Origin: an uncultured Actinomycetota bacterium
GTDB lineage: Bacteria; Actinomycetota; Actinomycetes; S36-B12; UBA10799
Length of the DNA stretch: 64,000 nt
Reading direction: 5' to 3'
Assembly: GCA_963732355.1 (NCBI GenBank)
Contig: CAVSZD010000007.1
Coordinates: 658,983-722,982 of the forward strand
Shown here in pieces: positions 1 through 64,000 of the stretch. The translations under genes were made by a program, and so were the position numbers. Every line of letters starts with the position of its first letter. The first letter of the stretch is position 1. The notes beneath the pieces were generated by a model. The model was not told the DNA's origin. It saw only the letters and a list, made by a program, of their open reading frames with translations, and ran no database searches.

Positions 1-588
1 ACCGCAGAGCTGGCGGTGGGCCTGATGATCGCCGCACAACGCGGTATCGACAGCTCCGCGCGCGATATGACGGCCGGGCGCTGGTCACACGTACGCCGGC
101 CATCCTTGGCGGACAGTTGCGTCGCACTCGTCGGGTTCGGTGGAGTCGGCCGGGCGATCGCCACCCGCCTGGAACCGTTCGAGGTCGCCCTCACAGCCTT
201 CTCCCGCAGTGGTCGCGATTGTCTGCCCGTGACACAGTTCGACGTCCACCTGCCGTCCTTCGACATCGTGGTGCTGGCGATGCCGGGTCAGCCGGGGCCG
301 GCCTTCATGTCGGCGGCCAGGCTGGCCGCTATGCGCGACGGCTCGTTGCTGGTCAACGTCGGTCGCGGATCCCTGGTGGATACCGAGGCGCTGGTGGTCG
401 AGGCGACCGCCGGGCGGTTGCGGGCGGCCCTGGATGTCACAGATCCCGAGCCGCTGCCGCCGGGCCACCCACTGTGGACATGTCCCGGCGTGCTTGTGAC
501 ACCCCACGTCGGCGGCGACTCGCAGGCTTTCCTCCCGAGGGCCAGGGCGATGGTCGCTGCGCGGATGCGCGAGTTGGGCGGGCTCTGA
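1..588 (+). CDS. D-isomer-specific 2-hydroxyacid dehydrogenase family protein, C-terminal part (5' end outside window)
   Basis: Frame 1 is open from position 1 (TAELAVGLMIAAQR...). It carries the NAD-binding GFGGVGRAIA motif plus VNVGRGSLVD and LVTPHVGG, typical of this family. Confidence 0.85.
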   Translation, partial: TAELAVGLMIAAQRGIDSSARDMTAGRWSHVRRPSLADSCVALVGFGGVGRAIATRLEPFEVALTAFSRSGRDCLPVTQFDVHLPSFDIVVLAMPGQPGPAFMSAARLAAMRDGSLLVNVGRGSLVDTEALVVEATAGRLRAALDVTDPEPLPPGHPLWTCPGVLVTPHVGGDSQAFLPRARAMVAARMRELGGL

Positions 589-589
589 C

Positions 590-910
590 TCAGCCGGGAT
601 CGAGCACCCAGAACTTGCGCAACGGTTGGGTGACATGCCAGATCGTGCGCGCACCTGCCTGGAGTTCGACCACATCCCCGGGACCGACTTCAAGATCTGG
701 TCCGCCCTCGACCTCGATGCGGGCCGCCCCATGGATCACCACGAAAACCTCGTGAGCCTCAATATCGGTGGAGACGCCCACTGAGTGTTCCCACAGCCCG
801 CACTCGAGGTCGGCGACTGGCGCCTGCCAGACCCCTGTCGACACCGACTGACCAACCAGCGACTCATGCTCGATCTCGCGCTGCGACGAGAACAGAATCC
901 GACTTTCCAT
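590..910 (-). CDS. cupin domain protein (cupin_3/DUF861-like)
   Basis: 106-aa ORF with a single cupin barrel signature (EVFVVIHGAARIEV...GPGDVVELQAGARTIW). Confidence 0.75.
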   Translation of the reverse strand: MESRILFSSQREIEHESLVGQSVSTGVWQAPVADLECGLWEHSVGVSTDIEAHEVFVVIHGAARIEVEGGPDLEVGPGDVVELQAGARTIWHVTQPLRKFWVLDPG

Positions 911-951
911 GAACCTGATCCTATGGGCTGCATTTTGATACCGGAATTCGC

Positions 952-980
952 TTGCACTTTTGTGTTCGACCCGGCATAGT
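952..980 (+). promoter_or_regulatory. candidate sigma70-type promoter for the downstream eRF1-like gene
   Basis: TTGCAC (952-957), 17-nt spacer, CATAGT (975-980), in a locally AT-richer spacer about 125 nt upstream of the 1105 start. Pattern match only. Confidence 0.25.
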
Positions 981-1104
981 GAGAAACACGCGAGGGGAGT
1001 ACCCCATCACTCGCCGATCGTCATTACGGTGGCTGCGTCAGCCACCCGGTCGGCGGGGGCCTCAGGGCCGGGAGAGACCTCTGGAAACGACCAGGAGTCA
1101 GTAC

Positions 1105-2193
1105 ATGAACGCACTTCTCAGCCCACCTCGTCCAATGCTGTCCCGACCCGACCAGAACGATCTCGAGGACTTGATGCGAGTCCGTGGCATGTGCGTGTCC
1201 ATCCTCGTTTCCACACGCCCCGGGCTCCGTCTCATCGAGGCCGACCAGATGCAACTGCTGGCCAATGCCCGCGACGTGGAGCGACGCCTCGAACTCGAAC
1301 CGGACCCTGCCACCGCCAGGGTTGTCGTGCCCCGATTGCGGGCCGCCGTTGAGAATGCCAGTCGCGGGCCGGCCGACAAGGCACTGGCGATCTTCGTGGG
1401 CGAGACCACCACGCGCGTCTTCCACCTGCCGGTGACCGTTGAGGACCGGGTCGTCATCGACCCCACTTTCGCGACCCGCGACGTGGTGCGAGCGGTTCAG
1501 AGCAACCCCAGGTTCCTGCTGCTGCACATGGACCACCGCTCTGCCAACTTGTACCGGTACAACCAGAAGTACCTCGAGCCCGTCCTGTCGCCCGACTTCC
1601 CCGCGCTGCGCGAGGGTCGCGTGCGGGCCGGGAGGGACGTGGAACGCCAACGGATGTTCCTGCGAGGCATCGACGCCGGTCTGAGCCGGCACCTCGCGGA
1701 GACGAACCTGCCCATCGTGATCGTGGGCGGAGATCGAGTGGTCGGTGAGTTCCTGCGCTTGACCCGCAACGGCTCCAAGGTCGCCGGGATCGCGCGGGGT
1801 ATCCATTCGCGACCGCACCTCAGCGAACTGGAGGACATCGGTCGATCCGTGATGCGCGACCACGTGGATGACCTTGCCGCTGCTGCCCACGACACCTTGT
1901 ACGCCCGGCTTCGGGTCAAGCGCGCGGTCACCGGCCTGCTGGGCTGCTGGCATGCGGCCTCAACGGAGAATCCGGAGTTACTGGTGGTTGAGCAGCACTT
2001 CGCGATGCCGGCCCGCATGGTCGCTGAAGGCCGCTACGTGGAACCCGCTGATGACGAGGAACACCCAGAGGTGATCGACGACGCGGTGGACGACTTGATC
2101 GAGAAGGTCCTGCAGTCCGGCGGATTCGTCTCGGTCGTGCCCGATGGGACCCTGCGAGAGCACGGGCGCGTAGCCCTGACTCTGGCTGGATGA
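1105..2193 (+). CDS. bacterial eRF1/Pelota-like (baeRF-type) domain protein, candidate
   Basis: Start moved from 952 to ATG 1105, which has AGGAG at 1093-1097. Layout: N-terminal CVSILVST; central ALAIFVGE..FHLPV..RVVIDPTF, PRFLLLHMDHRSANLY; C-terminal PELLVVEQ and GGFVSVVPDG...ALTL. This resembles release-factor-like baeRF families as I recall them. Not searched. Confidence 0.65.
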   Translation: MNALLSPPRPMLSRPDQNDLEDLMRVRGMCVSILVSTRPGLRLIEADQMQLLANARDVERRLELEPDPATARVVVPRLRAAVENASRGPADKALAIFVGETTTRVFHLPVTVEDRVVIDPTFATRDVVRAVQSNPRFLLLHMDHRSANLYRYNQKYLEPVLSPDFPALREGRVRAGRDVERQRMFLRGIDAGLSRHLAETNLPIVIVGGDRVVGEFLRLTRNGSKVAGIARGIHSRPHLSELEDIGRSVMRDHVDDLAAAAHDTLYARLRVKRAVTGLLGCWHAASTENPELLVVEQHFAMPARMVAEGRYVEPADDEEHPEVIDDAVDDLIEKVLQSGGFVSVVPDGTLREHGRVALTLAG

Positions 2194-2284
2194 GACGACT
2201 GACCCGCAGGACCATCGTCGCGGCTCGGGCCCTTGTGCCGAGACGGGTTCTGCGGGTCAGTGCTGTGCCGGACAGAATGAAGTC

Positions 2285-2686
2285 ATGAACCTCATGGCCC
2301 AACCCGAACCCACGTTGCTCCCGCCGGATCCCGCGGCGCCTGCCGTTGCTGCCGGCGAGAACCCTGAACGCGTCGCCGCTCGCTTCCCGGCCTCGAGTTT
2401 GGCCTGGGCGACCTTGGCCCGCACCGCGCGCGAGCACGGCCGCACGATCGAGTCGTACGCGTTTGCCCGGGTGGGGTACCACCGTGGCCTGGACGCGTTG
2501 CGCCGCAACGGCTGGAAGGGCCACGGCCCGGTCCCCTGGTCACACGAGCCCAACCGCGGATTCCTGGAGTGCCTGCACGAACTGTCCCTGGCGGCGCAGG
2601 CGATCGGCGAGACCGACGAGGCCGACCGCACGCGACAGTTCCTTCACGACAGTTCAGCGGAGGCGGCCGACGTCCTGGGGGTGTGA
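2285..2686 (+). CDS. DUF3151 domain-containing protein
   Basis: ARVGYHRGLDALRRNGWKGHGPVPW core is typical of the conserved actinobacterial DUF3151 family. Confidence 0.85.
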   Translation: MNLMAQPEPTLLPPDPAAPAVAAGENPERVAARFPASSLAWATLARTAREHGRTIESYAFARVGYHRGLDALRRNGWKGHGPVPWSHEPNRGFLECLHELSLAAQAIGETDEADRTRQFLHDSSAEAADVLGV

Positions 2687-2734
2687 GGCTGTGGGGCCGT
2701 CGTCCTGGTGCCCCGCCCAGTCCCGCCGCCCGCG

Positions 2735-2802
2735 TTAGAGGTTGTGCTGTTAGTTAGCGTTTCAACGCGTGGATTCGCTAACGAACCGCACAACCTCTAA
2801 CC
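2735..2802. repeat. 68-bp nested-palindrome intergenic element (sub-family 2)
   Basis: TTAGAGGTTGTG...CACAACCTCTAA termini with an inner GTTAGCG..CGCTAAC stem. Lies between convergent gene ends. Confidence 0.9.
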
Positions 2803-2897
2803 AGGGCACCGGGCCAAGCCCGCGAGGTGGGGCACGACACTGACTAGCCCCGGCCGTCTAACGCGGGCCCGCGGCACAGGGCCGAACCCGCCACACC

Positions 2898-3251
2898 TCA
2901 ACGGGTCGGGCTGTTCCACGCCGCCTTCATCATCGGCACCTGCAGGGGCAACCGGGCCCACACGGCCGCCTTCTGCCACACCGGCCGGCGACTGCGCTGC
3001 ACGTCGAGGGCCATCTGCAGGTTGCCAACCGCAACGACGGCCAGGGTCGCGGTGGTTGCAGCGGGAGCCCATCGCTGCTGGGTGGCAAGACCGGCCGCAC
3101 ACACCAGTTCAGCCACACCGCTGCCGATCACCCAAGCCCGGGCATCGCCCAACTGCTCGGGAATCATGGGCTCGAACACCTTTGGGCGTACCACGTGCAC
3201 GACCCCGCTGAGAGTGAAGGCACCGATGACAAGGGTGGTTCCTGTGGGCAT
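2898..3251 (-). CDS. small integral membrane protein (possibly DoxX-like)
   Basis: Start trimmed to MPTGTTLVIG (ATG 3251), 13 nt after the upstream stop. Hydrophobic helices and GC3-rich codons. Function not recognised. Confidence 0.6.
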   Translation of the reverse strand: MPTGTTLVIGAFTLSGVVHVVRPKVFEPMIPEQLGDARAWVIGSGVAELVCAAGLATQQRWAPAATTATLAVVAVGNLQMALDVQRSRRPVWQKAAVWARLPLQVPMMKAAWNSPTR

Positions 3252-3264
3252 GGCCTCAGCGTAG

Positions 3265-4548
3265 TCACACCAGAATGACGTGACTGAGGGTGTAAATGGC
3301 CAACCCGGCCAGCGCACCAACCAGCGTTCCGTTGAGCCGGATGAACTGCAGGTCACGGCCGACCTGGATCTCGATCTTGCGAGAGGTCTCGTCGGCGTCC
3401 CAGCGATCGACGGTCTCGGTGATCAGCTTCGTGATCTCGTCACGGTTGTTGCGAACAACGTGGACCGCAGCGTCCTCGACCCACGTGTTCACCCGATCGC
3501 GACTGGATTCATTCTCGACCAGGTTTCGGCCCAGCGAGACCAGCGAATCAACGATGCGTACCCGCAGGTCCGAGGTCGGGTCGTCCAAGGCGCGCAGCAG
3601 CATCTCCTTGGCCACCGTGCCCGTCGCGTTGAGGGTTCGGGCGACCTCCGGGTGGTCGAGCACACGCATCTTGGCCTGCTCCGCCTTGTACTGCATGTCC
3701 GCGTCGAAACGGAGGTCGTTGGACAGCTTGATCAATGCCTCATCGATCGACTTGCGCAGGGGATGATGGGGGTCGTCGCGGACATCTTGAGCGAAGCGCA
3801 CTGCCTCGCGGTAGACCTTGTTGGCCACCATGTCGTCGGCCCATCGCGGAGACCAGGTCGGCGCTTGCCGCTCAACAACGTCGGTCACCCGGTTGCGGTT
3901 GTCCGCCAGCCAGTCGTACAACGAGCCAGCCACCAAGTCGATGAGCGGCACATGAGCCCGGTCGGTAACGACCTCCCCAAGCAGATTGCCTGCGGGCTCC
4001 GCGATGGGGAACTCCTCGGCACGCTTGCGCAGAAACTCCCCCACAGCCGCACGCACCTGCTCATCGTCGAGCAGGCCCAGACCGGACTTGATCCCCACGG
4101 CGATCTCACTGGATACCCGCCGGGCGTTCTCGTAGTCGCTGATCCACTGACCGACCCGCAACCCGACGTCCAGGGCCTTGATGCGTTGCCGGACCACATC
4201 CTCGGCCAGGAAGTTGGTACCGACGAAGTCCCCGAGGTTGCGCCCGATCGCGTTCTTGCGCGTGGGAATGATCGCCGTGTGCGGGATCGGGATTCCCAGC
4301 GGGTGGCGGAACAGCGCTGTCACTGCGAACCAGTCAGCCAGGGCACCGACCATGCCCGCTTCAGCTGCGGCGCGCACGTAGCCGGCCCAACCCACACCGT
4401 CTCGCTCCAGCACGAAGGCGATCGCGTAGATCACGGCTGCGGCGAGCAGCGCACCGACGGCCACGAGCTTCATGCGGCGCAGTCCGCGCAGTTTCTCCTC
4501 ATCGGCCACTGTCAGGGCCAAGGCACTCATGGGGGCATCTTGCCCCAC
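3265..4548 (-). CDS. DUF445 domain-containing membrane protein
   Basis: 427-aa ORF with N- and C-terminal TM helices and the FRHPLGIPIPHTAIIPTRKNAIG core characteristic of DUF445/YjiN-like proteins. An alternative start is at 4530. Confidence 0.85.
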   Translation of the reverse strand: MGQDAPMSALALTVADEEKLRGLRRMKLVAVGALLAAAVIYAIAFVLERDGVGWAGYVRAAAEAGMVGALADWFAVTALFRHPLGIPIPHTAIIPTRKNAIGRNLGDFVGTNFLAEDVVRQRIKALDVGLRVGQWISDYENARRVSSEIAVGIKSGLGLLDDEQVRAAVGEFLRKRAEEFPIAEPAGNLLGEVVTDRAHVPLIDLVAGSLYDWLADNRNRVTDVVERQAPTWSPRWADDMVANKVYREAVRFAQDVRDDPHHPLRKSIDEALIKLSNDLRFDADMQYKAEQAKMRVLDHPEVARTLNATGTVAKEMLLRALDDPTSDLRVRIVDSLVSLGRNLVENESSRDRVNTWVEDAAVHVVRNNRDEITKLITETVDRWDADETSRKIEIQVGRDLQFIRLNGTLVGALAGLAIYTLSHVILV

Positions 4549-4558
4549 GTCCGGCGGA

Positions 4559-5317
4559 TCAGCCGAGGGCGCGTCGCATGTGCCAATAGGCCGCGATCAG
4601 CACACTGGTGAAGCCCAAGGTCATCACGGGCACGACCGAGACAGCGAAGACCGCCGAGTCAGCCATCGCGCCCCCACCAACCACGGCGACCGCGGTGAAC
4701 GCAGTGGCGGCAACCGCCCCACCGACCACTGTGGCCCGTGCGGCGATCTTCCCCAGAGCGGAGGGCTGGCGCTGCAGGGGATAGGTCTGCGCACTTCGGT
4801 ACCAGCGCACCGCCCAGACAGCAAGCACCACGAGCCCAATCACGGAGAACAGCACCTGCAGGAAGTAGTGCAGCGGCATCCCCGCAACGTCGGCGTGGAA
4901 GAAGCCCGTCATGCCCGTGACAACTGTCCCGGCGTGGGTGAACAGGTCGAGGAACTGGTGGGTCAGCCCTCCGATGAGCAACGAGGAGAACACGCCCAGC
5001 ACCTTCGCCGGTGTCGTCAATCGCACCCGCAGACCCGGCTGCTGGTGCGGCGCCAGCCGTGCGCGCACTCCCGACGGAGCGAACCAGTCAGCGGGTCGCG
5101 CGAGGAAACCGTGCCAGATCACGAAGAGCGCGAAGCCCACGAGCAAGTTGAGGAACAGCAAGCCGAACACCGTGTGCGTCTGGTCGGTCGTGTACCCCAG
5201 AAAGGGCGCGAACAGCGGCAAGTCGGGGGTCATGGCGCCGATCACCAAGGCCGAGGTCGACACCCACCGCACCCTGATGGGCAGGATGGCGGCCGCGTGG
5301 CTGACGGTGAAAGGCAT
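4559..5317 (-). CDS. DUF4184 family membrane protein
   Basis: Begins MPFTVSHAAAILPI, the DUF4184 N-terminal signature, and is multi-TM. Start trimmed from 5338 to 5317. Confidence 0.8.
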   Translation of the reverse strand: MPFTVSHAAAILPIRVRWVSTSALVIGAMTPDLPLFAPFLGYTTDQTHTVFGLLFLNLLVGFALFVIWHGFLARPADWFAPSGVRARLAPHQQPGLRVRLTTPAKVLGVFSSLLIGGLTHQFLDLFTHAGTVVTGMTGFFHADVAGMPLHYFLQVLFSVIGLVVLAVWAVRWYRSAQTYPLQRQPSALGKIAARATVVGGAVAATAFTAVAVVGGGAMADSAVFAVSVVPVMTLGFTSVLIAAYWHMRRALG

Positions 5318-5384
5318 GGTTCCAGTGTTCCCCCGCACGGCGGCCCCACCACGGAATTGTGGGCAACCTCACCCACGCCGCCAC

Positions 5385-5432
5385 AAGGTTGAACCGATCG
5401 GCGACGATAAGCGTGCCAATCGGTTCAACCTT
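5385..5432. promoter_or_regulatory. perfect 14-bp inverted repeat with 20-nt spacer (operator or hairpin candidate)
   Basis: AAGGTTGAACCGAT (5385-5398) and ATCGGTTCAACCTT (5419-5432), between the divergent DUF4184 gene and tRNA-Thr. Confidence 0.35.
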
Positions 5433-5473
5433 CCCGCCAAGACACCGGCCGGCCTCGGTATCGTTGGAGAATC

Positions 5474-5548
5474 GCCCCGTTAGCTCAGTGGTAGAGCACT
5501 CGCCTTGTAAGCGAAAGGTCGTCCGTTCAATCCGGACACGGGGCTCCA
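5474..5548 (+). tRNA. tRNA-Thr (anticodon UGU), CCA encoded
   Basis: Hand-folded cloverleaf. Acceptor stem GCCCCGT/ACGGGGC, D-arm GCTC-AGTGGTA-GAGC, anticodon loop CTTGTAA (TGT at 5506-5508), T-arm GTCCG-TTCAATC-CGGAC, discriminator T, CCA at 5546-5548. Confidence 0.95.
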
Positions 5549-5618
5549 ACCGGCTGAATGGCAACCTTGTCCTCGTGATGCCTGTGCGGATACGCTGAGC
5601 CCGATTGGGGAGGCACTC

Positions 5619-6155
5619 ATGTGGCAGAACATTCGGGCCAAGCGTGGTGTCATTGCAGCATTCCTCATCGGGGTCATGGTCGCCGGAGCGAGCACCGCAA
5701 CGGCTGCGTCATTGATCACCAGCAAGAACATCAAGAACGGGACGATCAAACTCAAGGATCTCTCGCCCCAGGTGCGTGCGCTGATCTCCCAACCGGGCCC
5801 GGCCGGCGCCACTGGACCGACGGGTGCGACCGGACCCACGGGCACCCAGGGTCCTGCCGGAGTACCAGGGGGCTTCAGCACCGACAACATCACGATCGTC
5901 ACCGGCAATGTCGCCACATACCCGATCCCCTTCCTGGGAGGGGCGGTCCCGCAGTCCAACGCCGAGTGCCCCGTCGGGAAGATCGCGATCGGCGGCTGGT
6001 ACGAGATGCAGGGCATCTACTACAGCCAGCCGGTACCGTTTGTGAACTCCTACCGCCAGGCCGCGCCACGGATATGGTCGGTCAGCCTCGCGTGGCCCAA
6101 CACCTACCCCGATACCAGCGCCAGTTACGTGGCCAAGGCGGTCTGCGCGGGCTGA
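5619..6155 (+). CDS. secreted or membrane-anchored protein with collagen-like Gly-X-Y repeat
   Basis: N-terminal hydrophobic signal/anchor (VIAAFLIGVMVAGASTATA). Eight to nine consecutive GXY triplets (GPAGATGPTGATGPTGTQGPAGVPG, about nt 5796-5870). GGGGAGG RBS lies before the ATG. Confidence 0.75.
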   Translation: MWQNIRAKRGVIAAFLIGVMVAGASTATAASLITSKNIKNGTIKLKDLSPQVRALISQPGPAGATGPTGATGPTGTQGPAGVPGGFSTDNITIVTGNVATYPIPFLGGAVPQSNAECPVGKIAIGGWYEMQGIYYSQPVPFVNSYRQAAPRIWSVSLAWPNTYPDTSASYVAKAVCAG

Positions 6156-6205
6156 AGCGCCCCGAGAAACACCCCATCAGGCACCCGAGCGACTAGCCTC
6201 GCCCC

Positions 6206-6832
6206 ATGTCGACCCGTGTGATTCTCGAGATCTTCGGTTGGATCGGTTCCGGCCTGATCGTGTTGTCCCTGGCCCAGGCCCGCGTGTGGCGCTTCCGGAT
6301 CATGAACTTCATCGGCGCCGTGATCGCCACTGTCTACAACGGCATGCTGTCCATCTGGCCGTTCGCTGCCATGAACCTCGTCATCGCCGTCATCGACGCG
6401 TACTGGCTGGTGCGTCTGCGTAAGGAACGCCAGCCAGAATCGCAGGCCTACGACCTGCTGGAGGTGAACCACGAGGACGCGTACCTGCAGCACTTCCTCA
6501 AGGTTCACGGCGAGGACGCCAAAAAGCACTTCCCCGAATTCACTCCGCAGTCCCCGACCGTCTCCAACGTGATGATCATGCGCGGCGACGAGGCCGTCGG
6601 TGTTGTGAGCATCACTGAAATCACCGACGGCACAGCCAAACTGGGACTCGACTACGTCACGGAACGCTTCCGCGACTTCACCCCCGGCACGTTCGTCTAC
6701 CGGGACTCTGGGATGTTCGAAAGGCTGGGCGTGCGCCGTATCCAGGCACCGGCCACCTCGGGTCCGAAGTACCTACAACGGATGGGCTTCCAGGAACAAG
6801 ACGGCGCCTGGTTGCGTGACGTCGCCGCCTGA
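6206..6832 (+). CDS. membrane protein: N-terminal 3-TM module plus C-terminal soluble (possibly GNAT-like) domain
   Basis: The first ~75 aa form three hydrophobic helices (YgjV/SemiSWEET-like appearance). The C-terminal ~130 aa are soluble. Function not recognised. Confidence 0.6.
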   Translation: MSTRVILEIFGWIGSGLIVLSLAQARVWRFRIMNFIGAVIATVYNGMLSIWPFAAMNLVIAVIDAYWLVRLRKERQPESQAYDLLEVNHEDAYLQHFLKVHGEDAKKHFPEFTPQSPTVSNVMIMRGDEAVGVVSITEITDGTAKLGLDYVTERFRDFTPGTFVYRDSGMFERLGVRRIQAPATSGPKYLQRMGFQEQDGAWLRDVAA

Positions 6833-6871
6833 CCGGACTTCGCCACAGACATCCCAGTACCGTCACCGTCC

Positions 6872-8359
6872 ATGAGCACCGCCACCGTCGCCAGGGCTCC
6901 GCGCACCTTCTTCGGACACCCTGCGGGACTTTCGACCCTGTTCTTCACGGAGTTCTGGGAGCGCTTCTCCTATTACGGGATGCGCGCCCTATTGGTGCTG
7001 TACTTGGTCGCTTCGCCCGATGGCGCCACTCCACCCGGTCCGGGACTTGGCTTGTCAACCGCCACCGCCTCAGCCATCTACGGCACCTACGTCGCGCTGG
7101 TCTACCTCTTCCCACTACTCGGTGGCTGGATCGCCGACCGGGTGTGGGGATTCCGTCGCTCGGTCCTGGTGGGTGGCATCGTCATCGCCTGCGGCCACTA
7201 TTCGATGGCCATGCCCACCGAAGCGACGTTCTGGCTGGGCCTGCTGCTCATCGCGCTGGGCACCGGACTGCTCAAACCCAACATCTCCGCCATGGTCGGC
7301 GAGCTGTACCTGGACCACGACACCAAACGTGACGCGGGTTTCTCGATCTTCTACATGGGTATCAACCTCGGCGCGTTCGTGGCACCGCTGATCACCGGCG
7401 CGCTCATGGACAACTTCGGCTGGCACTATGCGTTCGGCGCTGCCGCGATCGGGATGACTTTCGGCGTGATCCAGTACGTCATCGGCGGGCGCAAGAACCT
7501 CGCAGGGATCGGGCTGAGCGCCCCCAACCCGGCGAGCCCCAAGGAGAAGCGCAACGTCTTCGGAATGCTCGCCGCGGCGGTTCTGGGCATCGTGGTGATT
7601 GCCCTGATCGATGCCTGGCTATTCGGTTTCGAACTGGCCGACATGGTCGACATCCTGGCCATCTTCATCCTGTTGGTACCGGTCGTGTACTTCGTCCGGA
7701 TGTTCCGGACCCCGGGCATGAGCAGTGACCAGAAATCCCGCCTCCACGCCTTCCTCGGATTGTTCCTCGGGGCCGCCGTCTTCTGGATGATCTACGACCA
7801 GGCGGGGTCCACCCTGAGCGTGTTCGCCGAGGACGAGACCGATCTCACGGTCGGCGGGTTCAACATCCCCGTGCCCTGGTTGCAGTCGATCAACCCCATC
7901 TTCATCATCATCTTCGCCCCGATCTTCGCGGCCATCTGGTCACGGCTGGGCGATCGGGCGCCGTCCACCCCGCTGAAGTTCGCGTGGGCCCTCTTCGGCA
8001 TCGGCCTGAGTTTCCTGGTGATGATCATCCCCGCCCTTGACGCGGAGACCGGGGCCGAAGTCGCCGTGTGGTGGCTGGTCGGGGTGTACCTGATCCAGAC
8101 CTGGGCCGAGTTGCTGCTCTCCCCGATCGGCCTGAGCGCCTCGACCCGACTGGCCCCTCCCGGGATGGAGGGCCAGATGCTCGCGTTGTGGTTCCTGGCG
8201 GTGTCCGTTGGTGACACCATCGGCGCGCAGATTCTCTCGCGGATCGGTGACAACTACGTGCGCGTGTTCACCACATTCGGCATCATCGCGATGGTCGCCA
8301 CCGTGATCGCCTTCCTCTTCGTTCCCAGGCTCAAGAAGATGATGGTTGGCGTTCACTAG
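6872..8359 (+). CDS. proton-dependent oligopeptide transporter (POT/PTR2 family, MFS)
   Basis: FFGHPAGLSTLFFTEFWERFSYYGMRALLVLYL is the classic PTR2 signature. 495 aa, multi-TM. Confidence 0.9.
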   Translation: MSTATVARAPRTFFGHPAGLSTLFFTEFWERFSYYGMRALLVLYLVASPDGATPPGPGLGLSTATASAIYGTYVALVYLFPLLGGWIADRVWGFRRSVLVGGIVIACGHYSMAMPTEATFWLGLLLIALGTGLLKPNISAMVGELYLDHDTKRDAGFSIFYMGINLGAFVAPLITGALMDNFGWHYAFGAAAIGMTFGVIQYVIGGRKNLAGIGLSAPNPASPKEKRNVFGMLAAAVLGIVVIALIDAWLFGFELADMVDILAIFILLVPVVYFVRMFRTPGMSSDQKSRLHAFLGLFLGAAVFWMIYDQAGSTLSVFAEDETDLTVGGFNIPVPWLQSINPIFIIIFAPIFAAIWSRLGDRAPSTPLKFAWALFGIGLSFLVMIIPALDAETGAEVAVWWLVGVYLIQTWAELLLSPIGLSASTRLAPPGMEGQMLALWFLAVSVGDTIGAQILSRIGDNYVRVFTTFGIIAMVATVIAFLFVPRLKKMMVGVH

Positions 8360-9245
8360 CAGGCCGGCCTATTAGGCCTTGGACGAGCGCCGCTCCGACC
8401 AGGACGATCACGGCGCCCAACGGTTGGTTCCAGGTCAGGGTCTCACCCAGCAGCACGATCCCCAGCAAGGTGGAGACCAGCGGGGTGGCGTAGGTGACCG
8501 AGGCGCTCACCACCGACCCCGCCAGCGCGATCACCCGGTACATCCAGATGAAGGCAAGCCCCGTCGCCAGCGCTCCGAGTACGGCCACGGCCAACACCGA
8601 AGAGGCCTGCACGGTCTGCGGGTAGTCGGTCAGGAACAAGCAGAGCACCGCCATGACGACGCTGCTGCACAGCAGTTGTGCCCCCATCAGCGAAGGTCCG
8701 CCTTCAGGCCTCCCTGCCAGGAAGCGCCGCGTCCACGGCACCCCAACGCCGTAACACAGCGTTGCGCCCAAGCAGGCCAGTGAACCGATCAGATCGCCGG
8801 ACAAACCTTGCCAGACCCCCATCACCACCATGACGCCGACGAACCCGACGACCAGCCCGAGCACGCGCTGACGGGTGAGACGCTCCGACGGGACGATCGC
8901 CAGCGCGAAGAAGGCGGTGAACAACGGAGTCGCCGCATTGAACAACCCCGCCAGCACACTTGAGACCCGCGTTTCGGCCCAGGCGAAAAGGGTGAACGGG
9001 ATCACGTTGGTCATGAGGCCGACGAAGGCCACATGCGCCCAAACCGGGCCGAATCGGGGCAGCCGTCCGCGTTGCCACACAAGGACCACGACGACCGCGG
9101 CGAAACCGAACAGCACGCGGCCGAACGTGATCTGTAGGGGGGCGAACGAGTCGAGCCCGATCTTGATCAAGAAGAAGCTGGACCCCCACACCAGCGCCAG
9201 CGCCCACCAATAGGGCAGCCAGGCGGACAGGCGGGGCGATTCCAC
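8331..9245 (-). CDS. EamA/DMT family transporter
   Basis: About 10 TM helices and a WGSSFFLIKIGL..FAPLQITFGR EamA repeat. Start trimmed to GTG 9245, because the longer ORF (to 9422) reads through the palindromic repeat. Confidence 0.8.
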   Translation of the reverse strand: MESPRLSAWLPYWWALALVWGSSFFLIKIGLDSFAPLQITFGRVLFGFAAVVVVLVWQRGRLPRFGPVWAHVAFVGLMTNVIPFTLFAWAETRVSSVLAGLFNAATPLFTAFFALAIVPSERLTRQRVLGLVVGFVGVMVVMGVWQGLSGDLIGSLACLGATLCYGVGVPWTRRFLAGRPEGGPSLMGAQLLCSSVVMAVLCLFLTDYPQTVQASSVLAVAVLGALATGLAFIWMYRVIALAGSVVSASVTYATPLVSTLLGIVLLGETLTWNQPLGAVIVLVGAALVQGLIGRPASERQPSSS

Positions 9246-9363
9246 TCTGGACAGTCTGCCAACGCCGCTGGGCACACCTGTTGCCACGGCCGCCGTTGTT
9301 GCGAAGTCGCCCGGGCCCTCGCGGGGTGTCCTCGTCACTCCGAACCGTGCCGCGGCGCCCGCG

Positions 9364-9431
9364 TTAGAGGTTGTGGTCCTGGTTAGCGAATCCACGCGTT
9401 GTTTCTCTAACCAACCGCACAACCTCTAACC
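9364..9431. repeat. 68-bp nested-palindrome element (reverse orientation)
   Basis: TTAGAGGTTGTGGTCCTGGTTAGCGAATCCACGCG...CACAACCTCTAA. The left arm equals the reverse complement of the right arm of the 45228 copy. Confidence 0.9.
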
Positions 9432-9515
9432 AACCGTGGCGGGGGCCGCCGTTGTGCAGCGCCCGGGCCCTCGCGGGGTGTCCTCGTCACTCCGAACCGT
9501 GCCGCGGCGCCCGCG

Positions 9516-9583
9516 TTAGAGGTTGTGGTCCTGGTTAGCGAATCCACGCGTGGTTTCTCTAACCAACCGCACAACCTCTAACC
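9516..9583. repeat. 68-bp nested-palindrome element (reverse orientation)
   Basis: Near-identical to the 9364 copy. Confidence 0.9.
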
Positions 9584-9690
9584 AACCGTGGCGGGGGCCA
9601 CCGCCCTGCCAGACCACATCGGCGCCGTGTCGCAACCACCCGCAACGCCGCCCAGCCCGCATGCTGGAATCGATGCCGACTGGAGGTTAG

Positions 9691-9930
9691 ATGTCCGCCC
9701 TGACCGATCGCGAGCGCGCGATCCTCGATTTCGAGAAGAACTGGTACCGATTCGAGGGCGCGAAACAAGCAGCGATCCGCGAGCAGCTCGACCTATCCCC
9801 GACGCGCTATTACCAACTGCTCAACGCACTCGTGGACAACCCCGAGGCCCTGCGCGCGGAACCGGTGATCGTCAGGCGACTGCAGCGCCAGCGCCAGTCG
9901 CGCCGGGCCGCGGTCTCACGCTCCGCCTGA
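9691..9930 (+). CDS. DUF3263 domain-containing protein
   Basis: ILDFEKNWYRFEGAKQAAIREQLDLSPTRYYQLLNALVD matches the DUF3263 pattern. The gene is syntenic with gpgS, as in mycobacteria. Confidence 0.85.
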   Translation: MSALTDRERAILDFEKNWYRFEGAKQAAIREQLDLSPTRYYQLLNALVDNPEALRAEPVIVRRLQRQRQSRRAAVSRSA

Positions 9931-10300
9931 GCGGGCGCTCCACGTACCCTCCCGCGACCAGCCCGGCGCGGCGCTCGAACATGTTGCGCGACCACCAGTC
10001 GCCGGTGCGCATCCACGACCACGCCGATGCCAGGCCGTAAGCGGGCACGAACAGCGGGCCAAGCAGCGCGTATTGACGCATGTGCGAGACCTCGTGCGCC
10101 CAGACCGAGTCGGACACCCGCTCCCGACTGACAACCACACACCCAACGGTGAATGCCCCGGCGGACGGGAAGGGCCAGTCGTAACCGGTGGCTTCCCAGA
10201 AGTCCCCGCGGCGGTGTAGCGAACAACCCGACAGCCACGCAACCCCGCGTCCGGCCAGCGTCGTTAAGTTGAGCCCGTTGATCACAACCAGGGGACGCAT
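9872..10300 (-). CDS. conserved hypothetical protein (Rv1209-like position), HEVSH motif
   Basis: ATG 10300 overlaps the gpgS stop (ATGA). It contains WAHEVSHMRQY, an HExxH-like motif. The 3' end overlaps the convergent DUF3263 gene by 59 nt. Confidence 0.6.
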   Translation of the reverse strand: MRPLVVINGLNLTTLAGRGVAWLSGCSLHRRGDFWEATGYDWPFPSAGAFTVGCVVVSRERVSDSVWAHEVSHMRQYALLGPLFVPAYGLASAWSWMRTGDWWSRNMFERRAGLVAGGYVERPLRRSVRPRPGATGAGAAVA

Positions 10301-11244
10301 CACACCCACTTCCCGGTCGGAGCAGTCGACAACGGCGGTCTTTCCAGATCGACGATGGCGTGCCACGTGCCCACGAAGTCGTGCCCCACCCGGTCGAACT
10401 GCGCCATCGCCTGACCCGCCGCCCGCGAGTCGTGCAACTGCGGATCAAGCCGGCGCACCGCGGTTTGCATGATCTGTGCGGCCATGAGGCCCAGCTTGCG
10501 TTCATCGTGGTGGCGATGCAGCCGGACCCCGAGGTCCACCTGAGCGATCGCGTCCACCCCGAGCAGCTCCGCGGTGTCCACGAGCATGGCGAACTCGACT
10601 CCGTAACCGACCGGGAAGGGCAGTCGTTCCAGCAGGTCCCGCCGCGCGGCGTACTCTCCGGCCAGCGGCTGGATGACCCCGGCCAGTTCGGGCCAGTAGA
10701 GGTTCAACAGTGGGCGCGCCACCAGTTCGGTCACCCGTCCACCCCCTGCAGCCACCACCGAATCGCCGCTGACCAACGGTCGCTCGTAGACCGCCTTGAC
10801 CAGATGAACCGACGGATCGGTGAGCAGCGGGCCCAAGAGCCCACTCACGTACTGCGCGGTGAATGAACGCAAATCCGCATCGATGAACACCACGATGTCC
10901 GAGTCGGTGGCAGCCAGCGCCCGCCACATCGCTTCGCCCTTGCCGCGCATCGCAGGAAGTCGGGGGAAGACCGAGTCAAGAGCGATCACCCGGGCGCCGT
11001 TGTCCCTGGCGACGGCCGCGGTGTCATCGGTCGAACCCGAGTCCAGCACCACCAGATCGTCCACTAGCGACTCACCGAGTTCGTCGTGGATGATTCGGAC
11101 TATTTGCCCGACGGTGGCGGCCTCGTTCAACGCCGGCAGGATCACCGCGACTGTCGCCTCCTTGCGCGCAAGGAGGTCGTCGATGTCCCAGTCGTCGGCT
11201 GTGGACGTACGGTTGTCCAGCCAGTGCTGAACATGCTCGGTCAC
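10300..11244 (-). CDS. gpgS: glucosyl-3-phosphoglycerate synthase
   Basis: GT-A fold motifs AVILPALNEAATVGQIV and VVLDSGSTDDTAAVA. Length and neighbours match actinobacterial GpgS. Confidence 0.85.
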   Translation of the reverse strand: MTEHVQHWLDNRTSTADDWDIDDLLARKEATVAVILPALNEAATVGQIVRIIHDELGESLVDDLVVLDSGSTDDTAAVARDNGARVIALDSVFPRLPAMRGKGEAMWRALAATDSDIVVFIDADLRSFTAQYVSGLLGPLLTDPSVHLVKAVYERPLVSGDSVVAAGGGRVTELVARPLLNLYWPELAGVIQPLAGEYAARRDLLERLPFPVGYGVEFAMLVDTAELLGVDAIAQVDLGVRLHRHHDERKLGLMAAQIMQTAVRRLDPQLHDSRAAGQAMAQFDRVGHDFVGTWHAIVDLERPPLSTAPTGKWV

Positions 11245-11293
11245 GTGCCCCCCAGGGGTTTCGGTCGCGATAAGCGTGTCACAATTCCTTAGA

Positions 11294-11400
11294 CCTCATC
11301 CAGAGGGGCAGAGGGACCGGCCCGTTGAAGCCCCGGCAACCTACCGTTACACGGCGGAAATGGTGCCAAGTCCGGCCGCGCGAGCGGGAAGATGCGAAGG
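11294..11400 (+). promoter_or_regulatory. SAM-I (S-box) riboswitch aptamer
   Basis: CTCATCCAGAGGGGCAGAGGGACCGGCCCGTTGAAGCCCCGGCAACC...ATGGTGCCAAGTCCGGCCGCGCGAGCGGGAAGATG follows the S-box consensus (AGAGnGGnnGAGGGAnnGGCCCnnTGAAnCCnnGCAACC...GGTGCnAAnTCC...AGATGAG). P4 has a GCGA tetraloop. The P1 3' strand runs into the GAAGGA Shine-Dalgarno of the downstream gene. Confidence 0.85.
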
Positions 11401-11406
11401 ATTGCC

Positions 11407-12646
11407 ATGACGATCGATCTCGGAAGTGCAGTCGGACTCTCCTGTCGGGAGTGTTCTGCCAGCTACGAACTCGGCGCCGCCTACGCGTGCATCGAGTGCT
11501 TCGGTCCGCTCGAGGTGGCCTACGAGTTCCCCGCCCTCACCCGCGCCGACATCGAATCCGGTCCCGCATCGCTCTGGCGGTACAAGGACCTGCTGCCCGT
11601 GCGGCCTCAAGCCGCCACCGAGCCGAACCTCGCCCCAGGCTGGACCCGCCTGCACAAGGCCGACAACCTGGCCGCAGAGTTGGGGATGCGCAGCCTGTGG
11701 GTCAAGGACGACTCGGGAAATCCGACCCACTCGTTCAAGGACCGGGTCGTGGCTGTGGCTCAGTCGGCAGCGCGAGCCCTGGGGCTTACGACCCTTGGCG
11801 TGTGCCTCGACCGGCAACCTCGCCCACGCGGTTGCCGCAGCCGCTGCCCGCGGCGGCCAGAGCTCGGTCGTGGTCATCCCGCATGACCTCGAGGCCGGCA
11901 AGACGATAACAACAGCCACTTACGGCGGGGTGTTGCTGGCGGTCGAGGGCAACTACGACGACGTGAACCGTCTGTGCTCCGAGATCATCGGGGAGGACTT
12001 CTCCGCGAATTGGGGTTTTGTCAACGTCAACATCCGCCCGTACTACGCGGAGGGCTCGAAGTCGATGGGCTTCGAGATCGCCGAGCAACTGGGCTGGCGG
12101 ACCCCTGCGCAAGTTGTGGCACCGATCGCCTCCGGGTCCCTTTTGACCAAGGTTGACAAGTCCTGGCGCGAACTCGCTGCCCTTGGGCTCATCGAGCAGA
12201 CGCCTTACAGCGTGTTCGGTGCCCAGGCCACCGGCTGTTCCCCGGTCGCGCAGGCTTTCGATGCCGGGTGGGACGTCGTCAAACCCGTGAAACCCGCGAC
12301 CATCGCGAAGTCGCTGGCCATCGGCAACCCGGCCGACGGGCCCTACGCGCTCGATGTCGTTCGGCGCACGGGCGGCTCGATCACCTCGGTCAGCGATGAG
12401 GACGTGGTCGATGGGATCCGGATGTTGGCCCGGTCGGAGGGCATCTTCGCTGAAACCGCCGGCGGGGTGGTCGTGGCCTGCCTGCGGCAACTACTCAAGG
12501 AGGGCGCGCTCGACCCGGAAGCCGAAACCGTGATCCTCAACACCGGTGATGGGCTAAAGACCCTCGATGCTGTGATGGACTTCGCGAAACCGACTGCCAC
12601 CATCCGGGCGGATGTTGACGAGGTACGTGCTGCATTGCCTGAATAG
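11407..12646 (+). pseudogene. threonine synthase family PLP enzyme (ThrC/MetM-like), interrupted by a 1-nt frameshift
   Basis: N-terminal Zn-ribbon (CRECS...CIEC) and SFKDR lysine motif are in frame 1 up to ...ALGLTTL. ACASTGNLAHAV and the rest are in frame 2. The switch is at the CCC run at 11792-11794. Start set to ATG 11407, with GAAGGA 6 nt upstream. Confidence 0.85.
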
Positions 12647-12768
12647 CCAATCGGTGGGTCTATTTCCCACGAGCGGCTCGTTCTGGGTACAATGGGGGTG
12701 ATCACATCGTGGTCCCGCGGAGCAGAAGCCGAGCGGCACATGAAACACAGCAAGGACAACACAACGAA

Positions 12769-12981
12769 ATGAGCAGTGTCAGCGGAACCGTTAAGTGGTT
12801 CAACGCCGAAAAGGGCTACGGCTTCCTCTCCCTCGACGACCAAGAAGGCGACGTCTTCGTGCACTGGAGCGCAATCCAGGGCGACGGATACAAGTCCCTT
12901 CAAGAGGGTCAGCGAGTCGAGTTCACCATCGTGCAAGGACCGAAGGGCGCGCAGGCGGACACCGTCGTGCCGTTGTCCTGA
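12769..12981 (+). CDS. cspA: cold-shock protein (CspA family)
   Basis: [15 protein letters not shown] and DVFVHWSAI are the RNP1/RNP2 motifs. 70 aa, with a long AT-richer 5' leader. Confidence 0.95.
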
Positions 12982-12998
12982 TCGCAGACTTCACGCAG

Positions 12999-13028
12999 AG
13001 GGGCCGGATGGGAAACCATCCGGCCCCT
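12999..13028 (+). terminator. stem-loop terminator candidate after cspA
   Basis: AGGGGCCGGATGG-GAAA-CCATCCGGCCCCT, a perfect 13-bp stem starting 18 nt after the stop. The U-tract is weak. Confidence 0.5.
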
Positions 13029-13235
13029 TCGCATTGTCGGACCGCGCCCAGATTGTGACGTTGTTGCGGCTCGAGATCCTCGAGTGTTGTGTTGTTGCCG
13101 ATTTTGTGGCCGCGGATCAGCAACGACGCGACAACCGCACCCCCGTGGCCGTAACAACGCCACAATCGACGCGGCGGACAAGACGACCGGCCCGCCTCCC
13201 GCGCCCCCACAGCAGGGTGCGCTTACTCTGGAAGA

Positions 13236-13505
13236 GTGATTCAGACAGTCAGCTGGGTGCTCAACATCCTCTTCTTGGTCCTGGCCCTGTTCGCGTTGGT
13301 CGACGTTCTGCGCCGCCCGACTGAGGCCTTCCCTGCGGTGGAACGCCAATCCAAGATCGCGTGGGCTCTCTTCACCGGAATCAGCGCAGCCGTGATCTTC
13401 ATCTTTGGTGCCGTCAATTTCCTGGGCATCGTCGGTGTCATCGTCACGATGTTCTACTTCGTCGATGTGCGGCCGAAGGTCCGCGAAATCACCGGGAGTC
13501 GATGA
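13236..13505 (+). CDS. DUF2516 family membrane protein
   Basis: 89 aa, three TM helices, LVDVLRRPTEAFPAVERQSKIAW pattern. The stop overlaps the next start (ATGA at 13502-13505). Confidence 0.8.
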   Translation: MIQTVSWVLNILFLVLALFALVDVLRRPTEAFPAVERQSKIAWALFTGISAAVIFIFGAVNFLGIVGVIVTMFYFVDVRPKVREITGSR

Positions 13506-14252
13506 ACCGGCCGGTCGGCCAGGTCACCCGCGGAACCACAGGCACCAACCGCTTACGCCGGTTCGACCGTTGGATCAACCACCTGTGCGGTCCTGAACTA
13601 CGCCGGACCGATCGTCCGCTGGCCGTGGATCTGGGATTCGGCGCACACCCCGCCACCTCCGTTGAATGGCAACGCTCGCTCACGCGGATCAATGCGCAGG
13701 CACGAGTGGTGGGGGTGGAGATCGATCGGGGTCGGGTGGCCGCGGCACGCGGTGTGATCGAGGCGATCCACGGCGGCTTCGAAATCCCCACTGAAGACCG
13801 GCCACTCATCATCCGTGCGGCCAATGTGCTGCGTCAATACGAACAGGACCGACGTGCAGCCCGCCTGGGAACTCATGGCATCGCGACTTGCCGCCGGAGG
13901 TTGGATCATCGACGGCACGTGCGACGAACAAGGGCGACTCACCGCCATCGCGAGCATCGACGAATCCGCCGAGCCAAGGTGGCTGACCCTGTCGTGCCGC
14001 TTGGCCGGGTTGGAGCGCCCGAGCGAACTGGCCGCGCGACTACCGAAGGCCTTGATCCACCACAACGTCACCGGCCACTGGATCCACGACCTGCTCAAGG
14101 AAATGGACCGGGCCTGGGAGCGTGCGCCCAGGTGGGGCGCGCGGCAACGCTGGATCTCGATGACCGAGGATATGGCCGGCGCTGGCTGGACCGTTCGGGA
14201 TGGACCTGCCCGGTGGCGCCTCGGCGAACTGACTGTGGCCTGGCCGCCGTGA
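13502..14252 (+). pseudogene. class I SAM-dependent methyltransferase-like protein, interrupted by a 1-nt frameshift
   Basis: Frame 2 gives MNRPVGQ...AVDLGFGAHP...IIRAANVLRQYEQ. Frame 3 continues DVQPAWELMASRLAAGGWIIDGTCDEQGRL...VAWPP. The switch is near 13843-13850 (GAC-C-GAC). Confidence 0.75.
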
Positions 14253-14467
14253 ACGGCGACACTGCCCCGGGTTTGAATCCCTCAGATGCTCATCGCCGAC
14301 TGGCACGAACTTACTGGGACGCGCCCTGGCGTGTCCCAGTTGTGGATTCGCTGACCAGGACGGCTCGGCCGTCGGGGCACACCACGACCCCGGGTGAACC
14401 TCAACGGCCGGCGGCGGGCACCAGCTGCCCCGCCCCGACTCGCCACGCGGGCCCCGACCTGCCCGCG

Positions 14468-14535
14468 TTAGAGGTTGTGCGGTTCGTTAGCAAATACACG
14501 CGTGGATTCGCTAACCAGGACCACAACCTCTAACC
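14468..14535. repeat. 68-bp nested-palindrome element (forward orientation)
   Basis: TTAGAGGTTGTGCGGTTCGTTAGCAAATACACGCGTGGATTCGCTAACCAGGACCACAACCTCTAACC. Confidence 0.9.
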
Positions 14536-14665
14536 AGGACGCCAGGTCAACCAGGACAACCCGGCCGTCGGGGCACACCACGACCCCGGGTTGAACCTCA
14601 ACGGCCGGCGGCGGGCACCAGCTGCCCCTGCCCCGACTCGCCACGCGGGCCCCGACCTGCCCGCG

Positions 14666-14733
14666 TTAGAGGTTGTGCGGTTCGTTAGCAAATACACGCG
14701 TGGATTCGCTAACCAGGACCACAACCTCTAACC
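14666..14733. repeat. 68-bp nested-palindrome element (forward orientation)
   Basis: Identical to the 14468 copy. Confidence 0.9.
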
Positions 14734-14862
14734 AGGACGCCAGGTCAACCAGGACAACCCGGCCGTCGGGGCACACCACGACCCCGGGTTGAACCCCACC
14801 AGCCGGCGGCCGGCACCAACTGCCCCGCCCCGACTCGCCACGCGGGCCCCGACCTGCCCGCG

Positions 14863-14874
14863 TTAGAGGTTGTG
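14863..14874. repeat. truncated element (left terminal arm only)
   Basis: TTAGAGGTTGTG followed by unrelated sequence. This ends the tandem array. Confidence 0.7.
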
Positions 14875-14946
14875 AGGCATGGCGATTGCGTGTCCGCCTG
14901 ACTTCGCAACAACGGTTCCCCGCACCCGGCCCAGAAGCAGACAACG

Positions 14947-14978
14947 AAAGGGCCCCCCGGTCATCCGGGAGGCCCTTT
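14947..14978. terminator. bidirectional stem-loop terminator candidate
   Basis: AAAGGGCC...GGCCCTTT outer stem with inner CCCGG-TCAT-CCGGG, 15 nt after the stop of the Lys/Ala-rich gene on the minus strand. Confidence 0.5.
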
Positions 14979-14992
14979 CGAACTGCGTCTAG

Positions 14993-15511
14993 TTACCGGC
15001 CAACAGTGGCGCGGACCTTCTCGACCGCAGACTCAACGCGCTCGCGCAGGTCGGCAGCGGAGTCCTCGGCGCGCTTGCGCAGGTCAGCGGACTGACCCTC
15101 AACGCGCTCGCGCAGGTCGCCGTAGAGACCCTCGAACCGGTCGCTGACCTCGTCGAACTTCGGGAACTCGATCTTGGGCAGGTCGAACGGAAGCTCGAAC
15201 TTGGGCAGCTCGAAGGGCAGCATGGCGAGCAGGCTGTCCTTGGCCTCAGTGGCCTTGTCCACGACCGGCTTCGCAGCCTCGGTGGCCTTGGCAGTGGTGC
15301 TCTTCGCAGCCTCAGTGGCCTTGGCAGTGGTGCTCTTGGCAGCCTCGGTGGCAGCGGCGGTCTTCGCCGGGGCCTTCTTGGCAGCAGCGGCGGTCTTCGC
15401 CGGGGCCTTCTTGGCAGCAGCGGCGGTCTTGGCCGGAGCCTTCTTCGCCGGAGCCTTCTTGGCCGGAGCCTTCTTCGCAGTGGTGGGGGTGGTGTCGGCA
15501 GTGGTAGCCAT
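14993..15511 (-). CDS. Lys/Ala/Pro-rich repeat protein with C-terminal coiled-coil
   Basis: The N-terminus carries AKKAPAK and AKTAAAAKKAP repeats, like basic HupB/HbhA tails, followed by TEAAKSTTAKA repeats. The C-terminus is DLRERVE/DLRKRAE heptad-like. The start abuts the stop of the XRE gene. Confidence 0.75.
   Translation of the reverse strand: MATTADTTPTTAKKAPAKKAPAKKAPAKTAAAAKKAPAKTAAAAKKAPAKTAAATEAAKSTTAKATEAAKSTTAKATEAAKPVVDKATEAKDSLLAMLPFELPKFELPFDLPKIEFPKFDEVSDRFEGLYGDLRERVEGQSADLRKRAEDSAADLRERVESAVEKVRATVGR
15270..15476. repeat. intragenic tandem repeats (33-bp, 36-bp and 15-bp units)
   Basis: CTTCGCAGCCTCGGTGGCCTTGGCAGTGGTGCT about 2.4x, GGCGGTCTTCGCCGGGGCCTTCTTGGCAGCAGC 2x, and GGCCGGAGCCTTCTT 3x. 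These encode the low-complexity N-terminus. Confidence 0.8.
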
Positions 15512-15949
15512 TTACTTGTCCTTTCGTGGGCGTGCGGAACGCTGTTCAGCTGATGGAGCCACACTTGACTGCCCCTGTGAGGCCGAGTGTGATTCCGTTC
15601 CGCGGCGTGCGGCGTTCTCGGATTGGAACGCCGCGTAGATCTCCAACAGCGACTGACGCTGACGGTCGGTCAACGTCGGGTCACCGGCCAGAGCCTGTGT
15701 CACAGACGGCTCTCCTTGCCGGGGCTCAAGGATTCCCGCACGTATGTACAGGGACTCGGCGGAGATCTCAAGTGCCTTGGCAATCTGAGCGAGGATGTCC
15801 GCGCTCGGCTTGCGAAGGCCCCGCTCGACCTGGCTGAGGTACGGGTTGGACACATCTGCTGCCTGCGCCAACTGCCTCAAGGACAACTGGGCTGCAGCGC
15901 GCTGTTCGCGGATGTATTCACCCACCGTCGCCATATCGATCCGAGCCAT
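15512..15949 (-). CDS. XRE-family helix-turn-helix transcriptional regulator
   Basis: LSLRQLAQAADVSNPYLSQVERGLRKPSADILAQIAKAL is a canonical HTH_3 motif. Start trimmed to MARIDMATV. Confidence 0.85.
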   Translation of the reverse strand: MARIDMATVGEYIREQRAAAQLSLRQLAQAADVSNPYLSQVERGLRKPSADILAQIAKALEISAESLYIRAGILEPRQGEPSVTQALAGDPTLTDRQRQSLLEIYAAFQSENAARRGTESHSASQGQSSVAPSAEQRSARPRKDK

Positions 15950-16020
15950 GTAACTAGAGTGACCCACCCTGCTTGCAATTGCAAGCACCTAGCAAGCATA
16001 TAGCCGGAATGCGGCGCAGA

Positions 16021-16989
16021 TCACATGTCCGCGAACTCCCGAAGAGTTGGCGAACTGGCGATGAACCCGACCGGCCGACCGCCGCCAAGCACCGGCGAGC
16101 GCAGGTGTTCCTCGATCAGCGCAGCGCGCACGCCGAGCCGGGCCAGTGACGCAGCTGCCACCACCGGCCGAGCCCGCTGGGAACCATCGCAGATCTTCAA
16201 GGCGATGCCGTATCGGCCCCCGCCGTGCTCCAGGGTCATCGCTTGCACCCCTTCGGCGCCGTCCTTGGCCACCAACCCGGGCACAGCCCGCATCAAGTGC
16301 GTCACATCACGGCCACTGCCACCGGTGAACTCGGGGTAATCCCGAAGAGCCCCCAGCACTCGGACGCCGTCGGAGTCTCTGGCCAACCTGGTCATCCCCC
16401 TGGCAAGGGCGACCAGCGGCAGTCCCCACAGCGGGGCTCCGCAACCGTCGGCACTAACCGGTCCCGGGGTTACGCCGGTCAACTGCGCGATGGTGTCCTT
16501 CAAGGACACCTGTAGCGGATGCTGCGGGTCCAGGTAGGTCGAAATGTCCCAGCCGTTGAGCTCACAGGCCCACACCATCCCCGCATGCTTGCCCGAGCAG
16601 TTCATGACGATGCGGTTGCGGACCCCACCGGCTGCCAAGTACTGCTCGCGGGTCGCGTCGTCATAAGGCAGGTCCGCTGGGCACTGGAGCGCATCCTCGG
16701 CCAACCCGGCCTGCGCCAGCAGTGCGCGGACCCCCGCCAGGTGGAAGGGCTCCCCGGAGTGTGATGCAGACGCCAATGCCAGACCTGAACGCTGCAGGGG
16801 CACCCCGAGTCGCAGCAGCCCGACCGCCTGGAAAGGTTTGACGGCACTGCGCGGATAGATCACTTCGTGCGGATCCCCCAGCGCCGCGACTACCTCGCCG
16901 CCCTCATCAACGACCACAACATGACCGCGGTGGGATGACTCGACGGACCCGGACCTCGTGACTTCCACCAGCACCGGGGCTTCAGTCAC
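16021..16989 (-). CDS. L-asparaginase II family protein
   Basis: The N-terminal VEVTRSGSVESSHRGHVVVVD and YPRSAVKPFQA motifs are typical of the asparaginase_II (Rhizobium-type) family. Confidence 0.85.
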   Translation of the reverse strand: MTEAPVLVEVTRSGSVESSHRGHVVVVDEGGEVVAALGDPHEVIYPRSAVKPFQAVGLLRLGVPLQRSGLALASASHSGEPFHLAGVRALLAQAGLAEDALQCPADLPYDDATREQYLAAGGVRNRIVMNCSGKHAGMVWACELNGWDISTYLDPQHPLQVSLKDTIAQLTGVTPGPVSADGCGAPLWGLPLVALARGMTRLARDSDGVRVLGALRDYPEFTGGSGRDVTHLMRAVPGLVAKDGAEGVQAMTLEHGGGRYGIALKICDGSQRARPVVAAASLARLGVRAALIEEHLRSPVLGGGRPVGFIASSPTLREFADM

Positions 16990-17540
16990 GAATCTGTGCC
17001 CAGGGCGCTTTCGGGCTGGGCCTCCCCGACTCGGTACCGCCTTGCGAGCTCCGCGGTCAGCACCCCGTGCACGTCGTGGACCTTGTGCCGCACGTCGGAG
17101 ACCTCACGTTCCATGTCGCGCAACTCGTCGAGACGTGAATCAAGTTCAGCGTCGGCCATGGTCGAGTACTCGTCGAGGCCCGAGCGTGCAATCAACCGCT
17201 CCACGGCACGACGGCCTCCGCCGGGGGAATCCACCACATCCGGGCCGGACGGGCGAACCCCGGGACCCATCTGCGAGGCGAGCGAGGCGACCAACGCGGA
17301 AAGGTCGAGTTCATCCTCGCCGTCTTGGCGACCGTCACGACGAAGGGACACGTTGGCTTCGAGGATGTCGATGCGTCCGTGCAGCATGCGCCGAAGGTAT
17401 GACAGCCAGGCCTCTTCCCGGTCGACCTGAAGCCGGCGCTCGCGCAACTCGACCAAGGGGATCGTCTGCAGGTCGGCCAGGAACTCCCCCTCCAGAATCC
17501 TGTCCAGAGCACGTTTCCCCTGCGGCTTCGCTAGCGACAC
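16986..17540 (-). CDS. RsiG-like protein (candidate c-di-GMP-binding anti-sigma factor homologue)
   Basis: Two helices carry E-x3-S-x2-R-x3-H-x3-(D/G): EAWLSYLRRMLHGRID and EREVSDVRHKVHDVHG. A C-terminal TAELARRY follows. This resembles the RsiG E-x3-S-x2-R-x3-Q-x3-D repeats as I recall them. Confidence 0.55.
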   Translation of the reverse strand: MSLAKPQGKRALDRILEGEFLADLQTIPLVELRERRLQVDREEAWLSYLRRMLHGRIDILEANVSLRRDGRQDGEDELDLSALVASLASQMGPGVRPSGPDVVDSPGGGRRAVERLIARSGLDEYSTMADAELDSRLDELRDMEREVSDVRHKVHDVHGVLTAELARRYRVGEAQPESALGTDS

Positions 17541-17644
17541 GGATCAACTGTACGCATCTGATCGCCTGCGGTGTCGCTCAACAAGCAACCTGACGCCGCA
17601 CCTGCACCACCTGCGGCTCGAGCCAGCCGTCTCGCCGCATATTG

Positions 17645-17740
17645 CAACCCCTCCCGCCAGCCCGCCGCACAGCAGGCAAAGCTGGAAACCGACAACTGAA
17701 TCGCCGAAAAACCACAACCCCTCCCTCGCGCCAGCCCGCC
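17645..17740. repeat. intergenic repeat related to the 28.1-28.5 kb array
   Basis: Direct repeat CAACCCCTCCC(TC)GCCAGCCCGCC at 17645-17666 and 17715-17740. It flanks the core GCAAAGCTGGAAACCG (17676-17691), which recurs at 28160-28175 and 28284-28299. Confidence 0.6.
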
Positions 17741-17907
17741 AATGCCCACACCCCTGCGACGCGAGACCGCCGTTCACTCGAATGGGTGACCTGGACCCTG
17801 TCGGCGGCCACCACCGGCTAACCCGCTCGGGCGAAATCGGCGCCGATCGGCCTCACCCCGGCATCAGGGGGCTAAGAACCCAAATCCGGACGGTCGATGA
17901 AACCGGC

Positions 17908-18729
17908 ATGGATGTTGCTGACCGATTGCGGGCCGAAGCGGCACGCGGCGCGACAGGACGCCTGGAAATCGACACCGCTGGCGTCTCCGGACGGGTCTGG
18001 CTGCGTGCGGGTCGAGTCAGTTCGGTCGCGACCTCGTCGGGCCGTCCGGCCCTGGGGATGCGACTGGTCAGCGGCGGCAGCCTCAGTCTCACCAAACTCG
18101 GCGAAGCCTTGCAGGCACAGCGCCAGCACCCGGACATGCGACTGGGCGACGTCCTCGTGCGAATGGGTTTCACCTCGCGCCAAGAGGTCGAGGCGATGGC
18201 CTGGGAGCAGACCTGTGACGACGTCGCGGCAATGCTCTCTTGGAGCCAGCCGACAATGACCTTCACCGAATTGCGTCCCGACGAGGTCGCCCCTGGCGGC
18301 CCCGAGGTCGAGGATGTGCTTTCCGCAGCCGTGGACCGGTCTGTGACGTGGCGCAACGTCGTGCGTCAGGTCGGGGGCCCGGACACTGTTCCCGTCCTGT
18401 GCGAGGCGGCTGACACGACCGAGACCGCACTCGGACCTACCGACTGGGCCGTTCTGTGCAGGGTGGATGGCAGGCGCAGCCTGCGCAGCATCTGCGATCA
18501 GGCCGGCCTGAGCGCCGTGGAGGCGGCCGCCGTGCTGCAGAGCCTTATCGCCGCTGGCTTGGTCAGTGTGCCGAACCCGGTGTTGCCCCCGCCCGAACCG
18601 GCACCCGCCCAGAGCATCGTCGAGACTCCACAAACCCAGACGGAAACGTTCGACGACCCGGCGGACCTGCTGCGTGAACTGTCCCAGCTCTCGGGAACTC
18701 AACGTCCGGCACGACGGGCGAGCCGCTAG
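17908..18729 (+). CDS. DUF4388 domain-containing protein
   Basis: Start set to ATG 17908. TGRLEIDTAGVSGRVWLRAGRVSSV...LGMRLVSGGSLSLTKLGEAL...RLGDVLVRMGFTSRQEVEAM follows the DUF4388/PatA-N pattern. The C-terminus is Pro-rich. Confidence 0.7.
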   Translation: MDVADRLRAEAARGATGRLEIDTAGVSGRVWLRAGRVSSVATSSGRPALGMRLVSGGSLSLTKLGEALQAQRQHPDMRLGDVLVRMGFTSRQEVEAMAWEQTCDDVAAMLSWSQPTMTFTELRPDEVAPGGPEVEDVLSAAVDRSVTWRNVVRQVGGPDTVPVLCEAADTTETALGPTDWAVLCRVDGRRSLRSICDQAGLSAVEAAAVLQSLIAAGLVSVPNPVLPPPEPAPAQSIVETPQTQTETFDDPADLLRELSQLSGTQRPARRASR

Positions 18730-18739
18730 CCTGCTGCAT

Positions 18740-19780
18740 ATGCCGCAGGGTCCCCTGAAGATCGCCGCCGACCAGACCAACGTAGGTCTGCTCGATGAGA
18801 TCGGGACGCTTGTGCACTGTGAGCCGGGGGATCGTCTGGATGCCCTCGTGTGCTCGGGAGTTCCGGAAGCGCCCGCGACCCATGTGGTGGTCACAGGGTT
18901 GATCGACGACGCCCTCGACACCTGGGATGTCCAGGCGCCTGCGCAGACCCTTGGTGGCGCGCTATGGGTCGCGCCTGGGCAGGAGCCCGCGCCCACGATC
19001 GCGGCATGGGTGGCCTTGCGCGTGCAAACTCCGACCACACCACTGAGCGACCTGACCGACAACAACCAGCGCGCCTTGCGATGGTCGGTGGCCGCGGGAG
19101 CTCATGTACGACGTCATGATGCGGGAACAACGGATGTGAGTGAGGAAGAGATCCGGGCATGGCTGGATGAGCAGCCCGAGGTCCGGGATCTCGGTCAGTC
19201 CATCGAGCGACTGGGGGCGGACTCCGCTGACGGCACCCTCAAGGCCGCCCAGAGGTTCCGATCGGCCGTTTCGTCTCTCGACACGTTGGCGACCCTGCCA
19301 CCAGCAAGCTCGAGCGCCACGTTCGAGGCGGCTCTGGCCGAGCAACTGCGGGTGGTCCAACTTTCAGGCCTGCGCAAATGGCGGGCCGGCAAAGCTCGCG
19401 CCGAGAGTTCCGCCGCCACGGTTTCCGCAGCCCGCGAGTTTGCCGCTGACCGGTTGCGGCAACTCATCGAGGCACGCCGGGCCGAGTTGACCAAGCGACG
19501 CCAGCAGGACGAGGCGGATGCCGCAGTCCAGGAGTGGCTACAGGCAGTGACCGATGCCGTCGGTGCGCTGCGACTGCCCGTAGAACCCGCCTTCGACCTG
19601 TCCCCGCGATCGTGGACCGATCAAGCCCCCCAACCGCGCCGCTACATCCTGGTCAACCCCGCGCAGGCAGACCTTTTCGACAACAGCGACACCCAGGTTC
19701 GTGTGTTGGATGCGGTGCGGGAGGACAGCGCCCTGTGCCTATTGGTCCAGTCGGGCTTCAGCCTTCCCGCCCTGCGCTGA
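18740..19780 (+). CDS. hypothetical protein (N-terminal globular domain plus long Ala/Arg/Glu-rich helical region)
   Basis: ATG 18740 lies 11 nt after the DUF4388 stop. Codons are GC3-rich. No family recognised. Confidence 0.6.
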   Translation: MPQGPLKIAADQTNVGLLDEIGTLVHCEPGDRLDALVCSGVPEAPATHVVVTGLIDDALDTWDVQAPAQTLGGALWVAPGQEPAPTIAAWVALRVQTPTTPLSDLTDNNQRALRWSVAAGAHVRRHDAGTTDVSEEEIRAWLDEQPEVRDLGQSIERLGADSADGTLKAAQRFRSAVSSLDTLATLPPASSSATFEAALAEQLRVVQLSGLRKWRAGKARAESSAATVSAAREFAADRLRQLIEARRAELTKRRQQDEADAAVQEWLQAVTDAVGALRLPVEPAFDLSPRSWTDQAPQPRRYILVNPAQADLFDNSDTQVRVLDAVREDSALCLLVQSGFSLPALR

Positions 19781-19841
19781 AGAGCTTCAAGAAATAGTTG
19801 AACCTTGAAATAAATATGGGGTGCTCCCGGTTGTTGTATTC

Positions 19842-20426
19842 ATGACGATGACTTCCAACGGCGCGGACACACTGTTCTCCGCTGCCCACACCGCCTACTC
19901 CTTCAGCCCTGCGCCCGTCTCCGACGACACGCTTCAGCAGATCTACGACACCGTCCGCTGGGCACCGACGGCGATGAACAGCCAGCCCCTGCGGGTGGCT
20001 TTCGTCCGCTCACCCGACGCCAGGACCGACCTCCTGGCGCACGTGGCGCCGGGCAACGTTGACAAGGTCAAGTCCGCGCCAGTGACCGCGATCCTCGCCT
20101 ACGACAGCAATTGGCACGAGCACCTGCCGGCTTTGCAGCCCTACGCCACAGACCCGCACCTGGCATGGGAGGACCCGGCACGACGCCTGCCGATGGCCGA
20201 GTTCAACGCGACCATCCAGGCCGGATACTTCATCCTCGGTGCCCGGGCACATGGTTTGGCGGCCGGTCCGATGGGCGGCTTCGACAAGGCAGGCGTGGAC
20301 GCCATGTTCTTCCCCGACGGCCGATGGCGTTCCGTGCTCCTGGTCAACCTGGGACACCCGACCATCGACTCCTTCCGGCCCCGCATGCCCCGCCTGGAGT
20401 TCGAGGACGCTGCCACCCTGCTCTGA
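19842..20426 (+). CDS. nitroreductase family protein, RutE-like (malonic semialdehyde reductase-like)
   Basis: LFSAAHTAYSFSPAPVSDDTLQQIYDTVRWAPTAMNSQP and SAPVTAILAYDSNWHEHLP align by eye with E. coli RutE. Confidence 0.8.
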   Translation: MTMTSNGADTLFSAAHTAYSFSPAPVSDDTLQQIYDTVRWAPTAMNSQPLRVAFVRSPDARTDLLAHVAPGNVDKVKSAPVTAILAYDSNWHEHLPALQPYATDPHLAWEDPARRLPMAEFNATIQAGYFILGARAHGLAAGPMGGFDKAGVDAMFFPDGRWRSVLLVNLGHPTIDSFRPRMPRLEFEDAATLL

Positions 20427-20447
20427 GGCCTCGGCGCTTCCGGGCGC

Positions 20448-21620
20448 CTACCCGCCGTGAACGACCTGGGCTGCTGAGTACACCTCGACCGTCTTGGTCG
20501 CGATCGCGTCCCAGCCGAAGTCTGAGATCGCCCGGGCTCTGCCTGCTTGCCCCATGGCCCGCGCTGCAGCGGGATCAGCGACCACCTCGTTGATCGCCGC
20601 GGCGAAGTCAGCTTCGAAGCCAGCGGTGTCCTGTGCGTCGTAGTGGACAAGCAGGCCGGTCTCAGAATCCACGACCACCTCGGGGATCCCGCCCACGTCG
20701 CTGGCCACCACGGGCGCCTCGCATCCCATGGCCTCGAGATTCACGATCCCCAGCGGCTCGTAGACGCTCGGACACGCGAAGACAAGGGCATGACTGAGCA
20801 GCTGCCGGACGTCACTGCGATCCAGATGCCCGTTGAGCCAGTGGACACCATCGCGCTGCTGCTGAAGCCCATCGATCGCCGCAGCCACCTCGGCGCCCAA
20901 TTCCGGGGTATCGGGGGACGCCGCACAAAGCACAAGCGGGACCGAATCGTCGAACTCGGCCGCCGCGCGGAGCAGGTGTGCGATGCCCTTCTGCCGGGTG
21001 ATCCGGCCTACGAACAGCACGTAGGGCTTCTCGGGGTCGATCCCGTGGCTGACCAGCGCGTCCACGTCGTCGACCTTGCGGTAGGCCTGCGTGTCGATTC
21101 CGTTGTGCACGACATGTACCCGCTCGGGATCCACGAACGGGTAGCAGTCGAGCACATCTGCGCGCATCCCCGCGCTGACGGCGATGATCGCGTCGGCGTT
21201 GTGGTAGGCCGTGTCCTCAACCCAAGAACTGATCGCGTAACCGCCGCCGAGTTGCTCGCGTTTCCACGGACGGCGTGGTTCCAGAGAGTGCGCGGTGATC
21301 ACATGGGGGATGTCGTGCAGCAGCCCCGACAGGTGCCCGCCGAGGTTCGCGTACCAGGTGTGCGAGTGCGCTACATCGCAGCCCGCCACCGAATTGACCA
21401 TCCCAAGATCAACGCCCAGGGTCTGCAGAGCAGCGTTCGCCTCGCGCAGGTAGCCGGGCACAGCCTGAGCCGTGGCATCAGGGCGCGGATCGCCGAAGCA
21501 GTGCACGTCCACTTCGATCAGCTTGCGTAACTCGGGGACGAGATGTTCCACGTGAACACCAGCCCCTCCGTAGATGTCAGGGGGCCATTCACGGGTCAGA
21601 ATCGCGGTTCGCACACCCAT
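20448..21620 (-). CDS. glgA: actinobacterial GT4 glycogen synthase (GlgA; GlgM-type maltose-1-phosphate synthase)
   Basis: The N-terminus [21 protein letters not shown] and the C-terminal GT-B fold E-x7-E region. Divergent from glgC, as in mycobacteria. Confidence 0.9.
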
Positions 21621-21644
21621 AGGCTAGGGCGATTGTCTAACGTG

Positions 21645-22874
21645 ATGCTTGTGAGAGAAGGTCCAAGCGTTCTAGGAATCGTGCTCGCCGGCGGCGAAGG
21701 TAAGCGACTGATGCCGTTGACCGCGGATCGCGCCAAACCCGCAGTCCCCTTCGGGGGTGCCTATCGAATGATCGACTTCGTGCTGTCAAACCTGGTCAAC
21801 GGTGGTTTCTCGCGAATCTGTGTGTTGACGCAGTACAAATCCCACTCCCTGGACCGCCACATCACGACCACGTGGCGCATGTCCAACCTGATGGGTGACT
21901 ACGTGACACCCGTGCCTGCCCAGCAGCGCCTGGGCCCCCGCTGGTACATGGGCTCGGCCGATGCGATCTACCAGTCCCTGAACCTGGTCTACGACGAGCG
22001 ACCCGACTACGTGGCGGTCTTCGGCGCCGATCACATCTACCGCATGGATCCCTGGCAGATGCTCGATCAGCACATGGAGTCGGGCGCGGGGGTGACTGTC
22101 GCGGGCATCCGGATGGCCCGCTCGGAGGCAAGCCCGTTCGGCGTGATCGAGACCGATGTCACGGGCCAACGCATCACGGCGTTCCACGAAAAGCCCGCTG
22201 ACCCGCCGGCAATTCCCGACAGCCCCGAGGAGTCCTATGTCTCGATGGGCAATTACATCTTCAGCACCGACGTACTCGTCGAGGCCTTGAAGATCGATGC
22301 CGGCGACGAGGGCTCGGTCCACGACATGGGCGGGAACATCATCCCGATGCTGACCTCACAGGGGCTGGCCCACGTCTACGACTTCTCCGACAACGAGGTG
22401 CCAGGTGTCACCGATCGAGATCGCGGGTATTGGCGCGACGTGGGTTCGCTGGACGCCTACCACGACGCCCACATGGACCTCGTCAGCGTGCACCCGGTCT
22501 TCAACCTGTACAACCGCAAGTGGCCGATCCTGACTTACCTGCCACCCCTGGCCCCTGCGAAGTTCGCCCTCGGCGGCAACGCCCACGAATCCATGGTCGG
22601 CGCCGGCTCGATCATCTCCGGTGGTCACGTGCGCCAGTCGGTGCTGTCCTTCGACGTCCGGGTCTTGGAGGGCGCCTTCGTCGAGGGCTCCGTGATCATG
22701 CCCGGGGTTCGGGTGGGCAGGAACGCTGTCATCCGTAGAGCCGTGATCGACAAATACGTCGAGATCCCCGAGGGCGTTCAGATCGGCGTGGACATCGAAC
22801 GTGACCGCGAGCGTTTCACAGTCAGTGCGGGGGGCATCGTGGTGATCGGCAAGGGCGCGGTCATCGAACCCTGA
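21645..22874 (+). CDS. glgC: glucose-1-phosphate adenylyltransferase
   Basis: [30 protein letters not shown] signature. Start trimmed to ATG 21645 (GTG 21651 is also possible). Confidence 0.92.
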
Positions 22875-22881
22875 CACAGCG

Positions 22882-23763
22882 TCAGTGCGGGAAGCGGCCA
22901 GCTTTGGCGACCAGCCCGGGAGTCGGGCGGCCCAGTCGCTCGCCCAGCCATTCGCTGGCCCGGCACAGTTCATCGAGGTCCAGACCCGTGGAGAATCCGG
23001 AACGCTCGAGGGCGTAGACGAGGTCCTCGGTGGCGATGTTGCCCGTGGCCCGTGGCGCGAACGGGCAGCCCCCGATTCCTCCCAGGGACGCATCCAGAAC
23101 CTCCACACCGGCGTCTGCGGCGGCCAGCGCGCTGGCGTAACCGGTGTTCCGGGTGTTGTGCACGTGTACCCGCAAGGGGACATCGACCGCTTCCCGGACT
23201 GCGGTCAGGCGCCTGTGGACGTCGTTGGGCACGGCGACCCCAATGGTGTCCGCGATCGCGAGTTCATCGATCCCGGCTGCGGCGACCTGCTGCGCAACGT
23301 CGACCAGACGCGACACTTCGACCTCGCCCTCATAGGGGCAGCCGAACGATGCGGACAGCGTGACGCTTACCGGCAGCCCGGCGTCCTTGGCACGGGGCGC
23401 TACTGCGGCAACCGCCGCGATGGCCTCAGCGGTGTCCATCCCCTGGTTCTTCAGCGAGAAGGTGTCGGTGACCATAACGACGAGATTGACCTCCTGCACC
23501 TGGGTGGCCAGGGCTCGCTCGAACCCCCGCTCGTTGAGCACGAGGCCGATGTAGGAGGCGACGTCGGGCAGCAGTCGCGTGAGCACGGCCTCTGCATCAG
23601 CCATCTGCGGGACCCGCTTGGGGTTGACGAAACTGGCGACCTCGATGCGGCGGATTCCGGCGGCCAGACAACGGTTGACGAACTCGACCTTGGTGTCGGT
23701 GTCGAACACGACAGCCTCGTTCTGCAGGCCATCACGCGGGCCGACCTCGACGATCTGGATCAT
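22882..23763 (-). CDS. hydroxymethylglutaryl-CoA lyase family protein
   Basis: VEVGPRDGLQNE and FVNPKRVPQMAD motifs on a TIM barrel. Start ATG 23763 overlaps the upstream stop (ATGA). Confidence 0.85.
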   Translation of the reverse strand: MIQIVEVGPRDGLQNEAVVFDTDTKVEFVNRCLAAGIRRIEVASFVNPKRVPQMADAEAVLTRLLPDVASYIGLVLNERGFERALATQVQEVNLVVMVTDTFSLKNQGMDTAEAIAAVAAVAPRAKDAGLPVSVTLSASFGCPYEGEVEVSRLVDVAQQVAAAGIDELAIADTIGVAVPNDVHRRLTAVREAVDVPLRVHVHNTRNTGYASALAAADAGVEVLDASLGGIGGCPFAPRATGNIATEDLVYALERSGFSTGLDLDELCRASEWLGERLGRPTPGLVAKAGRFPH

Positions 23764-24041
23764 CGTGCCGAATCCACGACACTGCGCGAAACCAGCCGGG
23801 GGCGCAGCCAAGCGGCCACATCTTCATGATCTGGATGTTCCAGATACCCGGTGAGCCCGTCAGTGTCGGCGTGGGTCGAGATCAGAACCAGGTCCGCAGC
23901 CCCGGTCCGGCCCAGCGAGTCCTCCAGAACCTCGATGGACAGCAGGTCGGGCACTTTGCCCTCAAGGCCGCGCAGCCTGGTGACGGCTTCGAGTCTGTCC
24001 GCGGAATCGTGCAGTTTCATCATGACGACATGCGTGATCAC
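23760..24041 (-). CDS. Dabb (stress-responsive alpha/beta barrel) domain protein
   Basis: 93 aa. MITHVVMMKL...EHPDHEDV is the typical Dabb pattern. Confidence 0.8.
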   Translation of the reverse strand: MITHVVMMKLHDSADRLEAVTRLRGLEGKVPDLLSIEVLEDSLGRTGAADLVLISTHADTDGLTGYLEHPDHEDVAAWLRPRLVSRSVVDSAR

Positions 24042-24080
24042 GTCTCGATCGTACTGTCACATTCCCTGTGGGCAGAGTCG

Positions 24081-24123
24081 CGCGTCGTTGCTGGTTCTGA
24101 ACCCAGAGACCAGCAACGACGCG
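24081..24123 (-). terminator. stem-loop terminator candidate after pstB
   Basis: Perfect 15-bp stem CGCGTCGTTGCTGGT / ACCAGCAACGACGCG, 20 nt downstream of the pstB stop. No clear U-tract. Confidence 0.5.
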
Positions 24124-24142
24124 GTGCGCGCTGGCGAGTTGG

Positions 24143-25009
24143 TCAGCCGAAGCGACCGGAGATGTAACCCTCGGTACGGGTGTCCTTGGGCGTCATGAAG
24201 ATCTCCTGTGTCGGACCGAACTCCACAAGCCGACCATGGCGGACACCCTTGGCGTCCACCTCTGCGGTGAAGAAGGCCGTGCGATCCGAAACGCGCGCTG
24301 CCTGCTGCATGTTGTGAGTCACGATCACGATCGTGTACTCAGTTGCGAGCTCGTGCATCAGGTCCTCGATCTTGGCCGTCGCGATCGGGTCCAAGGATGC
24401 ACACGGCTCGTCCATGAGGATCACGTCCGGGTTGACCGCAATGCACCGAGCGATGCACAGGCGCTGCTGCTGACCACCGGACAACGCCATACCGCTGGTG
24501 TCCAGCTTGTCCTTCACCTCGTCCCACAGCGCCGCGCGCACCAGCGACCGCTCGACAATCTCGTCAAGGTCCTTCTTCTTCTCACCCAGCACCCGCGGTC
24601 CGTAGGCGATGTTGTCGTAGATGCTCTTTGGGAAGGGGTTGGGCTTCTGGAAGACCATCCCGATCCGGCGGCGCACCTCGATGGGGTCGACGTCGGAGGA
24701 GTAGATGTCCACGCCGTGATAGAGGACCTCACCGGCCACTTTCGCCCCCGGGATCAGGTCGTTCATCCTGTTGAACGACCTGAGCAACGTGGTCTTTCCG
24801 CAGCCGGACGGTCCGATGAACGCCGTGATCTCGCGCTTCGCGATGGGCATGTTCACCTCGCGCACGGCCTCGTAGTCCCCATAGAAGACGTGCACATTGC
24901 GCAGTTCCATCACCGTCTCGGCGACAGTGTCGGCTGCGGCCGCCCGGCCGAACCTAGCGTCCGGAGCGGCACCTTCCTGCGTGGTCACTGTTCCTCCAAC
25001 TTGAGTCAT
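24143..25009 (-). CDS. pstB: phosphate ABC transporter ATP-binding protein
   Basis: Walker [10 protein letters not shown], the RMNDLIPG PstB motif, the [13 protein letters not shown] signature and Walker B ILMDEP. Start trimmed to ATG 25009, with GGGAAG RBS. Confidence 0.92.
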
Positions 25010-25043
25010 TTCGCACTTCCCTGGATCGTGTTCGGTTTCACAG

Positions 25044-25943
25044 TCACCACCGCCGCTGGAAACGGTTCCGGAGGTAGATCGCCAGGGCATTCATCATCAG
25101 CAGAATGCCCAGGAGGATGATGCACAACGCTGCCGCGAGAATCTGGAACTCCTCGCGGGACTGCGAGATCCAGTTGTAGATCTGGATCGGCATCACCGTG
25201 TATGCACTCATCAGCCCGTCCGGGTTGAAGGTGATGAACGTGACCGCGCCCAACAACAGCAGCGGTGCCGCCTCACCGATGGCCCGGGAGAGCGCGAGGA
25301 TCGCACCCGTGGCGATACCGGGGACTGCTGCCGGCATCACCTGGCGAGAGATCGTCTGCCACTGGGTAGCGCCCAGCGCCAGTGAACCCGCGCGAATCGA
25401 CTGGGGTACCGCCCGAATGGCCTCGCGCGACGAGATGATGACCACGGGCAGCACCAGCAGCGAGAGGGTCAGCGCCGCGGTGATCACGGTCTGCCCCAGG
25501 GCCAGGGCCCGAGCGATGACGCCGAGACCGAGGATGCCGTAGACGATGGACGGAACGGCAGCCAGGTTCTGGATGTTGATCTCGACCAGCTTGTTGAAGC
25601 GCTTGGTCGGGTCCGCGTACTCCTCCAGGTAGATCGCCGCCATGATCCCCACCGGCAAACAGATGAACGCCGTGGTCACGATCACCCAGATCGATCCCAT
25701 GATGGCCGACTGGGCGCCGGCCTTCTCGGGGAACCGGATGCTCGGCATGTTCTGCCACAGCGTGGGCGTCAGACCCGGCCAACCCTCATGGAACACGAAG
25801 GCCAGCAGCGCCGCCAGCGTGATGATCCCGACCGAGAGGGCGGCGAACAGGAGCCAGCGGAAGCCGCGGTCCTTGAGCGGAGGGCCGGTGTCCTGCAGGT
25901 CTTGTTTGACCTGCTCCCCGATCCCGGCGAACATCGTGCTCAT
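25044..25943 (-). CDS. pstA: phosphate ABC transporter permease
   Basis: Six-TM permease with the EAA-like loop [13 protein letters not shown]. Start overlaps the pstC stop. Confidence 0.92.
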
Positions 25944-26878
25944 TCGTACACCTCACGGTATTTGCGCACCATACGGATGCTGAACATGTTCATCACGAAC
26001 GTCATCAGGAACAGCAACGCACCGACGGCGAAGATCGTCTGGTACCCGATGGATCCGGTCGGCTGGTCCCCCGAGCCAGCCGCAGCGATGAAGGACGTCA
26101 TGGTCTGCATGCCGTCCAGGACGTTGAGGCTGAGATTGGGCTGCAGACCGGCTGCCACGGCGACGATCATCGTCTCTCCGATGGCCCGCGAGATCCCGAG
26201 CACGAAGGCCGCCACGATGCCCGAGAGAGCAGCCGGGACGACCACCTTCAACGTCACCTGACGCTTACTCGAGCCCAGCGCATATGCACCCTCGCGCAGC
26301 CCGCGCGGCACTGCGGACATTGCGTCCTCCGACAGCGACGCGATGGTCGGGATGATCATCACACCCATGACCAGACCAGCCGACAGAGCGTTGAACACCT
26401 CGGTCTGCGGCCAGATGTTCTGCAGCAGCACCTGCGTCACGAATTCAAGGGCGAAGAAGCCGAAGATCACCGTGGGGATACCCGCGAGGACCTCGAGAAT
26501 CGGCTTGAGGATACGGCGGGTGCGGTCAGCGGCGTACTCGGAGAGGTACATCGCGGTGAGCAAACCGATCGGCAGTGCCACAAGGCAAGCGATGCCGGTG
26601 ATGATCAGGGTTCCCGCAACCAGCGGCAGCACCCCGAACTCCGGATCGGCGAACAGCGGCGACCACTCGGTACCGAACAGGAAGTCTGTCACCGGGACCG
26701 TCTGGAAGAACTGGAAGGCGGGGATGAACAACGCCCACAGGATTCCCAGGGTCGTGAGGATGGAAACGGCGGCGCATGCCACCAGGACCACCTTGATGGC
26801 TTTCTCCCCGTAGCGCGGACTTGACCGCTGCAGGGAGAACTCAGTGCTCCCTGCAGCGGTCAGTGTTGTGGAGTCCAT
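25940..26878 (-). CDS. pstC: phosphate ABC transporter permease
   Basis: Permease with GISRAIGETMIV loop, located between pstS and pstA. Confidence 0.92.
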   Translation of the reverse strand: MDSTTLTAAGSTEFSLQRSSPRYGEKAIKVVLVACAAVSILTTLGILWALFIPAFQFFQTVPVTDFLFGTEWSPLFADPEFGVLPLVAGTLIITGIACLVALPIGLLTAMYLSEYAADRTRRILKPILEVLAGIPTVIFGFFALEFVTQVLLQNIWPQTEVFNALSAGLVMGVMIIPTIASLSEDAMSAVPRGLREGAYALGSSKRQVTLKVVVPAALSGIVAAFVLGISRAIGETMIVAVAAGLQPNLSLNVLDGMQTMTSFIAAAGSGDQPTGSIGYQTIFAVGALLFLMTFVMNMFSIRMVRKYREVYE

Positions 26879-26884
26879 GTCGGG

Positions 26885-27865
26885 TTAGGAGAGCCCCGCC
26901 GCCGACGTGGCGTCCGCGTACTCGCTCTTCAATTCCGCCAACTGCTCCTCGTTCAACGGGATGAACAATGCCGCCTCGGCGATCGCTGCGTCATTCTCCA
27001 CGAAGTACTGGAGGAAAGAGGCGAACGCCGGGTTCGAACCCAGTGCCTGGATCGACGGGTAGATGAACAGCGGGCGCCCCAGCGGCTTGTAGGTGCCGTC
27101 CTGGACCGTCTCCGGGCTGGGTGCTACACACCCGTCGCCGGCGTCGATCTGCACGGCGCGGACCTTGTCCTGGTTCTCTTCGTAGTAGGTGTACCCGAAG
27201 TAGCCCATGCCCCCGGTCGAACCAGAGACACCCGTCACGACCACGTTGTCGTCCTCGGAGGGGGTGTAGTCGGTGCGGCTGGCGCCTTCTTCACCCACGA
27301 TCACGTCGGTGAAGTAGTCGAACGTGCCCGAGTCGGTGCCAGGTCCGAAGAGCTTTATCTGCTCATCGGGGAATGCCGGGTCGACCTGGTTCCAGTTGTT
27401 GACCTGCGAGTCTGGCTCCCAGATCTTCTTGAGCTGCTCCACCGTCAGGCACTGCGCGAAGTCGTTCGAGGTGTTCACGACCACCGTCAGGGCGTCGTTG
27501 GCAACGACCATCTCCTGGAAGTCGACGCCTGCCTCCTTGCAGTTGGCCGCCTCGTCGTCCTCGATCGGCCGAGACGCGTCGTTCATGTCGGTCTCACCGC
27601 GGCAGAACTTCTCGAAGCCACCGCCAGTGCCCGAGGTTCCGACCGTGACGTTGATGTCGGGGTTGGTCTCCTTGAAGATCTCGGCCGCCGCCGAGGTCAG
27701 CGGCGCGACGGTGGAACTACCGTCCACGCGCACCGAACCGGATGTTCCCCCACCATCGGCAGCCGGCGACTCGGTTGAATCGTTGTTGCCTCCGCCACAG
27801 GCGGCCAGCGTCAGAGCGCCGGCGCACACAACGCCGGCGACCTTGATTGAACGGGCGAATTTCAC
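26885..27865 (-). CDS. pstS: phosphate ABC transporter substrate-binding lipoprotein
   Basis: Lipobox LTLAAC, VDGSSTVAPL and GTSGTGGGF PstS motifs. GTG start 27865, preceded by GGGAGGAAAAGG. Confidence 0.92.
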   Translation of the reverse strand: MKFARSIKVAGVVCAGALTLAACGGGNNDSTESPAADGGGTSGSVRVDGSSTVAPLTSAAAEIFKETNPDINVTVGTSGTGGGFEKFCRGETDMNDASRPIEDDEAANCKEAGVDFQEMVVANDALTVVVNTSNDFAQCLTVEQLKKIWEPDSQVNNWNQVDPAFPDEQIKLFGPGTDSGTFDYFTDVIVGEEGASRTDYTPSEDDNVVVTGVSGSTGGMGYFGYTYYEENQDKVRAVQIDAGDGCVAPSPETVQDGTYKPLGRPLFIYPSIQALGSNPAFASFLQYFVENDAAIAEAALFIPLNEEQLAELKSEYADATSAAGLS

Positions 27866-27944
27866 CCTTTTCCTCCCATTGTTCGGTCATTACTGACGGT
27901 CATGACGCTAGGGAGGTGGCGTGACGCTGGACTGAGCGCCGGAT

Positions 27945-27960
27945 GGATCACAGGTGAACA
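27945..27960 (-). promoter_or_regulatory. PHO-box-like sequence upstream of pstS (weak candidate)
   Basis: The minus strand reads GTTCACCTGTGATCC. GTTCACC resembles the Streptomyces PHO-box core, and CCTGTGA resembles the corynebacterial PhoR half-site. Single copy only. Confidence 0.25.
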
Positions 27961-28038
27961 GCGTCCGTCTGGTACGAGAAACATCCTGGGAGACATCCAC
28001 GGTTTCCCAACCGTCCGCCGTCCCGTGAGCAAAACGTG

Positions 28039-28052
28039 ATCGCACGTGCGAT
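28039..28052. promoter_or_regulatory. perfect 14-bp palindrome (operator candidate)
   Basis: ATCGCACGTGCGAT, about 175 nt upstream of the pstS start and directly abutting the repeat array. Confidence 0.3.
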
Positions 28053-28071
28053 TATTCGCTCCCGGCGAGGG

Positions 28072-28490
28072 CCACCATCACCCACCAGCCAAACCGGACC
28101 CCCGGCGGCTGGCGCACGGTTTGCCGCCACCCACGGGCCAAACCGCGCCCAGCGGCGAAGCAAAGCTGGAAACCGGCAAACCAATCGCCCGATCCCACCA
28201 TCACCCACCGGCCAAACCGGACCCCCGGCGGCCTGGCGCACGGTTTGCCGCCACCCACCGGCCAAACCGCGCCCAGCGGCGAAGCAAAGCTGGAAACCGG
28301 CAAACCAATCGCCCGATCCCACCATCACCCACCGGCCAAACCGGACCCCCGGCCTGGCGCACGGTTTGCCGCCACCCACCGGCCAAACCGGACCCCCGGC
28401 CTGGCGCACGGTTTGCCGCCACCCACCGGCCAAACCGGACCCCCGGCCTGGCGCACGGTTTGCCGCCACCCACCGGCCAACCGCGCCCAA
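28072..28490. repeat. compound tandem repeat array (~123-bp unit x2 then 47-bp sub-unit x~3.5)
   Basis: CCACCATCACCCACC starts at 28072, 28195 and 28319. CCAAACCGGACCCCCGGCCTGGCGCACGGTTTGCCGCCACCCACCGG recurs with a 47-bp period from about 28336. Each unit contains the imperfect inverted repeat CGGCCAAACCG / CGGTTTGCCG. Confidence 0.85.
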
Positions 28491-28491
28491 C

Positions 28492-29382
28492 TCAAACAGC
28501 TGGAACGTGCTCCACGACTGTGGCCTCATGCGAGCGGTGGAACACCACGGCGGCCCCCGGTGCCAAAGTGAAGTCCGCAACGTCACCAACCCCGAGGCGG
28601 TGCGATACGTGCTGGATCAAAACCGGCAGGATCGGGCGGTGGGTGCAGATGACCAGCCCCGTCGGCAGGTCGAGCAGGCTGTCGACCCGTTTGAGTGCGG
28701 CCGTCTGCGAGGCGACAAAACCCTCTTCACTGAGCAGGGTCTCGTGCTCAAGGGGTGCGTGCGTCTGATGGACGAACGGGCGGACCGTGTCCAGACAGCG
28801 CAGTGCATCTGAGGAGTGCACTTTGCGCACACCGAACGCCTCCAAAATGTAGGTGAGCCGGCTGGCCGCCACAATCCCTGCCGGCGACAAAGGCCTCTCC
28901 GCGTCGGCGACGCCCTTGTAGTCGGCGCGTCGCATCGCCTCCGTGTGCCGCAGAATGACCAGCGGCGAGGTGACCGGGGTGTTGAGGGCCTCCCGGACGA
29001 GGTCGCCGTCACGCGGATAACTGAGCATGGCGATCGCAGCTTCGGCACGCAGCCATCGAACCTCGTCGATCTCCTTGTTGGGCGCGAAGCCGGGGCCCCC
29101 CGGGCTCTCCCGCCCGACCCAGTACTCGACGGTCTTGGAGCGGGCCTCCACCTTGTAACGCTGCGTTGTCAAAGGCATCCCCAGCACGACGTCGCTGCCG
29201 GTCTCCTCGATCGTCTCGCGGCGCGCGGCCTCAACCGGGATCTCGTCATTGTCGAGCTTGCCTTTCGGCAAGGACCAGTCGTCCTGCCGGGGACGGTGCA
29301 GCACGCAGACCATCGGGCCGAGCGGACCGTCGCGCAGCAACACGACCCCGGCCGCCCGGATGGGCGTCGCCGCTTTGGCCAT
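28492..29382 (-). CDS. mutT1: NUDIX hydrolase fused to histidine-phosphatase (SixA-like) domain, MutT1-type
   Basis: Nudix box GKLDNDEIPVEAARRETIEETG, then the RHT histidine phosphatase motif (LVILRHTEA). Start overlaps the upstream stop (ATGA). Confidence 0.8.
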   Translation of the reverse strand: MAKAATPIRAAGVVLLRDGPLGPMVCVLHRPRQDDWSLPKGKLDNDEIPVEAARRETIEETGSDVVLGMPLTTQRYKVEARSKTVEYWVGRESPGGPGFAPNKEIDEVRWLRAEAAIAMLSYPRDGDLVREALNTPVTSPLVILRHTEAMRRADYKGVADAERPLSPAGIVAASRLTYILEAFGVRKVHSSDALRCLDTVRPFVHQTHAPLEHETLLSEEGFVASQTAALKRVDSLLDLPTGLVICTHRPILPVLIQHVSHRLGVGDVADFTLAPGAAVVFHRSHEATVVEHVPAV

Positions 29383-31112
29383 CAGCGCAGCCGGGCTTTC
29401 TTGTGCGCTCGCTTCACTTCGGGCCAGAGTTCCACGAAGTCGTTACGCGCGAACAGCTCCTGCTCGAACTCGAACTCGTGCAATAGACCCAGGCTGAAGC
29501 CGGAGAGCCCATCGACCGCTGAGTCCGCGGCGAGGGTCTTGAGTGTCTGCTGAGCGACCCACGCATCCTGGTGCTCACCGAGCACCTCGGTGACACCTGA
29601 CAACGCCTTGGCAAAACGTTTCACGTTCTCGCCCATCACTGGGGCGACGGCCTCCGCGGCGTATCTGGCCTTCTTCGCGCGGATCCGCGCCTCGTGCCAG
29701 GGGTGCGCCTCCCCGTCGAGCTCGAGCAGGGCGACCTCCTTGCTGAGCTTCTTCCACGCCTTGTCCACCAAAGCAGGCAGCACATCCTCGCCCGCCTCGT
29801 CGGCGGCGGCGTTCAGGCGCGGAGCCTGCGCCGCATCCACAAGCGCATCAAGGAAGTCCCGGTACCTCTGGGAGACCATCGCCTTCAGCGCGTGGTCGCG
29901 GGCGTTGTGCCATTGCTGCGAGAGTGCGGGGTCCACAACGGCCCTGATCAGCGAGGCGAAATCCTCCCCCACCTCGTCCGCATGGTGATCGATGCGCTCC
30001 TGCAGCACTTCGGTGTCCCGACTGACCCCGAGCTCGCCGGCGATCCAGCCGAGTTCCGTACGCAAGGCCTCAGCCCATTGCACGTCGAGCATCGGCTCGA
30101 AGGCCTTCAGACCGCTGCGTAGCCTCCTGGCCGCAACCCGCATCTGATGCACGCTGTCAGGCAGGTCGGCACGAACCCGGATGTCCTGGGTCAGGAACGC
30201 CCTGGCGTGGCGGCGGATGTGGGCAGTCACCGCTGCCCCGGCAGGGTCTTGCGGACCGACGATCTGCGGTTCGGGGACGTCCGGCGGCTCCTGGATCACC
30301 GGCCCCAGGACCGTCAATTCCTGCGGCGTCGACCCGGGGACCGCTCCGGCGGCGACCAGCACGTCGAGGACGACATCCAGGGATGCGTCCGGCGCGAGGG
30401 CTTGTACCTCCAGTTCCCGGAAGCGCGCGGCGATGCGGTCGCCGTCGAGTACGGAAACGGTGTCGTCCACGATTTGGGCGAACGCAATGCCGTCCGAGCC
30501 GGTCAGGACATGCGGGGTGCGTTCGACCCGCAATGCGGCCACCGGGACGACCTGCGCGTTGCGCGCGTAGGCGGTGATGAGGTTCGCGATGTCCTCCGGA
30601 ACCTCACCGGAACCGCCGGCGTCCAGGGGCAGACGAACATCGTCGCCGCCATCAGTACCGGAACCGGGCAGGTGCAGGTGCCAGCCCTGGTCATCCCCAC
30701 CCTCGATTCGCTGCAAGGTCGCACCCCAGCGAGCCAGCCGCAGGTCTGCGGTGTCGTGATAGACCGACAAAGTACTTCGCATCGCGGTTCGCTTGACCTT
30801 CGCCACCGCGGACAGATCCGGCAGCCGGAACAGGCCATGAACCCGCAGCCGACGTTCCGCGACGGGCACCGGCGGTTCATTCGGTGCAGCGGCAGGCACT
30901 GGCGGGCTCGACGGTTCAGGGTCCACCTGCGGCGGCTCCAGACCTGCCTCGGCATGGTCGATCGTCACGACATCCACAGGTGGGGACACCTCCACGGCGT
31001 TCTCGGGAGCGGGGTAGATCTCGTCGGCGGGGTCGTCGGGCAACTGGGCGGCCCGGGCATCCGGCGGGGTGGGATCCTCCCGGACACCCTGGTCCGGTTC
31101 CGTCATTGCCAT
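29382..31112 (-). CDS. CYTH and CHAD domain-containing protein
   Basis: Pro-rich N-terminus, then a CYTH tunnel region (LSVYHDTADLRLARWGATLQRIEGG..GWHLHLPG), then CHAD helices (HQMRVAARRLRSGLKAF, HEARIRAKKARYAAE). Start ATG 31112 overlaps the ppk1 stop. Confidence 0.85.
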   Translation of the reverse strand: MAMTEPDQGVREDPTPPDARAAQLPDDPADEIYPAPENAVEVSPPVDVVTIDHAEAGLEPPQVDPEPSSPPVPAAAPNEPPVPVAERRLRVHGLFRLPDLSAVAKVKRTAMRSTLSVYHDTADLRLARWGATLQRIEGGDDQGWHLHLPGSGTDGGDDVRLPLDAGGSGEVPEDIANLITAYARNAQVVPVAALRVERTPHVLTGSDGIAFAQIVDDTVSVLDGDRIAARFRELEVQALAPDASLDVVLDVLVAAGAVPGSTPQELTVLGPVIQEPPDVPEPQIVGPQDPAGAAVTAHIRRHARAFLTQDIRVRADLPDSVHQMRVAARRLRSGLKAFEPMLDVQWAEALRTELGWIAGELGVSRDTEVLQERIDHHADEVGEDFASLIRAVVDPALSQQWHNARDHALKAMVSQRYRDFLDALVDAAQAPRLNAAADEAGEDVLPALVDKAWKKLSKEVALLELDGEAHPWHEARIRAKKARYAAEAVAPVMGENVKRFAKALSGVTEVLGEHQDAWVAQQTLKTLAADSAVDGLSGFSLGLLHEFEFEQELFARNDFVELWPEVKRAHKKARLR

Positions 31113-33205
31113 CACCCTCCGCGCAGGTGTTTGCGGCGGATCATGTAAGCCTGGAAATCCTCCAGCCGACCATCGACCGCCTCGTTGTGAACCCATTCTC
31201 CGTCAGGACCAAGATCCCATGCCGACGTGCCATCGTCGAAGGCCTTATCCAGAATCTCCCCCACGTAGGCGATCTGTTCAGGTTCCTGTAACGACACCAG
31301 TGTCTCCACGCGTCGGTCGAGGTTGCGATGCATCAGATCCGCCGAGCCGATCCACACCTGGGGCTGCCCAGCATTGAGGAACTCGTACGCCCGTGAGTGC
31401 TCCAAGAATCGCCCGAGGATGCTGCGAACGCGCAGGTTCTCACTCATGCCGGGGACGTGCGGGCGGATGGCGCAGATTCCGCGCACCAGGACGTCGACCG
31501 GAACACCAGCGGCCGAGGCGCGATACAACGCGTCGATGACCTTCTCATCCACGATCGAGTTGCACTTGAACCGCACCCTCGCCGGCAATCCTTCCCGGTG
31601 ATTGGCGACCTCCTGCTCGATGCGTTCGAGCAGGCCCGAGCGGATCGAGTGGGGCGCGACCAGCAGCCGGTTGTACTCGGTATGCATCGAGTACCCGGAC
31701 AACTGGTTGAAGAGGTTGGCAACGTCCCGGCCGACCTGGTCGTCGACTGTGAGCAGCCCGAAGTCCTCATACAGCCGAGCGGTCTTCGGGTGGTAGTTGC
31801 CCGTCCCGAGGTGGCAGTAGCGGCGCAGGCGGTCGCCGTCGTCACGGACCACCATGGACAACTTGCAGTGGGTCTTCAGGCCCACCAGCCCGTAGACGAC
31901 ATGGACTCCGGCACGTTCCAGTTTGCGGGCCCACTTGATGTTGGCGCTCTCGTCGAAGCGGGCCTTGATCTCCACGAGGGCCAGCACCTGCTTGCCGGCC
32001 TCGGCGGCGTCGATGAGCGCATCGATGATCGGTGAGTCACCGCTGGTCCGGTACAAGGTCTGCTTGATGGCCAGGACCTTGGGGTCGGAGGCGGCCTGTT
32101 CCAGGAAGCGCTGAACGCTGGTGGAGAAGGAGTCGTACGGGTGGTGCAGCAGCACGTCGTGGCGTCGCATGGCCTCCAGTACGTTGGGGGCGCTTGCACT
32201 CTCCTTGTTCTCGGCCAGCAGGCGGTTGGTCTTGGGGACGAACACCGGGTCGGAGAGATCCTCCCGGTTCAGGCCGACGAAGGCCCACAGCCCGCGCAGG
32301 TCCAGCGGCCCTGGCAGCATGAAGACCTCGTTCTCGGCCATGCCCAGTTCCCGTACGAGGACGTCGAGGATGTGCGGCGCGATCGTCTGCTCCACCTCCA
32401 AGCGCACTGGCGGGCCGAAACGACGCTTGCTCAACTCCCGCTCCAGGGCCTTGAGCAGGTTCTCCGCGTCGTCCTCCTCGACCTCGAGGTCCTCGTTGCG
32501 CGTGACGCGGAACAGATGGTGCTCGATGATGTCCATGCCCGGGAACAACTGATCGAGGTGCTCGGCGATCACATCCTCGAGCGGGACGAAACGCGAGTCA
32601 CCGATCGTCAAGAAGCGGTCCAGCGACGGCGGAACCTTGACCCGCGCGAACAACTCAGTCCCCGTCGAAGGATTACCGACCACGACCGCGAGGTTCAGGG
32701 ACAACCCCGAGATGTAGGGGAACGGGTGGGCCGGGTCGACGGCAAGCGGAGTCAGGACCGGGTAGATCTTGTCCCGGAACAACCTCGACAATTGCTGGCG
32801 CTCGTCCTCGGACAACTCCGCCCAACGGACCAGGCTGATCCCCTCCGCCGCCAAAGCCGGTCGCACCTGATCCCCCCAGCAGGCGGCCTGGCGACGCATC
32901 AGGTCGTGCCCGTGCACCAAGACCGCGTCATGCACCTCCCGGGGAAGCAGCCCGCTGGCCGCCCGCAGAGCGATGCCGGCGGCGATCCGGCGCTTGAGGC
33001 CGGCAACGCGCACCATGAAGAATTCATCCAGGTTCGAGGCGAAGATCGCCAGGAATTTGGCCCGCTCGAGCAGGGGTAGTTCCTCATCCTCAGCCAGTTC
33101 CAGGACCCGCTGGTTGAAGGACAGCCAGCTCAGTTCCCGATCGATGAACCTGTGGTCGGGCAGATCGTCAACCACATCGGTGGCTTGCGAGGCGGCAGTG
33201 GTCAT
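31112..33205 (-). CDS. ppk1: polyphosphate kinase 1
   Basis: [22 protein letters not shown] at the N-terminus, HxK-type PLD motifs, 697 aa from ATG 33205. The 203-aa upstream ORF extension was rejected. Confidence 0.95.
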
Positions 33206-33243
33206 GACCCCAGCGTGCCAGAAAGGTCCGGATCGGTCGCGGC

Positions 33244-34134
33244 CTACGCCAGAGCGTATTGCACATCGCAATCTGCGCACTCGAAACCCAGCTGCTCGTA
33301 CATCCGGACTGCGGGGCTGTTGGCGGTGTCGACGTACAACATCACGGCCTCCAGACCCGAGTGGGCCAAGTAGCGCAGGCCGGCCGAAGTGAGCGCCCGC
33401 CCCAGGCCGGTGCCACGAGCCCGCGGGGCCACCCCGAGCACGTAGACCTCGCCGATCTGCCCGTGGGCGTGACCCGAGCCGCCGTGCACCTTCGTCCAGT
33501 GGAAACCCGCTAGTCCGTGGTCGTCGAACGCCAGAAGGAAACCCTCCGGATCGAACCAGGGCTGAGCCAATCGCTCCTGCAGATCGGTAAGCGTCCAGGA
33601 CCCCTGGTCCGGCAGGTCGACGAAGGCCTGGGCATTGAGTTCGAGCCACTGCGGGGCATCGGTGCTCGTGAAGGTCCTCAGCACGAATCCATCCGGCAAG
33701 CCGATCTCGGGGACGTCGCGCAGGGAACGGGTGTAGCGGCACAACCCCCGCACAGGCACGAAACCCGCGTGCTCGGCCAAAGCCCTTGCAGCCGGCAACT
33801 GCCCATGTGCCCACACCCGCACGCTGGGTCCTGCAACCGCAACAACCTGCTCGAGAATCCGTCTGCCGTGACCGGCGCCTCGTGCCGCAGGATCTACCAG
33901 GAATTCCGCCACGGGCGGTTGGCCGTCGGTGACACCGGCATACCCGATGATCTGGCCGGCGTCGTCGTGAAGCAGTCCCTGCCGCACACCGGGACCCCCA
34001 CCTGCCAGGACGTGCAGATACGTGTGTTCGCTCAATGACGACACACCGTCGGCATCGCTGACCCGGTCGAGCAGTGCATCGACATCCTTGATCTGCTCGG
34101 CGGACAGAGCCGCCGGCCAGTCCAGTGAACTCAC
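33244..34134 (-). CDS. mshD: mycothiol synthase (tandem GNAT)
   Basis: Two GNAT domains ([11 protein letters not shown] and [10 protein letters not shown] motifs). Position next to glnR matches mycobacteria. Confidence 0.85.
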
Positions 34135-34829
34135 GTGGTCAGCTCGGTGTCACGCTCGGCGTTGGGAGGTACCAAGCGGTACCCCACATTGCGCACCGTC
34201 CCGATCAGCGCCTCGTATTCCGAACCCAGTTTGGCCCGCAACCGCCGCACGTGGACGTCGACGGTCCGGGTGCCGCCGAAGTAGTCATACCCCCACACCT
34301 CTTGCAGAAGCTGCTGACGGGTGAATACCCGGCCCGGATGTTGCGAGAGGTACTTGAGCAGTTCGAACTCCTTGTAGGTCAGGTCGAGCACTCGCCCACG
34401 CACCGTGGCGGTGTAACTGGACTCATTGATCAGCAACTCGCCGTGCTGAATCTCGGGCGACCCACCCGGCAGCCCCTCGTCGAGCCGGCCCAGGGCCAAG
34501 CGGATGCGCGCCTCGACCTCACCGGGTCCAGCCGTCTCCAGCACGACGTCGTCCACACCCCAGTCGGCGGTGACGGCCGCCAGTCCGCCCTCGCCGAGGA
34601 TCAGCAGGACGGGCACGTCGGATCCTGTAGCCGCCAACACCCGGCAAAGGCTGCGAATGGCGGGCAGTTCACGCCGGCCGTCCACGAAGATCAGGTCCGC
34701 GGCCGGAGCATCGATCAGAGCCGCAGCTTCAGCGGGCAGCACCCTTACTTGATGGGCCAGTAGTCCGAGGGCGGGCAGCACGTGATCGCTCGGCTCGACC
34801 GCATCGGTCATCAGCAGAACACTGCTCAC
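34131..34829 (-). CDS. glnR: orphan OmpR-family nitrogen regulator GlnR
   Basis: Collinear by eye with Streptomyces GlnR as I remember it ([24 protein letters not shown]...L.D.P.AD...VDGRR.LP..RSLC, then [51 protein letters not shown]). The receiver lacks the conserved T/S and K. Confidence 0.85.
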
Positions 34830-34923
34830 TGCGCCACCTCGTTCTGGACCCCTTCAGGGTATTGCAGGCTGGTTCGCGGGTGCTGCGGCGGCTTACGGTC
34901 GAGGGGACTGGTGGGCACTCGGC

Positions 34924-35331
34924 TCAGATCGTCTGGCCGAGCGCGGCGATCACGTCCGCCTTGCGTGGTTGACCCGATGCGCGGGTCACGACCCGGCCGT
35001 CTGCATCCAGAACCAGCACCGTGGGCGTGCGCGCGATGTCCAGTTCGCGCGCCAACTCGAGGTACTCGTCGACGTCGAGGTCCACATGCTTGACCCCGGG
35101 GACCATCCCGGCGACCTCGTTAAGGATGCGCCGGGTGGCCCGGCACGGCGCGCAGAAGGCGCTGGTGAACTGAACGAGAGTGGCTTTGTCCCCCAGCGAC
35201 GAACCGACTTGTGCAGCCGAAAGACGCACACGGCCATCGCGGGCACGCATGCGGCCGTCGACCCCGCGGCGCCAAAGGCCGAACGCGGCCAACCCCAGCA
35301 GTATGGCCACCAGAATCCACAGACCCGACAT
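34924..35331 (-). CDS. membrane-anchored thioredoxin-family protein
   Basis: An N-terminal TM helix, then a thioredoxin fold with a CAPC active site (FTSAFCAPCR). Start trimmed to ATG 35331. Confidence 0.75.
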   Translation of the reverse strand: MSGLWILVAILLGLAAFGLWRRGVDGRMRARDGRVRLSAAQVGSSLGDKATLVQFTSAFCAPCRATRRILNEVAGMVPGVKHVDLDVDEYLELARELDIARTPTVLVLDADGRVVTRASGQPRKADVIAALGQTI

Positions 35332-35467
35332 GTTGTGTTGAACGCCTCCCATACACCGGACATTCCCGTCGCTGCCACTACTCTGTACCGAGACCGACAT
35401 TTCGGAATACCTGAGGTGAGTTTCGGGTTTCAGAATAGACCAGACCTGCGACCAAGAAGGAATCATC

Positions 35468-35950
35468 GTGATCGACCCCCGCGGAACCCGATTTTCCGCT
35501 GCCATCACCAGCATCGTCCTGGCCGTTGTCATCGTGACCACCCCCAGCGCGGTTGCCGCGGTGCTGCTAAGCATCCAGACGCTGGTCTTCGCCTTCGGAG
35601 CCATCCTCGGGCCCGGGGCGCAACCCTACGGCTGGCTCTTCAAGAAGGTCGTCCGTCCCCGACTGTCGGCCCCCAAGCACATGGAGGACCGCCTGCCACC
35701 GCAGTTCGCACAGGCCGTGGGCCTCGGTTTCGCCCTTGCTGCCAGTGTCAGCATGCTGTTCGGCTGGACCATGGGGGTGTGGATCTTCGCCGGGTTCGCA
35801 CTGTTCGCCGCGGCTCTCAACGCCGTGTTCGGCTTCTGCCTCGGCTGCGAGATCTACGTGCGGATCCGTAGGTTCATCCCCGAGTCGGCGATGCCCCCCT
35901 CGGCCCGCACGCAAACCATCGATCTGACCGAGCAGTCCCAGACGGTCTGA
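35468..35950 (+). CDS. DUF4395 domain-containing membrane protein
   Basis: IDPRGTRFSAAITSIVL and the C-terminal FGFCLGCEIY motif, typical of DUF4395. GTG start with GAAGGA RBS. Confidence 0.8.
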   Translation: MIDPRGTRFSAAITSIVLAVVIVTTPSAVAAVLLSIQTLVFAFGAILGPGAQPYGWLFKKVVRPRLSAPKHMEDRLPPQFAQAVGLGFALAASVSMLFGWTMGVWIFAGFALFAAALNAVFGFCLGCEIYVRIRRFIPESAMPPSARTQTIDLTEQSQTV

Positions 35951-35951
35951 G

Positions 35952-36296
35952 ATGGACCGGCTGGTCGTGCAGTTGACGACGGACGAGCCGGAGAAGATCG
36001 CGGCGGCGCTGACGGTCAGTATGGCTGCGGTCGCCAGTGGGGCTGACGTGTCGCTCTGGCTGTCGGGCCCGGCCACCCTGTTGGCGGTTGCGGGACGTGG
36101 CCCGGCGTACGACCTCCAGTACGCTCCGGACCTCGGCGAGGGCCTGGATTCGGTCACCGCCCTGCGAGTGTGCAGCCAGTGCGCCGCCCGTCGTGGACTA
36201 CATGATGAGGATCTGCGCCCCGGGGCCCGAATCGGCGGGGCCATTGAGTTGGTCGAAGCGCTCTTGACCGACGGCACCGCCGCAGTGACCTACTGA
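35952..36296 (+). CDS. DsrE/DsrF-like sulfur-relay family protein
   Basis: 114 aa. The start lies 2 nt after the DUF4395 stop. The Rossmann-like LVVQLTTD..., conserved Cys region and C-terminal GG..ELVEAL resemble DsrE-family proteins. Confidence 0.7.
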   Translation: MDRLVVQLTTDEPEKIAAALTVSMAAVASGADVSLWLSGPATLLAVAGRGPAYDLQYAPDLGEGLDSVTALRVCSQCAARRGLHDEDLRPGARIGGAIELVEALLTDGTAAVTY

Positions 36297-36332
36297 AGCC
36301 CTGTTCACCGCAGCAGCGACTAGTCTGGTCAC

Positions 36333-36431
36333 ATGACCGAAGTGTTCTTCACGTCGCTGCTGGTGCTGGTGACGATCTTCATCGCCTGGTTCTCCATCTA
36401 CGTCATCTACCGACTCTTCAAGAGCCAGTAA
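36333..36431 (+). CDS. 32-aa hydrophobic micro-protein (unlisted small ORF)
   Basis: MTEVFFTSLLVLVTIFIAWFSIYVIYRLFKSQ. Almost every codon ends in G or C, the sequence forms a single TM helix, and the TAA stop directly abuts GTG 36432 of the next gene. No clear SD. Confidence 0.4.
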   Translation: MTEVFFTSLLVLVTIFIAWFSIYVIYRLFKSQ

Positions 36432-36941
36432 GTGGATCTGCCAGAAGAAGTCCTTCCGCTTTCCTGGCTTCTGGGCCAATGGGTGGGAGTGGGAACCGGG
36501 CAATACCCGACCATCCCCGACTTCCGCTTCGGCCAGGAGCTGTCGTTCACCTGCGACGGCCGGCCGTTCATCGCCCTGAACTCCCGTACCTGGATCCTCG
36601 ACGACCAGGGCAACAGGACCCGGCCCGGCGCCACGGAGTCGGCCTACTTCCGGCCGCGGCCGGACAACGAGTTCGAGGCGGTCTTCGCGCACCCGACGGG
36701 CTTCGTGGAGGTGTGGCACGGCAAGGTGATCGTGTCGGACATCCAGGACGCCGTCATCACCCGCGCGAGCCTGGAGATGAACACCGACACTGTGGTGCGC
36801 ACCCGCAGCGCCAAGGAGTACGTGGGTGGGCAGCGCCTGTACGGCTTGGCCCCCGATGGGGATCTGGCGTGGACGTTCGACATGAGCGCCATGGGAGTGC
36901 CGTTGACCAACCACCTCGCCGCCAAGCTGAAGCGCGTGTGA
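36432..36941 (+). CDS. FABP-family protein (nitrobindin/DUF1794)
   Basis: LSWLLGQWVGVGTGQYPTIPDFRFGQELSF is the characteristic nitrobindin N-terminal motif. About 169 aa, beta-barrel. Confidence 0.85.
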   Translation: MDLPEEVLPLSWLLGQWVGVGTGQYPTIPDFRFGQELSFTCDGRPFIALNSRTWILDDQGNRTRPGATESAYFRPRPDNEFEAVFAHPTGFVEVWHGKVIVSDIQDAVITRASLEMNTDTVVRTRSAKEYVGGQRLYGLAPDGDLAWTFDMSAMGVPLTNHLAAKLKRV

Positions 36942-37351
36942 CCGACGAATTCGAGGCCAGACTTCAACAGGCTGGTTACCGCCGGACAGGTCAGCGACGC
37001 GAGATCTGGGAGTCGGTGAGCCGGTTGCGCCATGCCACCCCGGAGCAGATCGTGGCCGACCTCGACGACGTCGATGCATCCACGGTGTACCGGGGCCTGG
37101 AAGTGCTGGTGCAGGTGGGGCTCATCACCCACACCCACATCGGGCACGGCCCACCGGTTTACCACGCCCTCGACCCGACTCCCCACCTGCACCTCGTATG
37201 CCAGAAGTGCGGCACACAGTCCTCAGCACAGATAACCGCGGCCAGCGAGTTGGTCGAGGCCTTGTTACGCGACCACGGTTTCGCGGCCGATCTGGACTAC
37301 ATGTCGCTGCCGGGTACCTGCGCGGCCTGCAGGTCGGCTGGAACAACGTGA
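36938..37351 (+). CDS. Fur-family transcriptional regulator
   Basis: GTG 36938 overlaps the upstream stop (GTGA). Winged-helix region (RRTGQRREIW...STVYRGLEVLVQVGLI), HLHLVCQKC...CAAC metal sites. Confidence 0.85.
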   Translation: MTDEFEARLQQAGYRRTGQRREIWESVSRLRHATPEQIVADLDDVDASTVYRGLEVLVQVGLITHTHIGHGPPVYHALDPTPHLHLVCQKCGTQSSAQITAASELVEALLRDHGFAADLDYMSLPGTCAACRSAGTT

Positions 37352-38334
37352 GCCCTGCGGAAACAAACAGCGGCCCGCACGGCGTTACACCTGACATGAC
37401 GCACTTCGGAGACCCTTTCGGCGAGCAGAAACTGCTGGCTGGCGGGAGCGGCTGGGTGGCCCTGCCGGATCGGGCCGTGCTGGCCCTGACCGGAGCGGAC
37501 CGGATCACCTGGCTCGACTCCTTGACGTCGCACCGGATCGCAGCCAGCGCCTCCACCCAGGCCCTGATACTCGACCCGCACGGGCACGTCGAGTACGACC
37601 TGCACGTGACCGACAAGGGCGAGACGACATGGCTGATCGTGGACTCCGGCACCGCGGCGGATCTGCTGAGGTTCCTGGACTCGATGCGGTTCTTCGCCGA
37701 TGTGGTTGTGGCCGATGTGAGCTCATCGCACCAGGTCGTGTGGATCCCTCGCCGCGAGCAGTACGGCGACCGCCCGACGTGGCTGGTGCCGCTGGAGTAC
37801 GCCGGGCAGGGCGTGACGCCCTCCGGCGAGGATCGCGGCGGCACATCGGCCAAGTACGTACCGGCCCGTCCGGACCGCCTCGTGGGCGCCGAGGTCGTAC
37901 TCCCGCTGGACGCAACCCCTGAGGGACCCGAATGCGGTTTGTGGGCGTGGAACGCATTACGCATCGCCGCCGGAGTCCCCGACCTGACGGTTGACGCCGA
38001 TCACAAGTCGTTGCCTCACGAACTGGGCCTTATTGGACCGGCGGTACATCTGGCCAAGGGGTGCTACCGCGGACAGGAGACGGTCGCCCGACTGCACAAC
38101 ATGGGTCGTCCACCCCGGCGGATCGTGCTGCTGCACTTCGACGGGGCGCTGCCGGATCCAGGGGCGGAGATTCTGTCCGGGGAGAAGGTTGTGGGCCAGG
38201 TGACCTCGGTTGCCCAGCATTACGAACTCGGCCCGATCGGGCTGGCCACCATCAAGCGCTCGGTGCCATTGGAGCAACCCCTGTACGCGGACGGCATCGT
38301 GGCCTCGCAGGAGCAAGTCGTTGCAGCCGCCTGA
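37348..38334 (+). CDS. ygfZ: folate-binding protein YgfZ (GcvT-like)
   Basis: ALTGADRITWLDSLTSH and KGCYRGQETVARLHNMG motifs. Start is GTG 37348 (GTGA overlap with fur) or ATG 37396. Confidence 0.8.
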   Translation: MSPAETNSGPHGVTPDMTHFGDPFGEQKLLAGGSGWVALPDRAVLALTGADRITWLDSLTSHRIAASASTQALILDPHGHVEYDLHVTDKGETTWLIVDSGTAADLLRFLDSMRFFADVVVADVSSSHQVVWIPRREQYGDRPTWLVPLEYAGQGVTPSGEDRGGTSAKYVPARPDRLVGAEVVLPLDATPEGPECGLWAWNALRIAAGVPDLTVDADHKSLPHELGLIGPAVHLAKGCYRGQETVARLHNMGRPPRRIVLLHFDGALPDPGAEILSGEKVVGQVTSVAQHYELGPIGLATIKRSVPLEQPLYADGIVASQEQVVAAA

Positions 38335-38370
38335 GGTTTGGCAGACACACAAATGGGGAAAGGTTCACAC

Positions 38371-38601
38371 GTGATCACCATGTACTCGACTTCCTGGTGC
38401 GGCTACTGCATCAGGCTCAAGTCGCAGATGAAACGGGCCGGCCTCGACTTCACCGAGGTCAACATTGAGGAGAACCCCGAGGCTGCTGACTTCGTCGGCA
38501 AGGTCAACGGCGGCAACCACGTCGTCCCCACCGTCCTGCTGCCCAACGGCACCGCGATGACCAACCCCAGCATCAACGAACTGTTGGCAGCGGTGGGCTG
38601 A
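38371..38601 (+). CDS. mycoredoxin (glutaredoxin-like, CGYC active site)
   Basis: ITMYSTSWCGYCIRLK...VNGGNHVVPTV aligns with mycoredoxin-1. GTG 38371 has GGGGAAAGG 7 nt upstream. ATG 38353 is an alternative start. Confidence 0.8.
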   Translation: MITMYSTSWCGYCIRLKSQMKRAGLDFTEVNIEENPEAADFVGKVNGGNHVVPTVLLPNGTAMTNPSINELLAAVG

Positions 38602-38707
38602 GGTCTGGTTGCCCCGCCCCCGCGCCGCGTCTTTCGGTGACAAACCGACCACCCAGTGGGCCGCTGGTCACCAGAACATACCGGCGCCGGCGTTGCATGT
38701 GGTTTGA

Positions 38708-39280
38708 TCACTGCGCCCTGGGGCTGCGCCGGAAGGTGCTGACAAACGGGTCGCCTTCAATCCAGAACCGCCAGTGCCGTTCTGCGGCCTTACTCACGCC
38801 GACCCGTGGTCCAGTTGCCACCGTAGCCGCGCCCGCCGCCGGCTCCAGCCGCAACCGCCCGCTTCGCAGGTCCGCTCCGCTGTCGGCCATGGTCACGCCC
38901 AAGGCCTGGCCCAACCGACCCGGCCCACGGGCCAGCTCGGGCTGACCGCCGCGGCGCGCGCGTGCGATCTCGACTCCCCGCACAACCTCACCGGCGCGCA
39001 ACAGGAGTCCGCCGCCAACCCCTTGCGGGTGACAGACGACGTTCAAACACCAGTGCATGCCGTAGCTGAGGTAGACGTAGGCATGTCCGGGCGGGCCGAA
39101 CATGACTGCGTTCTTGTTCCCCGGCCCGCGGAAAGCATGGCTGGCTGGGTCCCGCTGCCCCGCGTACGCCTCCACCTCCACGATGCGCACCGCGACCTCG
39201 TCGTCGCGGATCGTCGCTCCGAGCAAGAGCGGAGCCACCTCCTCAGCGGGCTGCGACAAGGCAACGAACAGGTCGTTCAT
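38708..39280 (-). CDS. mpg: DNA-3-methyladenine glycosylase (Mpg/AAG family)
   Basis: VAPLLLGATI..., VEVEAYAG..DPASHAFRG...NAVMFGPPGHAYVYLSYGMHWCLNVV are the family hallmarks. Start trimmed to ATG 39280. Confidence 0.85.
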   Translation of the reverse strand: MNDLFVALSQPAEEVAPLLLGATIRDDEVAVRIVEVEAYAGQRDPASHAFRGPGNKNAVMFGPPGHAYVYLSYGMHWCLNVVCHPQGVGGGLLLRAGEVVRGVEIARARRGGQPELARGPGRLGQALGVTMADSGADLRSGRLRLEPAAGAATVATGPRVGVSKAAERHWRFWIEGDPFVSTFRRSPRAQ

Positions 39281-39298
39281 ACAACCAGTCTGGACATA

Positions 39299-40414
39299 AT
39301 GGCAAGGCGCGCCGCGAACCCCCGCCCAGACACCGAGGATGGCTTTGTGCAACTGACCCGCGACGAAGCTCTGAGAATGCGCCTGGCCAACCTTCGGCTC
39401 AGCCAGCCGGGTACAGGGACGGCCGAGCTGGCCGACTGGTTCGGGGCGATGCAGGCGCAGGATCTGACCAGTGGCAAGTGGTCCTTGGGTGCGCGACTGC
39501 CCGGAGCGACCGAAGCCGACATCGACGCCGCCCTGGCCAACGGCGAGGTCCTGCGCACCTGGCCGATGCGTGGCACGATTCATGTGATCCATCCAGAGAA
39601 CGCCCGCTGGATGCTGGACCTGACCGGGCGCCGGGCGCTGAACGGTCTGAAGGCACGCTGGGACTTCCTGGGGCTCAATAGCCAGATCGTTGACCAGGCG
39701 GCTGAGGTCCTGGGTGCCGCGCTGAAGGGCACCCGCCTGACCCGCGCCCAGTGCCTTGCCACTCTGGAGGCCGCGGGGATCGAGACCGGAACCGGCCGCT
39801 CGTACCACCTGCTGTGGCACACCGCGCAGATCGGGGTCACGTGCATCGGGCCGAACGAGGGCTCCGAACAGACCTTCGTGTTGCTGGACGAATGGGCACC
39901 GCGGCAACGCACGCCCGACCGCGACGAAGCCCTGGCGATGCTGGCTCGGATGTATTTCCAAAGCCACGGGCCCACCACCGGCAAGGACTTCCAGGGGTGG
40001 ACGGGGTTGACGAGCACCGACGCGAAGAAGGCAGTCGCCGCCGCAGATCTGACAAGCGCCACCTTGGACGACCAAGAGGTCTTCTACGTCCCGGGGCCGT
40101 CACCGGAGCCTCCCGAGGCCTTGCTGCTGCCTGGTTTCGACGAGTTCATGCTCGGCTACAAGGACCGCGCACTGTTCCTGGACCCGGTCGATGCCGGACG
40201 AATCGTGCCCGGCGGCAACGGAATGTTCCGCAACACCGTGGTCCACCGTGGCCGGGTGATCGGCACCTGGCAGCGCAAAGTCCTGTCGAAAACCACTCGC
40301 CTGACGATCACCGGCTTCAAGACCGTGCCCCGTGCCGCGCGCGACGCATTCGAAGCACCGGCATCACGTTACGCCGATTACACCGGTAAGGACCTCGACC
40401 TGCGCTTCGACTGA
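39299..40414 (+). CDS. winged-helix DNA glycosylase, AlkZ/YcaQ (HTH_42, DUF1006) family
   Basis: LRLANLRL...ELADWFGAMQAQD (Q-phi-Q/D catalytic-type motif), LRTWPMRGTIHV, and the C-terminal GYKDR...NGMF..TVV..GRVIGTW pattern. Start ATG 39299. Confidence 0.8.
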   Translation: MARRAANPRPDTEDGFVQLTRDEALRMRLANLRLSQPGTGTAELADWFGAMQAQDLTSGKWSLGARLPGATEADIDAALANGEVLRTWPMRGTIHVIHPENARWMLDLTGRRALNGLKARWDFLGLNSQIVDQAAEVLGAALKGTRLTRAQCLATLEAAGIETGTGRSYHLLWHTAQIGVTCIGPNEGSEQTFVLLDEWAPRQRTPDRDEALAMLARMYFQSHGPTTGKDFQGWTGLTSTDAKKAVAAADLTSATLDDQEVFYVPGPSPEPPEALLLPGFDEFMLGYKDRALFLDPVDAGRIVPGGNGMFRNTVVHRGRVIGTWQRKVLSKTTRLTITGFKTVPRAARDAFEAPASRYADYTGKDLDLRFD

Positions 40415-40476
40415 CACGCCCGGATGTGCTGGTGACCGACTGGTGTGGCCGCTAGCGTCACGCGGGAGGAGGCCAC

Positions 40477-41610
40477 ATGTCCGACAGTGGTAGCCAATCC
40501 CCCGAGGGGCTGAAAGCTGGCACTTTGAGCGCGCCGATTTCGGGATGGATGCGCAGGTCGATGGCACCGTGGAGCGCTCACGCCTACATCGTCTTCATCG
40601 TCCTGGTGCTCGTCGCATGGCTGGCGACAACTCTGCTGGGCCGGGTCTGGTACCTGCTGTGGTGGTTCATCATCGCGGCATTCCTCTACTTCGCATTGGC
40701 GCCGGCCGTCGACTGGCTGGTCAAGAAGGGCGTGAAGCGGGGGCTGGCCACTGGTCTGGTCATGCTCGGCCTCATCGCCGGAATCCTGACCTTGATCATC
40801 TCCATGACACCACTGATCGTCAGCGAGACCGAAACCGCGATCAACGACATCCCCGCGCTGATCACCAACCTGAAGGACATCGCGTCGCACTTCGGCGTCA
40901 ATGTCGACACGACCAGCAACAGCCAACAGGTGCAATCAGCCCTGTCAACCCTGCAAGGGCATTTGCCCGACATCGCAGGCGGGGCGCTCAGCGCCACAAG
41001 TGCTCTCATCGGCGGGCTCTTCGAGTTCTTCGTGGTCCTGCTCTTCACGTTCTTCCTGCTGGCCAACCAGAACAAGTTCCGTCGATTCATACTGTCCTTC
41101 TTCGCGCCTGGCACCCAGACCTTCGTCGGGCAGGCCTGGGACATCGCGGTGTACAAGACCGGCGGCTACCTCTACTCGCGCATCCTGACGTCGTTCCTCG
41201 CCGGCTCAGTCATCGGAATCACGTTGTGGGCTCTCGGGTGCCCCTACGCCCTGGCGCTGGCGATCTGGTACGGGCTGATCTCGCAGTTCCTGCCCATGGT
41301 CGGGACCTACGTGGCCGCGGCCTTACCACTGCTGATCCTGGCCCTGCGCGACCCGATGGACGCAGTCATCTTCATTGTCGTCCTGGCCATCTGGATCCCC
41401 TTCCAGGACTACGTCATCAGCCCACGGGTATCGGCCAAGACCATGCAGTTGGCTCCGGCGACCGCGTTGACCGCACTACTGGCCGGTGGGGCACTGTTCG
41501 GGGCACTCGGCGCGTTCCTGGCACTGCCCGCCGCTGCTGTTATTCAGAGCATCCTCACCGCGTTCTTCCCACGCCACGAGGTCTTGGAGAGTGCCGCCGG
41601 GCGAAAGTGA
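40477..41610 (+). CDS. AI-2E family transporter (PerM/UPF0118)
   Basis: Eight TM helices. FFVVLLFTFFLL and ALPLLILAL...IPFQDYVISPRV are typical of the family. GGGAGGAGG RBS. Confidence 0.85.
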   Translation: MSDSGSQSPEGLKAGTLSAPISGWMRRSMAPWSAHAYIVFIVLVLVAWLATTLLGRVWYLLWWFIIAAFLYFALAPAVDWLVKKGVKRGLATGLVMLGLIAGILTLIISMTPLIVSETETAINDIPALITNLKDIASHFGVNVDTTSNSQQVQSALSTLQGHLPDIAGGALSATSALIGGLFEFFVVLLFTFFLLANQNKFRRFILSFFAPGTQTFVGQAWDIAVYKTGGYLYSRILTSFLAGSVIGITLWALGCPYALALAIWYGLISQFLPMVGTYVAAALPLLILALRDPMDAVIFIVVLAIWIPFQDYVISPRVSAKTMQLAPATALTALLAGGALFGALGAFLALPAAAVIQSILTAFFPRHEVLESAAGRK

Positions 41611-41619
41611 GGCGCGGGG

Positions 41620-42201
41620 TCACTGCCGGACCGCCAGCACCACCGTGTCCAGTGCGATGGCACCATCGACGGGCCGCTGGGCCACCTCGGCGTAGTCGAT
41701 CCGCATGCCTTCAAGGGCGGCGACAGTCTGCTCGACCGTGAAGCAGACGCCCGGGTCCGGCGGGCCACCATGACCGAGTTCCACGTTCGACTTGTCATGG
41801 GCGACCACCAGCACCACGCCGCCAGGCTTGACCCAGTTGCGGACCCGGCGCAGCACACGCGCCTGGAGGACGTCGGGAACCTGCAGGTACGAAAGGAGCA
41901 CAAGGTCGACGAGGTAGGTCGGCTCAAAGGTCTCGGCATCGCTCACGACGGTTGCCAACTGCACTTGCGCCTCGAAGGCCATCCGCCGGGCCTTCTCGAG
42001 ACCGACCGCCGAGAAATCGACCGCGGTGACGTCCCACCCCTGCTTAGCGAGCCAGACCGCGTTGCGGCCCTCACCGGCCCCGAGGTCGATTGCCGAACCT
42101 GGCGGGAGGTCGCTGAGGAACTGGGCCACGAACTGGTTCGGCTCCCCACTCCACACCAGCTCGGCGTCGCTGTACCTTGCGTCCCATCCCTGCGCGTCCA
42201 C
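41620..42201 (-). CDS. class I SAM-dependent methyltransferase
   Basis: WDARY...AIDLGAGEGRNAVWLAKQGWDVTAVDFS is motif I plus the acidic loop. Confidence 0.8.
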   Translation of the reverse strand: MDAQGWDARYSDAELVWSGEPNQFVAQFLSDLPPGSAIDLGAGEGRNAVWLAKQGWDVTAVDFSAVGLEKARRMAFEAQVQLATVVSDAETFEPTYLVDLVLLSYLQVPDVLQARVLRRVRNWVKPGGVVLVVAHDKSNVELGHGGPPDPGVCFTVEQTVAALEGMRIDYAEVAQRPVDGAIALDTVVLAVRQ

Positions 42202-42245
42202 GCCACCATTGAACCAGTGGTCGCCGCCCCAAGCGGGACCGTTGG

Positions 42246-42313
42246 TTAGAGGTTGTGCTGTTGGTTAGCGTTTCAACGCGTGGATTCGCTAACCAACGGA
42301 ACAACCTCTAACC
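42246..42313. repeat. 68-bp nested-palindrome element (sub-family 2)
   Basis: TTAGAGGTTGTGCTGTTGGTTAGCGTTTCAACGCGTGGATTCGCTAACCAACGGAACAACCTCTAACC, in the divergent promoter region of the methyltransferase gene and pgm. Confidence 0.9.
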
Positions 42314-42380
42314 AGGGACGGATGTACGCCAAACGGCATAGGCCGGGAACGCGCAACCGAAGCCGACTACCCTGCCAGAC

Positions 42381-44002
<1,622 letters not shown>

Positions 44003-44006
<4 letters not shown>

Positions 44007-44632
44007 GCGCGATCGTTCTGGGCGTTGGTCCGGGCTTGGGCATGTCGCTGGCGCGTGCATACGCAGAGACCGGGCGACCGGTTGCAGTGGTGGCGCTGCA
44101 TCAGGAACAGGCAGACAGCTTTGCCGACGAGCTCGGAGGTGGTGCTGCCGGTTTCGCCGGAGACCTCGGCGACGCGGCACAGGTGAAGGCGGTGATTGAG
44201 CAGGCCGCTGCACAGCTCGGGGCTCCCGACATCGTCCACTACAACGCCTCGCTGCTGGTCGAGGGATCCCCCACGGCCGTACCTCTGGACGCCGTGGAGT
44301 CGGCGTGGCGCGTCGGTTGCCTCGGTGCGTGGGCTGCTTTGCAAGCGGCAGTGCCGCTCATGGACGAGGGGTCGGCCTTCTTCGCGACGAACAGCGGGGT
44401 GTCGGTCGACCCTTGGTCGGGCGGCAGCGTCTTGAGTTCGGCCAAGGCCGCGCTGCGCAACTTCATGTTTTCGGCCGCTGACGAACTACCTCATTTGAAC
44501 ATCGCGATGATCACAATCATGGGTGTCATCAAAGAGGGCACCGACCTTTCCCCCGATGAGATCGCGCGCAACTTCCTGGCCCTGCTCGAAGAACGCCAAC
44601 CGCCGGTGGAGACGTTGCTGCCGCGGGCCTAG
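44003..44632 (+). CDS. SDR-family NAD(P)-binding oxidoreductase
   Basis: ATG 44003 overlaps the pgm stop (ATGA). N-terminal [20 protein letters not shown] Rossmann motif. 209 aa. Confidence 0.75.
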
Positions 44633-44641
44633 TTTGGACGT

Positions 44642-45031
44642 ATGCGAATCCTGGTCGTGCTGATTCTGGCGGCAATCGCGGTGTACCTCGTGCTGCGGTT
44701 GCTCAGTGGCGGCGCGGCCCGCGTGGGCGCCAAACCGGCGCCGCGGTCGCTGCCACCGGTGGATAGCGGTGAGTTCGAGGAACCGGCTGCAATTGCCAGC
44801 GGGCCAGACCGCGGTTTCGGGGTATTGAGGCTGACCCCCAGCCAGTTGATCTTCTCCGGCAACTCAGGGCGCATCACCACCCTCGAACGACTGGACATCG
44901 TGGGGGTGGCCGCCACCAAACAACTCCCCGACCACGACACCGTGAAAGCGGTGCTGGCCGTGTCAACTCGCGAGGGTGTGCACTACTTCGCCGTCGACGA
45001 CCCCGGCGCCTGGGAGCGCCGCCTGCTTTAG
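44642..45031 (+). CDS. membrane-anchored hypothetical protein (PH-like C-terminal domain?)
   Basis: N-terminal TM helix (ILVVLILAAIAVYLVLRLL), then GVLRLTPSQLIFSG...HYFAVDDPGAWERRL. No family recognised with confidence. Confidence 0.6.
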   Translation: MRILVVLILAAIAVYLVLRLLSGGAARVGAKPAPRSLPPVDSGEFEEPAAIASGPDRGFGVLRLTPSQLIFSGNSGRITTLERLDIVGVAATKQLPDHDTVKAVLAVSTREGVHYFAVDDPGAWERRLL

Positions 45032-45062
45032 CGCGCCCCGACCCAGCCCGCAAGCGCCCGCG

Positions 45063-45130
45063 TTAGAGGTTGTGCGGTTCGTTAGCGAATACACGCGTGG
45101 ATTCGCTAACCAGGACCACAACCTCTAACC
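45063..45130. repeat. 68-bp nested-palindrome element (forward orientation)
   Basis: TTAGAGGTTGTGCGGTTCGTTAGCGAATACACGCGTGGATTCGCTAACCAGGACCACAACCTCTAACC. Confidence 0.9.
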
Positions 45131-45227
45131 AGGAGCACCGCGGGGTTGCCGCACCGCCCCGCCGGCGCCCCGGCGTCGCACCTCCCGAGGCGTCGCCGGG
45201 CGCCCCGACCGCTCGCACCCCACCGCG

Positions 45228-45295
45228 TTAGAGGTTGTGCGGTTCGTTAGCGAATCCACGCGTGGATTCGCTAACCAGGACCACAACCTCTAACC
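45228..45295. repeat. 68-bp nested-palindrome element (forward orientation, perfect inner 30-mer palindrome)
   Basis: The inner GTTAGCGAATCCACGCGTGGATTCGCTAAC is perfectly self-complementary. This copy starts 165 bp after the previous one. Confidence 0.9.
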
Positions 45296-45355
45296 AGGAG
45301 CACCGTTGCACCGACCCGCCGGCACCGAAGGGGAGGCAACGCGGGCCCCAAACCC

Positions 45356-45847
45356 CTAGAGCGTGAGCACCATGCGGGTGTTGCCCAGGGTGTTGGGCCG
45401 GACGCGTTCGAGGTCCAAGAACTCCGCGACCCCCTCATCCGGCGAGCGCAGCAACTCCTCGTACACCCGGCTCTCCACCCCGCGCTCCTTGAGTTCCTCG
45501 AACCCGAAAGCAGCGAAGAAGTCCGTCTCGAAGGTCAAGCAGAACACCCTCGCGACGCCGAGGTCGCGGGCCCGGTCGACCAGGGCCCCGAGGATTGCCG
45601 AACCGATACCGCGCCTGAACAAGTGCGGCAGAACCGCCAGGGTCCGCACCTCGGCCAGGTCCTCCCACATGACATGCACCGCGCCGCAGCCGATGACCGC
45701 ACCATCCTCCTCGGCGACCAGGAAATCGGTCACGTCCTCGTACAAGGTCACGGTCGCTTTCGAGAGCAGTCGCCGGTCCGGGGCGTACTGGTCGATGAGT
45801 TCGCGGATTACACGCACGTCCTGGGTTCGAGCCGGCCTGATCAGCAT
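45356..45847 (-). CDS. GNAT amino-acid N-acetyltransferase (short ArgA-like)
   Basis: MLIRPARTQDV...GCGAVHVMWEDLAEVRTLAV...RRGIGSAIL... and the C-terminal LDLERVRPNTLGNTRM, as in the short mycobacterial N-acetylglutamate synthase type. Confidence 0.8.
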   Translation of the reverse strand: MLIRPARTQDVRVIRELIDQYAPDRRLLSKATVTLYEDVTDFLVAEEDGAVIGCGAVHVMWEDLAEVRTLAVLPHLFRRGIGSAILGALVDRARDLGVARVFCLTFETDFFAAFGFEELKERGVESRVYEELLRSPDEGVAEFLDLERVRPNTLGNTRMVLTL

Positions 45848-45899
45848 GTTTCCAGTGTTCCGCGCACGCACTATTGGTTGAGCAGCGGTCTCCGGTTCG

Positions 45900-46652
45900 T
45901 CAAGCGTTCTTCTCGAAGACCAACCGCAGCCCGATCAGCGTGAGATCGGGTTCGTACGCGGTGATGGTGCGCGACTCTGGCAGCACGACACTGGCCAGCC
46001 CGCCGGTGGCGATCACGGCCCCCATGGGCAGCTCCGCGTTGATGCGGTCCACGAGGCCATCGACCTGCCCGGCGAACCCGTACAAGGCCCCCGACTGCAG
46101 CGCCTCCACGGTGTTCTTGCCGATCACCGAGCGGGGGGCCACAAGTTCGACCTTGCGCAGGGCCGCCGCCCTCGAGGCCAGTGCGTCCAGGGAGATCTCG
46201 ATACCCGGGGCCAAAGCCCCGCCCAGGAACTCGCCCTTTGCCGATACGACGTCCAAGTTGGTGGACGTGCCGAAGTCGACAACCACACACGGTCCGCCGT
46301 AAAGGGTGTGCGCGGCCAGGGTATTGACAATGCGGTCCGCGCCGACCTCCTTGGGGTTGTCGGTCAAAATGGGAACCCCGGTGCGCGTCCCCGGTTCGAC
46401 GATCACGGTCGGCGTGTCCGGGTAGTACTCCCCGATCATCCAGCGGATCTCCCGTAGAACCGCCGGAACCGTCGAACACAAAGCGATCCCGTTGACCTCC
46501 GGCTGACCCCGCAACAACGCCCGGAAGAGGATGTAGATCTCGTCGGCGGTCGCTCTCGGGTCCGTCTTCACCCGGAACGAACGGCGCAACTGCTCACCGT
46601 GGAACAGACCCAGAACCGTGTTCGTATTACCGATGTCAATCGTCAGAAGCAT
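45900..46652 (-). CDS. coaX: type III pantothenate kinase
   Basis: MLLTIDIGNTNTVLGLF and VVDFGTSTNLDVV motifs (ASKHA fold). Confidence 0.9.
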   Translation of the reverse strand: MLLTIDIGNTNTVLGLFHGEQLRRSFRVKTDPRATADEIYILFRALLRGQPEVNGIALCSTVPAVLREIRWMIGEYYPDTPTVIVEPGTRTGVPILTDNPKEVGADRIVNTLAAHTLYGGPCVVVDFGTSTNLDVVSAKGEFLGGALAPGIEISLDALASRAAALRKVELVAPRSVIGKNTVEALQSGALYGFAGQVDGLVDRINAELPMGAVIATGGLASVVLPESRTITAYEPDLTLIGLRLVFEKNA

Positions 46653-47487
46653 CGCTGACCTCCTGCAGATCCGCGCCAATGTCCAGCACCTTGACCGAAT
46701 GGGTCAAGGCTCCGACAGCGACGTAGTCGACCCCCGTCGTGGCCACTTCCGCTGCGTTGTCCAGCGTGAGCCCGCCGGATGCCTCAAGCTGGGCGCGCCC
46801 CGCAGTGATCACGACCGCCTCATGCATCTGCTCGGGGGTGAAGTTGTCCAGCAGCACCAGGTCCGCCCCCGCGGCCAGCACCTCGCGCAACTGTTCCAGG
46901 GAGTCAACCTCGACCTCCACCGGCAGACCGGGGAACTCGCGGCGCACAGCCTCGAACGCCTGCCTCACTCCGCCGGCGGCCACGACGTGATTGTCCTTGA
47001 CCAAGGCGGCGTCCGACAGCGACATGCGGTGGTTCACGCCGCCACCGCAGCGCACGGCGTACTTCTGCAGGGCTCGCAAGCCCGGCAAGGTCTTGCGAGT
47101 GTCGCGCACCCGGGGTCCGTCCGGACCGAGTCGCTCGACCCAGGCGGCGGTGGCGGTGGCCACACCGGACAAGTGCGTGAGCAGGTTCAAGGCCGTGCGT
47201 TCGGCCGTCAGCAGGTCGCGGGTGCGCCCCACCGCGCTGAGTAGTACCTGTCCAGGCTCGATGTGATCCCCGTCAGCGGCAAGGATCTGCACGTCGACCG
47301 GCGCAACCGTTTCAAAGACCCGCCGCGCCACATCCAGCCCGCAGACCACACCCGCCTGTCTGGCCACGAAGTCCAACCGGGAGCGTTGGTGCTCGCTGAT
47401 GGTGGCAACGGAGGTGACATCGGGGCCGTCGGCGAGGTCCTCAGCCAGAGCCACAGCGATGAGATCGTCGATCCGGTCATCGTTCAC
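46636..47487 (-). CDS. nadC: nicotinate-nucleotide diphosphorylase (carboxylating)
   Basis: ALAEDL..GPDVTS, TRKTLPGLRALQKYAVRCGGGVNHR and LLDNF motifs. GTG 47487 overlaps the nadB stop (GTGA). Confidence 0.9.
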   Translation of the reverse strand: MNDDRIDDLIAVALAEDLADGPDVTSVATISEHQRSRLDFVARQAGVVCGLDVARRVFETVAPVDVQILAADGDHIEPGQVLLSAVGRTRDLLTAERTALNLLTHLSGVATATAAWVERLGPDGPRVRDTRKTLPGLRALQKYAVRCGGGVNHRMSLSDAALVKDNHVVAAGGVRQAFEAVRREFPGLPVEVEVDSLEQLREVLAAGADLVLLDNFTPEQMHEAVVITAGRAQLEASGGLTLDNAAEVATTGVDYVAVGALTHSVKVLDIGADLQEVSDASDD

Positions 47488-49076
47488 AAGGCCGCCTCCT
47501 TCGTCACCATCACTCCGTCCACCACCTGCGTCTGCAACCGCAACAACCACCGGTCATCAGCCAGCGGGAAGTCCTCACGCCAATGCGATCCGCGGGTTTC
47601 CTCGCGCGCAAGGGCCGCCTGGGCCAACGACCGGCCCACGAAGAGCAGGTTGGACATCTCCCAGGAACCGGTCGAAGGGGTCCCAGACCCGAACGTCGAC
47701 AGGTCCTCCATGGTCGCAGCCAATGACTCCGCACTGCGCAAGACGCCGGCGCCTTCGGTCATGGACCGCTGGAACCGGCGCCGAGCCGTCTCGTCGGCTG
47801 TCCATGGCCGGGTCTTGGGAACGGGATCTGCGCGCACGAGTTCCTGGCCGGCCAGGGCATCGGCGATCCTGTCGGCGAAGACCAGGCCTTCCAGCAGGGA
47901 GTTGCTGGCCAGCCGGTTCGCTCCGTGAACACCTGTGCAGGAGCACTCACCGCACGCGTAGAGCCCGGCCACCGTGGTCCTGCCCCACAGATCCGTGCGC
48001 AGCCCGCCGGAATGGTAGTGCTGGGCCGGAGCCACGGGAATGAGATCCATCGCGGGATCGATGCCCTGTTTCAGGCAGGACGCCAGGATCGTCGGGAAGC
48101 GGGTGGGCCAGTCGATCTTGCGGCCGTCCAGCCAGACATGGTCGCTACCGGTGGCCCTCATCTGCCGCATGATCGCCTTTGCAACCACATCGCGCGGAGC
48201 GAGTTCCTCAAGCGGATGGACTCCCACCATGAAGCGCTTGCCCTGGCCGTCCAGCAGTACCGCTCCCTCCCCGCGCACGGCCTCCGAGACCAAGGGCTGC
48301 TGGCCTGCCGCCTGTGGGCCGAGGTAGAGCACGGTGGGATGGAACTGCACAAATTCCATGTCTGCCACGACCGCTCCTGCCCGCAGACCCAGACCGATGC
48401 CGTCGCCGGTGGCCACCGGTGGGTTCGTCGAGGCGGTGAACACTTGGCCGATGCCGCCTGTGGCGAGCACTACGGCCGGGGCCAGAATCGCCCCAACACC
48501 GTCTCGCTGGCCCTCGCCCATGACGTGCAGAGTCACCCCCTGGGCCGATCCGCGGGCATCCAACAAAAGGTCGAGCACCAGGGCGTGCTCGATGACCTCG
48601 ATCCGCTGGCCCACTTCGCCGACCAGTGCGCGCAGAATCTCCGAACCGGTGGCGTCCCCACCGGCGTGGGCGATGCGGTCGGTCAGGTGTCCGCCCTCCC
48701 GGGTCAGGGCGATGTCCCCGTCGGGCGTCCGGTCGAACTCCGCGCCCCACTTGATCAGCCGCCGCACTGCGGCCGGACCGGATTCGACAAGCACCCGTAC
48801 CGCCGCCTCGTCGCAGAGGCCAGCACCGGCGACCAGTGTGTCCTGCAGGTGCGCCTCGGGGGTATCACCAGGAGCCAATGCCGCAGCGATCCCGCCCTGC
48901 GCCCACCGCGTGGACCCTTCATCGACCTGCGCCTTGGTGACCACGACCACCTTGAGACCGGCCCGGCGCGCGCGGATGGCCGTTGTGAGACCAGCGATCC
49001 CCGAGCCGACCACGACCACGTCGGCCTCGATGAACCAGCCAGGTGCGGCCGCGCTGAGGGAATCCGGCAAGACCAC
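47484..49076 (-). CDS. nadB: L-aspartate oxidase
   Basis: VVVVGSGIAGL FAD motif, STRWAQGGIAAAL, HLTDRIAHAGGDATG, and the C-terminal RGSHWRED. Start GTG 49076, 2 nt after the panC stop. Confidence 0.9.
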   Translation of the reverse strand: MVLPDSLSAAAPGWFIEADVVVVGSGIAGLTTAIRARRAGLKVVVVTKAQVDEGSTRWAQGGIAAALAPGDTPEAHLQDTLVAGAGLCDEAAVRVLVESGPAAVRRLIKWGAEFDRTPDGDIALTREGGHLTDRIAHAGGDATGSEILRALVGEVGQRIEVIEHALVLDLLLDARGSAQGVTLHVMGEGQRDGVGAILAPAVVLATGGIGQVFTASTNPPVATGDGIGLGLRAGAVVADMEFVQFHPTVLYLGPQAAGQQPLVSEAVRGEGAVLLDGQGKRFMVGVHPLEELAPRDVVAKAIMRQMRATGSDHVWLDGRKIDWPTRFPTILASCLKQGIDPAMDLIPVAPAQHYHSGGLRTDLWGRTTVAGLYACGECSCTGVHGANRLASNSLLEGLVFADRIADALAGQELVRADPVPKTRPWTADETARRRFQRSMTEGAGVLRSAESLAATMEDLSTFGSGTPSTGSWEMSNLLFVGRSLAQAALAREETRGSHWREDFPLADDRWLLRLQTQVVDGVMVTKEAAL

Positions 49077-49078
49077 CG

Positions 49079-49882
49079 CTACCTCACCTCCACTGCACAG
49101 TTGTCCAGCAGTCTGGTGGATCCCACACGCGCGGCGATCAGTAGACGGCACGGACCTGGTGTGGGAGCCGAAAGATCGGTACCCCGGACCACCGCGTAAT
49201 CGATATCGAGTCCCGCGAGCTCAGCGGTCGCCGCCGCTTCGATCGCAGCGACATCGGTGTGCAGTCTGCCCGCGCGCAGGGCGCTCGGGATCGCCGCTGC
49301 CAACTGACGCTGTTCGCCCGACAGGTACACGTTCCGGCTGGATCGGGCCAACCCGTCGGGTTCCCGGGAGGTGGGTACACCCACGACGTTCACCGGCGCG
49401 TCCAGGTCCTTGACCATCGAGCGGATCAGCGTCAACTGCTGGTAGTCCTTCTCCCCGAAGTAGGCATCGTGAGCGGCAGTCAGGTTGAGAAGTTTCATCA
49501 CAACAGTGAGTACCCCCCGGAAGTGGCCGGGACGGGCTGCACCCTCCAGGTCGGACCCAAGGGGACCCGGATCGACGCTCACCACAGCGTCGGGGCCGTA
49601 GATCTGATCGGAGGCGGGGGTGAAGACCGTGTCCACGCCGAGCGCCTCGCACAGCCCGAGATCGGCATCCAGGGACCGCGGATACTTGTCGAGATCCTCG
49701 TTCGCACCGAACTGCATGGGATTGACGAAGATGGTCACTGTCACGTGATCGTCGGTTTGCCGCGCAGCTCGGATGAGGCTCGCGTGACCTTCATGCAGGG
49801 CCCCCATGGTCATGACGACCCCGCGGCGCTTCCCGGTCGAGTGGTCGGCGAGGATCTCTGCGCGGGTCGTGAGGCGTCTCAT
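49079..49882 (-). CDS. panC: pantoate-beta-alanine ligase
   Basis: TMGALHEGHASLIR (HIGH-type motif), NPMQFGANEDL, GEKDYQQL. Confidence 0.92.
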   Translation of the reverse strand: MRRLTTRAEILADHSTGKRRGVVMTMGALHEGHASLIRAARQTDDHVTVTIFVNPMQFGANEDLDKYPRSLDADLGLCEALGVDTVFTPASDQIYGPDAVVSVDPGPLGSDLEGAARPGHFRGVLTVVMKLLNLTAAHDAYFGEKDYQQLTLIRSMVKDLDAPVNVVGVPTSREPDGLARSSRNVYLSGEQRQLAAAIPSALRAGRLHTDVAAIEAAATAELAGLDIDYAVVRGTDLSAPTPGPCRLLIAARVGSTRLLDNCAVEVR

Positions 49883-50736
49883 GGCTGGCCACCCAACGCA
49901 TTGAGCAAACCCTCGGCAGCGACGGGCCGCAGCAGACCCTCTGCCAGCGCCCGGTCGGCGGTCAGACGCGCCAGGGCCACGTAGGCAGCCAACAACTGCG
50001 GGTCCGTGCTCAGCACCTGCACGTGGGCCGCGACGGTCTGGGCGTCCCCGCGCACGACCGGACCGGTCAAAGCGTGGTAGCCCATCCGCAAGGCGTTGTC
50101 CAAGCTCGCCTGCAGCAAGGGCGTGAGCAGACGAGCGGGGGATTCGACGCCCGCAGCGGCGAGGATCTCCGTGCCGGAGGCGACCAGCGTGATGAGGTGG
50201 TTCGCGGAGTGTGTCAACGCAGCGTGGTACAGCGGGCGCGCATCCTCGGGGATCCAGACCGGCTCGCCACCCATCTCAACCACCAGTGCCTCAGCAGCCA
50301 TCCGCAAAGCCTCCGGCGACGTCACTGCGAAAGGCGTGCCCGACAGGCGCTCCACATCCAGGCTGGTGCCCGTCAGCGTCATCGCAGGATGCAGCGCCAA
50401 AGGCAGGGCGCCGCGGCGGGCGGCGGGGTCGAGCACACCGTGGCCGTAGCGGCCCGAGCAGTGCACCACGAACTGACCGGGCGTGAACTCAAGAGCCTGC
50501 GCCAGCGCCGGCAACGCGTCGTCGGGCACCGCAAGCAGCACAAGATCACAACGGGCGACGACCTCCTCGACGCTGACCAGTTCGGTTGCCGGAAGCATGC
50601 TCGCCGCGCGCTCGCGCGAAGCATCGCTGACGGCATGGGCGGCTACAACGGGATGGCCCGCTCGGGCGAGGGCACCACCCAGGGCACCACCGGCACGGCC
50701 CACCCCGATCACGCCGGCACGAAGGCGAACACTCAC
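49879..50736 (-). CDS. Rossmann-like and DUF2520 domain-containing protein (putative ketopantoate-reductase-like)
   Basis: N-terminal GVIGVGRAGGALGGAL dinucleotide fold and a C-terminal DUF2520-like helical domain. Coupled by a 4-nt overlap to panC. Confidence 0.8.
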   Translation of the reverse strand: MSVRLRAGVIGVGRAGGALGGALARAGHPVVAAHAVSDASRERAASMLPATELVSVEEVVARCDLVLLAVPDDALPALAQALEFTPGQFVVHCSGRYGHGVLDPAARRGALPLALHPAMTLTGTSLDVERLSGTPFAVTSPEALRMAAEALVVEMGGEPVWIPEDARPLYHAALTHSANHLITLVASGTEILAAAGVESPARLLTPLLQASLDNALRMGYHALTGPVVRGDAQTVAAHVQVLSTDPQLLAAYVALARLTADRALAEGLLRPVAAEGLLNALGGQP

Positions 50737-51596
50737 GCTGGCGAGCCTACCGAGGAACGTTCGGTGAACAACCAGCCGAAGGACCCCAGACCGCAGCGAT
50801 CACGTAGAACCCGTAGTTGCGCGGCCTGCGTTGCCGATTCCGGCACGCAGTGCTCAAGGACCCGGTGTTGAGGAACCAACCGTCCCCCAGTGCGCGCCCG
50901 GCATGCCCGCAGATCCACACCGGCGCACAGATCCACCCCCGCCGACACCCCGGGGGGCATTCGCCGTCCTCGTCGGTGCCCGACCGGGGTCCCGCCCATG
51001 AAGTCCACGGCTATCGCCTCACCGGCGCTGACTTTGCCCACCAACGCGGCCCACACCTCGTCGCGACGCAGCCCCAGCACCCCCGGCTGGCCACTGCTCC
51101 AGGTCTGTAGCCACCGCATTTCAGCAGGTGTGACGGATCGCGCCTGCCGGCCGGAGGTTGTCAGGACGTACCCCCGGTCCACAACGTCCACGGGGATGTC
51201 GTCGAGGAATTCATGGGCCAGCAGCAGCCCCCGCACGGTTGGGACGCAGTCCGGCGCGATTCCTTGGATCCACGTCACGGGAAGATCCGGTGGCGCTGCC
51301 CGCACGTCCACTCCAAGAAGCCGATCGGGCGGGAATCCGAGGCCGATCAGCTGCCCAAGCAGGCGCCCGTCACCCGCCCCGACGTCCACGATCCATGGGT
51401 CTTGGATGCCGTGGCGAATAGCCGCCGCATGGCAGCGATCCAGGATCACGCGGGCGACATGGTCGCCTACCCCGATGGACGTGACGAAGTGGTCCTGGGC
51501 TTGCTCGTTGCACGAGAACCCTCGCTCATCCCGATGCGTCCAGTCCATGGCCTCGGACCACGTCATCTGGTCGGTGAACTTCAGTTCTGCATCCAC
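50733..51596 (-). CDS. SAM-dependent methyltransferase-like protein (MidA/NDUFAF7, DUF185-like)
   Basis: VDVGAGDGRLLGQL motif I, LLLAHEFLDDIPVDVV, DLCAGVDL and the C-terminal LGSFGWL resemble MidA-family proteins. Confidence 0.7.
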   Translation of the reverse strand: MDAELKFTDQMTWSEAMDWTHRDERGFSCNEQAQDHFVTSIGVGDHVARVILDRCHAAAIRHGIQDPWIVDVGAGDGRLLGQLIGLGFPPDRLLGVDVRAAPPDLPVTWIQGIAPDCVPTVRGLLLAHEFLDDIPVDVVDRGYVLTTSGRQARSVTPAEMRWLQTWSSGQPGVLGLRRDEVWAALVGKVSAGEAIAVDFMGGTPVGHRRGRRMPPGVSAGVDLCAGVDLRACRARTGGRLVPQHRVLEHCVPESATQAAQLRVLRDRCGLGSFGWLFTERSSVGSPA

Positions 51597-52885
51597 CGGG
51601 TGCTCTTGTCAGCGGCACGGGCCGTGCGCATCCGTTCGGTCTGCATCCTGAGGAGTTCGTGCGCCTGGTCCTGGCCGAAGTGTTGCCACTGGGCGCGGAT
51701 CCGTCCCGGCGGGATGTCCAGGTGGATGCTCGCCAGACCGAGCGGGCGCTCCCAGGGACCCTGGGTCATGCGCACCGATTGCACACGGGCGTGATCGACG
51801 ATCTGCCGGCGCCTGGTCACACGGCCTCTCTGCAACACCGCAATCCGCTCGTCGGCGCCGGCAGCCAAGTAGCGCCACTGGATCGGGGATCGTCGTTTGA
51901 CCGTCTCCCGGGGTGTGACCATCGTGATGTTCTCCGGCTGTACGCCCGGCATGACCCGACGGAAGAGGTCCTCGGCGACCTCACGGGGAGCCACCGGAAG
52001 CAGCACGGACTCAGTCCCGGAGTCGTCGTCGGCCTTACTCAGCCCGGCCACCGTCACGTAGAGGCGGACCCAGCCCTTGCGCCGCCAGAACAGCGGCTCC
52101 ACGAACTCGACGGCACATACTCGCCCGGGCGGGATGGTGCGCGACTGCGTCTGGATCAAGCCGTGCCGCAACCGGATACCGTCGGGCGATTCGGCCACGG
52201 TGAAGTTGTACAGCTGGGCGAATTCGGTGACCACCATCACCAGCGGAACACCACCGAGCAGTAGCGGGAGGATCCCGGACCAGCCGGCGGCCATGATGTT
52301 GCCCACCACGATCAGAACTGTGGCCAGCAGCAGGAAGACCGTGACGGCGCGCAGCAACAGCGACACGAGCAGATCTTTGGCGGGTACAACAAGCAGCGGG
52401 GCCTCTGGCGCCTCGCCAGCCGTGTGCTCAAGCCCTGCCGACCGGGCCAGGATCTCGCTGCGCAGGGTCGACGCGTCGGCGTCGGTCAGGTACTGCAGGT
52501 CGGCCCGAGAATCACCGGCCCCGGCAACCTCGATACGCAGGGCGGCGAATCCGAACACCCGCGCAACCAGCGGCCGGTTGATGTCCACGGTCTGCAGCCG
52601 CGAGAGCTGGAGACGGCGTTCCTGCTGGAAGACGACCCCGGACTGCACCCGCAGATCTCCGTCGTCGTCGAACCAGAACTGCAGGCGTCGGTAGGACAGA
52701 TACTCATATCCCAGCGCGATCGCCGCGACGACGATGGTCAGCCCCAGTACCCCCAGTGTGCCCATGGGTCGGGAGAACAGGGCCTGGCCTCCGGTGATGA
52801 GGACAGCCAGGAATAGAGCGGGCAGGTAGGTGGAGACCTTGACGATCGGGGTGATCGGATGAACATGGCTTCGTTCGGTGCTCAC
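51581..52885 (-). CDS. YdbT-like membrane protein with repeated bacterial PH (bPH_2/DUF304) domains
   Basis: 434 aa with alternating TM hairpins and PH-like segments (LQLSRLQTVDINRPLVARVFGFAALRIEVAG; RVQSVRMTQGPWERPLGLASIHLDI). Confidence 0.75.
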   Translation of the reverse strand: MSTERSHVHPITPIVKVSTYLPALFLAVLITGGQALFSRPMGTLGVLGLTIVVAAIALGYEYLSYRRLQFWFDDDGDLRVQSGVVFQQERRLQLSRLQTVDINRPLVARVFGFAALRIEVAGAGDSRADLQYLTDADASTLRSEILARSAGLEHTAGEAPEAPLLVVPAKDLLVSLLLRAVTVFLLLATVLIVVGNIMAAGWSGILPLLLGGVPLVMVVTEFAQLYNFTVAESPDGIRLRHGLIQTQSRTIPPGRVCAVEFVEPLFWRRKGWVRLYVTVAGLSKADDDSGTESVLLPVAPREVAEDLFRRVMPGVQPENITMVTPRETVKRRSPIQWRYLAAGADERIAVLQRGRVTRRRQIVDHARVQSVRMTQGPWERPLGLASIHLDIPPGRIRAQWQHFGQDQAHELLRMQTERMRTARAADKSTRWMQN

Positions 52886-53382
52886 AACCCGGCCGATCGC
52901 TGCTCACCCCTGGCAGCCAGTCGGTCGCGCAATGCGGCCGCAGTCTGCGGACTCAGACCGGGGATCGCCGCATCCGTGGTGGCAGCTGCGGTGTGCAACT
53001 GCACGGATGTGAGGCCGAATGCCCGATCCACAGGGCCTGCCTTCACATCCACGAGCTGCAGCCGGCCATACGGCACGATGACCAGGCGCTGGAACCAGAT
53101 GCCGCTGCCGACCACCAGGTCGTCAGCACGCTCGGCGTACCCCCAGGACCTCACGCGCCGCCCGATCCAGGGCCACCCGATGACCACCATCAACAAACCG
53201 GCGAGCACCACAAGCCCCCCGATCCAAACGGGCTGCACGAGAATCGCGACCACGACCCCGCCGACGACGACGGCCCCTGCGAACATGGCCAGCATCAGCC
53301 TTCGCACGGTGATCAGTTTCGGTGACAGCGACTCCCAGTTGTCGCCATCGGGCCGGAAAGCCACCTCCACCTTGGATGTCAT
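52882..53382 (-). CDS. YdbS-like membrane protein with one bPH_2 (DUF304) domain
   Basis: A TM hairpin followed by IVPYGRLQLVDVKAGPVDRAFGLTSVQLHTA. The stop overlaps the ydbT-like start. Confidence 0.75.
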   Translation of the reverse strand: MTSKVEVAFRPDGDNWESLSPKLITVRRLMLAMFAGAVVVGGVVVAILVQPVWIGGLVVLAGLLMVVIGWPWIGRRVRSWGYAERADDLVVGSGIWFQRLVIVPYGRLQLVDVKAGPVDRAFGLTSVQLHTAAATTDAAIPGLSPQTAAALRDRLAARGEQRSAGL

Positions 53383-53430
53383 GACCCGAGTCTAGATCCG
53401 CGGCACCCCGGCACCGGCCCTGGCGGACGC

Positions 53431-54321
53431 CTACTGCTGGGCGAAGTCGAGCACGTCGCGACCCAGCCGACTGCTCATGGCTGCACGCAGGTGACCTTTG
53501 CCGGGGTAACTGATCAATCGGCAGTCCGGAATCAGAGCGGCGGTCTCTTCGACGATCTGGTTGTTGAAGAAGAGGTCCTCCTCGGCGCTGATCAACAGCA
53601 CGGGGACGGTGATCTGGGCGAGCACCCCCCGGGCGTCGAAGTCCCGCTCAGCCTGCGCCTCCACCATGAGGTCGGCACTCGACACGTCGCTGCCCGCGAA
53701 GGCAGGTCCGGCCACCCGGCCGAGCAGTTGGCGCTGGCGCTGCTGCCCAGGATCGGGGAAGACGTACTCTGCCATGGCTTCCCCAGCCTCTTGCACCTGA
53801 TCGGACGCTCTAGCACTTGCCCAGCGGTAGTCCACGTCGCGGCCCCAATCTGTGATGGTCGCAGCGGACAGAGCCAGGACCACCTTGCCCACCCGGTCAG
53901 GATGTTCAGCCGCCAGGTACTGCGCGATCATTCCGCCGTACGAGAGCCCCACGGCCACCTCCACCCGGCCGCCGAAACGTTGCGCGATCAGATCCGCGTA
54001 GTCATCAGCCATGTCCGCGACCGTGTAGCCCGGGGTCATTCCCGCTCTGCGACCCACCACCCAGACCGAGAACCCGGCCTTGGTCAAGGGCAGGAACTGG
54101 CTGCCCGACATCGCGCCCAGCAGCCCCTGCGGGATCTCGCTGCCAGGACCGCCCGGCAGCCACAGGATGTTGCGCGCACCCTCACCCCACCGCCCGTACT
54201 GCATCCCGTTGGCGAACGTGCCGGTCTCGGTCGGCAGGTTCGCCATGATCTTGCGCAGTTTGGCCGTCACGAGACCGACCAGGGCGGCGGTGCCGACACC
54301 GATCACGATCTCCTTCTTCAT
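53431..54321 (-). CDS. alpha/beta hydrolase
   Basis: N-terminal TM anchor, nucleophile elbow GLSYGG, C-terminal His region (GKGHL). Confidence 0.75.
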   Translation of the reverse strand: MKKEIVIGVGTAALVGLVTAKLRKIMANLPTETGTFANGMQYGRWGEGARNILWLPGGPGSEIPQGLLGAMSGSQFLPLTKAGFSVWVVGRRAGMTPGYTVADMADDYADLIAQRFGGRVEVAVGLSYGGMIAQYLAAEHPDRVGKVVLALSAATITDWGRDVDYRWASARASDQVQEAGEAMAEYVFPDPGQQRQRQLLGRVAGPAFAGSDVSSADLMVEAQAERDFDARGVLAQITVPVLLISAEEDLFFNNQIVEETAALIPDCRLISYPGKGHLRAAMSSRLGRDVLDFAQQ

Positions 54322-54399
54322 CAGGTGCCTCCCAGTTCAGGGTAGTCCCAGTCATCAGCCACGGGCCCCGGCTCTGGCGGTCGCCGTTAGCCTGATCAT

Positions 54400-55020
54400 G
54401 TGGACATCGATCGTTTCGCGGCTTTCCTCGTGGCCTCCGTGATCGTCCTGATGATCCCCGGCCCCACGATCCTGCTGGTGGTCACCCGGTCGTTGAACCA
54501 CGGCACGAGTGTCCGGCGGGCAACGGTCGCGGGGGTTGTGCTCGGGGATCTCGTGGCCATGACCGCGGCGATGCTGGGGGCGGGAGCGATCCTGCTGGCC
54601 TCCGCCGAACTGTTCACAGCCCTGCGCATCGCAGGTGGGGTGTACCTGTTGTGGCTGGGAGTGAAGACCTGGCGCTCACGCGGCCGGCAATGGATGCTCG
54701 AACAACCACAGGAGACCTCGCCGCGACGGGTGTTCGCCGAGTCGTTCGCAGTGACGGCCACCAACCCCAAGAGCATCGCGTTCTTCGTGGCCTTCGTCCC
54801 GCAGTTCATCAACCCGGCCTACCCGTGGCTGCCGCAGACCGTGGCGATGATCCTGGCTTTCGTCATTCTGGGTGGCCTCAATGCGCTGACCTATGCATGG
54901 CTGGCAGGCAGAGCGCGCGGGGCGATGCTGAACCCCACCACCCGCCAGCGGGTGGCGCAGACCTCCGGTGGTGTCCTCATCGCCGGCGGGGTGGCCGTCG
55001 TCGCCACAGCCCACGGGTGA
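54400..55020 (+). CDS. LysE/RhtB family amino-acid exporter
   Basis: FLVASVIVLMIPGPTILLVV is the LysE N-terminal signature. Six TM helices, 206 aa. Confidence 0.85.
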   Translation: MDIDRFAAFLVASVIVLMIPGPTILLVVTRSLNHGTSVRRATVAGVVLGDLVAMTAAMLGAGAILLASAELFTALRIAGGVYLLWLGVKTWRSRGRQWMLEQPQETSPRRVFAESFAVTATNPKSIAFFVAFVPQFINPAYPWLPQTVAMILAFVILGGLNALTYAWLAGRARGAMLNPTTRQRVAQTSGGVLIAGGVAVVATAHG

Positions 55021-55024
55021 TCAG

Positions 55025-55744
55025 GTGACGTACTACCAGCGCCGCCTGTCCGCGGTCCACGCCCGCGACTACACCGCCTACGCGCAGGCGGCCGCAACCC
55101 TGGTGGTGCGGGAGTTGAACGGGCAGACCGGGACCGTCGTGGATCTCGGTTGTGGTGCCGGTGACCTAGCGCCGACCGTGACTGCTGCCGGTTTCGACTA
55201 CCTCGGGGTCGATCTGAGCCCGGACATGCTGGCACTTGCGCGCTCGCGGTACCCAGACGCGCGGTTCGAGCAGGGCTCGGCCTTCGACTATCCACAGGAG
55301 GGCTCCGCGATCGCGGTCGTGGCGGTGGGCGAGGTCTTGAACTACCTGACCGATCCACGTGTTGGGCTGGCTGGACTGATGCCGTGGTTACGCAGGTGCC
55401 GCGACCTACTCGCCCCGGACGGCTTGCTGCTGATGGATCTGGCCGGTCCGCTACGGGCTGATCCGCAACCCGCCACGCGGGTCTCGCGCGGCGACGGTTA
55501 CACCCTCAAGGTCACTACCAGTACAGACGCCGCCCGCACCCTTCTGACCCGCGCGATCACCTTGACCGACGCGGAAGGCACGCAGACCGAGATCCACGAA
55601 CTGGCTCTCATCGAACCCCTCGAGATCATGGCTGCGATGCGCGCGGCCGGCTTCGAGGTCACGGCGCTGTCCAGGTACTCCGAGGACCTGCCGTTTCCGC
55701 GCGGGTGGTCGGGATTCCTGGCTCGGGTGATACTCGAACAATGA
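55025..55744 (+). CDS. class I SAM-dependent methyltransferase
   Basis: VVDLGCGAGDL motif I. GTG 55025 chosen as start, 5 nt after the lysE-family stop. Confidence 0.75.
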   Translation: MTYYQRRLSAVHARDYTAYAQAAATLVVRELNGQTGTVVDLGCGAGDLAPTVTAAGFDYLGVDLSPDMLALARSRYPDARFEQGSAFDYPQEGSAIAVVAVGEVLNYLTDPRVGLAGLMPWLRRCRDLLAPDGLLLMDLAGPLRADPQPATRVSRGDGYTLKVTTSTDAARTLLTRAITLTDAEGTQTEIHELALIEPLEIMAAMRAAGFEVTALSRYSEDLPFPRGWSGFLARVILEQ

Positions 55745-56337
55745 GCACCCAGACCACATCGTCGCGTGGCTTGAGGCCGCTTGTTCCGGTTCTGATCATG
55801 CTGGCCGTCATGTGGCTGCTGGAGATCGTCGATGCCGTACTCCCCGGCGATCTCGACGGGTACGGGATCGAAAGCCGGGAGGTCGATGGCCTGACCGGTG
55901 TTGTGGCCTCGCCGTTCCTGCATGCCGATTTCGCGCACCTGATGGCGAACACGGTCCCCTTCCTGATCCTGGGATCAATCGTCGCCCTGCGGTATCCGGA
56001 GAAGTTCTGGCGGATTGCGATCACCATCACCGTGCTCGGCGGTCTCGGGGTCTGGCTGCTCGGCCCCTCCAACACGATCACCATCGGGGCCAGTGGCGTG
56101 GTCTTCGGTTTCCTGACGTACCTGATCACGGCAGGAATCCTGACCCGGCACTGGCTCGATGTCGTTATCGCGCTGGGCGTTTTGTTCGTCTACGGCGGCA
56201 TCCTCGTTGGAGCGTTGCCGTTCGGCGTCGAGGCGGGTGTCTCGTGGCAGGCGCACCTGATGGGCGCGCTGGCCGGGGTTGTGGCGGCTCTGCTCTTCGC
56301 CCGACCCAGGTCGCCGCTGCCGCAATTGGCCCAATAG
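55741..56337 (+). CDS. rhomboid family intramembrane serine protease
   Basis: HADFAHLMANT and GASGVVFG catalytic motifs, plus a later H (AHLMGALAG). ATG 55741 overlaps the upstream stop (ATGA). Confidence 0.85.
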   Translation: MSTQTTSSRGLRPLVPVLIMLAVMWLLEIVDAVLPGDLDGYGIESREVDGLTGVVASPFLHADFAHLMANTVPFLILGSIVALRYPEKFWRIAITITVLGGLGVWLLGPSNTITIGASGVVFGFLTYLITAGILTRHWLDVVIALGVLFVYGGILVGALPFGVEAGVSWQAHLMGALAGVVAALLFARPRSPLPQLAQ

Positions 56338-56395
56338 CCGGCAGGATCGCAGGGAAGACTCCACGCGAGCCACGCCAGCAGGGCAGGATGGTGCG

Positions 56396-57646
56396 GTGAG
56401 CACTTGGCCCAAAGGATTGCCGCATTCCAGTGCCGAAGTCGTCGTCGTCGGGGCCGGCGCGGCGGGCCTGAGCGCCGCCCACCATCTGGCCGAGGCGGGC
56501 GTCGACGTGATGATCCTTGAGGCGAACTCGCGTGTCGGTGGCCGGATGGTGACCGACGAGGTCGACGGATTCCTGCTCGACCGCGGGTTCCAGTTGTACA
56601 ACCCCGCCTACCCCGCCGGGGCCCGGCTGCTCGACTACGAAGCCCTGGATCTGCGCTCCTTCTTCCCCGGCGCGGTCCTGCAGACCGAGGCCGGTCCGCG
56701 TTGGCTGGTGGACCCGCGCCGTGCCACCCGATCCAGCGCCCGCAACTGGCGCACCCCGCTCGGCGTGCGGGGCACGGTCCAAACCCTGCGCTACTTCGCC
56801 GGATGTGCGGTCACCGACCCGACCGAGTTGCAGCAGCGACCGGACCTGAGCACCCGGGAGGCATTCCGGGCGGCGCACATCAGCGACAAGGCCGTCAGCC
56901 GACTGCTCCAACCCTTCCTTGCCGGGGTTCTCGCCGACGAGGACCTGGTCACGAGCAGACGCTTCACCGATCTGGTGCTGCGCTCACTGGTGCGCGGAAC
57001 ACCCGCGGTCCCGGCCAGCGGCATGCAGGCGATCCCCGAACAACTGGCCAAACCCCTGCGAAGCCGTATCTTCCGCGACACCCCCGTGGTCTCGATCGCC
57101 CCGGACTCCGTCGCGACCGAAGGCGGGTCGATCTCCTGCGAGGCGGTGGTGCTCGCTGTCGACCCCACCGCGGCCAGCCGCCTTTGGCCGCAGGTGCCGA
57201 AGGCGTCGATGCGGGCACTGACCACCTGGTACTTCAGCATCGAAGAGGACGACCTCTTCGGGGGTAAGGCAGTGCTGACACTCGACGCGCGCAAACGCGG
57301 CCCTGTGACGAACACGGTGGTACTCAGCTACGCGGCCCCCAGCTACGCCCCCGACGGGCAGCACCTCGTACAAGCGACCGCCGTCGGCCTGCACGACGAG
57401 GATCCCACTCAGGTCAGACACCACCTCGCGGAGCTCTATGGCATCCCCACCGGTCACTGGCGGATGGTGGGCCACTACCCGATCGCCGAGGCGCTGCCAT
57501 CCGCCGTCGCACCGTTCACCACCCGCGGCACCCAGGAGTTCGGCGGGGTGGTCGTGGCTGGGGATCACCGGGACACCCCCTCGATCCAAGGCGCCCTGGC
57601 CAGCGGCAAACGCGCTGCCGCCGCAGTCAGGCACAGGCTGGCCTGA
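56396..57646 (+). CDS. FAD-dependent oxidoreductase (amine oxidase/phytoene desaturase-like)
   Basis: VVVVGAGAAGLSAAHHLAEAGVDVMILEANSRVGGRM dinucleotide motif, and the C-terminal GDHRDTPSIQGALASG. Start GTG 56396. Confidence 0.8.
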   Translation: MSTWPKGLPHSSAEVVVVGAGAAGLSAAHHLAEAGVDVMILEANSRVGGRMVTDEVDGFLLDRGFQLYNPAYPAGARLLDYEALDLRSFFPGAVLQTEAGPRWLVDPRRATRSSARNWRTPLGVRGTVQTLRYFAGCAVTDPTELQQRPDLSTREAFRAAHISDKAVSRLLQPFLAGVLADEDLVTSRRFTDLVLRSLVRGTPAVPASGMQAIPEQLAKPLRSRIFRDTPVVSIAPDSVATEGGSISCEAVVLAVDPTAASRLWPQVPKASMRALTTWYFSIEEDDLFGGKAVLTLDARKRGPVTNTVVLSYAAPSYAPDGQHLVQATAVGLHDEDPTQVRHHLAELYGIPTGHWRMVGHYPIAEALPSAVAPFTTRGTQEFGGVVVAGDHRDTPSIQGALASGKRAAAAVRHRLA

Positions 57647-57704
57647 GGGTCCCTTGGGCATCGCCTGCGGATGCGCTTGCCAGTAACCCACGTACGGTGG
57701 AGAC

Positions 57705-58640
57705 ATGGGTTGGAACATCGAGGACATTCCCGACATCACCGGACGCACCTACCTGATCACGGGCGCCACGTCCGGGCTGGGTTTCGAGTCGGCCAAGGCG
57801 CTGGCTGAGGCAGGCGGCGACGTCATCCTGGCCGGACGCTCGACCGAGCGCCTGGCGCAGGCGCAACGCAGCATCAACCGCGAGACCCAGAGTCTGCTCG
57901 TTGATCTTGCCGACCTCGACAGCGTGCGCAAGGCCGCCGACAACCTTCCGGTCGAACACCTCGACGTACTGATGAACAACGCCGGCATCATGGCCCCGCC
58001 TCTGGGCCGGACCGAGGACGGCTTCGAGACCCAGATCGGCACCAACCACCTGGGCCACTTCGCCCTCACTGCGCTGCTGCTGCCGAGGATGGACCCGGGC
58101 AGCGACTTGTCACGGGTCGTGACTGTCTCCAGCGGTGCTCACCGCATGGGACGCATGGACCTGGACGACCTCAACTACGAACACCGCAAATACTCGGCCT
58201 GGTCGGCGTACGGGCAGAGCAAACTGGCCAACCTGCTGTTCATGGCTGAGCTGGACCGGCGCAGCAGGGCAGCCGACTGGCATCTTCGCAGCGTGGCCGC
58301 CCATCCAGGTTTCGCGGCCACGAACCTACAGTTCTCGGGGCCCAAGATCGCGCACAACCCGGTCGGCAGGCAAGTCACGAAGCTGATGAATGCCGTGGCC
58401 GGACAATCGGCGCAATCCGGTGCCCGACCGCAGCTGTACGCCGCAACGATGGACGACGTGCGGGGCGGGGAGTACTTCGGTCCCTCCGGACCGTTCGAGT
58501 CCCGCGGAGCACCGAGCCGGGTGGGGCGTTCCTCGCAGGCCCAGGACGCCCGGATGGCGGCTATGCTCTGGGACCTCTCCGAGGAGCTGACTGGCGTGCG
58601 CTACGACTTCACAGACCGGCCGAACTCCTCAACGTCATAG
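57705..58640 (+). CDS. SDR family oxidoreductase (retinol-dehydrogenase-like)
   Basis: ITGATSGLG, NNAGIM and YGQSK catalytic motifs. Confidence 0.85.
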   Translation: MGWNIEDIPDITGRTYLITGATSGLGFESAKALAEAGGDVILAGRSTERLAQAQRSINRETQSLLVDLADLDSVRKAADNLPVEHLDVLMNNAGIMAPPLGRTEDGFETQIGTNHLGHFALTALLLPRMDPGSDLSRVVTVSSGAHRMGRMDLDDLNYEHRKYSAWSAYGQSKLANLLFMAELDRRSRAADWHLRSVAAHPGFAATNLQFSGPKIAHNPVGRQVTKLMNAVAGQSAQSGARPQLYAATMDDVRGGEYFGPSGPFESRGAPSRVGRSSQAQDARMAAMLWDLSEELTGVRYDFTDRPNSSTS

Positions 58641-59146
58641 ACCCACAACTGCGCGGGCCAGGATCGCGGTGCCAGCCCAGCCTTGCGCCACAACCCCGCG
58701 ACGAAGAGCTCGGCAGTGGGCAACTGTTCCCACACCGCAGGCAGGAAAGTACCGCGGCGCCCGGACGCGGCCACCACCGCACCGCAGCGCGGCAGCCTGT
58801 CTACGACATCGCGGTAAGAGTCGGCAGGGAACTCCCGCAACTCACCCAGTACTGAGATCTCCACGTCAACGCCTCGCAGGTCCGCAACCGGGTTGAAGCG
58901 TGGGTCGTCGAACGCGGCGGCCAAGGCGTGTTCGGCGATGTCCCGACCAAGCGACTGGTAGGCCTCGAGCGCCCCGATACATCCCAGCAACTGCCCGTCC
59001 CGGCGCAATGTGACGAAGGAGCAGCCCGGGACCGACAGGAAGTCGGGCAGAACCTGCGGCATCCGGCGGTGACCTGTGGCCAGAGCCTCCTGAATCGTCG
59101 CGATGGCCAGGTCGAGCATCTGCTCGCGTTGCTGCGCGGTGTGCAT
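58601..59146 (-). CDS. amrA: AmmeMemoRadiSam system protein A (AMMECR1 domain)
   Basis: GCSFVTLRRDGQLLGCIGAL (LRGCIG-type motif) and DPRFNPV. ATG 59146 overlaps the upstream stop. Confidence 0.85.
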   Translation of the reverse strand: MHTAQQREQMLDLAIATIQEALATGHRRMPQVLPDFLSVPGCSFVTLRRDGQLLGCIGALEAYQSLGRDIAEHALAAAFDDPRFNPVADLRGVDVEISVLGELREFPADSYRDVVDRLPRCGAVVAASGRRGTFLPAVWEQLPTAELFVAGLWRKAGLAPRSWPAQLWVYDVEEFGRSVKS

Positions 59147-59910
59147 CACACCCCCACCGTGAAGGCGCCGTAACCCACCACCCGGTCGCGCGGCCCGGCG
59201 GTGTCCCCCGAGTTGCGCAGATCCAGCAGGCGCACATCCAAGTCGAGCCGGTCTGCTGCCATCAGCATGCCTCGCAGCGGGTAGGCGCCGCATGCGTCGT
59301 CGTCCTGTATCGCTGCCCATTCACGCCCGACGATCCGCGACGCCGTGGCACAGTCCTTCTCCAGCGCCGCGTGGTACGGCAGATAGTGCGACAGGTCCGT
59401 GGACAGGACCACCACGGTCGTTGGATCGGCCAGAAATCCTTGGAGGACGTCAGCAACCTCATACGGGTCAGCACGTCCCACCAACAGTGGCAGCAGCGTC
59501 CAGCCCGGCTCCAATTGGCGCTGCAGGAAAGGCAGTTGAACCTCGAGGCTGTGCTCGGGCGCATGGGGATAGTCGTCCACGGCAACCGGAAGATCGGCTA
59601 TCGCTGCGGTGTCGATCGGCACGTCCCCCAGAGGTGTGCGCCAGACCTGCGCGGCGGGCGCGACGATGCCGGGCACAGCAACGAAGTGCGCTGGCCCGGC
59701 GAGCACGACCCGCTGGGTCTGCGCGCAGGAGCGGTAGGCGTGAGCGGCGACCGGACCCGAGAAGATGTGCCCGGCATGCGGCACGATGATCCCCTGCGGC
59801 TGAGCCGATCCCTGCGGTGCGCCAGCCAGGTAACCGTCGACCTCTTCGGCGAGGTCGATCGGGTCCAAGGTGTAGAAGCGCCCGGCGACGGCTGGTTCTC
59901 TGATCCTCAT
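59146..59910 (-). CDS. amrB: AmmeMemoRadiSam system protein B (MEMO1 family)
   Basis: REPAVAGRFY, IIVPHAGHIFSGPVAAHAY and STDLSHY motifs. The start overlaps the ligase stop (ATGA). Confidence 0.88.
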   Translation of the reverse strand: MRIREPAVAGRFYTLDPIDLAEEVDGYLAGAPQGSAQPQGIIVPHAGHIFSGPVAAHAYRSCAQTQRVVLAGPAHFVAVPGIVAPAAQVWRTPLGDVPIDTAAIADLPVAVDDYPHAPEHSLEVQLPFLQRQLEPGWTLLPLLVGRADPYEVADVLQGFLADPTTVVVLSTDLSHYLPYHAALEKDCATASRIVGREWAAIQDDDACGAYPLRGMLMAADRLDLDVRLLDLRNSGDTAGPRDRVVGYGAFTVGV

Positions 59911-61236
59911 ATCCCACCCCCTGCTAGAAGTAACCTTTCGACCTTGCCCGATGCGTTGTGCGGGATGGCGTCGAGACGCTCAATCTGCTTCGGGCGCTTG
60001 TAGGCCGCCAGCCGCCCGTCAGCCCAGCGGCCGATTTCGTCGGGGGTCGCCTGGCCGGTGTACGCGGCGCACACACGTTGCCCCCAACGTTGGTCATCGC
60101 GACCGAACACCGCGATCTCCGTCACACCTGGACACTGCGAAAGAACCGCCTCGACTTCAGCCGGGTACACATTCACGCCCCCGCTGATGATCAGATCCTC
60201 ACGCCTGCCCTCCAGGTACAGGTACCCGTCCGCAATCCGGCCGAGGTCCCCGACACTGAACGCATCGTCATCCCAGGCGGCATCGGTCTTGATTGGGTCG
60301 TTCCAGTAGGAGAACCGGGCGAACTCGGGGGTATGACACCAGATGATGCCGTCGCGGATCTCAAGATGACGACCCTGACGCGCCCGGCCCACGGTCCCTG
60401 GCCGCTGCTCCCAGTCCGAGCCTGGGCACACCGTGAACTGGCCCTCCGTGGAGCCGTAGAACTCCCACACATGCTCAACTCCGGCCCACTCGTGCGCTTG
60501 GCGTTTGAGCGCCGGTGGGCAGGCTGCCCCGGCGTGGGTGATCAACCGGTAGGGGCTACTCGGCAGTTCCAGTTCGAACAGGCGCTGGAGGTGGCTGGGC
60601 ACCAGGAACGCATGGGTCGGCCGGTGTTCTGCCAGCGCCGAAGCAACAACGGGCGCGTCGAATCCCCCGGGCAGGATGGCCTTGCCGCCGGCCTGCAACA
60701 CCAACATCGCGTAGCGCAGAGGCGCAGCATGGCACAGCGGTCCGTGAACCAGGGTGACATCTGCGGCAGTGAACTCCCACTGGTCCAACTCGTCGCGCCA
60801 CAGGGCTTCGGTGCGAGAGATCGCCGATGCCTTGCGTGTACACACCCTTCGGTCTTCCAGTGGTGCCGGACGTGTAATGCATGGGCCGTCCGAGGGGCCA
60901 CGCCGACAACTCCGGGGCGTGGCCACGCCATTCGCACAACCCCACCATCTGGGATGCGTCCTCGATCACGACCGCCGCGCCGCTGTCAGCGACGATGTGC
61001 TCGCGTTCCGCTGGCGTCAGCATTGGGTTGATCGGCACGGGGACCAGTCCGGTGCGAAGCGCCGCCGCCACGATGGCGATGGTCCGGGCCTGCAGAGCAG
61101 CTGCCTGCTGGCGCGGATAACGATGCTCAGGGGTCACCACAGCGACGCGATCGCCGGGCCGCAGACCCATTTCCCCCAAACCCCCGGCAGCGGACTGTGT
61201 CATCCGCTGGTATCGGCTGGCTTCCAGGACGAACAT
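59907..61236 (-). pseudogene. AMP-dependent synthetase/ligase (acyl-CoA-synthetase-like), interrupted by a 1-nt frameshift
   Basis: The N-terminal frame (61236 down) runs to the HYTSGTTGRPKGV AMP motif. A second frame carries ...EALWRDEL...HGPLCHAAPL...EFYGSTEG...GDLG..DGYLYLEGRREDLIISGGVNVYP...AYKRPK. The switch lies within about 60800-60850. Confidence 0.8.
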
Positions 61237-61245
61237 GACGCCAGG

Positions 61246-62349
61246 CTAGCCACGCATCCGGATGGGCAGTCGCCTGCGGCCCCAGGAACCCGCAGTGGGG
61301 GCAAAGACCCCCGGTAGCTGCGTGCCGCAGTGGGTGCAGGCGCCGGACGCGTCGAGGTCGTAGGCCAACAACTCGTACCAGTCACGCACGATGAGTGGAC
61401 GCGCACACGTCGGGCAGAACGTGGTGTCGCCGGCTGAGTCGTGGACGTTTCCCGTGTAGGCGAAGTGCACGCCTTCTGCCATCGCGATCTGCCTTGCACG
61501 GGCCAGCGCCGTGGGTGGGGTCCGGGGGACATCCAGCATCTTCCAGTCGGGGTGGAAAGCGCTGAAGTGCATCGGGACGTCCGGACCGAGGTGTTCGACC
61601 ACCCACCCGGACATACGCGTCAGTTCGTCGTCTGAGTCGTTGTGGTCCGGCACCACCAGGGTGGTCAGCTCCACCCACACGTCGGATTCCTTGACCGCCC
61701 ACTCGATCGTCTCGAGGACCGCCTGCAGATGTCCGCCGCAGACCTTGCGGTAGTAGTCCTCAGTGAAACCCTTGAGGTCGATGTTGACGGCGTCCATGGC
61801 CCCGAGCAACTCCGTCCGCGGGCCGGGCTCGATGTAGCCCGCCGTGACTGCGACGGTCTTGATACCGGCGTCCCGGCAGGCGTGGGCGGTGTCCACGGCG
61901 TACTCGAGGAAGACCACCGGATCGTTGTACGTGAACGCGACGCTGGTGCAGCCGTACCGAAGCGCAGCGTCTGCAATCGCCTGCGGGGATGCGCTGTCAG
62001 CCAGCGTGTCTATGTCGCGCGACTTCGAGATGTCCCAGTTCTGGCAGAACTTGCACGTGAGGTTGCAGCCAGCCGTCCCGAATGACAGGACAGGGGTTCC
62101 CGGCAGAAAGTGGTTCAGCGGCTTCTTCTCGATCGGGTCGATGCAGTACCCACTGGACCGGCCGTACGTGGTGGAGACGATCTGGTCGTTCTCGCGGGCA
62201 CGGACGAAACACAGTCCCCGCTGCCCCTCGTGCAGCCGGCACGCCCTCGGGCAGACATCGCACTGCACCCGCCCATCGTCGAGGAGGTGCCAGTACTTCG
62301 TCTCTGACACCTGACCCAACGACGCGCTCGTGCGCAACTGCGCCCCCAC
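61246..62349 (-). CDS. amrS: AmmeMemoRadiSam system radical SAM enzyme
   Basis: N-terminal Cys cluster (CDVCPRAC...C), PIEKKPLNHF, and the radical SAM CNLTCKFCQN (CxxxCxxC) motif. PFL-activase-like length. Confidence 0.88.
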   Translation of the reverse strand: MGAQLRTSASLGQVSETKYWHLLDDGRVQCDVCPRACRLHEGQRGLCFVRARENDQIVSTTYGRSSGYCIDPIEKKPLNHFLPGTPVLSFGTAGCNLTCKFCQNWDISKSRDIDTLADSASPQAIADAALRYGCTSVAFTYNDPVVFLEYAVDTAHACRDAGIKTVAVTAGYIEPGPRTELLGAMDAVNIDLKGFTEDYYRKVCGGHLQAVLETIEWAVKESDVWVELTTLVVPDHNDSDDELTRMSGWVVEHLGPDVPMHFSAFHPDWKMLDVPRTPPTALARARQIAMAEGVHFAYTGNVHDSAGDTTFCPTCARPLIVRDWYELLAYDLDASGACTHCGTQLPGVFAPTAGSWGRRRLPIRMRG

Positions 62350-62380
62350 ACTTCAAGGGCACCACCGCACCATCACGGTG

Positions 62381-62758
62381 TCAAGGCTGGGCTGGCTGCA
62401 CCTGCAAGTGATACGCGTAGTGGCTGTCCATGGCCAGCAGGAAGCCGCCCTGGGCCACAACGGCCGCTCCGTCCCCGCGGTAGCGCTGCTTGCGCAGCAG
62501 CCACGCACCGACACTGATGTAGCCCACATCGGCCAAGGTGTTGATCATCAGGATCTTGCGAAGGCGGGCAGGATCCGGGTCCGGTCTGCTGCGCCCGTAC
62601 ATCACGATCGCGGCGTTCACGACACCCCACGCCAGCGTCTGACGCCCGAAGGAGCGGGCGATCTGCGAATGCCCGGCGGCCCAGAGGCCACCTCCGGCGA
62701 CGATCGACGACGCCGACCAGAGGGTGAAGGTCCGCATGAGGTCCTTGGAGGTGGCCAT
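62381..62758 (-). CDS. small integral membrane protein
   Basis: 125 aa with about four hydrophobic helices. The start directly abuts the stop of the upstream Cys-rich gene. Confidence 0.6.
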   Translation of the reverse strand: MATSKDLMRTFTLWSASSIVAGGGLWAAGHSQIARSFGRQTLAWGVVNAAIVMYGRSRPDPDPARLRKILMINTLADVGYISVGAWLLRKQRYRGDGAAVVAQGGFLLAMDSHYAYHLQVQPAQP

Positions 62759-62980
62759 TCACCCCTCCACGTACGGACAATGCCGGCAACCGTTGTGGCA
62801 GCACGATCCGCGTTCGAGGTGATACGCCGCGGTCAGCACGAACAGGCCCGAGTCGGGATCGATGTAGCCGGGCTGCTGGGCGTCGACGGCCGCTGCGTGC
62901 AGATCCATTATCTGCTGACGTCGCGGGTGTTCGAGCGCAAGCCGGTCGGGATGCGGTGCCATCGGGTCAGAACGTGCCAC
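62759..62980 (-). CDS. small Cys-rich protein (DUF5522-like, C-terminal CCHNGCRHCPY)
   Basis: 73 aa. GLFVLTAAYHLERGSCCHNGCRHCPY motif. Confidence 0.65.
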   Translation of the reverse strand: MARSDPMAPHPDRLALEHPRRQQIMDLHAAAVDAQQPGYIDPDSGLFVLTAAYHLERGSCCHNGCRHCPYVEG

Positions 62981-62987
62981 CTTGCCA

Positions 62988-63620
62988 TTATTCGGGTGGT
63001 CCGACCATGTCCGCCAATGCGCCCATCAGCGGACGCATCCTCTCGAAGTTGGTGCGCACCGTCGACTGCAGTCGTCTGGTCCCCATCCAGGCCTGCGGTT
63101 CCCAGGTCCGGGTGACGTGCAGGGTTCGATGTCGAAGCAGGTCAAGGTCCGGATTGTCCTCGTCAACCCCGCGTGGCTTGGTCTTCAGTTGCTCACCGCC
63201 GACTTCGAACCCAGCCTTCGGCAGCGGCTTGAGCGTCGCCCGAAGATCAACGGCTCCCGACTCGAGGATGTGCCCCCGGAACCGTTTGACCTGCGCCGGG
63301 GTCGATCGGTACCAGCCACCGGCCACCATGAGCCCAGTTGCGCTGACTTGTAGGTACCAGCCGAGGCCGTTCTCGGCGGCGAACACACAGCCCTGGTGAT
63401 CCTTGATCGGGGCAGCGTCACGGCTGAACCGCATGTCCCGATAGGGCCGGTAGAGATGCGCCGGCCCGAACTCGGGTGCGAGATCTTCGGCGAGTTCACT
63501 GAGGGGCTCCCGGACGAACTGCTCGTACTGCGCCTTGTGTTCGGCCCAGAACTCCCTGGTGTTCTCAGCCTCGAGCCGCTCGTAGAACTCGAAGGCTTCG
63601 GCCGGTATTCCGTTGGTCAT
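62988..63620 (-). CDS. DUF2461 domain-containing protein
   Basis: FEFYERLEAENTREFWAEHKAQYEQFVREPL and YRPYRDMRFSRD...K follow the DUF2461/TIGR02453 pattern. Confidence 0.8.
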   Translation of the reverse strand: MTNGIPAEAFEFYERLEAENTREFWAEHKAQYEQFVREPLSELAEDLAPEFGPAHLYRPYRDMRFSRDAAPIKDHQGCVFAAENGLGWYLQVSATGLMVAGGWYRSTPAQVKRFRGHILESGAVDLRATLKPLPKAGFEVGGEQLKTKPRGVDEDNPDLDLLRHRTLHVTRTWEPQAWMGTRRLQSTVRTNFERMRPLMGALADMVGPPE

Positions 63621-63729
63621 GGCCCCAGAGTGCCAGCAACCAGCGACCCGAGGAACCCCGTGCGCAGCTGGCTGTGGACAGGGGCCCGGCAGGAATCCAC
63701 AGGGCGACCGGCGCCGCTACTGTCTGAGC

Positions 63730-64000
63730 ATGGTTGGGGATCAGGGCCTGACAGCGCGCGTGGCTGCGGCCTCCGCGGGACGCGACCGGGTTCTGGACGC
63801 CGTCAAGGCGATCGCACTTCTGATCGTGATTGTGGGTCACAGCCTGGCATGGCACGTACGCCCGGACGCCTCCGCGGTGAACGTGCTGGAGGACGCCCAC
63901 GCCCTGATCCCTCTGACCTGGATATTCCAGGTTCTGCCTCTGTTCTTCGCCGCTGGCGCGGTCTCCAATGCCGCGTCGTTGGCCCGGCATGGGCGCACCG
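63730..64000 (+). CDS. acyltransferase family (acyltransferase_3) membrane protein, N-terminal part (3' end outside window)
   Basis: ATG 63730 opens a frame that is still open at the window end: GRDRVLDAVKAIALLIVIVGHSLAW...PLFFAAGAVS, the typical OafA-like N-terminus. Not in the supplied ORF track because no stop is reached. Confidence 0.7.
   Translation, partial: MVGDQGLTARVAAASAGRDRVLDAVKAIALLIVIVGHSLAWHVRPDASAVNVLEDAHALIPLTWIFQVLPLFFAAGAVSNAASLARHGRT

Follow-up and report, generated by a model that had tools for sequence, protein, structure and literature searches.

Several described systems come close to the element reported here. The TIR-type MITEs Correia/NEMIS, ERIC and RUP show a target-site duplication, for instance TA in Correia, and a parent IS can usually be identified for them. 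The BIMEs of E. coli are mosaic REP clusters in which whole units (Y/Z types) alternate with linkers, and at the ends of IS200/IS605 and at integron attC sites, HUH or tyrosine recombinases recognise imperfect hairpins formed by a single strand. REPINs consist of two conserved inverted motifs and a spacer of fixed length, forming a hairpin of about 70 bp (PMC3116915).

We analyzed a 64-kb stretch of DNA from an uncultured Actinomycetota bacterium (hereafter, the window) that hosts eight full copies of a palindromic element, together with syntenic and element-containing DNA of related genomes. The element shares with the REPIN/REP-RAYT system (Bertels & Rainey 2011, PMC3116915) the inverted motifs at fixed distance and the hairpin, hundreds of extragenic copies without target duplication, and also occasional tandem clusters, vertical inheritance and lineage-specific sub-families. 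It differs from REPINs in that its interior is a second conserved palindrome instead of a free spacer and in that the sampled DNA shows no RAYT, the single-copy Y1/HUH transposase gene that such repeats typically flank, and from classical REPs in that its arms are not small imperfect palindromes preceded by GTAG. Like Correia/NEMIS, ERIC and RUP, it is short, non-coding, intergenic and high-copy, has terminal inverted repeats, could form RNA hairpins, and may occasionally supply stop codons or terminators to its neighbours, but it displays no target duplication and no parent IS was seen in the sampled DNA. With BIMEs it has in common a mosaic of few discrete motif alleles, the tandem clusters and the location at 3' gene ends, although here the mosaic lies within a single nested palindrome of fixed length. 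The conserved mismatches giving strand polarity, and the conserved arms around a variable interior, recall IS200/IS605 ends and attC, which differ by their recombinase, cassette ORFs and conserved cleavage tetranucleotide, none of which is shown here. Overall, the REP/REPIN-like reading fits the element best, with the RAYT not found in the sampled DNA, and the element looks like a new family of this known type of intergenic repeat.

Architecture of the element and its copies in the window

The element is a nested palindrome, G-TTAGAGGTTGTG-N42-CACAACCTCTAA-C, whose core measures 66 bp; counting the invariant G and C on either side of it (start-1 to end+1), the element spans 68 bp. The exact pattern TTAGAGGTTGTG-N42-CACAACCTCTAA occurs seven times in the window, at 2735, 9364, 9516, 14468, 14666, 45063 and 45228, while the shuffled window sequence yields no occurrence and none is expected by chance; the copy at 42246 has a single mismatch, its right arm being AACAACCTCTAA. 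The eight full copies and the lone arm at 14863-14874 reported by a first-pass annotation of this DNA are real, but the cores end 2 bases earlier than it listed, and it overlooked one further fragment. The features are as follows, none with an assigned strand; the MAG is the sister-species assembly MFD00905.bin.1.230.

2735..2800 (68 bp: 2734-2801): copy 1, GCGTTTCAAC sub-family; site 1, between convergent DUF3151 (+) and DoxX-like (-) genes
9288..9603: tandem array, 152-bp unit (spacer plus element), 2.1 units
9364..9429: copy 2, interior close to the reverse complement of the 14468 type; site 2, divergent region between EamA (-) and DUF3263 (+)
9516..9581: copy 3, tandem partner of copy 2
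14256..14942: 687-bp segment absent from the MAG, holding the site-3 array and fragments
14341..14360: partial element consisting of the inner right half and the bubble, GTGGATTCGCTGACCAGGAC; left edge of the array
14354..14874: tandem array, 198-bp unit, 2.6 units
14468..14533: copy 4, site 3
14666..14731: copy 5, identical to copy 4
14863..14874: lone left arm, end of the truncated third unit of the array
42246..42311: copy 6, right arm with one mismatch; site 4, divergent region between methyltransferase (-) and phosphoglucomutase (+)
45063..45128: copy 7; site 5, where a 129-aa ORF (+) and an acetyltransferase gene (-) converge
45228..45293: copy 8, with a perfect-palindrome inner 30-mer

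Copies 7 and 8 are tandem partners 165 bp apart, with their flanks duplicated too, and neighbouring copies in the window form local tandem arrays that include the spacer. The same holds for 15 of the 80 clusters in the listed tiles plus the window. Subsequent local amplification of copies together with their spacers into short tandem arrays is shown.

Across at least 98 paired copies at 80 loci in the tiles listed and the window (allowing up to 2 mismatches per arm), the arms form an invariant 13-bp inverted pair, GTTAGAGGTTGTG / CACAACCTCTAAC, separated by 42 bp in all copies but one (97 of 98). There is no palindrome within the arm GTTAGAGGTTGTG itself, whose conserved leader is GTTAG. The GTTAG/CTAAC blocks are as invariant as the arms and, as read directly from the sequence, place stop codons in all six frames, whereas the positions between them take a few discrete alleles; 30 of 68 alignment columns are invariant. 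Concerning the interior, the perfect 30-mer of copy 45228, the CGGTTC/CAGGAC bubble and the separate sub-family of 2735 and 42246 (GCGTTTCAACGCG) all stand as annotated; copies 9364 and 9516, described as reverse complements, have a flipped interior but keep CGCG as left flank. The flanks CCGCG and CCAGG, previously taken as conserved, turn out to be only two of about four alternative alleles: CCGCG, GTTGG, CCTGG and CCTCG occur on the left, their reverse complements on the right, and left and right combine freely. The bases immediately outside the arms behave as inverted-repeat alleles and not as direct repeats. Information content drops to zero beyond about 7 bp on either side, and flanks are unique between copies except inside local arrays. 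Beyond these slots, flanks are no more complementary to each other than permuted pairs, so that nesting of the element in a larger palindrome or in a pre-existing terminator was rejected.

The 19-bp module of arm plus slot is itself repeatable. In the divergent sub-families represented by L030 and L068, both arms have changed with the architecture maintained. Each of the 109 inner cores has the two arms, or variants of them, on its sides, every unpaired exact arm adjoins a complete copy or an array, no half-element borders a gene, and the genomes sampled contain no separate outer-only or inner-only elements.

The predicted hairpins are of high stability (-35 to -56 kcal/mol, z-scores of -4 to -10) and do not differ between the strands. 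Variable positions are paired in 84.9% of cases versus 87.9 +/- 0.4% in shuffles, and all 500 shuffles equal or exceed the observed value; being mismatched more than random assortment gives, they contradict selection purely for a stable terminator hairpin. Bubble alleles combine as A/B' (35), B/A' (29), A/A' (31) and B/B' (1). The allele and mismatch pattern is that of one asymmetric master present in two orientations. Orientation relative to transcription of co-directional neighbours is not significant at cluster level (p = 0.13).

Abundance, genomic position and orthologous sites

Among the 8-kb tiles listed as matching the exact pattern (at least 63), 62 derive from the MAG and one from the Nanopelagicales MAG BC1.147. 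Loci have unrelated flanks, and the copies of the MAG are spread across four contigs. In syntenic DNA, which was sampled without bias, we counted 8 copies over the 64 kb of the window and 6 over 42.6 kb of MAG sequence, a density of about 125-140 copies per Mb; the estimate per genome is several hundred copies. The element is a dispersed, lineage-specific family and not a local duplication. The lineage consists of uncultured soil actinobacteria known from MAGs only and labelled Nanopelagicales or Actinomycetota.

Outside this lineage, the exact pattern had no match in JGI metagenome contigs, and the element none in viral contigs, plasmids or phages. A generalised GTTAG-framework pattern gave three matches in the JGI contigs, two of which are simple GTTAGAG repeats and were discarded; the third (L074, another organism) is the 19-bp arm module alone, in a 7-copy array directly after enolase. 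Rfam returned no match on the elements at gathering threshold and, below it, only generic long-hairpin plant miRNA precursors (24-30 bits vs thresholds of at least 90), and a literature search for the arm strings found only chance primer matches. As the first-pass annotation had supposed, these Rfam, plasmid, phage and literature string searches assign the element to no named family.

None of the 98 copies (80 loci, tiles listed plus window) lies inside a gene. The five window sites are intergenic as annotated, with sites 1, 3 and 5 at convergent gene ends and sites 2 and 4 in divergent regions, and tabulation over the listed tiles shows that convergent ends are favoured: elements occupy 32% of the intergenic regions between convergent genes, 12% of those between co-directional genes and 10% of those between divergent ones (chi-square p = 5e-6). 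Neighbouring gene ends are 3' ends in 99 of 153 cases, at a median distance of 45 bp, and the terminal TAG of the element is the stop codon of five genes. These data show that elements landed in intergenic DNA, mostly shortly after stop codons. Some ORFs were also seen to run into the stop codons of the element.

Comparison of orthologous sites reveals the presence/absence polymorphism. Sites 1, 4 and 5 are filled in the clade of the window, L064 and L065; relatives whose proteins are 81-92% identical have either no element there or just a decayed one from another sub-family, and the empty sites of several relatives are gaps of only 2-31 bp. Site 1 is empty in L075 (15-bp gap) and carries two tandem copies in the MAG (L003 2562 and 2737), which also has two copies at site 2 (L070 11659 and 11800). 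Site 4 is filled in L064 and L065, and L066-L069 retain an empty, 31-bp ancestral spacer. Site 3, occupied in the window, has no copy in the MAG, whose homology stops at window position 14255 and restarts at 14943, both points being adjacent in the MAG; the 687-bp segment has on one side the stop codon of the + gene upstream (TGA, 14250-14252) and on the other a terminator-like hairpin that is conserved (AAAGGGCCCCCCGG...CCCTTTC). At orthologous sites the arms remain intact while flanks diverge by 17-18%. Besides the element, filled sites contain 80-600 bp of GC-rich, unique DNA that the empty ones do not have, so that no clean filled/empty pair gives the inserted unit base by base, and no excision or insertion intermediate was observed. 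Taken together, the element is shown to have multiplied recently in the clade containing the organism of the window. In strain L064, an IS-like interruption (orfA plus rve) and a loss of synteny are found in association with the repeats.

Search for a mobiliser and competing explanations

Target-site duplications were sought with k = 2, 3, 4, 5, 6 and 8 and offsets from 0 to 11 bp; there were none, the best case being 7 of 64 singleton copies for one 3-mer in 864 tests. In the roughly 0.76 Mb sampled (an estimated 15-20% of any one genome), a motif regex detected no RAYT-like ORF, and when 7,309 six-frame ORFs were compared with E. coli RayT by phmmer, the best E was 3.8. Pfam revealed no transposase in 20 unassigned ORFs beside elements or in gaps, and the Pfam tables of the syntenic loci, like the window itself, as annotated, contain none. 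An all-against-all BLAST of 514 called proteins yielded no multi-copy gene but only a duplicated secreted protein. No parent IS appears in the sampled DNA; the pattern of the genome scan required both arms 40-48 bp apart and so was blind to a full-length parent IS. The stretches flanked by elements proved ordinary: a DEAD-box helicase (L001), an ABC transporter (L062) and a non-coding stretch (L027).

Other identities were rejected as well. The elements have the hairpin of an intrinsic terminator but not its U-tract, CCAGG, CCAAC or CGCGG following on the 3' side, and a terminator scan gave no excess over shuffles. A CRISPR array has many regularly spaced repeats with unique spacers, whereas the arrays here never exceed 3 copies and their spacers are copies of one another. 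Resemblances to parS, DnaA-box, IdeR-box and attC each fail on sequence or arrangement.

Three other explanations have to be weighed. The one with most in its favour, though we consider it doubtful, is a module selected by the host, i.e. a bidirectional terminator, an RNA-stabilising 3' structure or a chromosomal-protein site, spread by recombination or gene conversion. The enrichment at convergent gene ends, the short distance to 3' gene ends, the stable hairpins alike on both strands, the six-frame stops, the arms preserved in diverging flanks and the L074 array after enolase all agree with it, and in high-GC actinomycetes a long hairpin lacking the U-tract is an accepted form of terminator. 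However, the excess of mismatches is the opposite of what selection for pairing gives, no U-tract follows the hairpin, divergent promoter regions are also among the occupied sites (about 10%), the site 3 array adjoins a canonical terminator-like hairpin that is conserved in the MAG, where the elements of this site are absent, and close relatives cope with 2-31-bp spacers at the same sites; moreover, function leaves the origin of new copies unexplained.

We regard as unlikely a classical TIR-MITE, an internally deleted IS whose 13-bp TIRs would be bound as double-stranded DNA by the DDE transposase of a full-length copy elsewhere. The terminal inverted repeats are indeed perfect, fixed differences distinguish the left half from the right, as is often the case for IRL and IRR, and the expansion is confined to one lineage; yet target-site duplication and transposase were not found in the sampled DNA, the bases outside the arms act as inverted-repeat alleles, and inner cores are always arm-flanked with no half-element bordering a gene. 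The first-pass annotation had proposed a REP/MITE-type non-autonomous element, or a terminator or protein-binding module, of which the REP/REPIN-like part is retained; a strict MITE is not supported (no target duplication, and no parent IS in the sampled DNA), and pure selection for a stable terminator hairpin is contradicted. It had also left room for a merely local duplication, with neither further copies nor presence/absence polymorphism. Such a product, or a chance palindrome, is practically refuted: the tandem arrays with duplicated spacers would suit it, but chance predicts no copies at all, copies are abundant genome-wide in the MAG, on four contigs and with unrelated flanks, and sites filled in the clade of the window are empty in relatives.

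We favour, with a probability of roughly 55%, a lineage-specific, high-copy, non-autonomous REPIN-like palindromic intergenic repeat with a putative mobiliser acting in trans, local tandem amplification and possible co-option as terminator or insulator.

Proposed mode of spread and significance

In the proposed mechanism, the two invariant 13-bp arms enclosing the 42-bp interior would let a single strand fold into a long imperfect hairpin. Spread may be catalysed in trans by a putative single-copy enzyme that recognises either the arms or the folded hairpin. The analogy is with HUH/Y1 transposases, whose substrate is single-stranded DNA, and such an enzyme could read the polarity that the conserved mismatches would give to the hairpin. 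Copies would be retained mainly at 3' gene ends, where a hairpin with stops in six frames may be harmless, or useful as an insulator of transcription and translation. A more specific version, which we advance as speculative and improbable in all its parts together, sees the element as the non-autonomous half of an actinobacterial REPIN-like system whose putative mobiliser is not a known RAYT and reads a two-layered hairpin (arm, slot and inner palindrome, with the 19-nt module), maintained mismatches setting strand polarity and the whole perhaps co-opted as a six-frame stop and bidirectional insulator cassette.

The word Actinobacteria is absent from the RAYT/REPIN literature retrieved; if the specific version is true, vertically inherited 'replicator' repeats would be extended to a phylum with none there. 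REPIN-RAYT systems would reach Actinomycetota if the partner is a RAYT-like gene; otherwise a different mechanism would be at work. In either case, a well-defined and very abundant repeat family is added to an uncultured, MAG-only actinobacterial lineage. From a practical point of view, the repeats lengthen intergenic DNA, give rise to tandem arrays and will be a source of error in assembly, binning and gene calling. The recent burst in one clade against empty sites in its sister clades offers a natural experiment on repeat invasion and persistence, and the conserved asymmetry provides a concrete handle for finding the mobilising enzyme.

Copies and anatomy of the element

The window has a G+C content of 66% and an ordinary housekeeping gene content (DUF3151, DUF445, an EamA transporter, glucosyl-3-phosphoglycerate synthase, the pst operon, polyphosphate kinase, phosphoglucomutase and pantothenate/NAD genes); it contains no transposase, a result that also draws on the Pfam tables of syntenic loci. 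The nested-palindrome element, whose arms GTTAGAGGTTGTG and CACAACCTCTAAC stand in inverted orientation around a 42-bp interior, far exceeds chance: the 12-mer TTAGAGGTTGTG, with one mismatch allowed, occurs 17 times (0.05 expected) and the complete pattern TTAGAGGTTGTG-N42-CACAACCTCTAA 7 times (0 expected). The core measures 66 bp, or 68 bp with the invariant G before and the invariant C after it. The copies and fragments are:

Site 1, 2735: one copy, flanked by convergent genes
Site 2, 9364 and 9516: two copies, flanked by divergent genes
14341-14360: element fragment
Site 3, 14468 and 14666: two copies, flanked by convergent genes
14863: lone left arm
Site 4, 42246: eighth copy, right arm with one mismatch, flanked by divergent genes
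Site 5, 45063 and 45228: two copies, 165 bp apart, flanked by convergent genes

Neighbouring copies form local tandem arrays, spacer included, with units of 152 bp (2.1 repeats) and 198 bp (2.6 repeats). The perfect 30-mer that the first-pass annotation had described in the copy at 45228, the CGGTTC/CAGGAC bubble and the GCGTTTCAAC sub-family were all confirmed.

In an alignment of 69 distinct copies, 30 of the 68 columns are invariant and a further 20 nearly so. The fixed parts are the arms (G-TTAGAGGTTGTG and CACAACCTCTAA-C), the inner GTTAGCG and CGCTAAC, and the centre ACGCGT, while the slots between them adopt only a few discrete states: CCGCG, GTTGG, CCTGG or CCTCG in the left flank, with their reverse complements in the right; CTGTTG or CGGTTC (state A) and GTCCTG or GTCCTC (state B) in the bubble; and two inner alleles differing at two positions, a (GAAACAAC) and b (GAATCCAC). 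Slot plus arm compose a 19-bp module, starting (slot)G-TTAG, which is present twice per side and whose outer version is itself tandemly repeated in several copies (those in L011, L061, L063, L020, L039, L042 and L059). As read from the sequence, the four invariant TTAG/CTAA blocks provide each of the six reading frames with a TAG or TAA, and the terminal TAG of the element is the stop codon of five neighbouring genes.

The arm module also occurs alone in another high-GC organism, since at locus L074 (WPCI01255873.1, 47-183) 7.2 tandem 19-bp modules of CACAACCTCTAAC+CCCGGC lie directly 3' of the enolase stop codon, adjoined by a short hairpin, GTTAGCGGTTGT...ACAACCTCTAAC, without the inner palindrome.

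Concerning the variable positions, the bubble combinations A/B', B/A', A/A' and B/B' number 35, 29, 31 and 1, respectively, and the inner combinations a/b', b/a', b/b' and a/a' 37, 21-33, 11 and 0. Pairing was evaluated on a 32-pair hairpin, with the 3' partners shuffled among copies 500 times as the null: 84.9% of the cells are paired, versus 87.9 +/- 0.4% after shuffling (500 of 500 shuffles at or above the observed value), and double changes are rarer (14 cells versus 52). Hence, the variable positions are anti-correlated between the two sides, the opposite of what would result if a maximally stable hairpin were selected. Rather than eroding, the asymmetry is maintained, and it fits a single asymmetric master that occurs in both orientations, together with symmetric derivatives and about 25% bubble/inner recombinants. 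The predicted hairpins are nonetheless of very high stability (-35 to -56 kcal/mol, z-scores between -4 and -10).

Abundance, boundaries and occupancy of orthologous sites

Species-representative genomes were scanned with the element pattern; among the 8-kb tiles listed (at least 63), 62 of 63 belong to 'uncultured Actinomycetota bacterium MFD00905.bin.1.230' (CAWFSJ01, at least four contigs; hereafter the MAG) and one to 'Candidatus Nanopelagicales' MAG BC1.147. Collinearity of the MAG with the window, at 86-90% nucleotide identity, marks them as sister species. Allowing up to 2 mismatches per arm, the listed tiles and the window hold at least 98 paired copies in at least 80 clusters. Density was counted in synteny-fetched DNA, a sample not biased by the element; it amounts to 8 copies in the 64 kb of the window and 6 in 42.6 kb of the MAG, which extrapolates to roughly 400-450 copies in a genome of ~3.2 Mb. 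JGI metagenome contigs, IMG/VR contigs, plasmids and phages yielded no exact match to the pattern, the arm strings returned only chance primer matches in the literature search, and no catalogued family matches the element. At family threshold, the only Rfam matches in the window are a SAM riboswitch (11293-11398, 79.5 bits), upstream of a PALP-domain (cysteine synthase/cystathionine beta-synthase-like) gene, and a tRNA-Thr(TGT) gene at 5474-5548.

Information content is zero outside about 7 bp on either side of the element, and the flanks are unique, with the local arrays and a pair separated by 3.5 kb in locus L062 as the only exceptions. Past the slots, the flanks show no excess of complementarity over permuted pairs (-18.6 vs -18.2 +/- 0.5 kcal/mol), and no direct repeat of 2, 3, 4, 5, 6 or 8 bp was found at offsets of 0-11 bp; the slot bases are inverted-repeat alleles, not a target duplication. 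GC-rich micro-repeats adjoin some copies: abortive left ends, CCCGCCCGCGTTAGAG, are repeated four times in L016 (3400-3476), and tandem units of 13-22 bp flank a copy on both sides in L065, the site-4/5 locus of the MAG (12650-12760 and 12830-12940), which suggests slippage-prone replication around the hairpin.

Syntenic loci were fetched via phosphoglucomutase (PGM) and GpgS orthologues, and include a close strain (L064, 98% PGM identity), the MAG (L065, 95%) and more distant relatives (L066-L069, L071 and L075).

Occupancy of the five sites
Site 1: filled in the window (one copy) and the MAG (two), with the interior in opposite orientations in the two species; a 15-bp gap in L075
Site 2: two copies in the window and in the MAG
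Site 3: filled in the window, empty in the MAG; homology ends at 14255 and restarts at 14943, points that are adjacent in the MAG
Site 4: filled in the window, L064 and L065; L066-L069 (85-92% PGM identity) have a conserved 31-bp spacer instead
Site 5: filled in the window (two copies), L064 (one) and L065 (one); empty in L066, L068 and L069, with a gap down to 2 bp; a decayed copy of another sub-family in L067

At filled orthologous sites the arms are intact and the flanks 17-18% different. These sites also hold 80-600 bp of unique GC-rich sequence missing from the empty ones, and the inserted unit is delimited only approximately. More distant genomes contain a few copies of diverged sub-families that retain the architecture with both arms changed (L030, L068 6126-6193, L066 918-976 and L067 749-821), and none was found within 15-21 kb in L069, L071 and L075. 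The filled and empty sites, together with these diverged sub-families, show an old architecture with a recent burst in the clade of the window.

A conserved bidirectional terminator-like hairpin (AAAGGGCCCCCCGGTCATCCGGGAGGCCCTTTC, window 14943-14980) adjoins the site-3 array and is also found in the MAG, L071 and L075, with elements or without. In L071 (3050-3290, reverse strand) the site-3 orthologue carries a different insert, bounded by inverted repeats about 110 bp apart (CGAACTGGTTGGCGTG ... CACGCCAACCAGTTC) and placed between the stop codon and the conserved terminator hairpin, both as at window site 3; this position looks like a hot-spot at which unrelated small elements insert. At window 28072-28480, a stretch upstream of the pst operon that lies between pstS (26885-27865, minus strand) and a NUDIX gene, there is a local tandem repeat unrelated to the element, in which 124-bp units (2.6 repeats) overlap 47-bp units (3.3 repeats, CACCCACCGGCCAAACCGG...GCGCACGGTTTGCCGC); it is absent from every other fetched locus.

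Gene context and search for a mobiliser

No copy lies within a gene. In the tiles, elements occupy 31 of 96 intergenic regions between convergent genes, 32 of 261 between co-directional genes and 9 of 93 between divergent genes (chi-square p = 5e-6). Of 153 neighbouring gene ends, 99 are 3' ends (median distance 45 bp). Counted by cluster, the elements have no significant orientation with respect to co-directional genes (p = 0.13). Between two copies whose cores are identical and whose flanks differ, L027 6378-6865 spans 488 bp with neither a convincing ORF nor an Rfam match, and may harbour an unannotated small RNA or decayed gene.

Among 514 called proteins, the only multi-copy gene is one duplicated secreted protein; genes between nearby copies are ordinary, and no half-element borders a gene in the sampled DNA. 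A motif regex detected no RAYT in the sampled fraction of the genomes, and neither did a phmmer search of 7,309 six-frame ORFs, likewise from a fraction of each genome, with E. coli RayT as query; Pfam analysis of 20 unassigned ORFs returned ankyrin, heliorhodopsin, TatD and similar domains and no transposase; the heliorhodopsin gene of the sister MAG is at L027 3744-4592 (PF18761, E = 2e-94).

The sole transposase-like gene in the sampled DNA is an rve integrase (13633-14319) with an IS3-like orfA, in the site-5 element of L064 (ENA ERZ25039515 contig_66994). The foreign DNA that carries them cuts the element after CACAACC, from 12744 onward, and synteny with the window is lost past this point. 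The interruption may reflect targeting of the repeat by an IS, a behaviour known from REPs, or else an assembly join.

Nature and significance of the repeat

What is established is a non-coding palindromic repeat that is dispersed and lineage-specific, polymorphic for presence and absence, and locally amplified in tandem. The first-pass annotation had proposed a REP/MITE-type element, or a terminator or protein-binding module. The strict definition of a TIR-MITE does not fit, for lack of a target-site duplication and, in the sampled DNA, of a parent IS; nor does that of an intrinsic terminator, for lack of a U-tract, or that of a classical REP, whose arms would be palindromic, unlike those here. 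Architecturally closest are REPINs, in which a conserved inverted motif pair at fixed distance forms a hairpin, with no target duplication and with tandem clusters (PMC3116915). Because of this architecture, and since those three definitions fail, we slightly favour (at about 55%) a non-autonomous, REPIN-like element that a putative enzyme mobilises in trans, in which the maintained mismatches would probably act as a polarity signal. A secondary use as terminator or insulator, a function that we infer, would accord with the retention at 3' gene ends, and the six-frame stop codons fit it.

High-copy intergenic palindromic repeats are of a well-known kind, and this particular family is uncatalogued; the RAYT/REPIN literature found by our search makes no mention of Actinomycetota. 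The value of the finding could rise through the modular build of 19-nt units in two layers, the statistical evidence that the asymmetry is maintained, and the occurrence in Actinomycetota.

Follow-up and report, generated by a model that had tools for sequence, protein, structure and literature searches.

A SAM-I riboswitch in front of a MetM-like gene that has no neighbouring metO in an uncultured actinobacterium

The locus lies in a 64-kb stretch of DNA from an uncultured Actinomycetota bacterium (hereafter the window), where a SAM-I riboswitch aptamer, a Shine-Dalgarno (SD) sequence and a gene for a PLP enzyme follow one another on the forward strand (Table 1). Next to the enzyme gene lie a glycosyltransferase gene and cspA, the latter being the next gene downstream (12769-12981, with a CSD domain). 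A PALP domain spans residues 76-380 of the enzyme (E = 5.8e-62), and both its PLP-binding lysine and all four cysteines of an N-terminal Cys4 motif are invariant in 86/86 homologues. The cysteine pattern by itself suggests that the N-terminal segment may form a zinc ribbon and bind metal. A preliminary description of this DNA had read a ThrC-family PLP enzyme with a zinc ribbon from ATG 11407; the PALP domain, the Cys4 motif and K111 bear out the ThrC-family assignment, but the stretch from 11407 to 12646 is not a single ORF. The frame breaks at approximately 11797, leaving ORFs at 11392-11886 and 11426-12646 in different frames, and deletion of one G at 11797/11798 restores a protein of 412 residues that is 100% identical to the product of an intact gene on another contig (L084).

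Table 1. Features of the riboswitch and the metM-like gene, in window coordinates.
Feature	Coordinates	Strand	Basis
Putative extended -10 element, TGTCACAAT	11277-11285	+	Inferred from invariance in the clade and a family hexamer
SAM-I (S-box) riboswitch aptamer, four-way junction P1-P4	11293-11398	+	RF00162; covariance model from this work; pairing in homologues
P1 5' strand, CUCAUC	11295-11300	+	Partner is 11391-11396
P2 loop half, CCGG; pseudoknot with J3/4 CCGG at 11372-11375	11317-11320	+	Covariation in the family
P4 hairpin, CCGC-GCGA-GCGG, with GNRA tetraloop	11376-11387	+	Sequence; MFE fold; P4 pairs covary in the family
P1 3' strand, GAUGCG (switching strand)	11391-11396	+	RF00162 match; family alignment
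Shine-Dalgarno GAAGGA; core AAGGA at 11397-11401, directly after the last P1 pair	11396-11401	+	Sequence; invariant in the clade alignment
metM-like gene, ThrC-fold PLP enzyme, 412 aa after removal of one base at 11797/11798	11407-12646	+	ATG 11407; stop TAG 12644-12646
Codons of Cys13, Cys16, Cys28 and Cys31 (CxxC-x11-CxxC), putative zinc ribbon	11443-11499	+	Cysteine pattern
Codon of Lys111, PLP-binding lysine in the SFKDR motif	11737-11739	+	Alignment with solved ThrCs
GG doublet with one extra G that shifts the frame	11797-11798	+	Comparison with relatives

A cmscan search matched the Rfam SAM-I model RF00162 to positions 11293-11398 of the forward strand over the full length of the model (positions 1-108) at 79.5 bits (E = 4.5e-17), well above the gathering score of 44.4 bits. 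Under a covariance model built in the present analysis, the aptamer scores 108.8 bits. Among 85 homologous aptamers, 99.2% of the helix cells are paired and compensatory changes occur at 6 aptamer pairs; double changes are found in 95 aptamer cells compared to 20 in shuffles, and slid controls are only 37-51% paired. In the pseudoknot that links the P2 loop to J3/4, three of the pairs are invariant and the fourth covaries (A-U, n = 45; C-G, n = 19). By sequence and covariation, the aptamer is a genuine SAM-I riboswitch element, and it would be expected to bind SAM. The P1 helix is 6 bp long in the family, ending with the pair C11295-G11396, which is C-G in 83/85 sequences. In the window this helix is weak, with 4 bp followed by a U-C mismatch at 11296/11395 (a column pair that is U-A in 73/85 sequences) and then by 1 bp.

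The start codon lies 8 nt past the aptamer and 5 nt from the SD core, which overlaps only the two outermost P1 positions of the Rfam model (107-108). In the family, the distance from aptamer to start is 8-20 nt in 86/87 sequences; the spacer here (8-10 nt) is the shortest, and the GAGG...CCUC hairpin of most other lineages is missing. The best duplex between the P1 5' strand and the tail joins CCU 11294-11296 to AGG 11398-11400 across a 3-nt bulge (-4.3 kcal/mol). A terminator scan of the interval from 11293 to ATG 11407 gave no terminator-like site, nor is there room for one, and control by a terminator was rejected. In SAM-I riboswitches that act by direct translation attenuation, the ribosome binding site forms part of the 3' side of P1, a design described as most frequent in Actinobacteria (Barrick & Breaker 2007, PMC2258182). 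The window resembles these riboswitches in having no terminator, in an SD that begins where the 3' strand of P1 ends and in its actinobacterial host; it differs in that the SD core either sits just outside the 6-bp P1 of the family or pairs via the bulged register, with occlusion of the SD as the predicted outcome. The reading in the preliminary description, namely a complete S-box aptamer at 11294-11400 with a GCGA tetraloop on P4, followed by a GAAGGA SD and ATG 11407 and controlling translation rather than termination, is supported, with slightly different limits for the aptamer.

The upstream flank also bears on the mode of control. The string GCGTG(T/G)CACAATTC is invariant in 8 aligned sequences of the clade, and a related hexamer, (A/T)(C/A)AACT, occupies positions -12 to -7 relative to the aptamer in the family. 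A match to ACAA[CT] starts at -12 in 30/86 loci, compared to a background frequency of 0.0008 for each position, and TAGGCT, TAGAGT or TAACCT occupies the same upstream place in other lineages. A simple consensus promoter scan did not call the element at 11277-11285. If it is a -10 element, as it appears to be, transcription would start at approximately 11291-11293, on the 5' boundary of the aptamer. In the MFE fold of the region, UCCUU 11286-11290 and CAAU 11282-11285 pair with AAGGAUUG in a long extension of P1, but since the predicted start lies downstream of it, UCCUU would be left untranscribed. Moreover, for 69 distinct family members the duplex formed by the 5' flank and P1 strand with the tail was no better than with shuffled tails (mean z +0.73, with no member at p <= 0.05). 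Given this family test and the apparent -10 element, sequestration of the SD by an upstream anti-SD was rejected as the main model. Constrained folding gave no clean two-state picture and did not discriminate between models, the accessibility of the SD shifting with the assumed 5' and 3' ends of the RNA.

MetM and MetO are reported to make homocysteine from O-phosphohomoserine, and a SAM riboswitch to lie upstream of metM in Streptomyces albulus (cited in PMC12172450 and bioRxiv 10.1101/2024.10.14.618325). Full-length alignments, which take in the N-terminal Cys4 motif, give the window protein 64-66% identity to its counterparts at 11 Streptomyces loci, each with the riboswitch and a gene of the ThiS type; it is on these loci of the same arrangement, and not on S. 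albulus MetM itself, that orthology to MetM rests. A neighbour-joining tree nests the window protein inside the riboswitch-MetM family. By contrast, identity to the solved ThrC 2zsj is 35%, and the match to Mycobacterium tuberculosis ThrC (2d1f) reaches 142 bits. The score against NF006050 (258 bits) falls below the cut-off of 303. Cysteate synthase and other PALP subfamilies were rejected as well, with scores far below their cut-offs.

The genomic setting of the relatives points the same way. One SAM-I aptamer precedes the gene in all 86 relatives that were fetched (87/87 sequences with the window), and a ThiS-like metO lies directly downstream of metM in 71/80 genome loci. The MetO proteins of these related loci belong to the ThiS family, and their C-termini are GG in 48/71 and GGC in 10/71, as expected for such carriers. 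Because of the high identity to the Streptomyces proteins, the low identity to ThrC, the riboswitch in all relatives and the frequent presence of metO, the view that the gene is of the MetM type rather than a canonical ThrC is supported. An expectation raised by the metM-metO-cspA-groEL synteny seen elsewhere, that the gene at 42381 would be groEL, was rejected, since that gene is a phosphoglucomutase.

In the window itself, searches with tblastn and with a profile HMM made from the 71 MetO sequences found no ThiS/MoaD-like ORF in the 64 kb at E <= 10, and a hidden metO was rejected on these grounds. The same two methods detected no ThiS-like gene in 20-kb loci from 9 relatives in the clade, and neither moeZ, mec nor thrB is present in the 64-kb window. 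Among the best 120 MetO homologues listed, which are cluster representatives, none lay on a contig of a length that matched those of the clade. All 10 genomes of the clade, like two other lineages, lack metO next to metM. The proposal of a MetM-like enzyme rather than ThrC in the preliminary description is supported, and that description was right in noting that cspA, and no MetO/ThiS-like gene, follows. Despite the missing neighbour, the riboswitch is kept and the gene is under strong purifying selection: compared to the relative L082, 110 of the 121 nucleotide differences fall at third codon positions and 7 amino acids differ. Of the 202 columns that MetO-linked MetMs conserve, only 4 are changed in the window clade.

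Taken together, sequence, synteny and selection establish the aptamer, the layout of the leader and the family to which the protein belongs. We consider it likely, with a probability of roughly three in four, that the locus encodes a SAM-I translational OFF switch acting on a MetM-type enzyme, a PLP-dependent homocysteine synthase with O-phosphohomoserine as its substrate. Abundant SAM would bind the aptamer at 11293-11398, and P1 would close by pairing of 11295-11300 with 11391-11396. The SD core AAGGA abuts P1 and may partly pair with CCU 11294-11296, 5 nt ahead of the ATG; with P1 closed and the compact aptamer beside the SD, binding of the 30S subunit would therefore be blocked. When SAM is scarce, P1 would open and the metM-like gene would be translated, and the enzyme would feed homocysteine into the synthesis of methionine and SAM. 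We infer the binding of SAM, this OFF logic, the reaction of the enzyme and the origin of its sulfur, which would presumably come from a ThiS- or CysO-type carrier encoded elsewhere or from free sulfide.

The link between the riboswitch and metM is not new, since the 2024 account of S. albulus MetM/MetO already describes it (Hasebe et al. 2024, Appl Environ Microbiol 90:e01247-24). As in that system, a ThrC-homologous PLP enzyme stands behind a SAM riboswitch; in contrast to it, the window has no metO in 64 kb and cspA comes directly after the gene. The locus is thus a further example of a known riboswitch-metM arrangement, without the usual partner metO, and the analysis adds 86 loci in many actinobacterial families to a link known from Streptomyces. 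The CysM/CysO/Mec system of M. tuberculosis combines a PLP enzyme, an O-phospho amino acid and, as sulfur donor, the thiocarboxylate of a ThiS-like protein. MetM/MetO follows the same logic, and the GG and GGC tails of MetO in related loci fit it, although the window enzyme would use O-phosphohomoserine, is ThrC-like and not CysK/CysM-like, and has no carrier gene at its locus.

Could the enzyme instead be a true threonine synthase, with SAM adjusting its translation so that the threonine and methionine branches stay in balance? It shares the fold and the SFKDR and ASTGN motifs with canonical ThrCs (PDB 2zsj, 1uim, 6cgq and 2d1f), its nearest structures are these solved ThrCs, every database name in its 90% cluster reads "threonine synthase", and it passes the thrC equivalog model TIGR00260 (250 bits versus a cut-off of 167), a match that accounts for the name in the databases but does not separate MetM from ThrC. 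The relationship to the solved enzymes is distant, and MetM is commonly mislabelled as threonine synthase (GapMind 2026). The window protein also has an extra N-terminal segment of approximately 50 residues with the Cys4 motif, and the ThrC matches start only at residues 52-57 of the query. Around the gene there is no context of the hom-thrC-thrB type, and no second ThrC-like gene was found in the window or the 87 loci. Canonical ThrC also contrasts with the riboswitch control found here and with the operon-like link to a sulfur-carrier gene in most relatives. Finally, SAM control throughout the family suits methionine synthesis, while an OFF switch on ThrC would be expected to starve the cell of threonine when methionine is plentiful. 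We therefore regard a ThrC function as highly improbable. It is almost certain that the "threonine synthase" annotation denotes, in this widespread environmental group of Actinomycetota, a methionine-pathway enzyme under SAM feedback, which matters for the metabolic reconstruction of uncultured Actinomycetota.

Within the MetM reading, the sulfur source leaves room for an alternative in which the MetO-less clade has a carrier-independent O-phosphohomoserine sulfhydrylase working on free sulfide, or an enzyme using another nucleophile. The missing carrier genes in the window, in the relatives' loci and beside metM in the two other lineages fit this idea, as does the persistence of the riboswitch and of purifying selection without an adjacent metO, and the MetM reaction has been mimicked with Na2S as sulfur source (PMC12172450). 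However, 198/202 columns of MetO-linked MetMs are kept, and a comparison of conserved columns revealed no convergent changes between the window clade and a second MetO-less clade, which fits unchanged chemistry with a carrier elsewhere; other carriers of the ThiS/MoaD family encoded elsewhere could substitute for MetO. CysO-type carriers are common in Actinobacteria. On balance, a changed chemistry of this kind appears unlikely. The wider proposal, that the window clade (at least 9 related MAG contigs plus the window) and, independently, the two other lineages run MetM without a dedicated MetO, drawing sulfur from free sulfide or a borrowed carrier, as a stand-alone riboswitch-controlled O-phosphohomoserine sulfhydrylase, is one that we put forward tentatively. 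If true, this route to homocysteine would be shorter than the published MetM/MetO/MoeZ/Mec pathway. Lineages in which metM stays conserved and SAM-regulated but the neighbouring carrier gene has been lost are natural test cases for the need for MetO.

A different objection is that the extra G may be genuine and the gene a pseudogene in the window strain, with a truncated product of 160 residues and a relic riboswitch. The frameshift is present in the sequence as given, and only one other contig is recorded with exactly this protein in intact form. Nevertheless, the extra G is absent from every relative examined, including L001-L003 and the 99%-identical L084. Over the rest of the gene, the window and L084 differ at 5 nucleotides, all at synonymous third codon positions, and they do not differ in the aptamer or the SD. 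Another extra G, again isolated, lies at 13846 and disrupts a neighbouring gene for 249 residues that is otherwise identical to the comparison contig, and single-base indels also disrupt genes in the comparison contig itself and in the related MAGs L083 and L085, a pattern that fits long-read consensus noise. We consider a real pseudogene unlikely, and decay was rejected as the likeliest reading of the gene. Since the 412-residue protein is intact, with no amino-acid change, on a contig that is 99% identical, the extra G probably arose as an error of assembly or consensus, and the organism therefore probably has an intact gene. The single-base frameshifts in this assembly would lead automatic annotation to miss or split the metM-like gene.

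A scan with the Rfam SAM-I model (RF00162) returned a full-length match at 11293-11398 on the forward strand of the window (score 79.5 bits, gathering score 44.4; E = 4.5e-17), the only other Rfam match being one tRNA. The aptamer, its P4 hairpin with a GCGA loop, the GAAGGA Shine-Dalgarno (SD) sequence and the ATG of the ThrC-like gene lie within 2 nt of where the preliminary description had placed them. In each of 11 related loci tested, Rfam likewise placed a SAM-I aptamer before the gene, and a covariance model built from these matches located a single aptamer, also upstream, in 87/87 sequences (83-128 bits). In an alignment of 85 aptamers, pairing in the helices reaches 99.2%, and P2, P3 and P4 show compensatory changes; of the pairs in the pseudoknot between the P2 loop and J3-4, three are invariant in the family and one covaries. 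The family P1 comprises 6 bp and ends with C11295-G11396; in the window, its fifth pair is a U-C mismatch.

The encoded enzyme has a PALP domain only (Pfam, residues 76-380) and passes the cut-off of the NCBIfam thrC equivalog TIGR00260 (250 bits vs 167), which accounts for the label "threonine synthase" on all named members of its 90% cluster. The nearest solved structures are canonical threonine synthases (ThrC) from Aquifex (2zsj; 162 bits, 35% identical) and M. tuberculosis (2d1f; 142 bits), with nothing closer in the PDB copy searched. Among the matches listed, the closest sequences (75-91% identical) belong to uncultured Actinomycetota and "Candidatus Nanopelagicales" MAGs. The 80 genome loci listed (of at least 80 matches, the window's own genome not among them) include 11 Streptomyces, 12 named Kribbella, several Actinomadura and others, at 64-72% full-length identity. 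No homologue departs from the four N-terminal cysteines or the PLP lysine (86/86). Directly 3' of the ThrC-like gene, 71 of these 80 loci carry a ThiS-family gene of about 92-95 aa, confirmed by Pfam PF02597; of the 71 MetO sequences, 48 end in GG and 10 in GGC.

Papers citing the work on Streptomyces albulus (PMC12172450, 10.1101/2024.10.14.618325, 10.64898/2026.09.15.751699) describe MetM as a ThrC homologue that converts O-phosphohomoserine to homocysteine with the MetO thiocarboxylate, name MoeZ and Mec as pathway helpers, and place a SAM riboswitch before metM; GapMind 2026 states that MetM "is often misannotated" as threonine synthase. The window's relatives share this order of SAM-I aptamer, ThrC-like gene and ThiS-family gene, which supports the initial proposal of a MetM-like enzyme rather than ThrC, a correct and careful reading of the raw sequence. 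Judged from sequence and synteny, the window locus belongs to the Streptomyces SAM-riboswitch/metM system and would work alike. The link itself is a rediscovery of a 2024 result; what is new is that it is universal over 86 further actinobacterial loci, that lineages without metO recur, and that a frameshift in the window metM is probably artefactual.

This frameshift, overlooked previously, splits the coding sequence over two frames (11392-11886 and 11426-12646 in the ORF list). Deleting one base anywhere around 11792-11798 yields a 412-aa protein reading ...ALGLTTLACASTGNLAHA..., a reading that all homologues share across the site; three relatives with proteins about 90% identical have one base fewer there. 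A look-up of the window CspA protein led to six related contigs, among them L084 (ENA ERZ25039462 contig_14644, 461 kb; 99.0% identical to window 2789-23004), a second piece of which is L087 (99.6% identical to window 43436-64000). L084 carries an intact gene, whose 412-aa product matches the repaired window protein at every residue (100% identity); leader and aptamer are identical too, and besides the extra G the two genes differ in 5 substitutions, each synonymous and at a third codon position. Compared with another relative, L082 (88% identical), 110 of 121 nucleotide differences fall at third positions and only 7 amino acids change, so that purifying selection on the gene is strong. Another isolated extra G, at 13846, disrupts a 249-aa gene (13502-14252, +) two genes downstream of metM, which lacks a Pfam match and is otherwise identical to an intact L084 copy (10734-11483); this supports assembly noise behind the metM frameshift. 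Single-base indels break genes in L087 and two further relatives (L083, L085) too, suggesting that such errors are frequent in these long-read MAG contigs. On this sequence pattern, consensus errors of long-read metagenome assemblies fit much better than gene decay, and a real, very recent frameshift appears quite improbable. We conclude that the metM frameshift is probably an artefact and treat the gene as intact.

Adjacent metO is a defining feature of the Streptomyces system, and its absence after metM, as originally noted, holds: a profile of the 71 MetO sequences (E <= 10) matched no ORF in the whole 64-kb window or in the 13-20 kb loci of nine relatives (L001-L003, L081-L086) that form a clade with it. 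Nor was MetO found on clade contigs among the best 120 proteins listed, which are cluster representatives only, and no genes for sulfur or methionine metabolism lie elsewhere in the window. In an NJ tree of 86 proteins, this clade is monophyletic, with MetO-linked sisters (L004, L005, L011), and two more MetO-less groups appear (L017/L071/L068/L049/L054, and L033); the adjacent carrier gene was therefore lost or moved at least 3 times. The former group consists of Sporichthyaceae/Acidothermaceae/Nakamurella MAGs and L033 is a Frankiaceae MAG; all keep riboswitch and metM, followed by candidate cspA, groEL or heme-biosynthesis-like genes in ORF translations. Could the window clade run a carrier-independent MetM reaction with sulfide? 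Of the 202 alignment columns in which MetO-linked MetMs are conserved to 90% or more, the clade departs at 4 (A149G, T219S, V262I, K361H/Q), none of which the second MetO-less clade shares, and the MetO-less enzymes look unchanged. We consider a sulfide-dependent reaction unlikely; most simply, these genomes would encode a ThiS/CysO-type carrier at another site. Since riboswitch and purifying selection persist, metM would still serve SAM-related metabolism.

Translational control, rather than a terminator, had been proposed and is borne out: no terminator-like site occurs from aptamer to ATG in the window, where the 8-nt spacer leaves no room for one. In 86/87 sequences, 8-20 nt separate the aptamer from the first in-frame start codon, the exception being a broken gene, so that this control is a family trait. 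We assign the riboswitch to SAM-I and probably to the known direct-attenuation design of Barrick & Breaker 2007. The SD core AAGGA starts right after the last P1 pair, and SAM-dependent closure of P1 would occlude it. The P1 5' strand and the tail pair best through CCU 11294-11296 and AGG 11398-11400, with a 3-nt bulge between. A P1 extended with an upstream UCCUU, seen in the MFE fold, is disfavoured because it lacks family-wide support and UCCUU probably sits 5' of the transcription start. Constrained folding did not tell the models of SD control apart.

Most other lineages (L004-L080) carry GAUGAGGA-(GAAA)GG-CCUC-...AUG between aptamer 3' end and start codon. A GAGG...CCUC hairpin is predicted in 56/56 distinct tails (mean z -1.12), its 5' arm overlapping the P1 3' strand at its last three bases and its 3' arm resembling the 16S anti-SD; one locus, L007, has a compensatory GAGUA...UACUC instead. 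In the window clade this hairpin is absent, and the spacer is the shortest of the family.

Upstream, L001-L086 share a conserved hexamer with consensus (A/T)(C/A)AACT at -12 to -7 relative to the aptamer, fixed 6-7 nt from its start. ACAA[CT] begins at -12 in 30/86 loci, and other lineages have TAGGCT, TAGAGT or TAACCT in its place. The hexamer is probably a -10 promoter element, and transcripts would therefore begin at the aptamer edge.

Features of the metM locus, its surroundings and related contigs (window positions unless a contig is named)
Feature	Position	Strand	Remark
tRNA-Thr (anticodon UGU)	5474-5548	+	6 kb upstream of metM locus
TG(T/G)CACAAT, window clade form of hexamer region	11277-11286	+	conserved
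P4 hairpin CCGC-GCGA-GCGG	11376-11387	+	sequence
GAAGGA (SD)	11396-11401	+	sequence
ATG start, ThrC-like gene	11407	+	sequence
cspA	12769-12981		
73-nt palindromic intergenic repeat, eight copies	2734-2806, 9363-9435, 9515-9587, 14467-14539, 14665-14737, 42245-42317, 45062-45134, 45227-45299		
172-aa protein, Lys/Ala-rich AAKKAPAKT-type units	14993-15511	-	15-33-nt DNA repeats at 15344-15484
Intergenic tandem array, 47-nt and 124-nt periods	28081-28480		upstream of pst phosphate-transporter operon
Split PALP gene	L083 8640-9921		
Split Asparaginase_II gene	L085 12530-13449		
Split AMP-binding gene	L087 3475-4414		

The order in Streptomyces and other genera is metM-metO-cspA-groEL, and cspA stays beside metM even after metO loss. 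At least 19 contigs encode the identical 70-aa CspA, and a promoter-like site, TTCCCA-18-TACAAT, precedes cspA at 12664-12693. The rest of the window carries the pst operon, ppk, NAD and pantothenate genes, and others. L001 and L003 also keep the tRNA-Thr gene close to the locus, with no apparent link to riboswitch-metM, and the Lys/Ala-rich protein gives the impression of a histone-like or HU-tail candidate. The 73-nt repeat has the form GTTAGAGGTTGTG...TTAGCG...ACGCGT...CGCTAAC...CACAACCTCTAAC and looks like a REP/MITE-like element; its copies are 81-95% alike, some lie within 144-198-nt tandem units, and they contain most of the multi-base indels that distinguish the window from the 99%-identical contig.

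Follow-up and report, generated by a model that had tools for sequence, protein, structure and literature searches.

A strain-variable, non-coding repeat array, probably a mosaic minisatellite, between mutT1 and pstS in an uncultured actinobacterium

The DNA analysed here, a stretch of 64,000 nucleotides from an uncultured actinobacterium that is referred to below as the window, carries on its minus strand a polyphosphate operon followed by genes for phosphate uptake. In the direction of transcription these are polyphosphate kinase (PPK, from 31112), a CHAD protein (29382 to about 31106), a MutT1-like protein that joins Nudix and histidine-phosphatase domains (Nudix+His_Phos_1; 28492–29382), PstS (26885–27865), and PstC (25940–26878), as given by gene calls that included the twin locus of a second assembly, L001. 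The 626-bp spacer between mutT1 and pstS holds a non-coding compound tandem array at 28072–28491, whose modules are read on the gene (minus) strand. The array directly abuts the stop codon of the MutT1-like gene (28492–28494), with a gap of 0 nt, and it ends about 13 nt short of a conserved pstS regulatory block (27866–28058, minus strand), which bounds it and lies outside it. A preliminary description had placed a tandem array at 28072–28490, in the gap that separates the polyphosphate operon from the regulatory region of pstS; the gene context is correct, and the array is real but extends to 28491. Tandem Repeats Finder (TRF) reported two overlapping arrays, one at 28072–28390 (period 124, 2.6 copies, 96% matches, score 596) and one at 28326–28480 (period 47, 3.3 copies, 100% matches, score 310), and exact-match counts gave three occurrences of a 47-mer against 0.00 expected, with none in 100 shuffles. 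The G+C content of the array is 72%, compared with 66% for the window. By its proteins, the window belongs to an uncultured actinobacterial lineage that goes under the label Candidatus Nanopelagicales in the sources.

The array is composed of two modules. Module a is a hairpin module of 47 nt, GCGGCAAACCGTGCGCCAGGCCGGGGGTCCGGTTTGGCCGGTGGGTG, with variants of 49 and 50 nt, while module b has 74 nt, ATGGTGGGATCGGGCGATTGGTTTGCCGGTTTCCAGCTTTGCTTCGCCGCTGGGCGCGGTTTGGCCGGTGGGTG, and every a and b module is closed by the same 17-nt junction, GGTTTGGCCGGTGGGTG. In gene direction, the stop codon is followed by tail-a-a-a-b-a-b-a, then by ATGGTGG and unique sequence, so that the array contains five a and two b modules. 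The tail (28467–28491), which begins right after the MutT1-like stop codon, matches the final 25 nt of a b-type module, GTTGGGCGCGGTTGGCCGGTGGGTG. After it stand three identical 47-nt a-modules (28420–28466, 28373–28419, and 28326–28372), which match exactly and account for the TRF period of 47. Next come the first b-module (28252–28325, 74 nt), with the core GGCGATTGGTTTGCCGGTTTCCAGCTTTGC, the reverse complement of GCAAAGCTGGAAACCGGCAAACCAATCGCC; a fourth a-module (28202–28251), a 50-nt variant with an extra CCG; the second b-module (28128–28201, 74 nt), a GGCCCGTGGGTG variant; and a fifth a-module (28079–28127), a 49-nt variant. The promoter-side end consists of ATGGTGG (28072–28078), the 7-nt start of another b-module. 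All modules, tail and end piece included, lie on the minus strand in direct orientation, and only an arm of 10–12 nt within module a is inverted (GGCAAACCG with its imperfect complement CGGTTTGGCC). The inverted repeat noticed earlier, CGGCCAAACCG / CGGTTTGCCG, is indeed found in every a-module. The preliminary description had read the array as a unit of about 123 bp decaying into a 47-bp sub-unit. Both repeats exist, but no decay needs to be assumed, as the 123-bp unit is a plus b and the 47-bp run is a series of a-modules without an intervening b. Similarly, the core GCAAAGCTGGAAACCGGCAAACCAATCGCC attributed to the long units is present in them (28160–28189 and 28284–28313), while a second copy elsewhere in the window had been overlooked. 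[quoted passage not shown]

Several long open reading frames (ORFs) run across the array. They are spurious, as had been suspected, because none of the unit lengths (47, 49, 50, and 74 nt) is divisible by 3 and because the conspecific assembly L001 has different ORFs there and does not keep these; no ORF across the array has a Pfam match. A coding repeat was rejected on the same grounds.

The same spacer was compared across relatives. The intraspecies comparison involves two conspecific genomes, both metagenome assemblies: the window and L001 (ENA ERZ25039462 contig_14644), whose MutT1 and PstS are 100% identical to those of the window and whose flanks are 98.5–98.9% identical. The spacer of L001 measures 772 bp and reads tail-a-b-a-b-a-b-a-b-a (five a and four b modules). 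The two genomes therefore have five a-modules each and differ by two whole b-modules, they share the same private variant of the promoter-proximal b, and a homopolymer in the tail differs between them (GGTTGG in the window vs GGTTTGG in L001). Comparison of the two loci shows that the difference in module order corresponds exactly to the loss or gain of whole b-modules between shared junctions. The two closest relatives have no array. The spacer of L115 (contig_20674; MutT1 94% identical) is 227 bp long with the promoter block intact, and at the array position it carries only one junction-like sequence, TGGTCGGGGTGAGGCCGGTCGGTGG, followed by the promoter block; that of L116 (contig_8515, 3.45 Mb; PstS 90% identical) is 207 bp long, with an intact promoter block that begins 7 nt past the mutT1 stop codon. 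In the next group (L002–L004, MutT1 82% identical), the spacer is 605 bp in all three assemblies and contains two tandem b-like units without module a, together with a further element bearing terminal inverted repeats. Relatives at 66–71% identity have spacers of 286–788 bp with quite different repeats, namely nested-hairpin elements in L007 and L094 and a long hairpin in L093, and in eleven more distant loci that share this gene order the spacer measures 108–211 bp.

This comparison across relatives suggests that a compact spacer is likely the ancestral state and indicates that the array is a lineage-specific, strain-variable addition. The mutT1–pstS spacer is, judging from the same loci, a place where several kinds of repeat settled independently. 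The idea of a hypervariable spacer, one of three roles put forward at the outset, thus gains support from the differing module order in two assemblies of one species and from the missing array in the two closest relatives. The preliminary description had proposed comparing copy number across strains, which proved variable between the window and L001, and had named absence or variability in close relatives, with no effect on pst or ppk expression, as something that would count against its own reading; the absence and the variability were observed.

The conserved pstS regulatory block occupies the last ~200 nt before the pstS start and shows a mean column identity of 76% in an alignment of seven sequences from seven loci. 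It contains a distal TCACGttttGCTCACGG, GTTCACC, TAGCGTC, GTCAGnnATGAC, and the ribosome-binding site GGGAGGA. Invariant across the alignment are the distal TCACG....GCTCAC, TAGCGTC, GTCAG..ATGAC, and the ribosome-binding site, as well as TGTTCACCT, after which xCAC, CTCA, and GTCAC follow at 11-nt steps in a PHO-box-like arrangement. The GTTCACC core corresponds to the actinobacterial PHO-box direct-repeat unit (PMC2275107). With up to 1 mismatch, this core has a single match in the spacer (27953–27959, minus strand, 94 nt before the start codon) and none within the array. A PHO-box array was therefore rejected, as the array has no GTTCACC-like core and the phased boxes sit in the conserved block, and the suggestion that the array might serve as a binding platform for PhoP/RegX3-type regulators is not supported, as the sole PHO-box core lies in the promoter block and never in the array. 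These comparisons indicate that the array is not part of the conserved phosphate-responsive control region of pstS. Since it is absent from close relatives that have kept the promoter block, it is probably also dispensable for the phosphate-responsive pstS promoter.

Module b is not confined to the array. A single copy of its core lies at 17669–17731 on the plus strand, in the spacer that separates an RsiG-like gene (16986–17540, minus strand) from a divergently oriented DUF4388/PatA_N gene (plus strand), both assigned by Pfam matches. In a window-wide repeat search (repeat family D10), the 30-mer at 17676–17705 within this copy was 87% identical to the b-core, and C-rich direct repeats flank the copy at about 17645–17668 and 17715–17742. 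The relationship was recovered in both directions: an nhmmer model built from the pstS-spacer copies only detected the 17.6-kb copy (E = 1.6e-4), and a model built from the RsiG-spacer copies only detected both b-modules of the array (E = 3e-5). The RsiG-spacer copy is kept at the orthologous place in L110, which belongs to the same genome as L115; the 16-nt centre AGGCAAAGCTGGAAAC is identical at 16 of 16 positions in this orthologue, compared with 71% identity over the whole alignment, and the L110 spacer aligns with the whole b unit and its C-rich flanks at 69–70% identity over 106–112 nt (E = 8e-9). The L110/L115 genome also carries a second, more L002-like b copy, and the two copies flank an insert of ~240 nt with a GGCGTAnCTTTCnGGTTGATCAAG module that is likewise present in the pstS spacer of L002. 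Homology between the L002 units and the window's module b is weaker, with a blastn E of 3e-4 in a small database and an E of about 1 for an nhmmer model from L002 alone searched against the window, so this relationship appears to rest partly on the bridging copies.

The search for further copies covered 733 kb, comprising the 64-kb window and about 670 kb of relatives' loci. No other b-core was found in this sequence, and module a occurred only in the arrays of the window and L001. Exact-pattern scans of collections of genome contigs and metagenome contigs for module copies returned nothing. Among the matches listed in a protein-guided scan of genome contigs, relatives were up to 49% identical, and a metagenome scan gave nine loci, none useful for further copies. 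A plasmid or phage origin was rejected, as blastn gave no match. Taken over the loci compared, these alignments show module b to be a dispersed element of ~70–100 nt, present at a second intergenic locus and in related genomes. As far as searched, with no match in Rfam, among plasmids or phages, or in the collection scans, the sequence family is undescribed so far.

Module a is predicted to fold into an internal 10-bp stem with G·U pairs or, together with the preceding junction, into a 12-bp stem. Single-module folds barely exceed those of shuffled sequences (z = −0.9 to −1.5), while lower scores were obtained for the full a+b unit (z = −2.9) and for the sense strand of the array region (z = −4.6); the 72 nt right after the stop codon are predicted to form two hairpins (−40.7 kcal/mol, z = −2.7). 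No U-tract or T-run follows the array hairpins, and a terminator scan of 27500–28900 found no site on the minus strand. An amplified ancestral terminator was first favoured on the basis of the hairpin after mutT1 in L093 (z = −5.9) and was then rejected; in the closest relatives, which lack the array, there is no hairpin anywhere between the two genes, so no ancestral terminator was amplified. Rfam searches of 27000–29500 at E up to 10 returned no relevant family, and at the gathering threshold the whole window yielded only a SAM riboswitch and a tRNA; a known RNA family was therefore rejected. The b-core does not appear to be an RNA structure either, given that the 5-bp stem GCAAC/GTTGC of L002 is lost in the window copies. 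An RNA element, also among the initial suggestions, is therefore without positive support, considering the missing Rfam match, the modest single-module z-scores, and a b-core stem that is not maintained in other species. An array of G-quadruplexes or i-motifs was rejected as well: the array peaks at a G4Hunter score of 1.48, short of the threshold of 1.5 that is exceeded at 41 other sites in the window, and there is no canonical G4 motif.

Among known systems, the closest parallels are repetitive extragenic palindromes (REPs) and their mosaic arrangements (BIMEs), and the mycobacterial-type MIRU-VNTR repeats. A REP is an imperfect palindrome of 20–40 nt whose foot carries a conserved GTAG tetranucleotide, and the copy number of tandem BIMEs at a locus varies between strains (PMC3333891). 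Like BIME-2/REP arrays, the array alternates two short hairpin-capable modules in tandem at the 3' flank within a co-oriented gene pair, its units at the locus are nearly identical, and their number differs between strains. Unlike these, it has the GTAG/CTAC foot in none of its a or b modules. Its modules all run in direct orientation and contain an inverted arm of 10–12 nt, where a BIME would have a whole REP and inverted REP paired across linkers. In the 733 kb scanned, module a is found here only and module b at two loci; REP/BIME elements are dispersed over a genome in hundreds of copies. A RAYT (TnpA-REP) transposase, such as accompanies REP families, is not known for this genome. MIRUs, by comparison, are dispersed to about 40 loci and contain short ORFs overlapping the stop and start codons on either side. 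They reportedly also occur in a phosphate-regulatory operon, in the senX3-regX3 spacer, as Supply et al. are said to have described in 1997 and 2000. The array resembles MIRU-VNTR loci in being an actinobacterial intergenic repeat with units of tens of bp between co-oriented genes and a copy number that is polymorphic between strains, and it falls under the MIRU-VNTR definition of an intergenic, polymorphic tandem repeat of 40–100 bp; it differs in its unit lengths, which do not preserve a reading frame, and in its ORFs, which the window and L001 do not have in common. Given that no GTAG foot and, in the 733 kb scanned, no high copy number was seen, and that coupled small ORFs are missing, the array is best described as resembling the REP/BIME and MIRU families in the way it works, without belonging to them.

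Taken together, the array is probably a non-coding mosaic minisatellite (VNTR), that is, a BIME/MIRU-like polymorphic intergenic repeat at the 3' flank of the ppk-CHAD-mutT1 operon, a reading held here with some reserve. The kind is already known, namely the polymorphic intergenic mosaic repeat. Its growth may have begun at one junction-like sequence adjoining the mutT1 stop codon, beside which a short, dispersed b-type element would have been acquired first; this element, together with a local hairpin-forming piece, may then have expanded by unequal recombination or replication slippage at the shared junctions. The only activity that seems likely for such an array would be that of a stack of G+C-rich hairpins in the 3' untranslated region (3' UTR) of the upstream operon, which could reduce transcription running on into pstS and protect the upstream mRNA against 3' exonucleases. 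In Escherichia coli, the tandem BIME array REP325 has such effects: it partially blocks transcription toward the gene downstream and stabilises the mRNA on its upstream side (bioRxiv 10.64898/2026.03.23.713779). The predicted hairpins of the present array would be rightly placed for a comparable effect but have no U-tract, and a role as 3'-UTR hairpin, terminator, or stabiliser is at most putative. The weak single-module folds and the missing U-tract and ancestral terminator count against it. Against the minisatellite reading as a whole also stand the small basis of two conspecific metagenome assemblies, the indel errors indicated by frame-broken genes in sister loci, which make the module counts less secure, and the weaker homology to L002.

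What a neutral repeat leaves unexplained is the conserved island of the b-core, which hints at a sequence-specific function. One way to accommodate it would be a protein-binding platform of variable copy number, in which the b-core or the motif GGTTTG(G)CC / GGCAAACC is a putative transcription factor site whose amplification upstream of pstS would tune expression of pstS or of the ppk operon, or would titrate the factor. Motif density is consistent with this, with about 14 copies of the GGTTTG(G)CC-type motif (9–10 nt) in the array, and with seven occurrences there of CGGTTTGGCCGG (up to 1 mismatch) against one elsewhere in the window and 0.8 expected. Moreover, the b-core is kept in a divergent promoter region at the other locus in two genomes, and its orientation relative to pstS is the same in the window and L002. 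A precedent exists in Streptomyces lividans/coelicolor, where a 12-nt repeat, ACTCACCCCCGC, occurs in eight degenerate copies in the spacer between the mutT-like SCO4143 and pstS, ahead of the PHO boxes. A comparable role was proposed for these repeats in S. lividans, in which they lower promoter activity about two-fold, their deletion doubling it (PMC2605767). The array occupies the same syntenic position, from a mutT-like gene to pstS and upstream of the PHO boxes. Both are C-rich, the array on the strand antisense to pstS, and the array repeats the motif (A/C)(T/C)CACCCACCGG about eight times. However, modules of 47 and 74 nt stand against repeats of 12 nt, and the Streptomyces consensus ACYCASCCMNSV has no match at up to 1 mismatch in 28072–28491, with 95 matches window-wide against 80 expected, a chance level; homology to the Streptomyces repeats was therefore rejected. 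The two nearest relatives have intact promoters without any array, the array is devoid of PHO-box cores and lies upstream of all conserved promoter elements, and no candidate regulator was identified, all of which makes a binding platform doubtful.

A bolder and improbable variant takes the ~55-nt b-core itself (GCAAAGCTGGAAACCGGCAA...CGA..CCAC) to be a cis-regulatory site of a new regulator or alternative sigma factor, which when amplified would form a copy-number-variable switch. If this were true, the array could be a decoy platform or a battery of antisense promoters, and sub-populations could differ in how they weigh polyphosphate synthesis against phosphate uptake.

It is also conceivable, with a very small probability, that repeats were collapsed or expanded during assembly, in which case the array, or at least the order and number of its modules, would be an artefact. 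The short-read contigs of relatives break 60–160 bp past mutT1, frame-broken genes in sister assemblies of long-read style suggest indel errors, and the homopolymer of the tail changes length between the window and L001. Nevertheless, the same modules and the same promoter-side variant b are found in two independent assemblies, which makes an artefact unlikely as far as the existence of the array is concerned, although the exact module counts would be less secure. The flanks of the two loci differ by 1.1–1.5%, which points to two different populations rather than one data set assembled twice. In addition, arrays of 420–570 bp lie well inside single long reads, and contigs of 890 kb and 461 kb with names of the 'contig_N' type suggest long-read assembly.

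The least probable reading makes the b-core a plus-strand promoter or a small RNA gene and the array a set of tandem antisense promoters directed into mutT1-CHAD-ppk, which, if true, would couple polyphosphate metabolism to another regulon. The other b-core copy adjoins rsiG, which encodes the anti-sigma factor of WhiG, and points toward the DUF4388/PatA_N gene, ~185 nt upstream of its likely start. The copies also share GAAA-N14-(G)CCGA(A/T), which loosely recalls sigma-28/WhiG promoters. Yet no copy matches the pattern that has been used to find WhiG promoters, T(A/C)AA-N16-GCCGA no more than 200 bp from a start codon (PMC12871210): the 17.6-kb copy has GCCGA but TGGA at the −35 position at N16, and the array copies read GCCCGA, so a WhiG or ECF promoter in the b-core was rejected. 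With no sigma-70-like promoter match in 27500–28900, no Rfam family, a small b-core stem that is not conserved, and close relatives that do without the array, little speaks for transcription from this element.

If the array is a mosaic minisatellite as proposed, it would be a further example of repeats that take hold and multiply where operons end, at the 3' side, here in an uncultured freshwater or soil actinobacterial lineage, and its practical value would be that of a strain-resolving VNTR marker. For annotators, it serves as a warning, since the array yields spurious ORFs of 200 aa and breaks short-read assemblies. The analysis also places the true control region of pstS in the conserved ~200-nt block with PHO-box-like repeats. 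Should the b-core prove regulatory, the varying arrays would offer a natural copy-number series for studying how polyphosphate storage and phosphate uptake are coupled. Elsewhere in the window, another element, the nested hairpin GTTAGAGGTTGTG, behaves much more like a REP family.

In this clade, repeat elements have landed recurrently in the mutT1-pstS spacer. Variants of a nested-hairpin architecture that also occurs in the window lie precisely within this spacer in two relatives, as GGTTAGAGAA...TTCTCTAACC at 5028-5240 of locus L007 (fold z = -10.9) and as GGGAGAGAT...ATCCCTCCC at 3886-4673 of locus L094. A further dispersed element of the clade is marked by the module GGCGTAnCTTTCnGGTTGATCAAGnGGGAG, which is common to the pstS spacer of L002 (2700-2850), a locus that also has two b-like units there, and to the RsiG spacer of the sister-genome locus L110 (2225-2261), with 87% identity over 38 nt; in L002 it belongs to a ~150-bp element whose ends are GCGTACTTTT...AAAAGTACGC.

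In the window itself, the nested-hairpin elements form a dispersed family of ~73-nt units with the layout GTTAGAGGTTGTG-N6-GTTAGCnnnnnACGCGTGGnnnnGCTAAC-N6-CACAACCTCTAAC. The 64 kb hold about 9 copies (2734-2806, 9363-9435, 9515-9587, 14467-14539, 14665-14737, 42245-42317, 45062-45134, 45227-45299 and a partial copy at 14860-14874), with 18 arm matches against 1.3 expected and DNA-fold z-scores of -3.6 to -8.9. Several copies are contained in segments that are duplicated in tandem (152, 198 and 165 bp; arrays 9288-9603 and 14354-14874 of TRF), and comparison of the family with Rfam returned no match. The family looks much more REP/MITE-like than the tandem array between mutT1 and pstS.

Next to this array, the pstS regulatory block (27866-28058, minus strand) is kept across seven loci and comprises four PHO-box-like units in 11-nt phase, the first being GTTCACC (27953-27959); the inverted repeat GTCAGnnATGAC, likewise conserved, lies in what is presumed to be the 5' UTR. 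At its distal edge lies a perfect 14-bp palindrome, ATCGCACGTGCGAT (28039-28052), which the conspecific locus L001 retains and L002 retains with a single mismatch; it is not retained in the nearest, array-less relatives L115 and L116 or in more distant ones.

The second copy of the b-core, the core of array module b, is located between the RsiG-like and DUF4388/PatA_N genes, where (within 17645-17742) it is flanked on both sides by direct repeats CAACCCCTCCC(G/TCGCG)CCAGCCCGCC (~17645-17668 and 17715-17742) that make it an incipient 70-bp tandem duplication; this layout resembles a b-module flanked by its junction repeats. Upstream of the DUF4388/PatA_N gene, the 20-nt sequence GTTCACTCGAATGGGTGACC (17772-17791), with an inverted GTTCAC/GTGACC pair, is probably an operator site and is identical in L110, where the surrounding spacer is only ~71% identical.

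Several sister assemblies contain split genes (CHAD gene, asparaginase and pstA in the gene calls of L094, L095, L112 and L116), which suggests indel errors in these long-contig metagenome assemblies. Single-base array differences such as GGTTGG versus GGTTTGG should not be over-read.

The window also contains a tRNA gene (5474-5545, plus strand) and a SAM riboswitch (RF00162; 11293-11398, plus strand, 79.5 bits). The protein of ORF 14989-15564 (minus strand) has no Pfam match; the ORF carries in-frame coding repeats of 33 nt and 15 nt (15032-15480; AAGAAGGCnCCGGCC in the sense direction), which encode a Lys/Ala/Pro-rich repeat that is kept in the sister genome (L110, 4566-5009) and may resemble the basic, repeat-rich tails that histone-like proteins carry in actinobacteria.

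Follow-up and report, generated by a model that had tools for sequence, protein, structure and literature searches.

A probable lineage-specific variant of the AmmeMemoRadiSam operon carrying an adenylate-forming ligase in uncultured Actinomycetota

In the 64,000-nucleotide stretch of uncultured actinobacterial DNA analysed here (the window), the three genes of the AmmeMemoRadiSam system lie together on the minus strand with a ligase gene of the ANL superfamily inserted between amrS and amrB. The arrangement is best explained, at a probability of roughly 60%, as a lineage-specific variant of the operon in which the ligase is a co-expressed accessory or hitch-hiker and not a core component of the trio in general. 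Co-expression of the four genes is well supported; their membership of the same pathway is not supported. In the favoured scenario, a short ANL gene would have arrived between amrS and amrB in an ancestor shared by a single clade of uncultured Actinomycetota, its relatives normally standing alone between uvrB and coaE. The four genes would then be co-transcribed and probably translationally coupled, the ligase presumably keeping the biochemical job of its stand-alone relatives. The window strain keeps its trio, and one extra base breaks its ligase frame, through a very recent inactivation or a sequencing error.

Organisation of the four-gene locus

The minus-strand run reads DUF2461-DUF5522-DUF6992-amrS-ligase-amrB-amrA, and its features, together with the gene that meets it from the opposite strand, are as follows.

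57705-58640, plus strand: short-chain dehydrogenase (SDR), convergent with amrA, 40-nt overlap with the amrA 3' end
58601-59146 (ATG start, 181 aa) or 58601-59149 (GTG start, 182 aa), minus strand: amrA, AMMECR1-like protein A (TIGR04335, PF01871)
59146-59910, minus strand: amrB, Memo-like protein B, 254 aa (TIGR04336, PF01875)
59907-61236, minus strand: ANL-superfamily (AMP-binding) ligase, 1330 nt, frame broken (PF00501 and PF13193)
60825, minus strand: frameshift site in the ligase, one extra G, from alignment to the intact orthologue in locus L001
61246-62349, minus strand: amrS, AmmeMemoRadiSam radical SAM enzyme, 367 aa, GTG start (TIGR04337, PF04055)
62381-62758, minus strand: small DUF6992 protein, upstream of amrS at a distance of 31 nt
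62759-62962, minus strand: small Cys-rich DUF5522 protein, directly next to DUF6992 (gap of 0 nt)
62988-63620, minus strand: DUF2461 protein, heading the same-strand gene run

The four genes, their order and their tight spacing are as the first-pass annotation had described them, with open reading frames at these coordinates and strong family assignments. Against the NCBIfam profiles, amrS reaches 623.3 bits for TIGR04337, above the curated cutoff of 220, amrB 225.1 bits for TIGR04336 (cutoff 26) and amrA 138.4 bits for TIGR04335 (cutoff 99), with PF01875 and PF01871 matching the latter two at 148 and 106 bits. The radical SAM protein has its CX3CX2C motif, CNLTCKFC, at residue 95, with further cysteine pairs at residues 30, 312 and 338, and in amrA the conserved GCIG cysteine motif is found at residue 55. 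The locus therefore has in common with the known AmmeMemoRadiSam system (TIGR04335/TIGR04336/TIGR04337) all three proteins, the CX3CX2C and GCIG motifs and the clustering on one strand, here inside 3.75 kb, although the ligase gene splits the cassette.

Of the spacings that had been proposed, the 9-nt gap from the amrS TAG to the ligase ATG and the ATGA overlap of the ligase TGA with the amrB ATG both stand, whereas the ATGA given for the amrB/amrA junction does not; this junction reads TGATG, overlapping by 1 nt, if amrA starts at the ATG at 59146, and GTGA if the start is the GTG at 59149. A consensus scan for promoters and terminators returned no matches, such a scan being uninformative for a high-GC actinobacterium.

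The ligase and its family

After frame correction, the ligase product of 442 aa contains the core motifs of the ANL superfamily, namely A3 (TSGTTGRPKG), A5 (YGSTEG), A7 (GDLG), A8 (GRREDL) and the A10 lysine (SGK), as well as its domains. In Pfam searches with the two pieces separately, both match PF00501 and the C-terminal piece also matches PF13193. These two domains and the same five motifs are common to the characterised acyl-CoA synthetases FadD13 (3R44), FadD5 (8R2Q), MatB (4FUT) and MenE (5X8F), to which the ligase is nevertheless only distantly related, its best PDB match (2e-44) covering residues 120-437 only and its N-terminal region being about 60 residues shorter. Within the A8 region lies SGGVNVYP, a segment typical of CoA ligases. 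Most probably a carboxylate is adenylated by the enzyme and then transferred to CoA.

Across 117 sequences, the ligase family has about 96 near-invariant positions whatever the genomic context, and the window copy, once the extra G is removed, shows no violations at the 97 family-invariant columns. Ligases from all three genomic context types give the same pattern of sub-threshold NCBIfam matches, and over its whole length the intact orthologue P0001 falls below the curated cutoff of every named acyl-CoA ligase family in NCBIfam, FadD types, MenE, malonyl-CoA synthase and benzoate-CoA ligase among them, its best score being 238.7 bits for PRK12406 (cutoff 701), with menE at 174.7 bits (cutoff 330). 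On these comparisons, the ligase is a member of a highly conserved, uncurated family of short (~442 aa) ANL enzymes.

The frame break in the window strain

The caveat of a frameshift in the ligase proved justified. The ligase region of 1330 nt is one nucleotide beyond a multiple of three, and alignment to the L001 orthologue places a single extra G at 60825 (ATCGGCG against ATC-GCA), the dropping of which gives a clean 442-codon ORF. Read on from upstream of 60825, the frame stays open for a further 89 codons, out of frame, and ends in a stop at 60556. The site, ATCG[G]CGATC in context, is 3 nt away from a GATC and follows closely on the A3 P-loop motif. A programmed +1 frameshift was rejected, the extra base being present in no orthologue and the 0-frame remaining open for 89 codons with no stop or slippery site nearby. 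A functional split ligase is unlikely, given that the break lies inside the N-domain and that the first in-frame start of the C-terminal piece, a GTG at 60926, would bring 35 extra out-of-frame residues.

An identical break is found in contig L002, which is 99.72% identical to the window; the SNPs between these two distinct strains, 15 synonymous and 10 non-synonymous, mark them as real variants. L002 has a second indel within the same ligase gene. The indels in the window, in L002 and in the related locus L092 are at or adjoin GATC sites, against a background of about 9%, a pattern typical of systematic long-read basecalling error and not of mutation. Window-wide GC3 frame tracking was too noisy, GC3 being only about 0.85, and Pfam tests were applied instead to five same-strand pairs of suspicious ORFs from the window; none was a split gene and all were distinct genes, so the window is not generally frameshift-ridden. 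The break in the window ligase either inactivated the gene very recently or stems from a systematic sequencing error, and single-base frame breaks beside a GATC in metagenome contigs of long-read style are to be equated with pseudogenes only given read-level support. The amrS, amrB and amrA genes are intact in the window strain.

Conservation within the clade

Ten distinct genomes, all from a single uncultured lineage of Actinomycetota whose NCBI records are labelled Candidatus Nanopelagicales or Actinomycetota, have the order amrS-ligase-amrB-amrA, at ligase identities of 64-88%; among them every major subclade of a 44-member ligase clade is represented. The ligase is an intact, continuous two-domain ORF of 442-448 aa in nine of them (L001, L005, L007/8, L009, L010/11, L012, L162, L163 and L164), the exception being the tenth, represented by the window and L002, where the window shows two ORFs (226 and 339 aa) instead. 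In seven representative loci, the amrS-ligase gap ranges from 9 to 153 nt and the ligase stop overlaps the amrB start. The dN/dS of the ligase, 0.10-0.16 at dS of 0.6-1.8, is like that of the neighbouring genes (0.107 for the frame-corrected window copy against L001), which indicates that it is under purifying selection in the clade. A ligase absent from all relatives and degraded here, the outcome that the first-pass annotation had named as fatal to its proposal, is not what was found, the gene being intact and under purifying selection in every clade relative examined.

In the embedded clade, DUF6992 precedes amrS in every locus whose sequence extends far enough, and the convergent SDR adjoins amrA in every one extending past amrA; both are absent in L092, the SDR also from outgroup trio loci, and the pair sets the clade apart from AmmeMemoRadiSam loci elsewhere. 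That both co-vary with the trio and the ligase may point to a wider module particular to the lineage. Synteny extends over the whole 10 kb within the clade, so conservation of the layout is not independent evidence for either reading of the ligase, as accessory or as pathway partner. Tight coupling was kept while amrA diverged down to 55% identity and the region gained and lost flanking genes, a persistence that might exceed what simple inertia predicts and to that extent count against a hitch-hiker.

The trio without the ligase and the ligase without the trio

The neighbourhood survey of amrS homologues that the first-pass annotation had called for was carried out on the best 80 amrS loci in GTDB species genomes, drawn from many phyla. 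The ligase was found in one of these loci, L012, which is the closest to the window and belongs to the same clade, and none of the other 79 has an ANL gene in or adjoining the trio, in agreement with the earlier claim that the ligase lies outside the canonical set. Weak ANL matches in L059 and L088 are non-adjacent and on the opposite strand. The usual layouts of the trio are divergent (amrA<-amrB and amrS->) in Proteobacteria and contiguous (amrS-amrB-amrA) in Actinomycetota, the actinobacterial outgroups L027, L031, L046, L059 and L084 having the plain contiguous form. Conversely, the trio was near the ligase in none of 69 ligase-family metagenome loci, and neither set contained recurrent linkage of an ANL gene to the trio in independent lineages. 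As judged from these neighbourhoods, the four-gene layout is restricted to one clade and the linkage arose once. Burroughs et al. 2019 (J Biol Chem) reportedly connected the Memo domain with the modification of nucleotide bases and isoprenoids. That paper lay outside the search, in which no description of a ligase-containing sub-type was found in the literature or NCBIfam; nor did the literature search find an experimental paper on the bacterial trio.

Outside the clade, homologues at 62%, 55% and 51% identity occupy uvrB-ligase-coaE(-rpsA) contexts on far-apart branches of the tree. These orthologues from related Actinomycetota (P0049 in L003, P0109 in L004, and L093, for example), of ~441-455 aa, share the near-invariant positions and the NCBIfam profile of the window ligase but are monocistronic, with uvrB divergent, coaE convergent and no AmmeMemoRadiSam genes within 8 kb. 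For seven near-sister ligases, the longest contig has the same length as one with a CoaE match. Among the best 120 CoaE homologues, none fell on the long embedded-clade contigs of 1,423,677, 1,245,159, 461,408 and 324,616 bp.

In the locus L092, the ligase sits in the same block as that of the clade (DUF2461...DUF5522-ligase...amine oxidase-rhomboid), directly following DUF5522. Neither amrS nor amrB nor amrA was detected there by tblastn (E>0.5), and the ligase groups with the embedded clade in 85% of neighbour-joining bootstraps. Of the 14 clade-fixed ligase substitutions, mostly conservative ones, eight also occur in the L092 ligase. Its A5 motif is garbled, most of its invariant-site violations coming from one mis-framed stretch, and in a relative-rate test it is only mildly long-branched (0.61 against 0.56 ± 0.02). 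If the garbled A5 is real, the ligase could be decaying after loss of the trio, which would point to functional coupling. A metagenome scan with the L092-type ligase returned no close relatives, the best reaching 51%.

Accessory gene or pathway partner

The first-pass annotation had gone further and proposed that the ligase activates the substrate of the trio, a proposal taken from operon membership alone. In its fuller form, the ligase would turn a carboxylate substrate or intermediate into an acyl-AMP or acyl-CoA, on which the radical SAM, Memo-like and AMMECR1-like proteins then act, the ligase being encoded at an unlinked locus in other organisms or another enzyme supplying the activated substrate there. 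Such a pathway finds encouragement in the 9-10 nt gap and overlapping stop and start retained across ten genomes down to 64% ligase identity, in the purifying selection on the ligase, in the SDR and DUF6992 that are constant beside the four genes and missing where the trio is missing, and in the disrupted A5 catalytic motif of L092, the only trio-less positional orthologue. It is weakened by the 79 other amrS loci without an adjacent adenylate-forming gene, by a family that otherwise stands alone with near-invariant sequence in any context, and by the persistence of the L092 orthologue in the same block without the trio. The clade-fixed substitutions, few and largely shared with L092, give no sign of re-tooling on entry into the operon, and the window strain combines a broken ligase frame with an intact trio. 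It is doubtful, if well short of negligible, that the ligase, perhaps with the SDR and DUF6992, is a true pathway partner in the clade and that the trio substrate derives from a carboxylic acid.

Less probable still is that the ligase is a chance insert without a selected role and the window frameshift the onset of its loss: the break shared by two distinct strains, the second indel in L002 and the unsplit ORF pairs elsewhere in the window would fit such a passenger, but a neutral gene would not survive intact in nine other clade genomes at the dN/dS observed, the corrected window copy keeps every family-invariant residue, and the placement of the indels at or beside GATC sites is typical of systematic basecalling error. 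A lineage-specific operon variant with the ligase as co-expressed accessory or hitch-hiker remains the preferred account.

Significance

The function of the AMMECR1, Memo and radical SAM trio is an old open question, AMMECR1 and MEMO1 having human homologues, and RNA base modification has been predicted for Memo-AMMECR1 systems (Balaji & Aravind 2007, PMC2034487). Were the ligase a pathway partner, the substrate of the trio would be a carboxylic acid, or come from one, that is processed in the form of acyl-CoA or acyl-adenylate, such as a lipid-like or a small organic acid, and this would be the first direct biochemical handle on the MEMO1 and AMMECR1 families, whose conservation extends to humans. 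With an adenylate-forming enzyme probably coupled to the trio in translation, the clade gives an inexpensive lead on the function of the trio that can be put to the test, though a weak one, since the linkage had a single origin, the family normally stands alone and the ligase survives without the trio. The ligase-in-trio arrangement is real and conserved in its lineage, its general membership in the system not being shown by the comparison, and the case is better viewed as lineage-specific operon remodelling than as a clue to a general mechanism.

The four-gene operon

On the minus strand of the window, an AMP-binding ligase of the ANL superfamily lies within the AmmeMemoRadiSam trio, between the genes for the radical SAM enzyme (amrS) and the Memo-like protein (amrB), with the AMMECR1-like gene (amrA) last. 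The ORF listing and the profile matches agree with the order and coordinates proposed in the first-pass annotation.

Genes of the operon in the window
61246-62349, minus: amrS, 367 aa; TIGR04337 AmmeMemoRadiSam radical SAM enzyme, 623 bits (cutoff 220)
60556-61236, minus: ligase piece 1, 226 aa, overlapping piece 2
59907-60926, minus: ligase piece 2, 339 aa, overlapping piece 1
59146-59910, minus: amrB, 254 aa; TIGR04336 protein B, 225 bits (cutoff 26), also PF01875 Memo
58601-59320, minus: amrA ORF, real start 59146 or 59149; TIGR04335 protein A, 138 bits (cutoff 99), also PF01871 AMMECR1

In a profile search, the ligase pieces match PF00501 (AMP-binding) and PF13193 (AMP-binding_C) above the gathering scores. 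As first described, amrS and the ligase are 9 nt apart and the ligase and amrB overlap in ATGA. The amrB/amrA junction, read earlier as a second ATGA, is TGATG with a 1-nt overlap, or GTGA with the start at GTG 59149. We infer that the four genes are co-transcribed and translationally coupled. Upstream of amrS runs a same-strand series encoding DUF2461, DUF5522 and DUF6992 proteins with gaps of 25, 0 and 31 nt, and downstream of amrA lies a convergent SDR gene that overlaps it by 40 nt. This convergent 3' overlap (amrA minus, SDR plus; window 58601-58640) measures 37-52 nt across the comparison loci L001, L005, L009, L010 and L162-L164 and is kept in most embedded-clade genomes. Elsewhere, the window carries a tRNA gene (5474-5545, plus; RF00005, 66 bits) and a SAM riboswitch (11293-11398, plus; RF00162, 79.5 bits, gathering score 44.4) directly upstream of a plus-strand ORF at about 11329-11883.

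Conservation within the embedded clade

The reconstructed ligase, used as a protein query, returned many full-length homologues of 440-448 aa, and neighbourhoods were taken at graded distances. All those fetched from the embedded clade, the Actinomycetota lineage with the ligase inside the trio, have the order DUF2461-(DUF5522)-DUF6992-amrS-ligase-amrB-amrA with a convergent SDR gene, and the loci listed cover all major branches of the 44-member ligase clade in an NJ tree.

Embedded-clade loci, with ligase identity to the window
L001: 88%
L005 (GCA_041393775.1, Ca. Nanopelagicales MAG): 78%
L162: 76%
L007/L008: 74%
L012 (Actinomycetota MAG HK-STAS-ACTI-17): 74%
L163: 73%
L164: 73%
L009: 68%
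L010/L011: 64%

Five of seven loci have 9-10 nt between amrS and the ligase, and in all seven the ligase overlaps amrB and amrB overlaps or adjoins amrA. The ligase is under purifying selection, its pairwise dN/dS being 0.10-0.16 at dS 0.6-1.8, a range equal to that of amrS, amrB, amrA and the flanking genes; with its junctions kept and its dN/dS in the range of its neighbours, it is not, across the clade, the passenger pseudogene for which the first-pass annotation had allowed. The whole ~10-kb block is syntenic among these genomes, and the conservation of gene order is therefore partly phylogenetic inertia.

At L012 (9101-9264) amrS and the ligase are 153 nt apart rather than 9, with the conserved junction motif GGCTAGCCTGG..CATG still just before the ligase start, which suggests that in that MAG the AmrS C-terminus is altered or ends prematurely. 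Cluster 6 of the ligases at 90% identity includes two AmrB proteins, probably a clustering artefact; one of them, HRY09828.1, directly precedes the ligase HRY09829.1 in accession order, incidentally confirming ligase-amrB adjacency in another MAG.

A related locus without the trio

L092 corresponds to the window's chromosomal block and has the order LtrA-DUF2461-orf-orf-DUF5522-ligase / PKcyc2<-hydrolase<-amine oxidase<- MFS-> rhomboid<-, the ligase following DUF5522 at a distance of ~10 nt; neither amrS, amrB, amrA, DUF6992 nor SDR is detectable there. SDR and DUF6992, both missing from L092, always accompany trio and ligase together. The L092 ligase, P0104, clusters with the embedded clade in 85% of NJ bootstrap replicates and has 8 of the 14 clade-fixed residues, and in about one third of the replicates the embedded clade without P0104 fails to form a monophyletic group; the sequences are consistent with P0104 nesting inside the clade. 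A deletion may have removed the trio and both satellites while sparing the ligase, or the ligase may already have occupied the block when the trio came in, parsimony favouring neither; under both histories the ligase can persist here with no trio in cis. In P0104 two compensating indels, each at a GATC-like site, leave the A5 region mis-framed over ~35 codons (about 6750-6850), which could be an assembly error or decay after partner loss.

Trio loci outside the clade

Comparison of the window AmrS with one genome per GTDB species gave 80 best loci (62-82% identity; tblastn annotation) spanning Actinomycetota, Proteobacteria, Acidobacteriota, Gemmatimonadota, Nitrospirota, Planctomycetota and others. 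Among these, L012, the closest relative, is alone in having the ligase between amrS and amrB, which bears out the earlier view that it is no part of the canonical trio. The nearest actinobacterial outgroups (L027, Ca. Nanopelagicales; L031, Acidimicrobiia; L046, L059 and L084, Actinomycetes) have contiguous amrS-amrB-amrA, most Proteobacteria among the 80 have divergent amrA<-amrB / amrS->, and in about 20 loci amrS is alone within 8 kb. Weak ANL matches in L059 and L088 neither adjoin the trio nor share its strand, and in JGI metagenomes trio genes lay near ligase-family genes in none of 69 loci. The ligase-containing layout is not general among trio loci; the linkage arose a single time, and the comparisons speak against any general role.

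Memo is reportedly linked to nucleotide-base and isoprenoid modification in the abstract of Burroughs et al. 2019, which is said to leave acyl-CoA ligases unmentioned. No experimental characterisation of the trio was found in the searchable literature. From the linkage of AMMECR1, radical SAM and dioxygenase, RNA base modification has been predicted (Balaji & Aravind 2007, PMC2034487). None of the NCBIfam models is devoted to a ligase associated with the system, and in NCBI these proteins are called simply 'AMP-binding protein'; the layout is therefore rated a novel variant of the AmmeMemoRadiSam operon.

Family and origin of the ligase

Just outside the embedded clade, the homologues stand singly, flanked by a divergent uvrB and a convergent coaE and next to rpsA and polA, as for P0049 (L003, 62% identity), P0109 (L004, 55%) and the L093 ligase (51%). 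Since P0049 and P0109 sit on far-apart tree branches, the uvrB-coaE context is ancestral to the family; seven near-sister ligases pair with CoaE matches on longest contigs of equal size. Across 117 sequences ~96 positions are near-invariant and every ANL motif is present, and the 14 positions fixed differently between embedded clade and near sisters are mostly conservative. Embedded, trio-less and uvrB-type ligases attain no curated NCBIfam family and have identical sub-threshold profiles. The closest solved structures are FadD13, FadD5, MatB and MenE (E ~1e-44 to 1e-32), the resemblance covering residues 120-437 only. The catalytic apparatus is complete, including the A10 lysine and an A8 segment, SGGVNVYP, typical of CoA ligases, and the enzyme would adenylate a carboxylate and then thioesterify it to CoA. 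At a distance of 9-13 kb from the operon is a CoA/NAD cofactor cluster (window 45903-50799, minus; coaX for type III pantothenate kinase, nadC, panC and a DUF2520 Rossmann protein); set beside the coaE neighbours of the ligase's relatives, this may be coincidence.

The frame break

The frameshift in the ligase noted at first pass is a single extra G at 60825 (ATCGGCG against ATC-GCA), directly after the A3 motif TSGTTGRPKG and the sole length difference between the 1330-nt region and the intact L001 orthologue; its deletion opens a 442-codon frame with 97 of 97 family-invariant residues kept. Elsewhere in the window, five further same-strand ORF pairs that looked suspicious are all separate genes, so that this break stands out. 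At ppk1 (polyphosphate kinase, 31115-34149, minus; all four domains) a GNAT acetyltransferase ORF overlaps the upstream region in another frame; a frameshift there was rejected, these being separate genes.

The L002 contig (ENA sample ERZ25039462), 99.72% identical over 10 kb, has the same extra G, together with private indels, an extra C at window-equivalent 60120 in the ligase and another in a LysE gene. It is separated from the window by 26 SNPs (15 synonymous, 10 non-synonymous, 1 intergenic), and the two are therefore distinct strains, not one assembly twice. The shared indel, one of the two private to L002 and both A5 indels of L092 (the second inferred) lie at or within 3 nt of a GATC, a placement shared by only ~9% of the region's positions, in a test that was post-hoc and of small n. 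The contigs carry Flye-style names, and in nanopore assemblies basecalling errors cluster at methylated motifs; the placement suggests that long-read basecalling erred systematically at a methylated motif. GATC occurs 543 times in the whole window against ~202 expected from base composition (2.7-fold excess). Given the post-hoc nature and small n of the test, a recent real mutation and a systematic artefact stand at roughly even odds, and under either there is no long-term decay. A programmed frameshift and a functional split enzyme were considered and rejected.

Role of the ligase

It is conceivable, though doubtful, that the ligase feeds or processes the trio's substrate: the A5 mis-framing in L092, if it is decay after partner loss, favours such functional coupling and is counted against the reading we prefer, and on the other side stand the persistence of the ligase without the trio and the layout's restriction to one clade. 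A neutral passenger is very improbable. We favour, at a probability of about 0.6, a ligase that is a clade-specific, co-expressed accessory or hitch-hiker of the trio, its own biochemistry unchanged.
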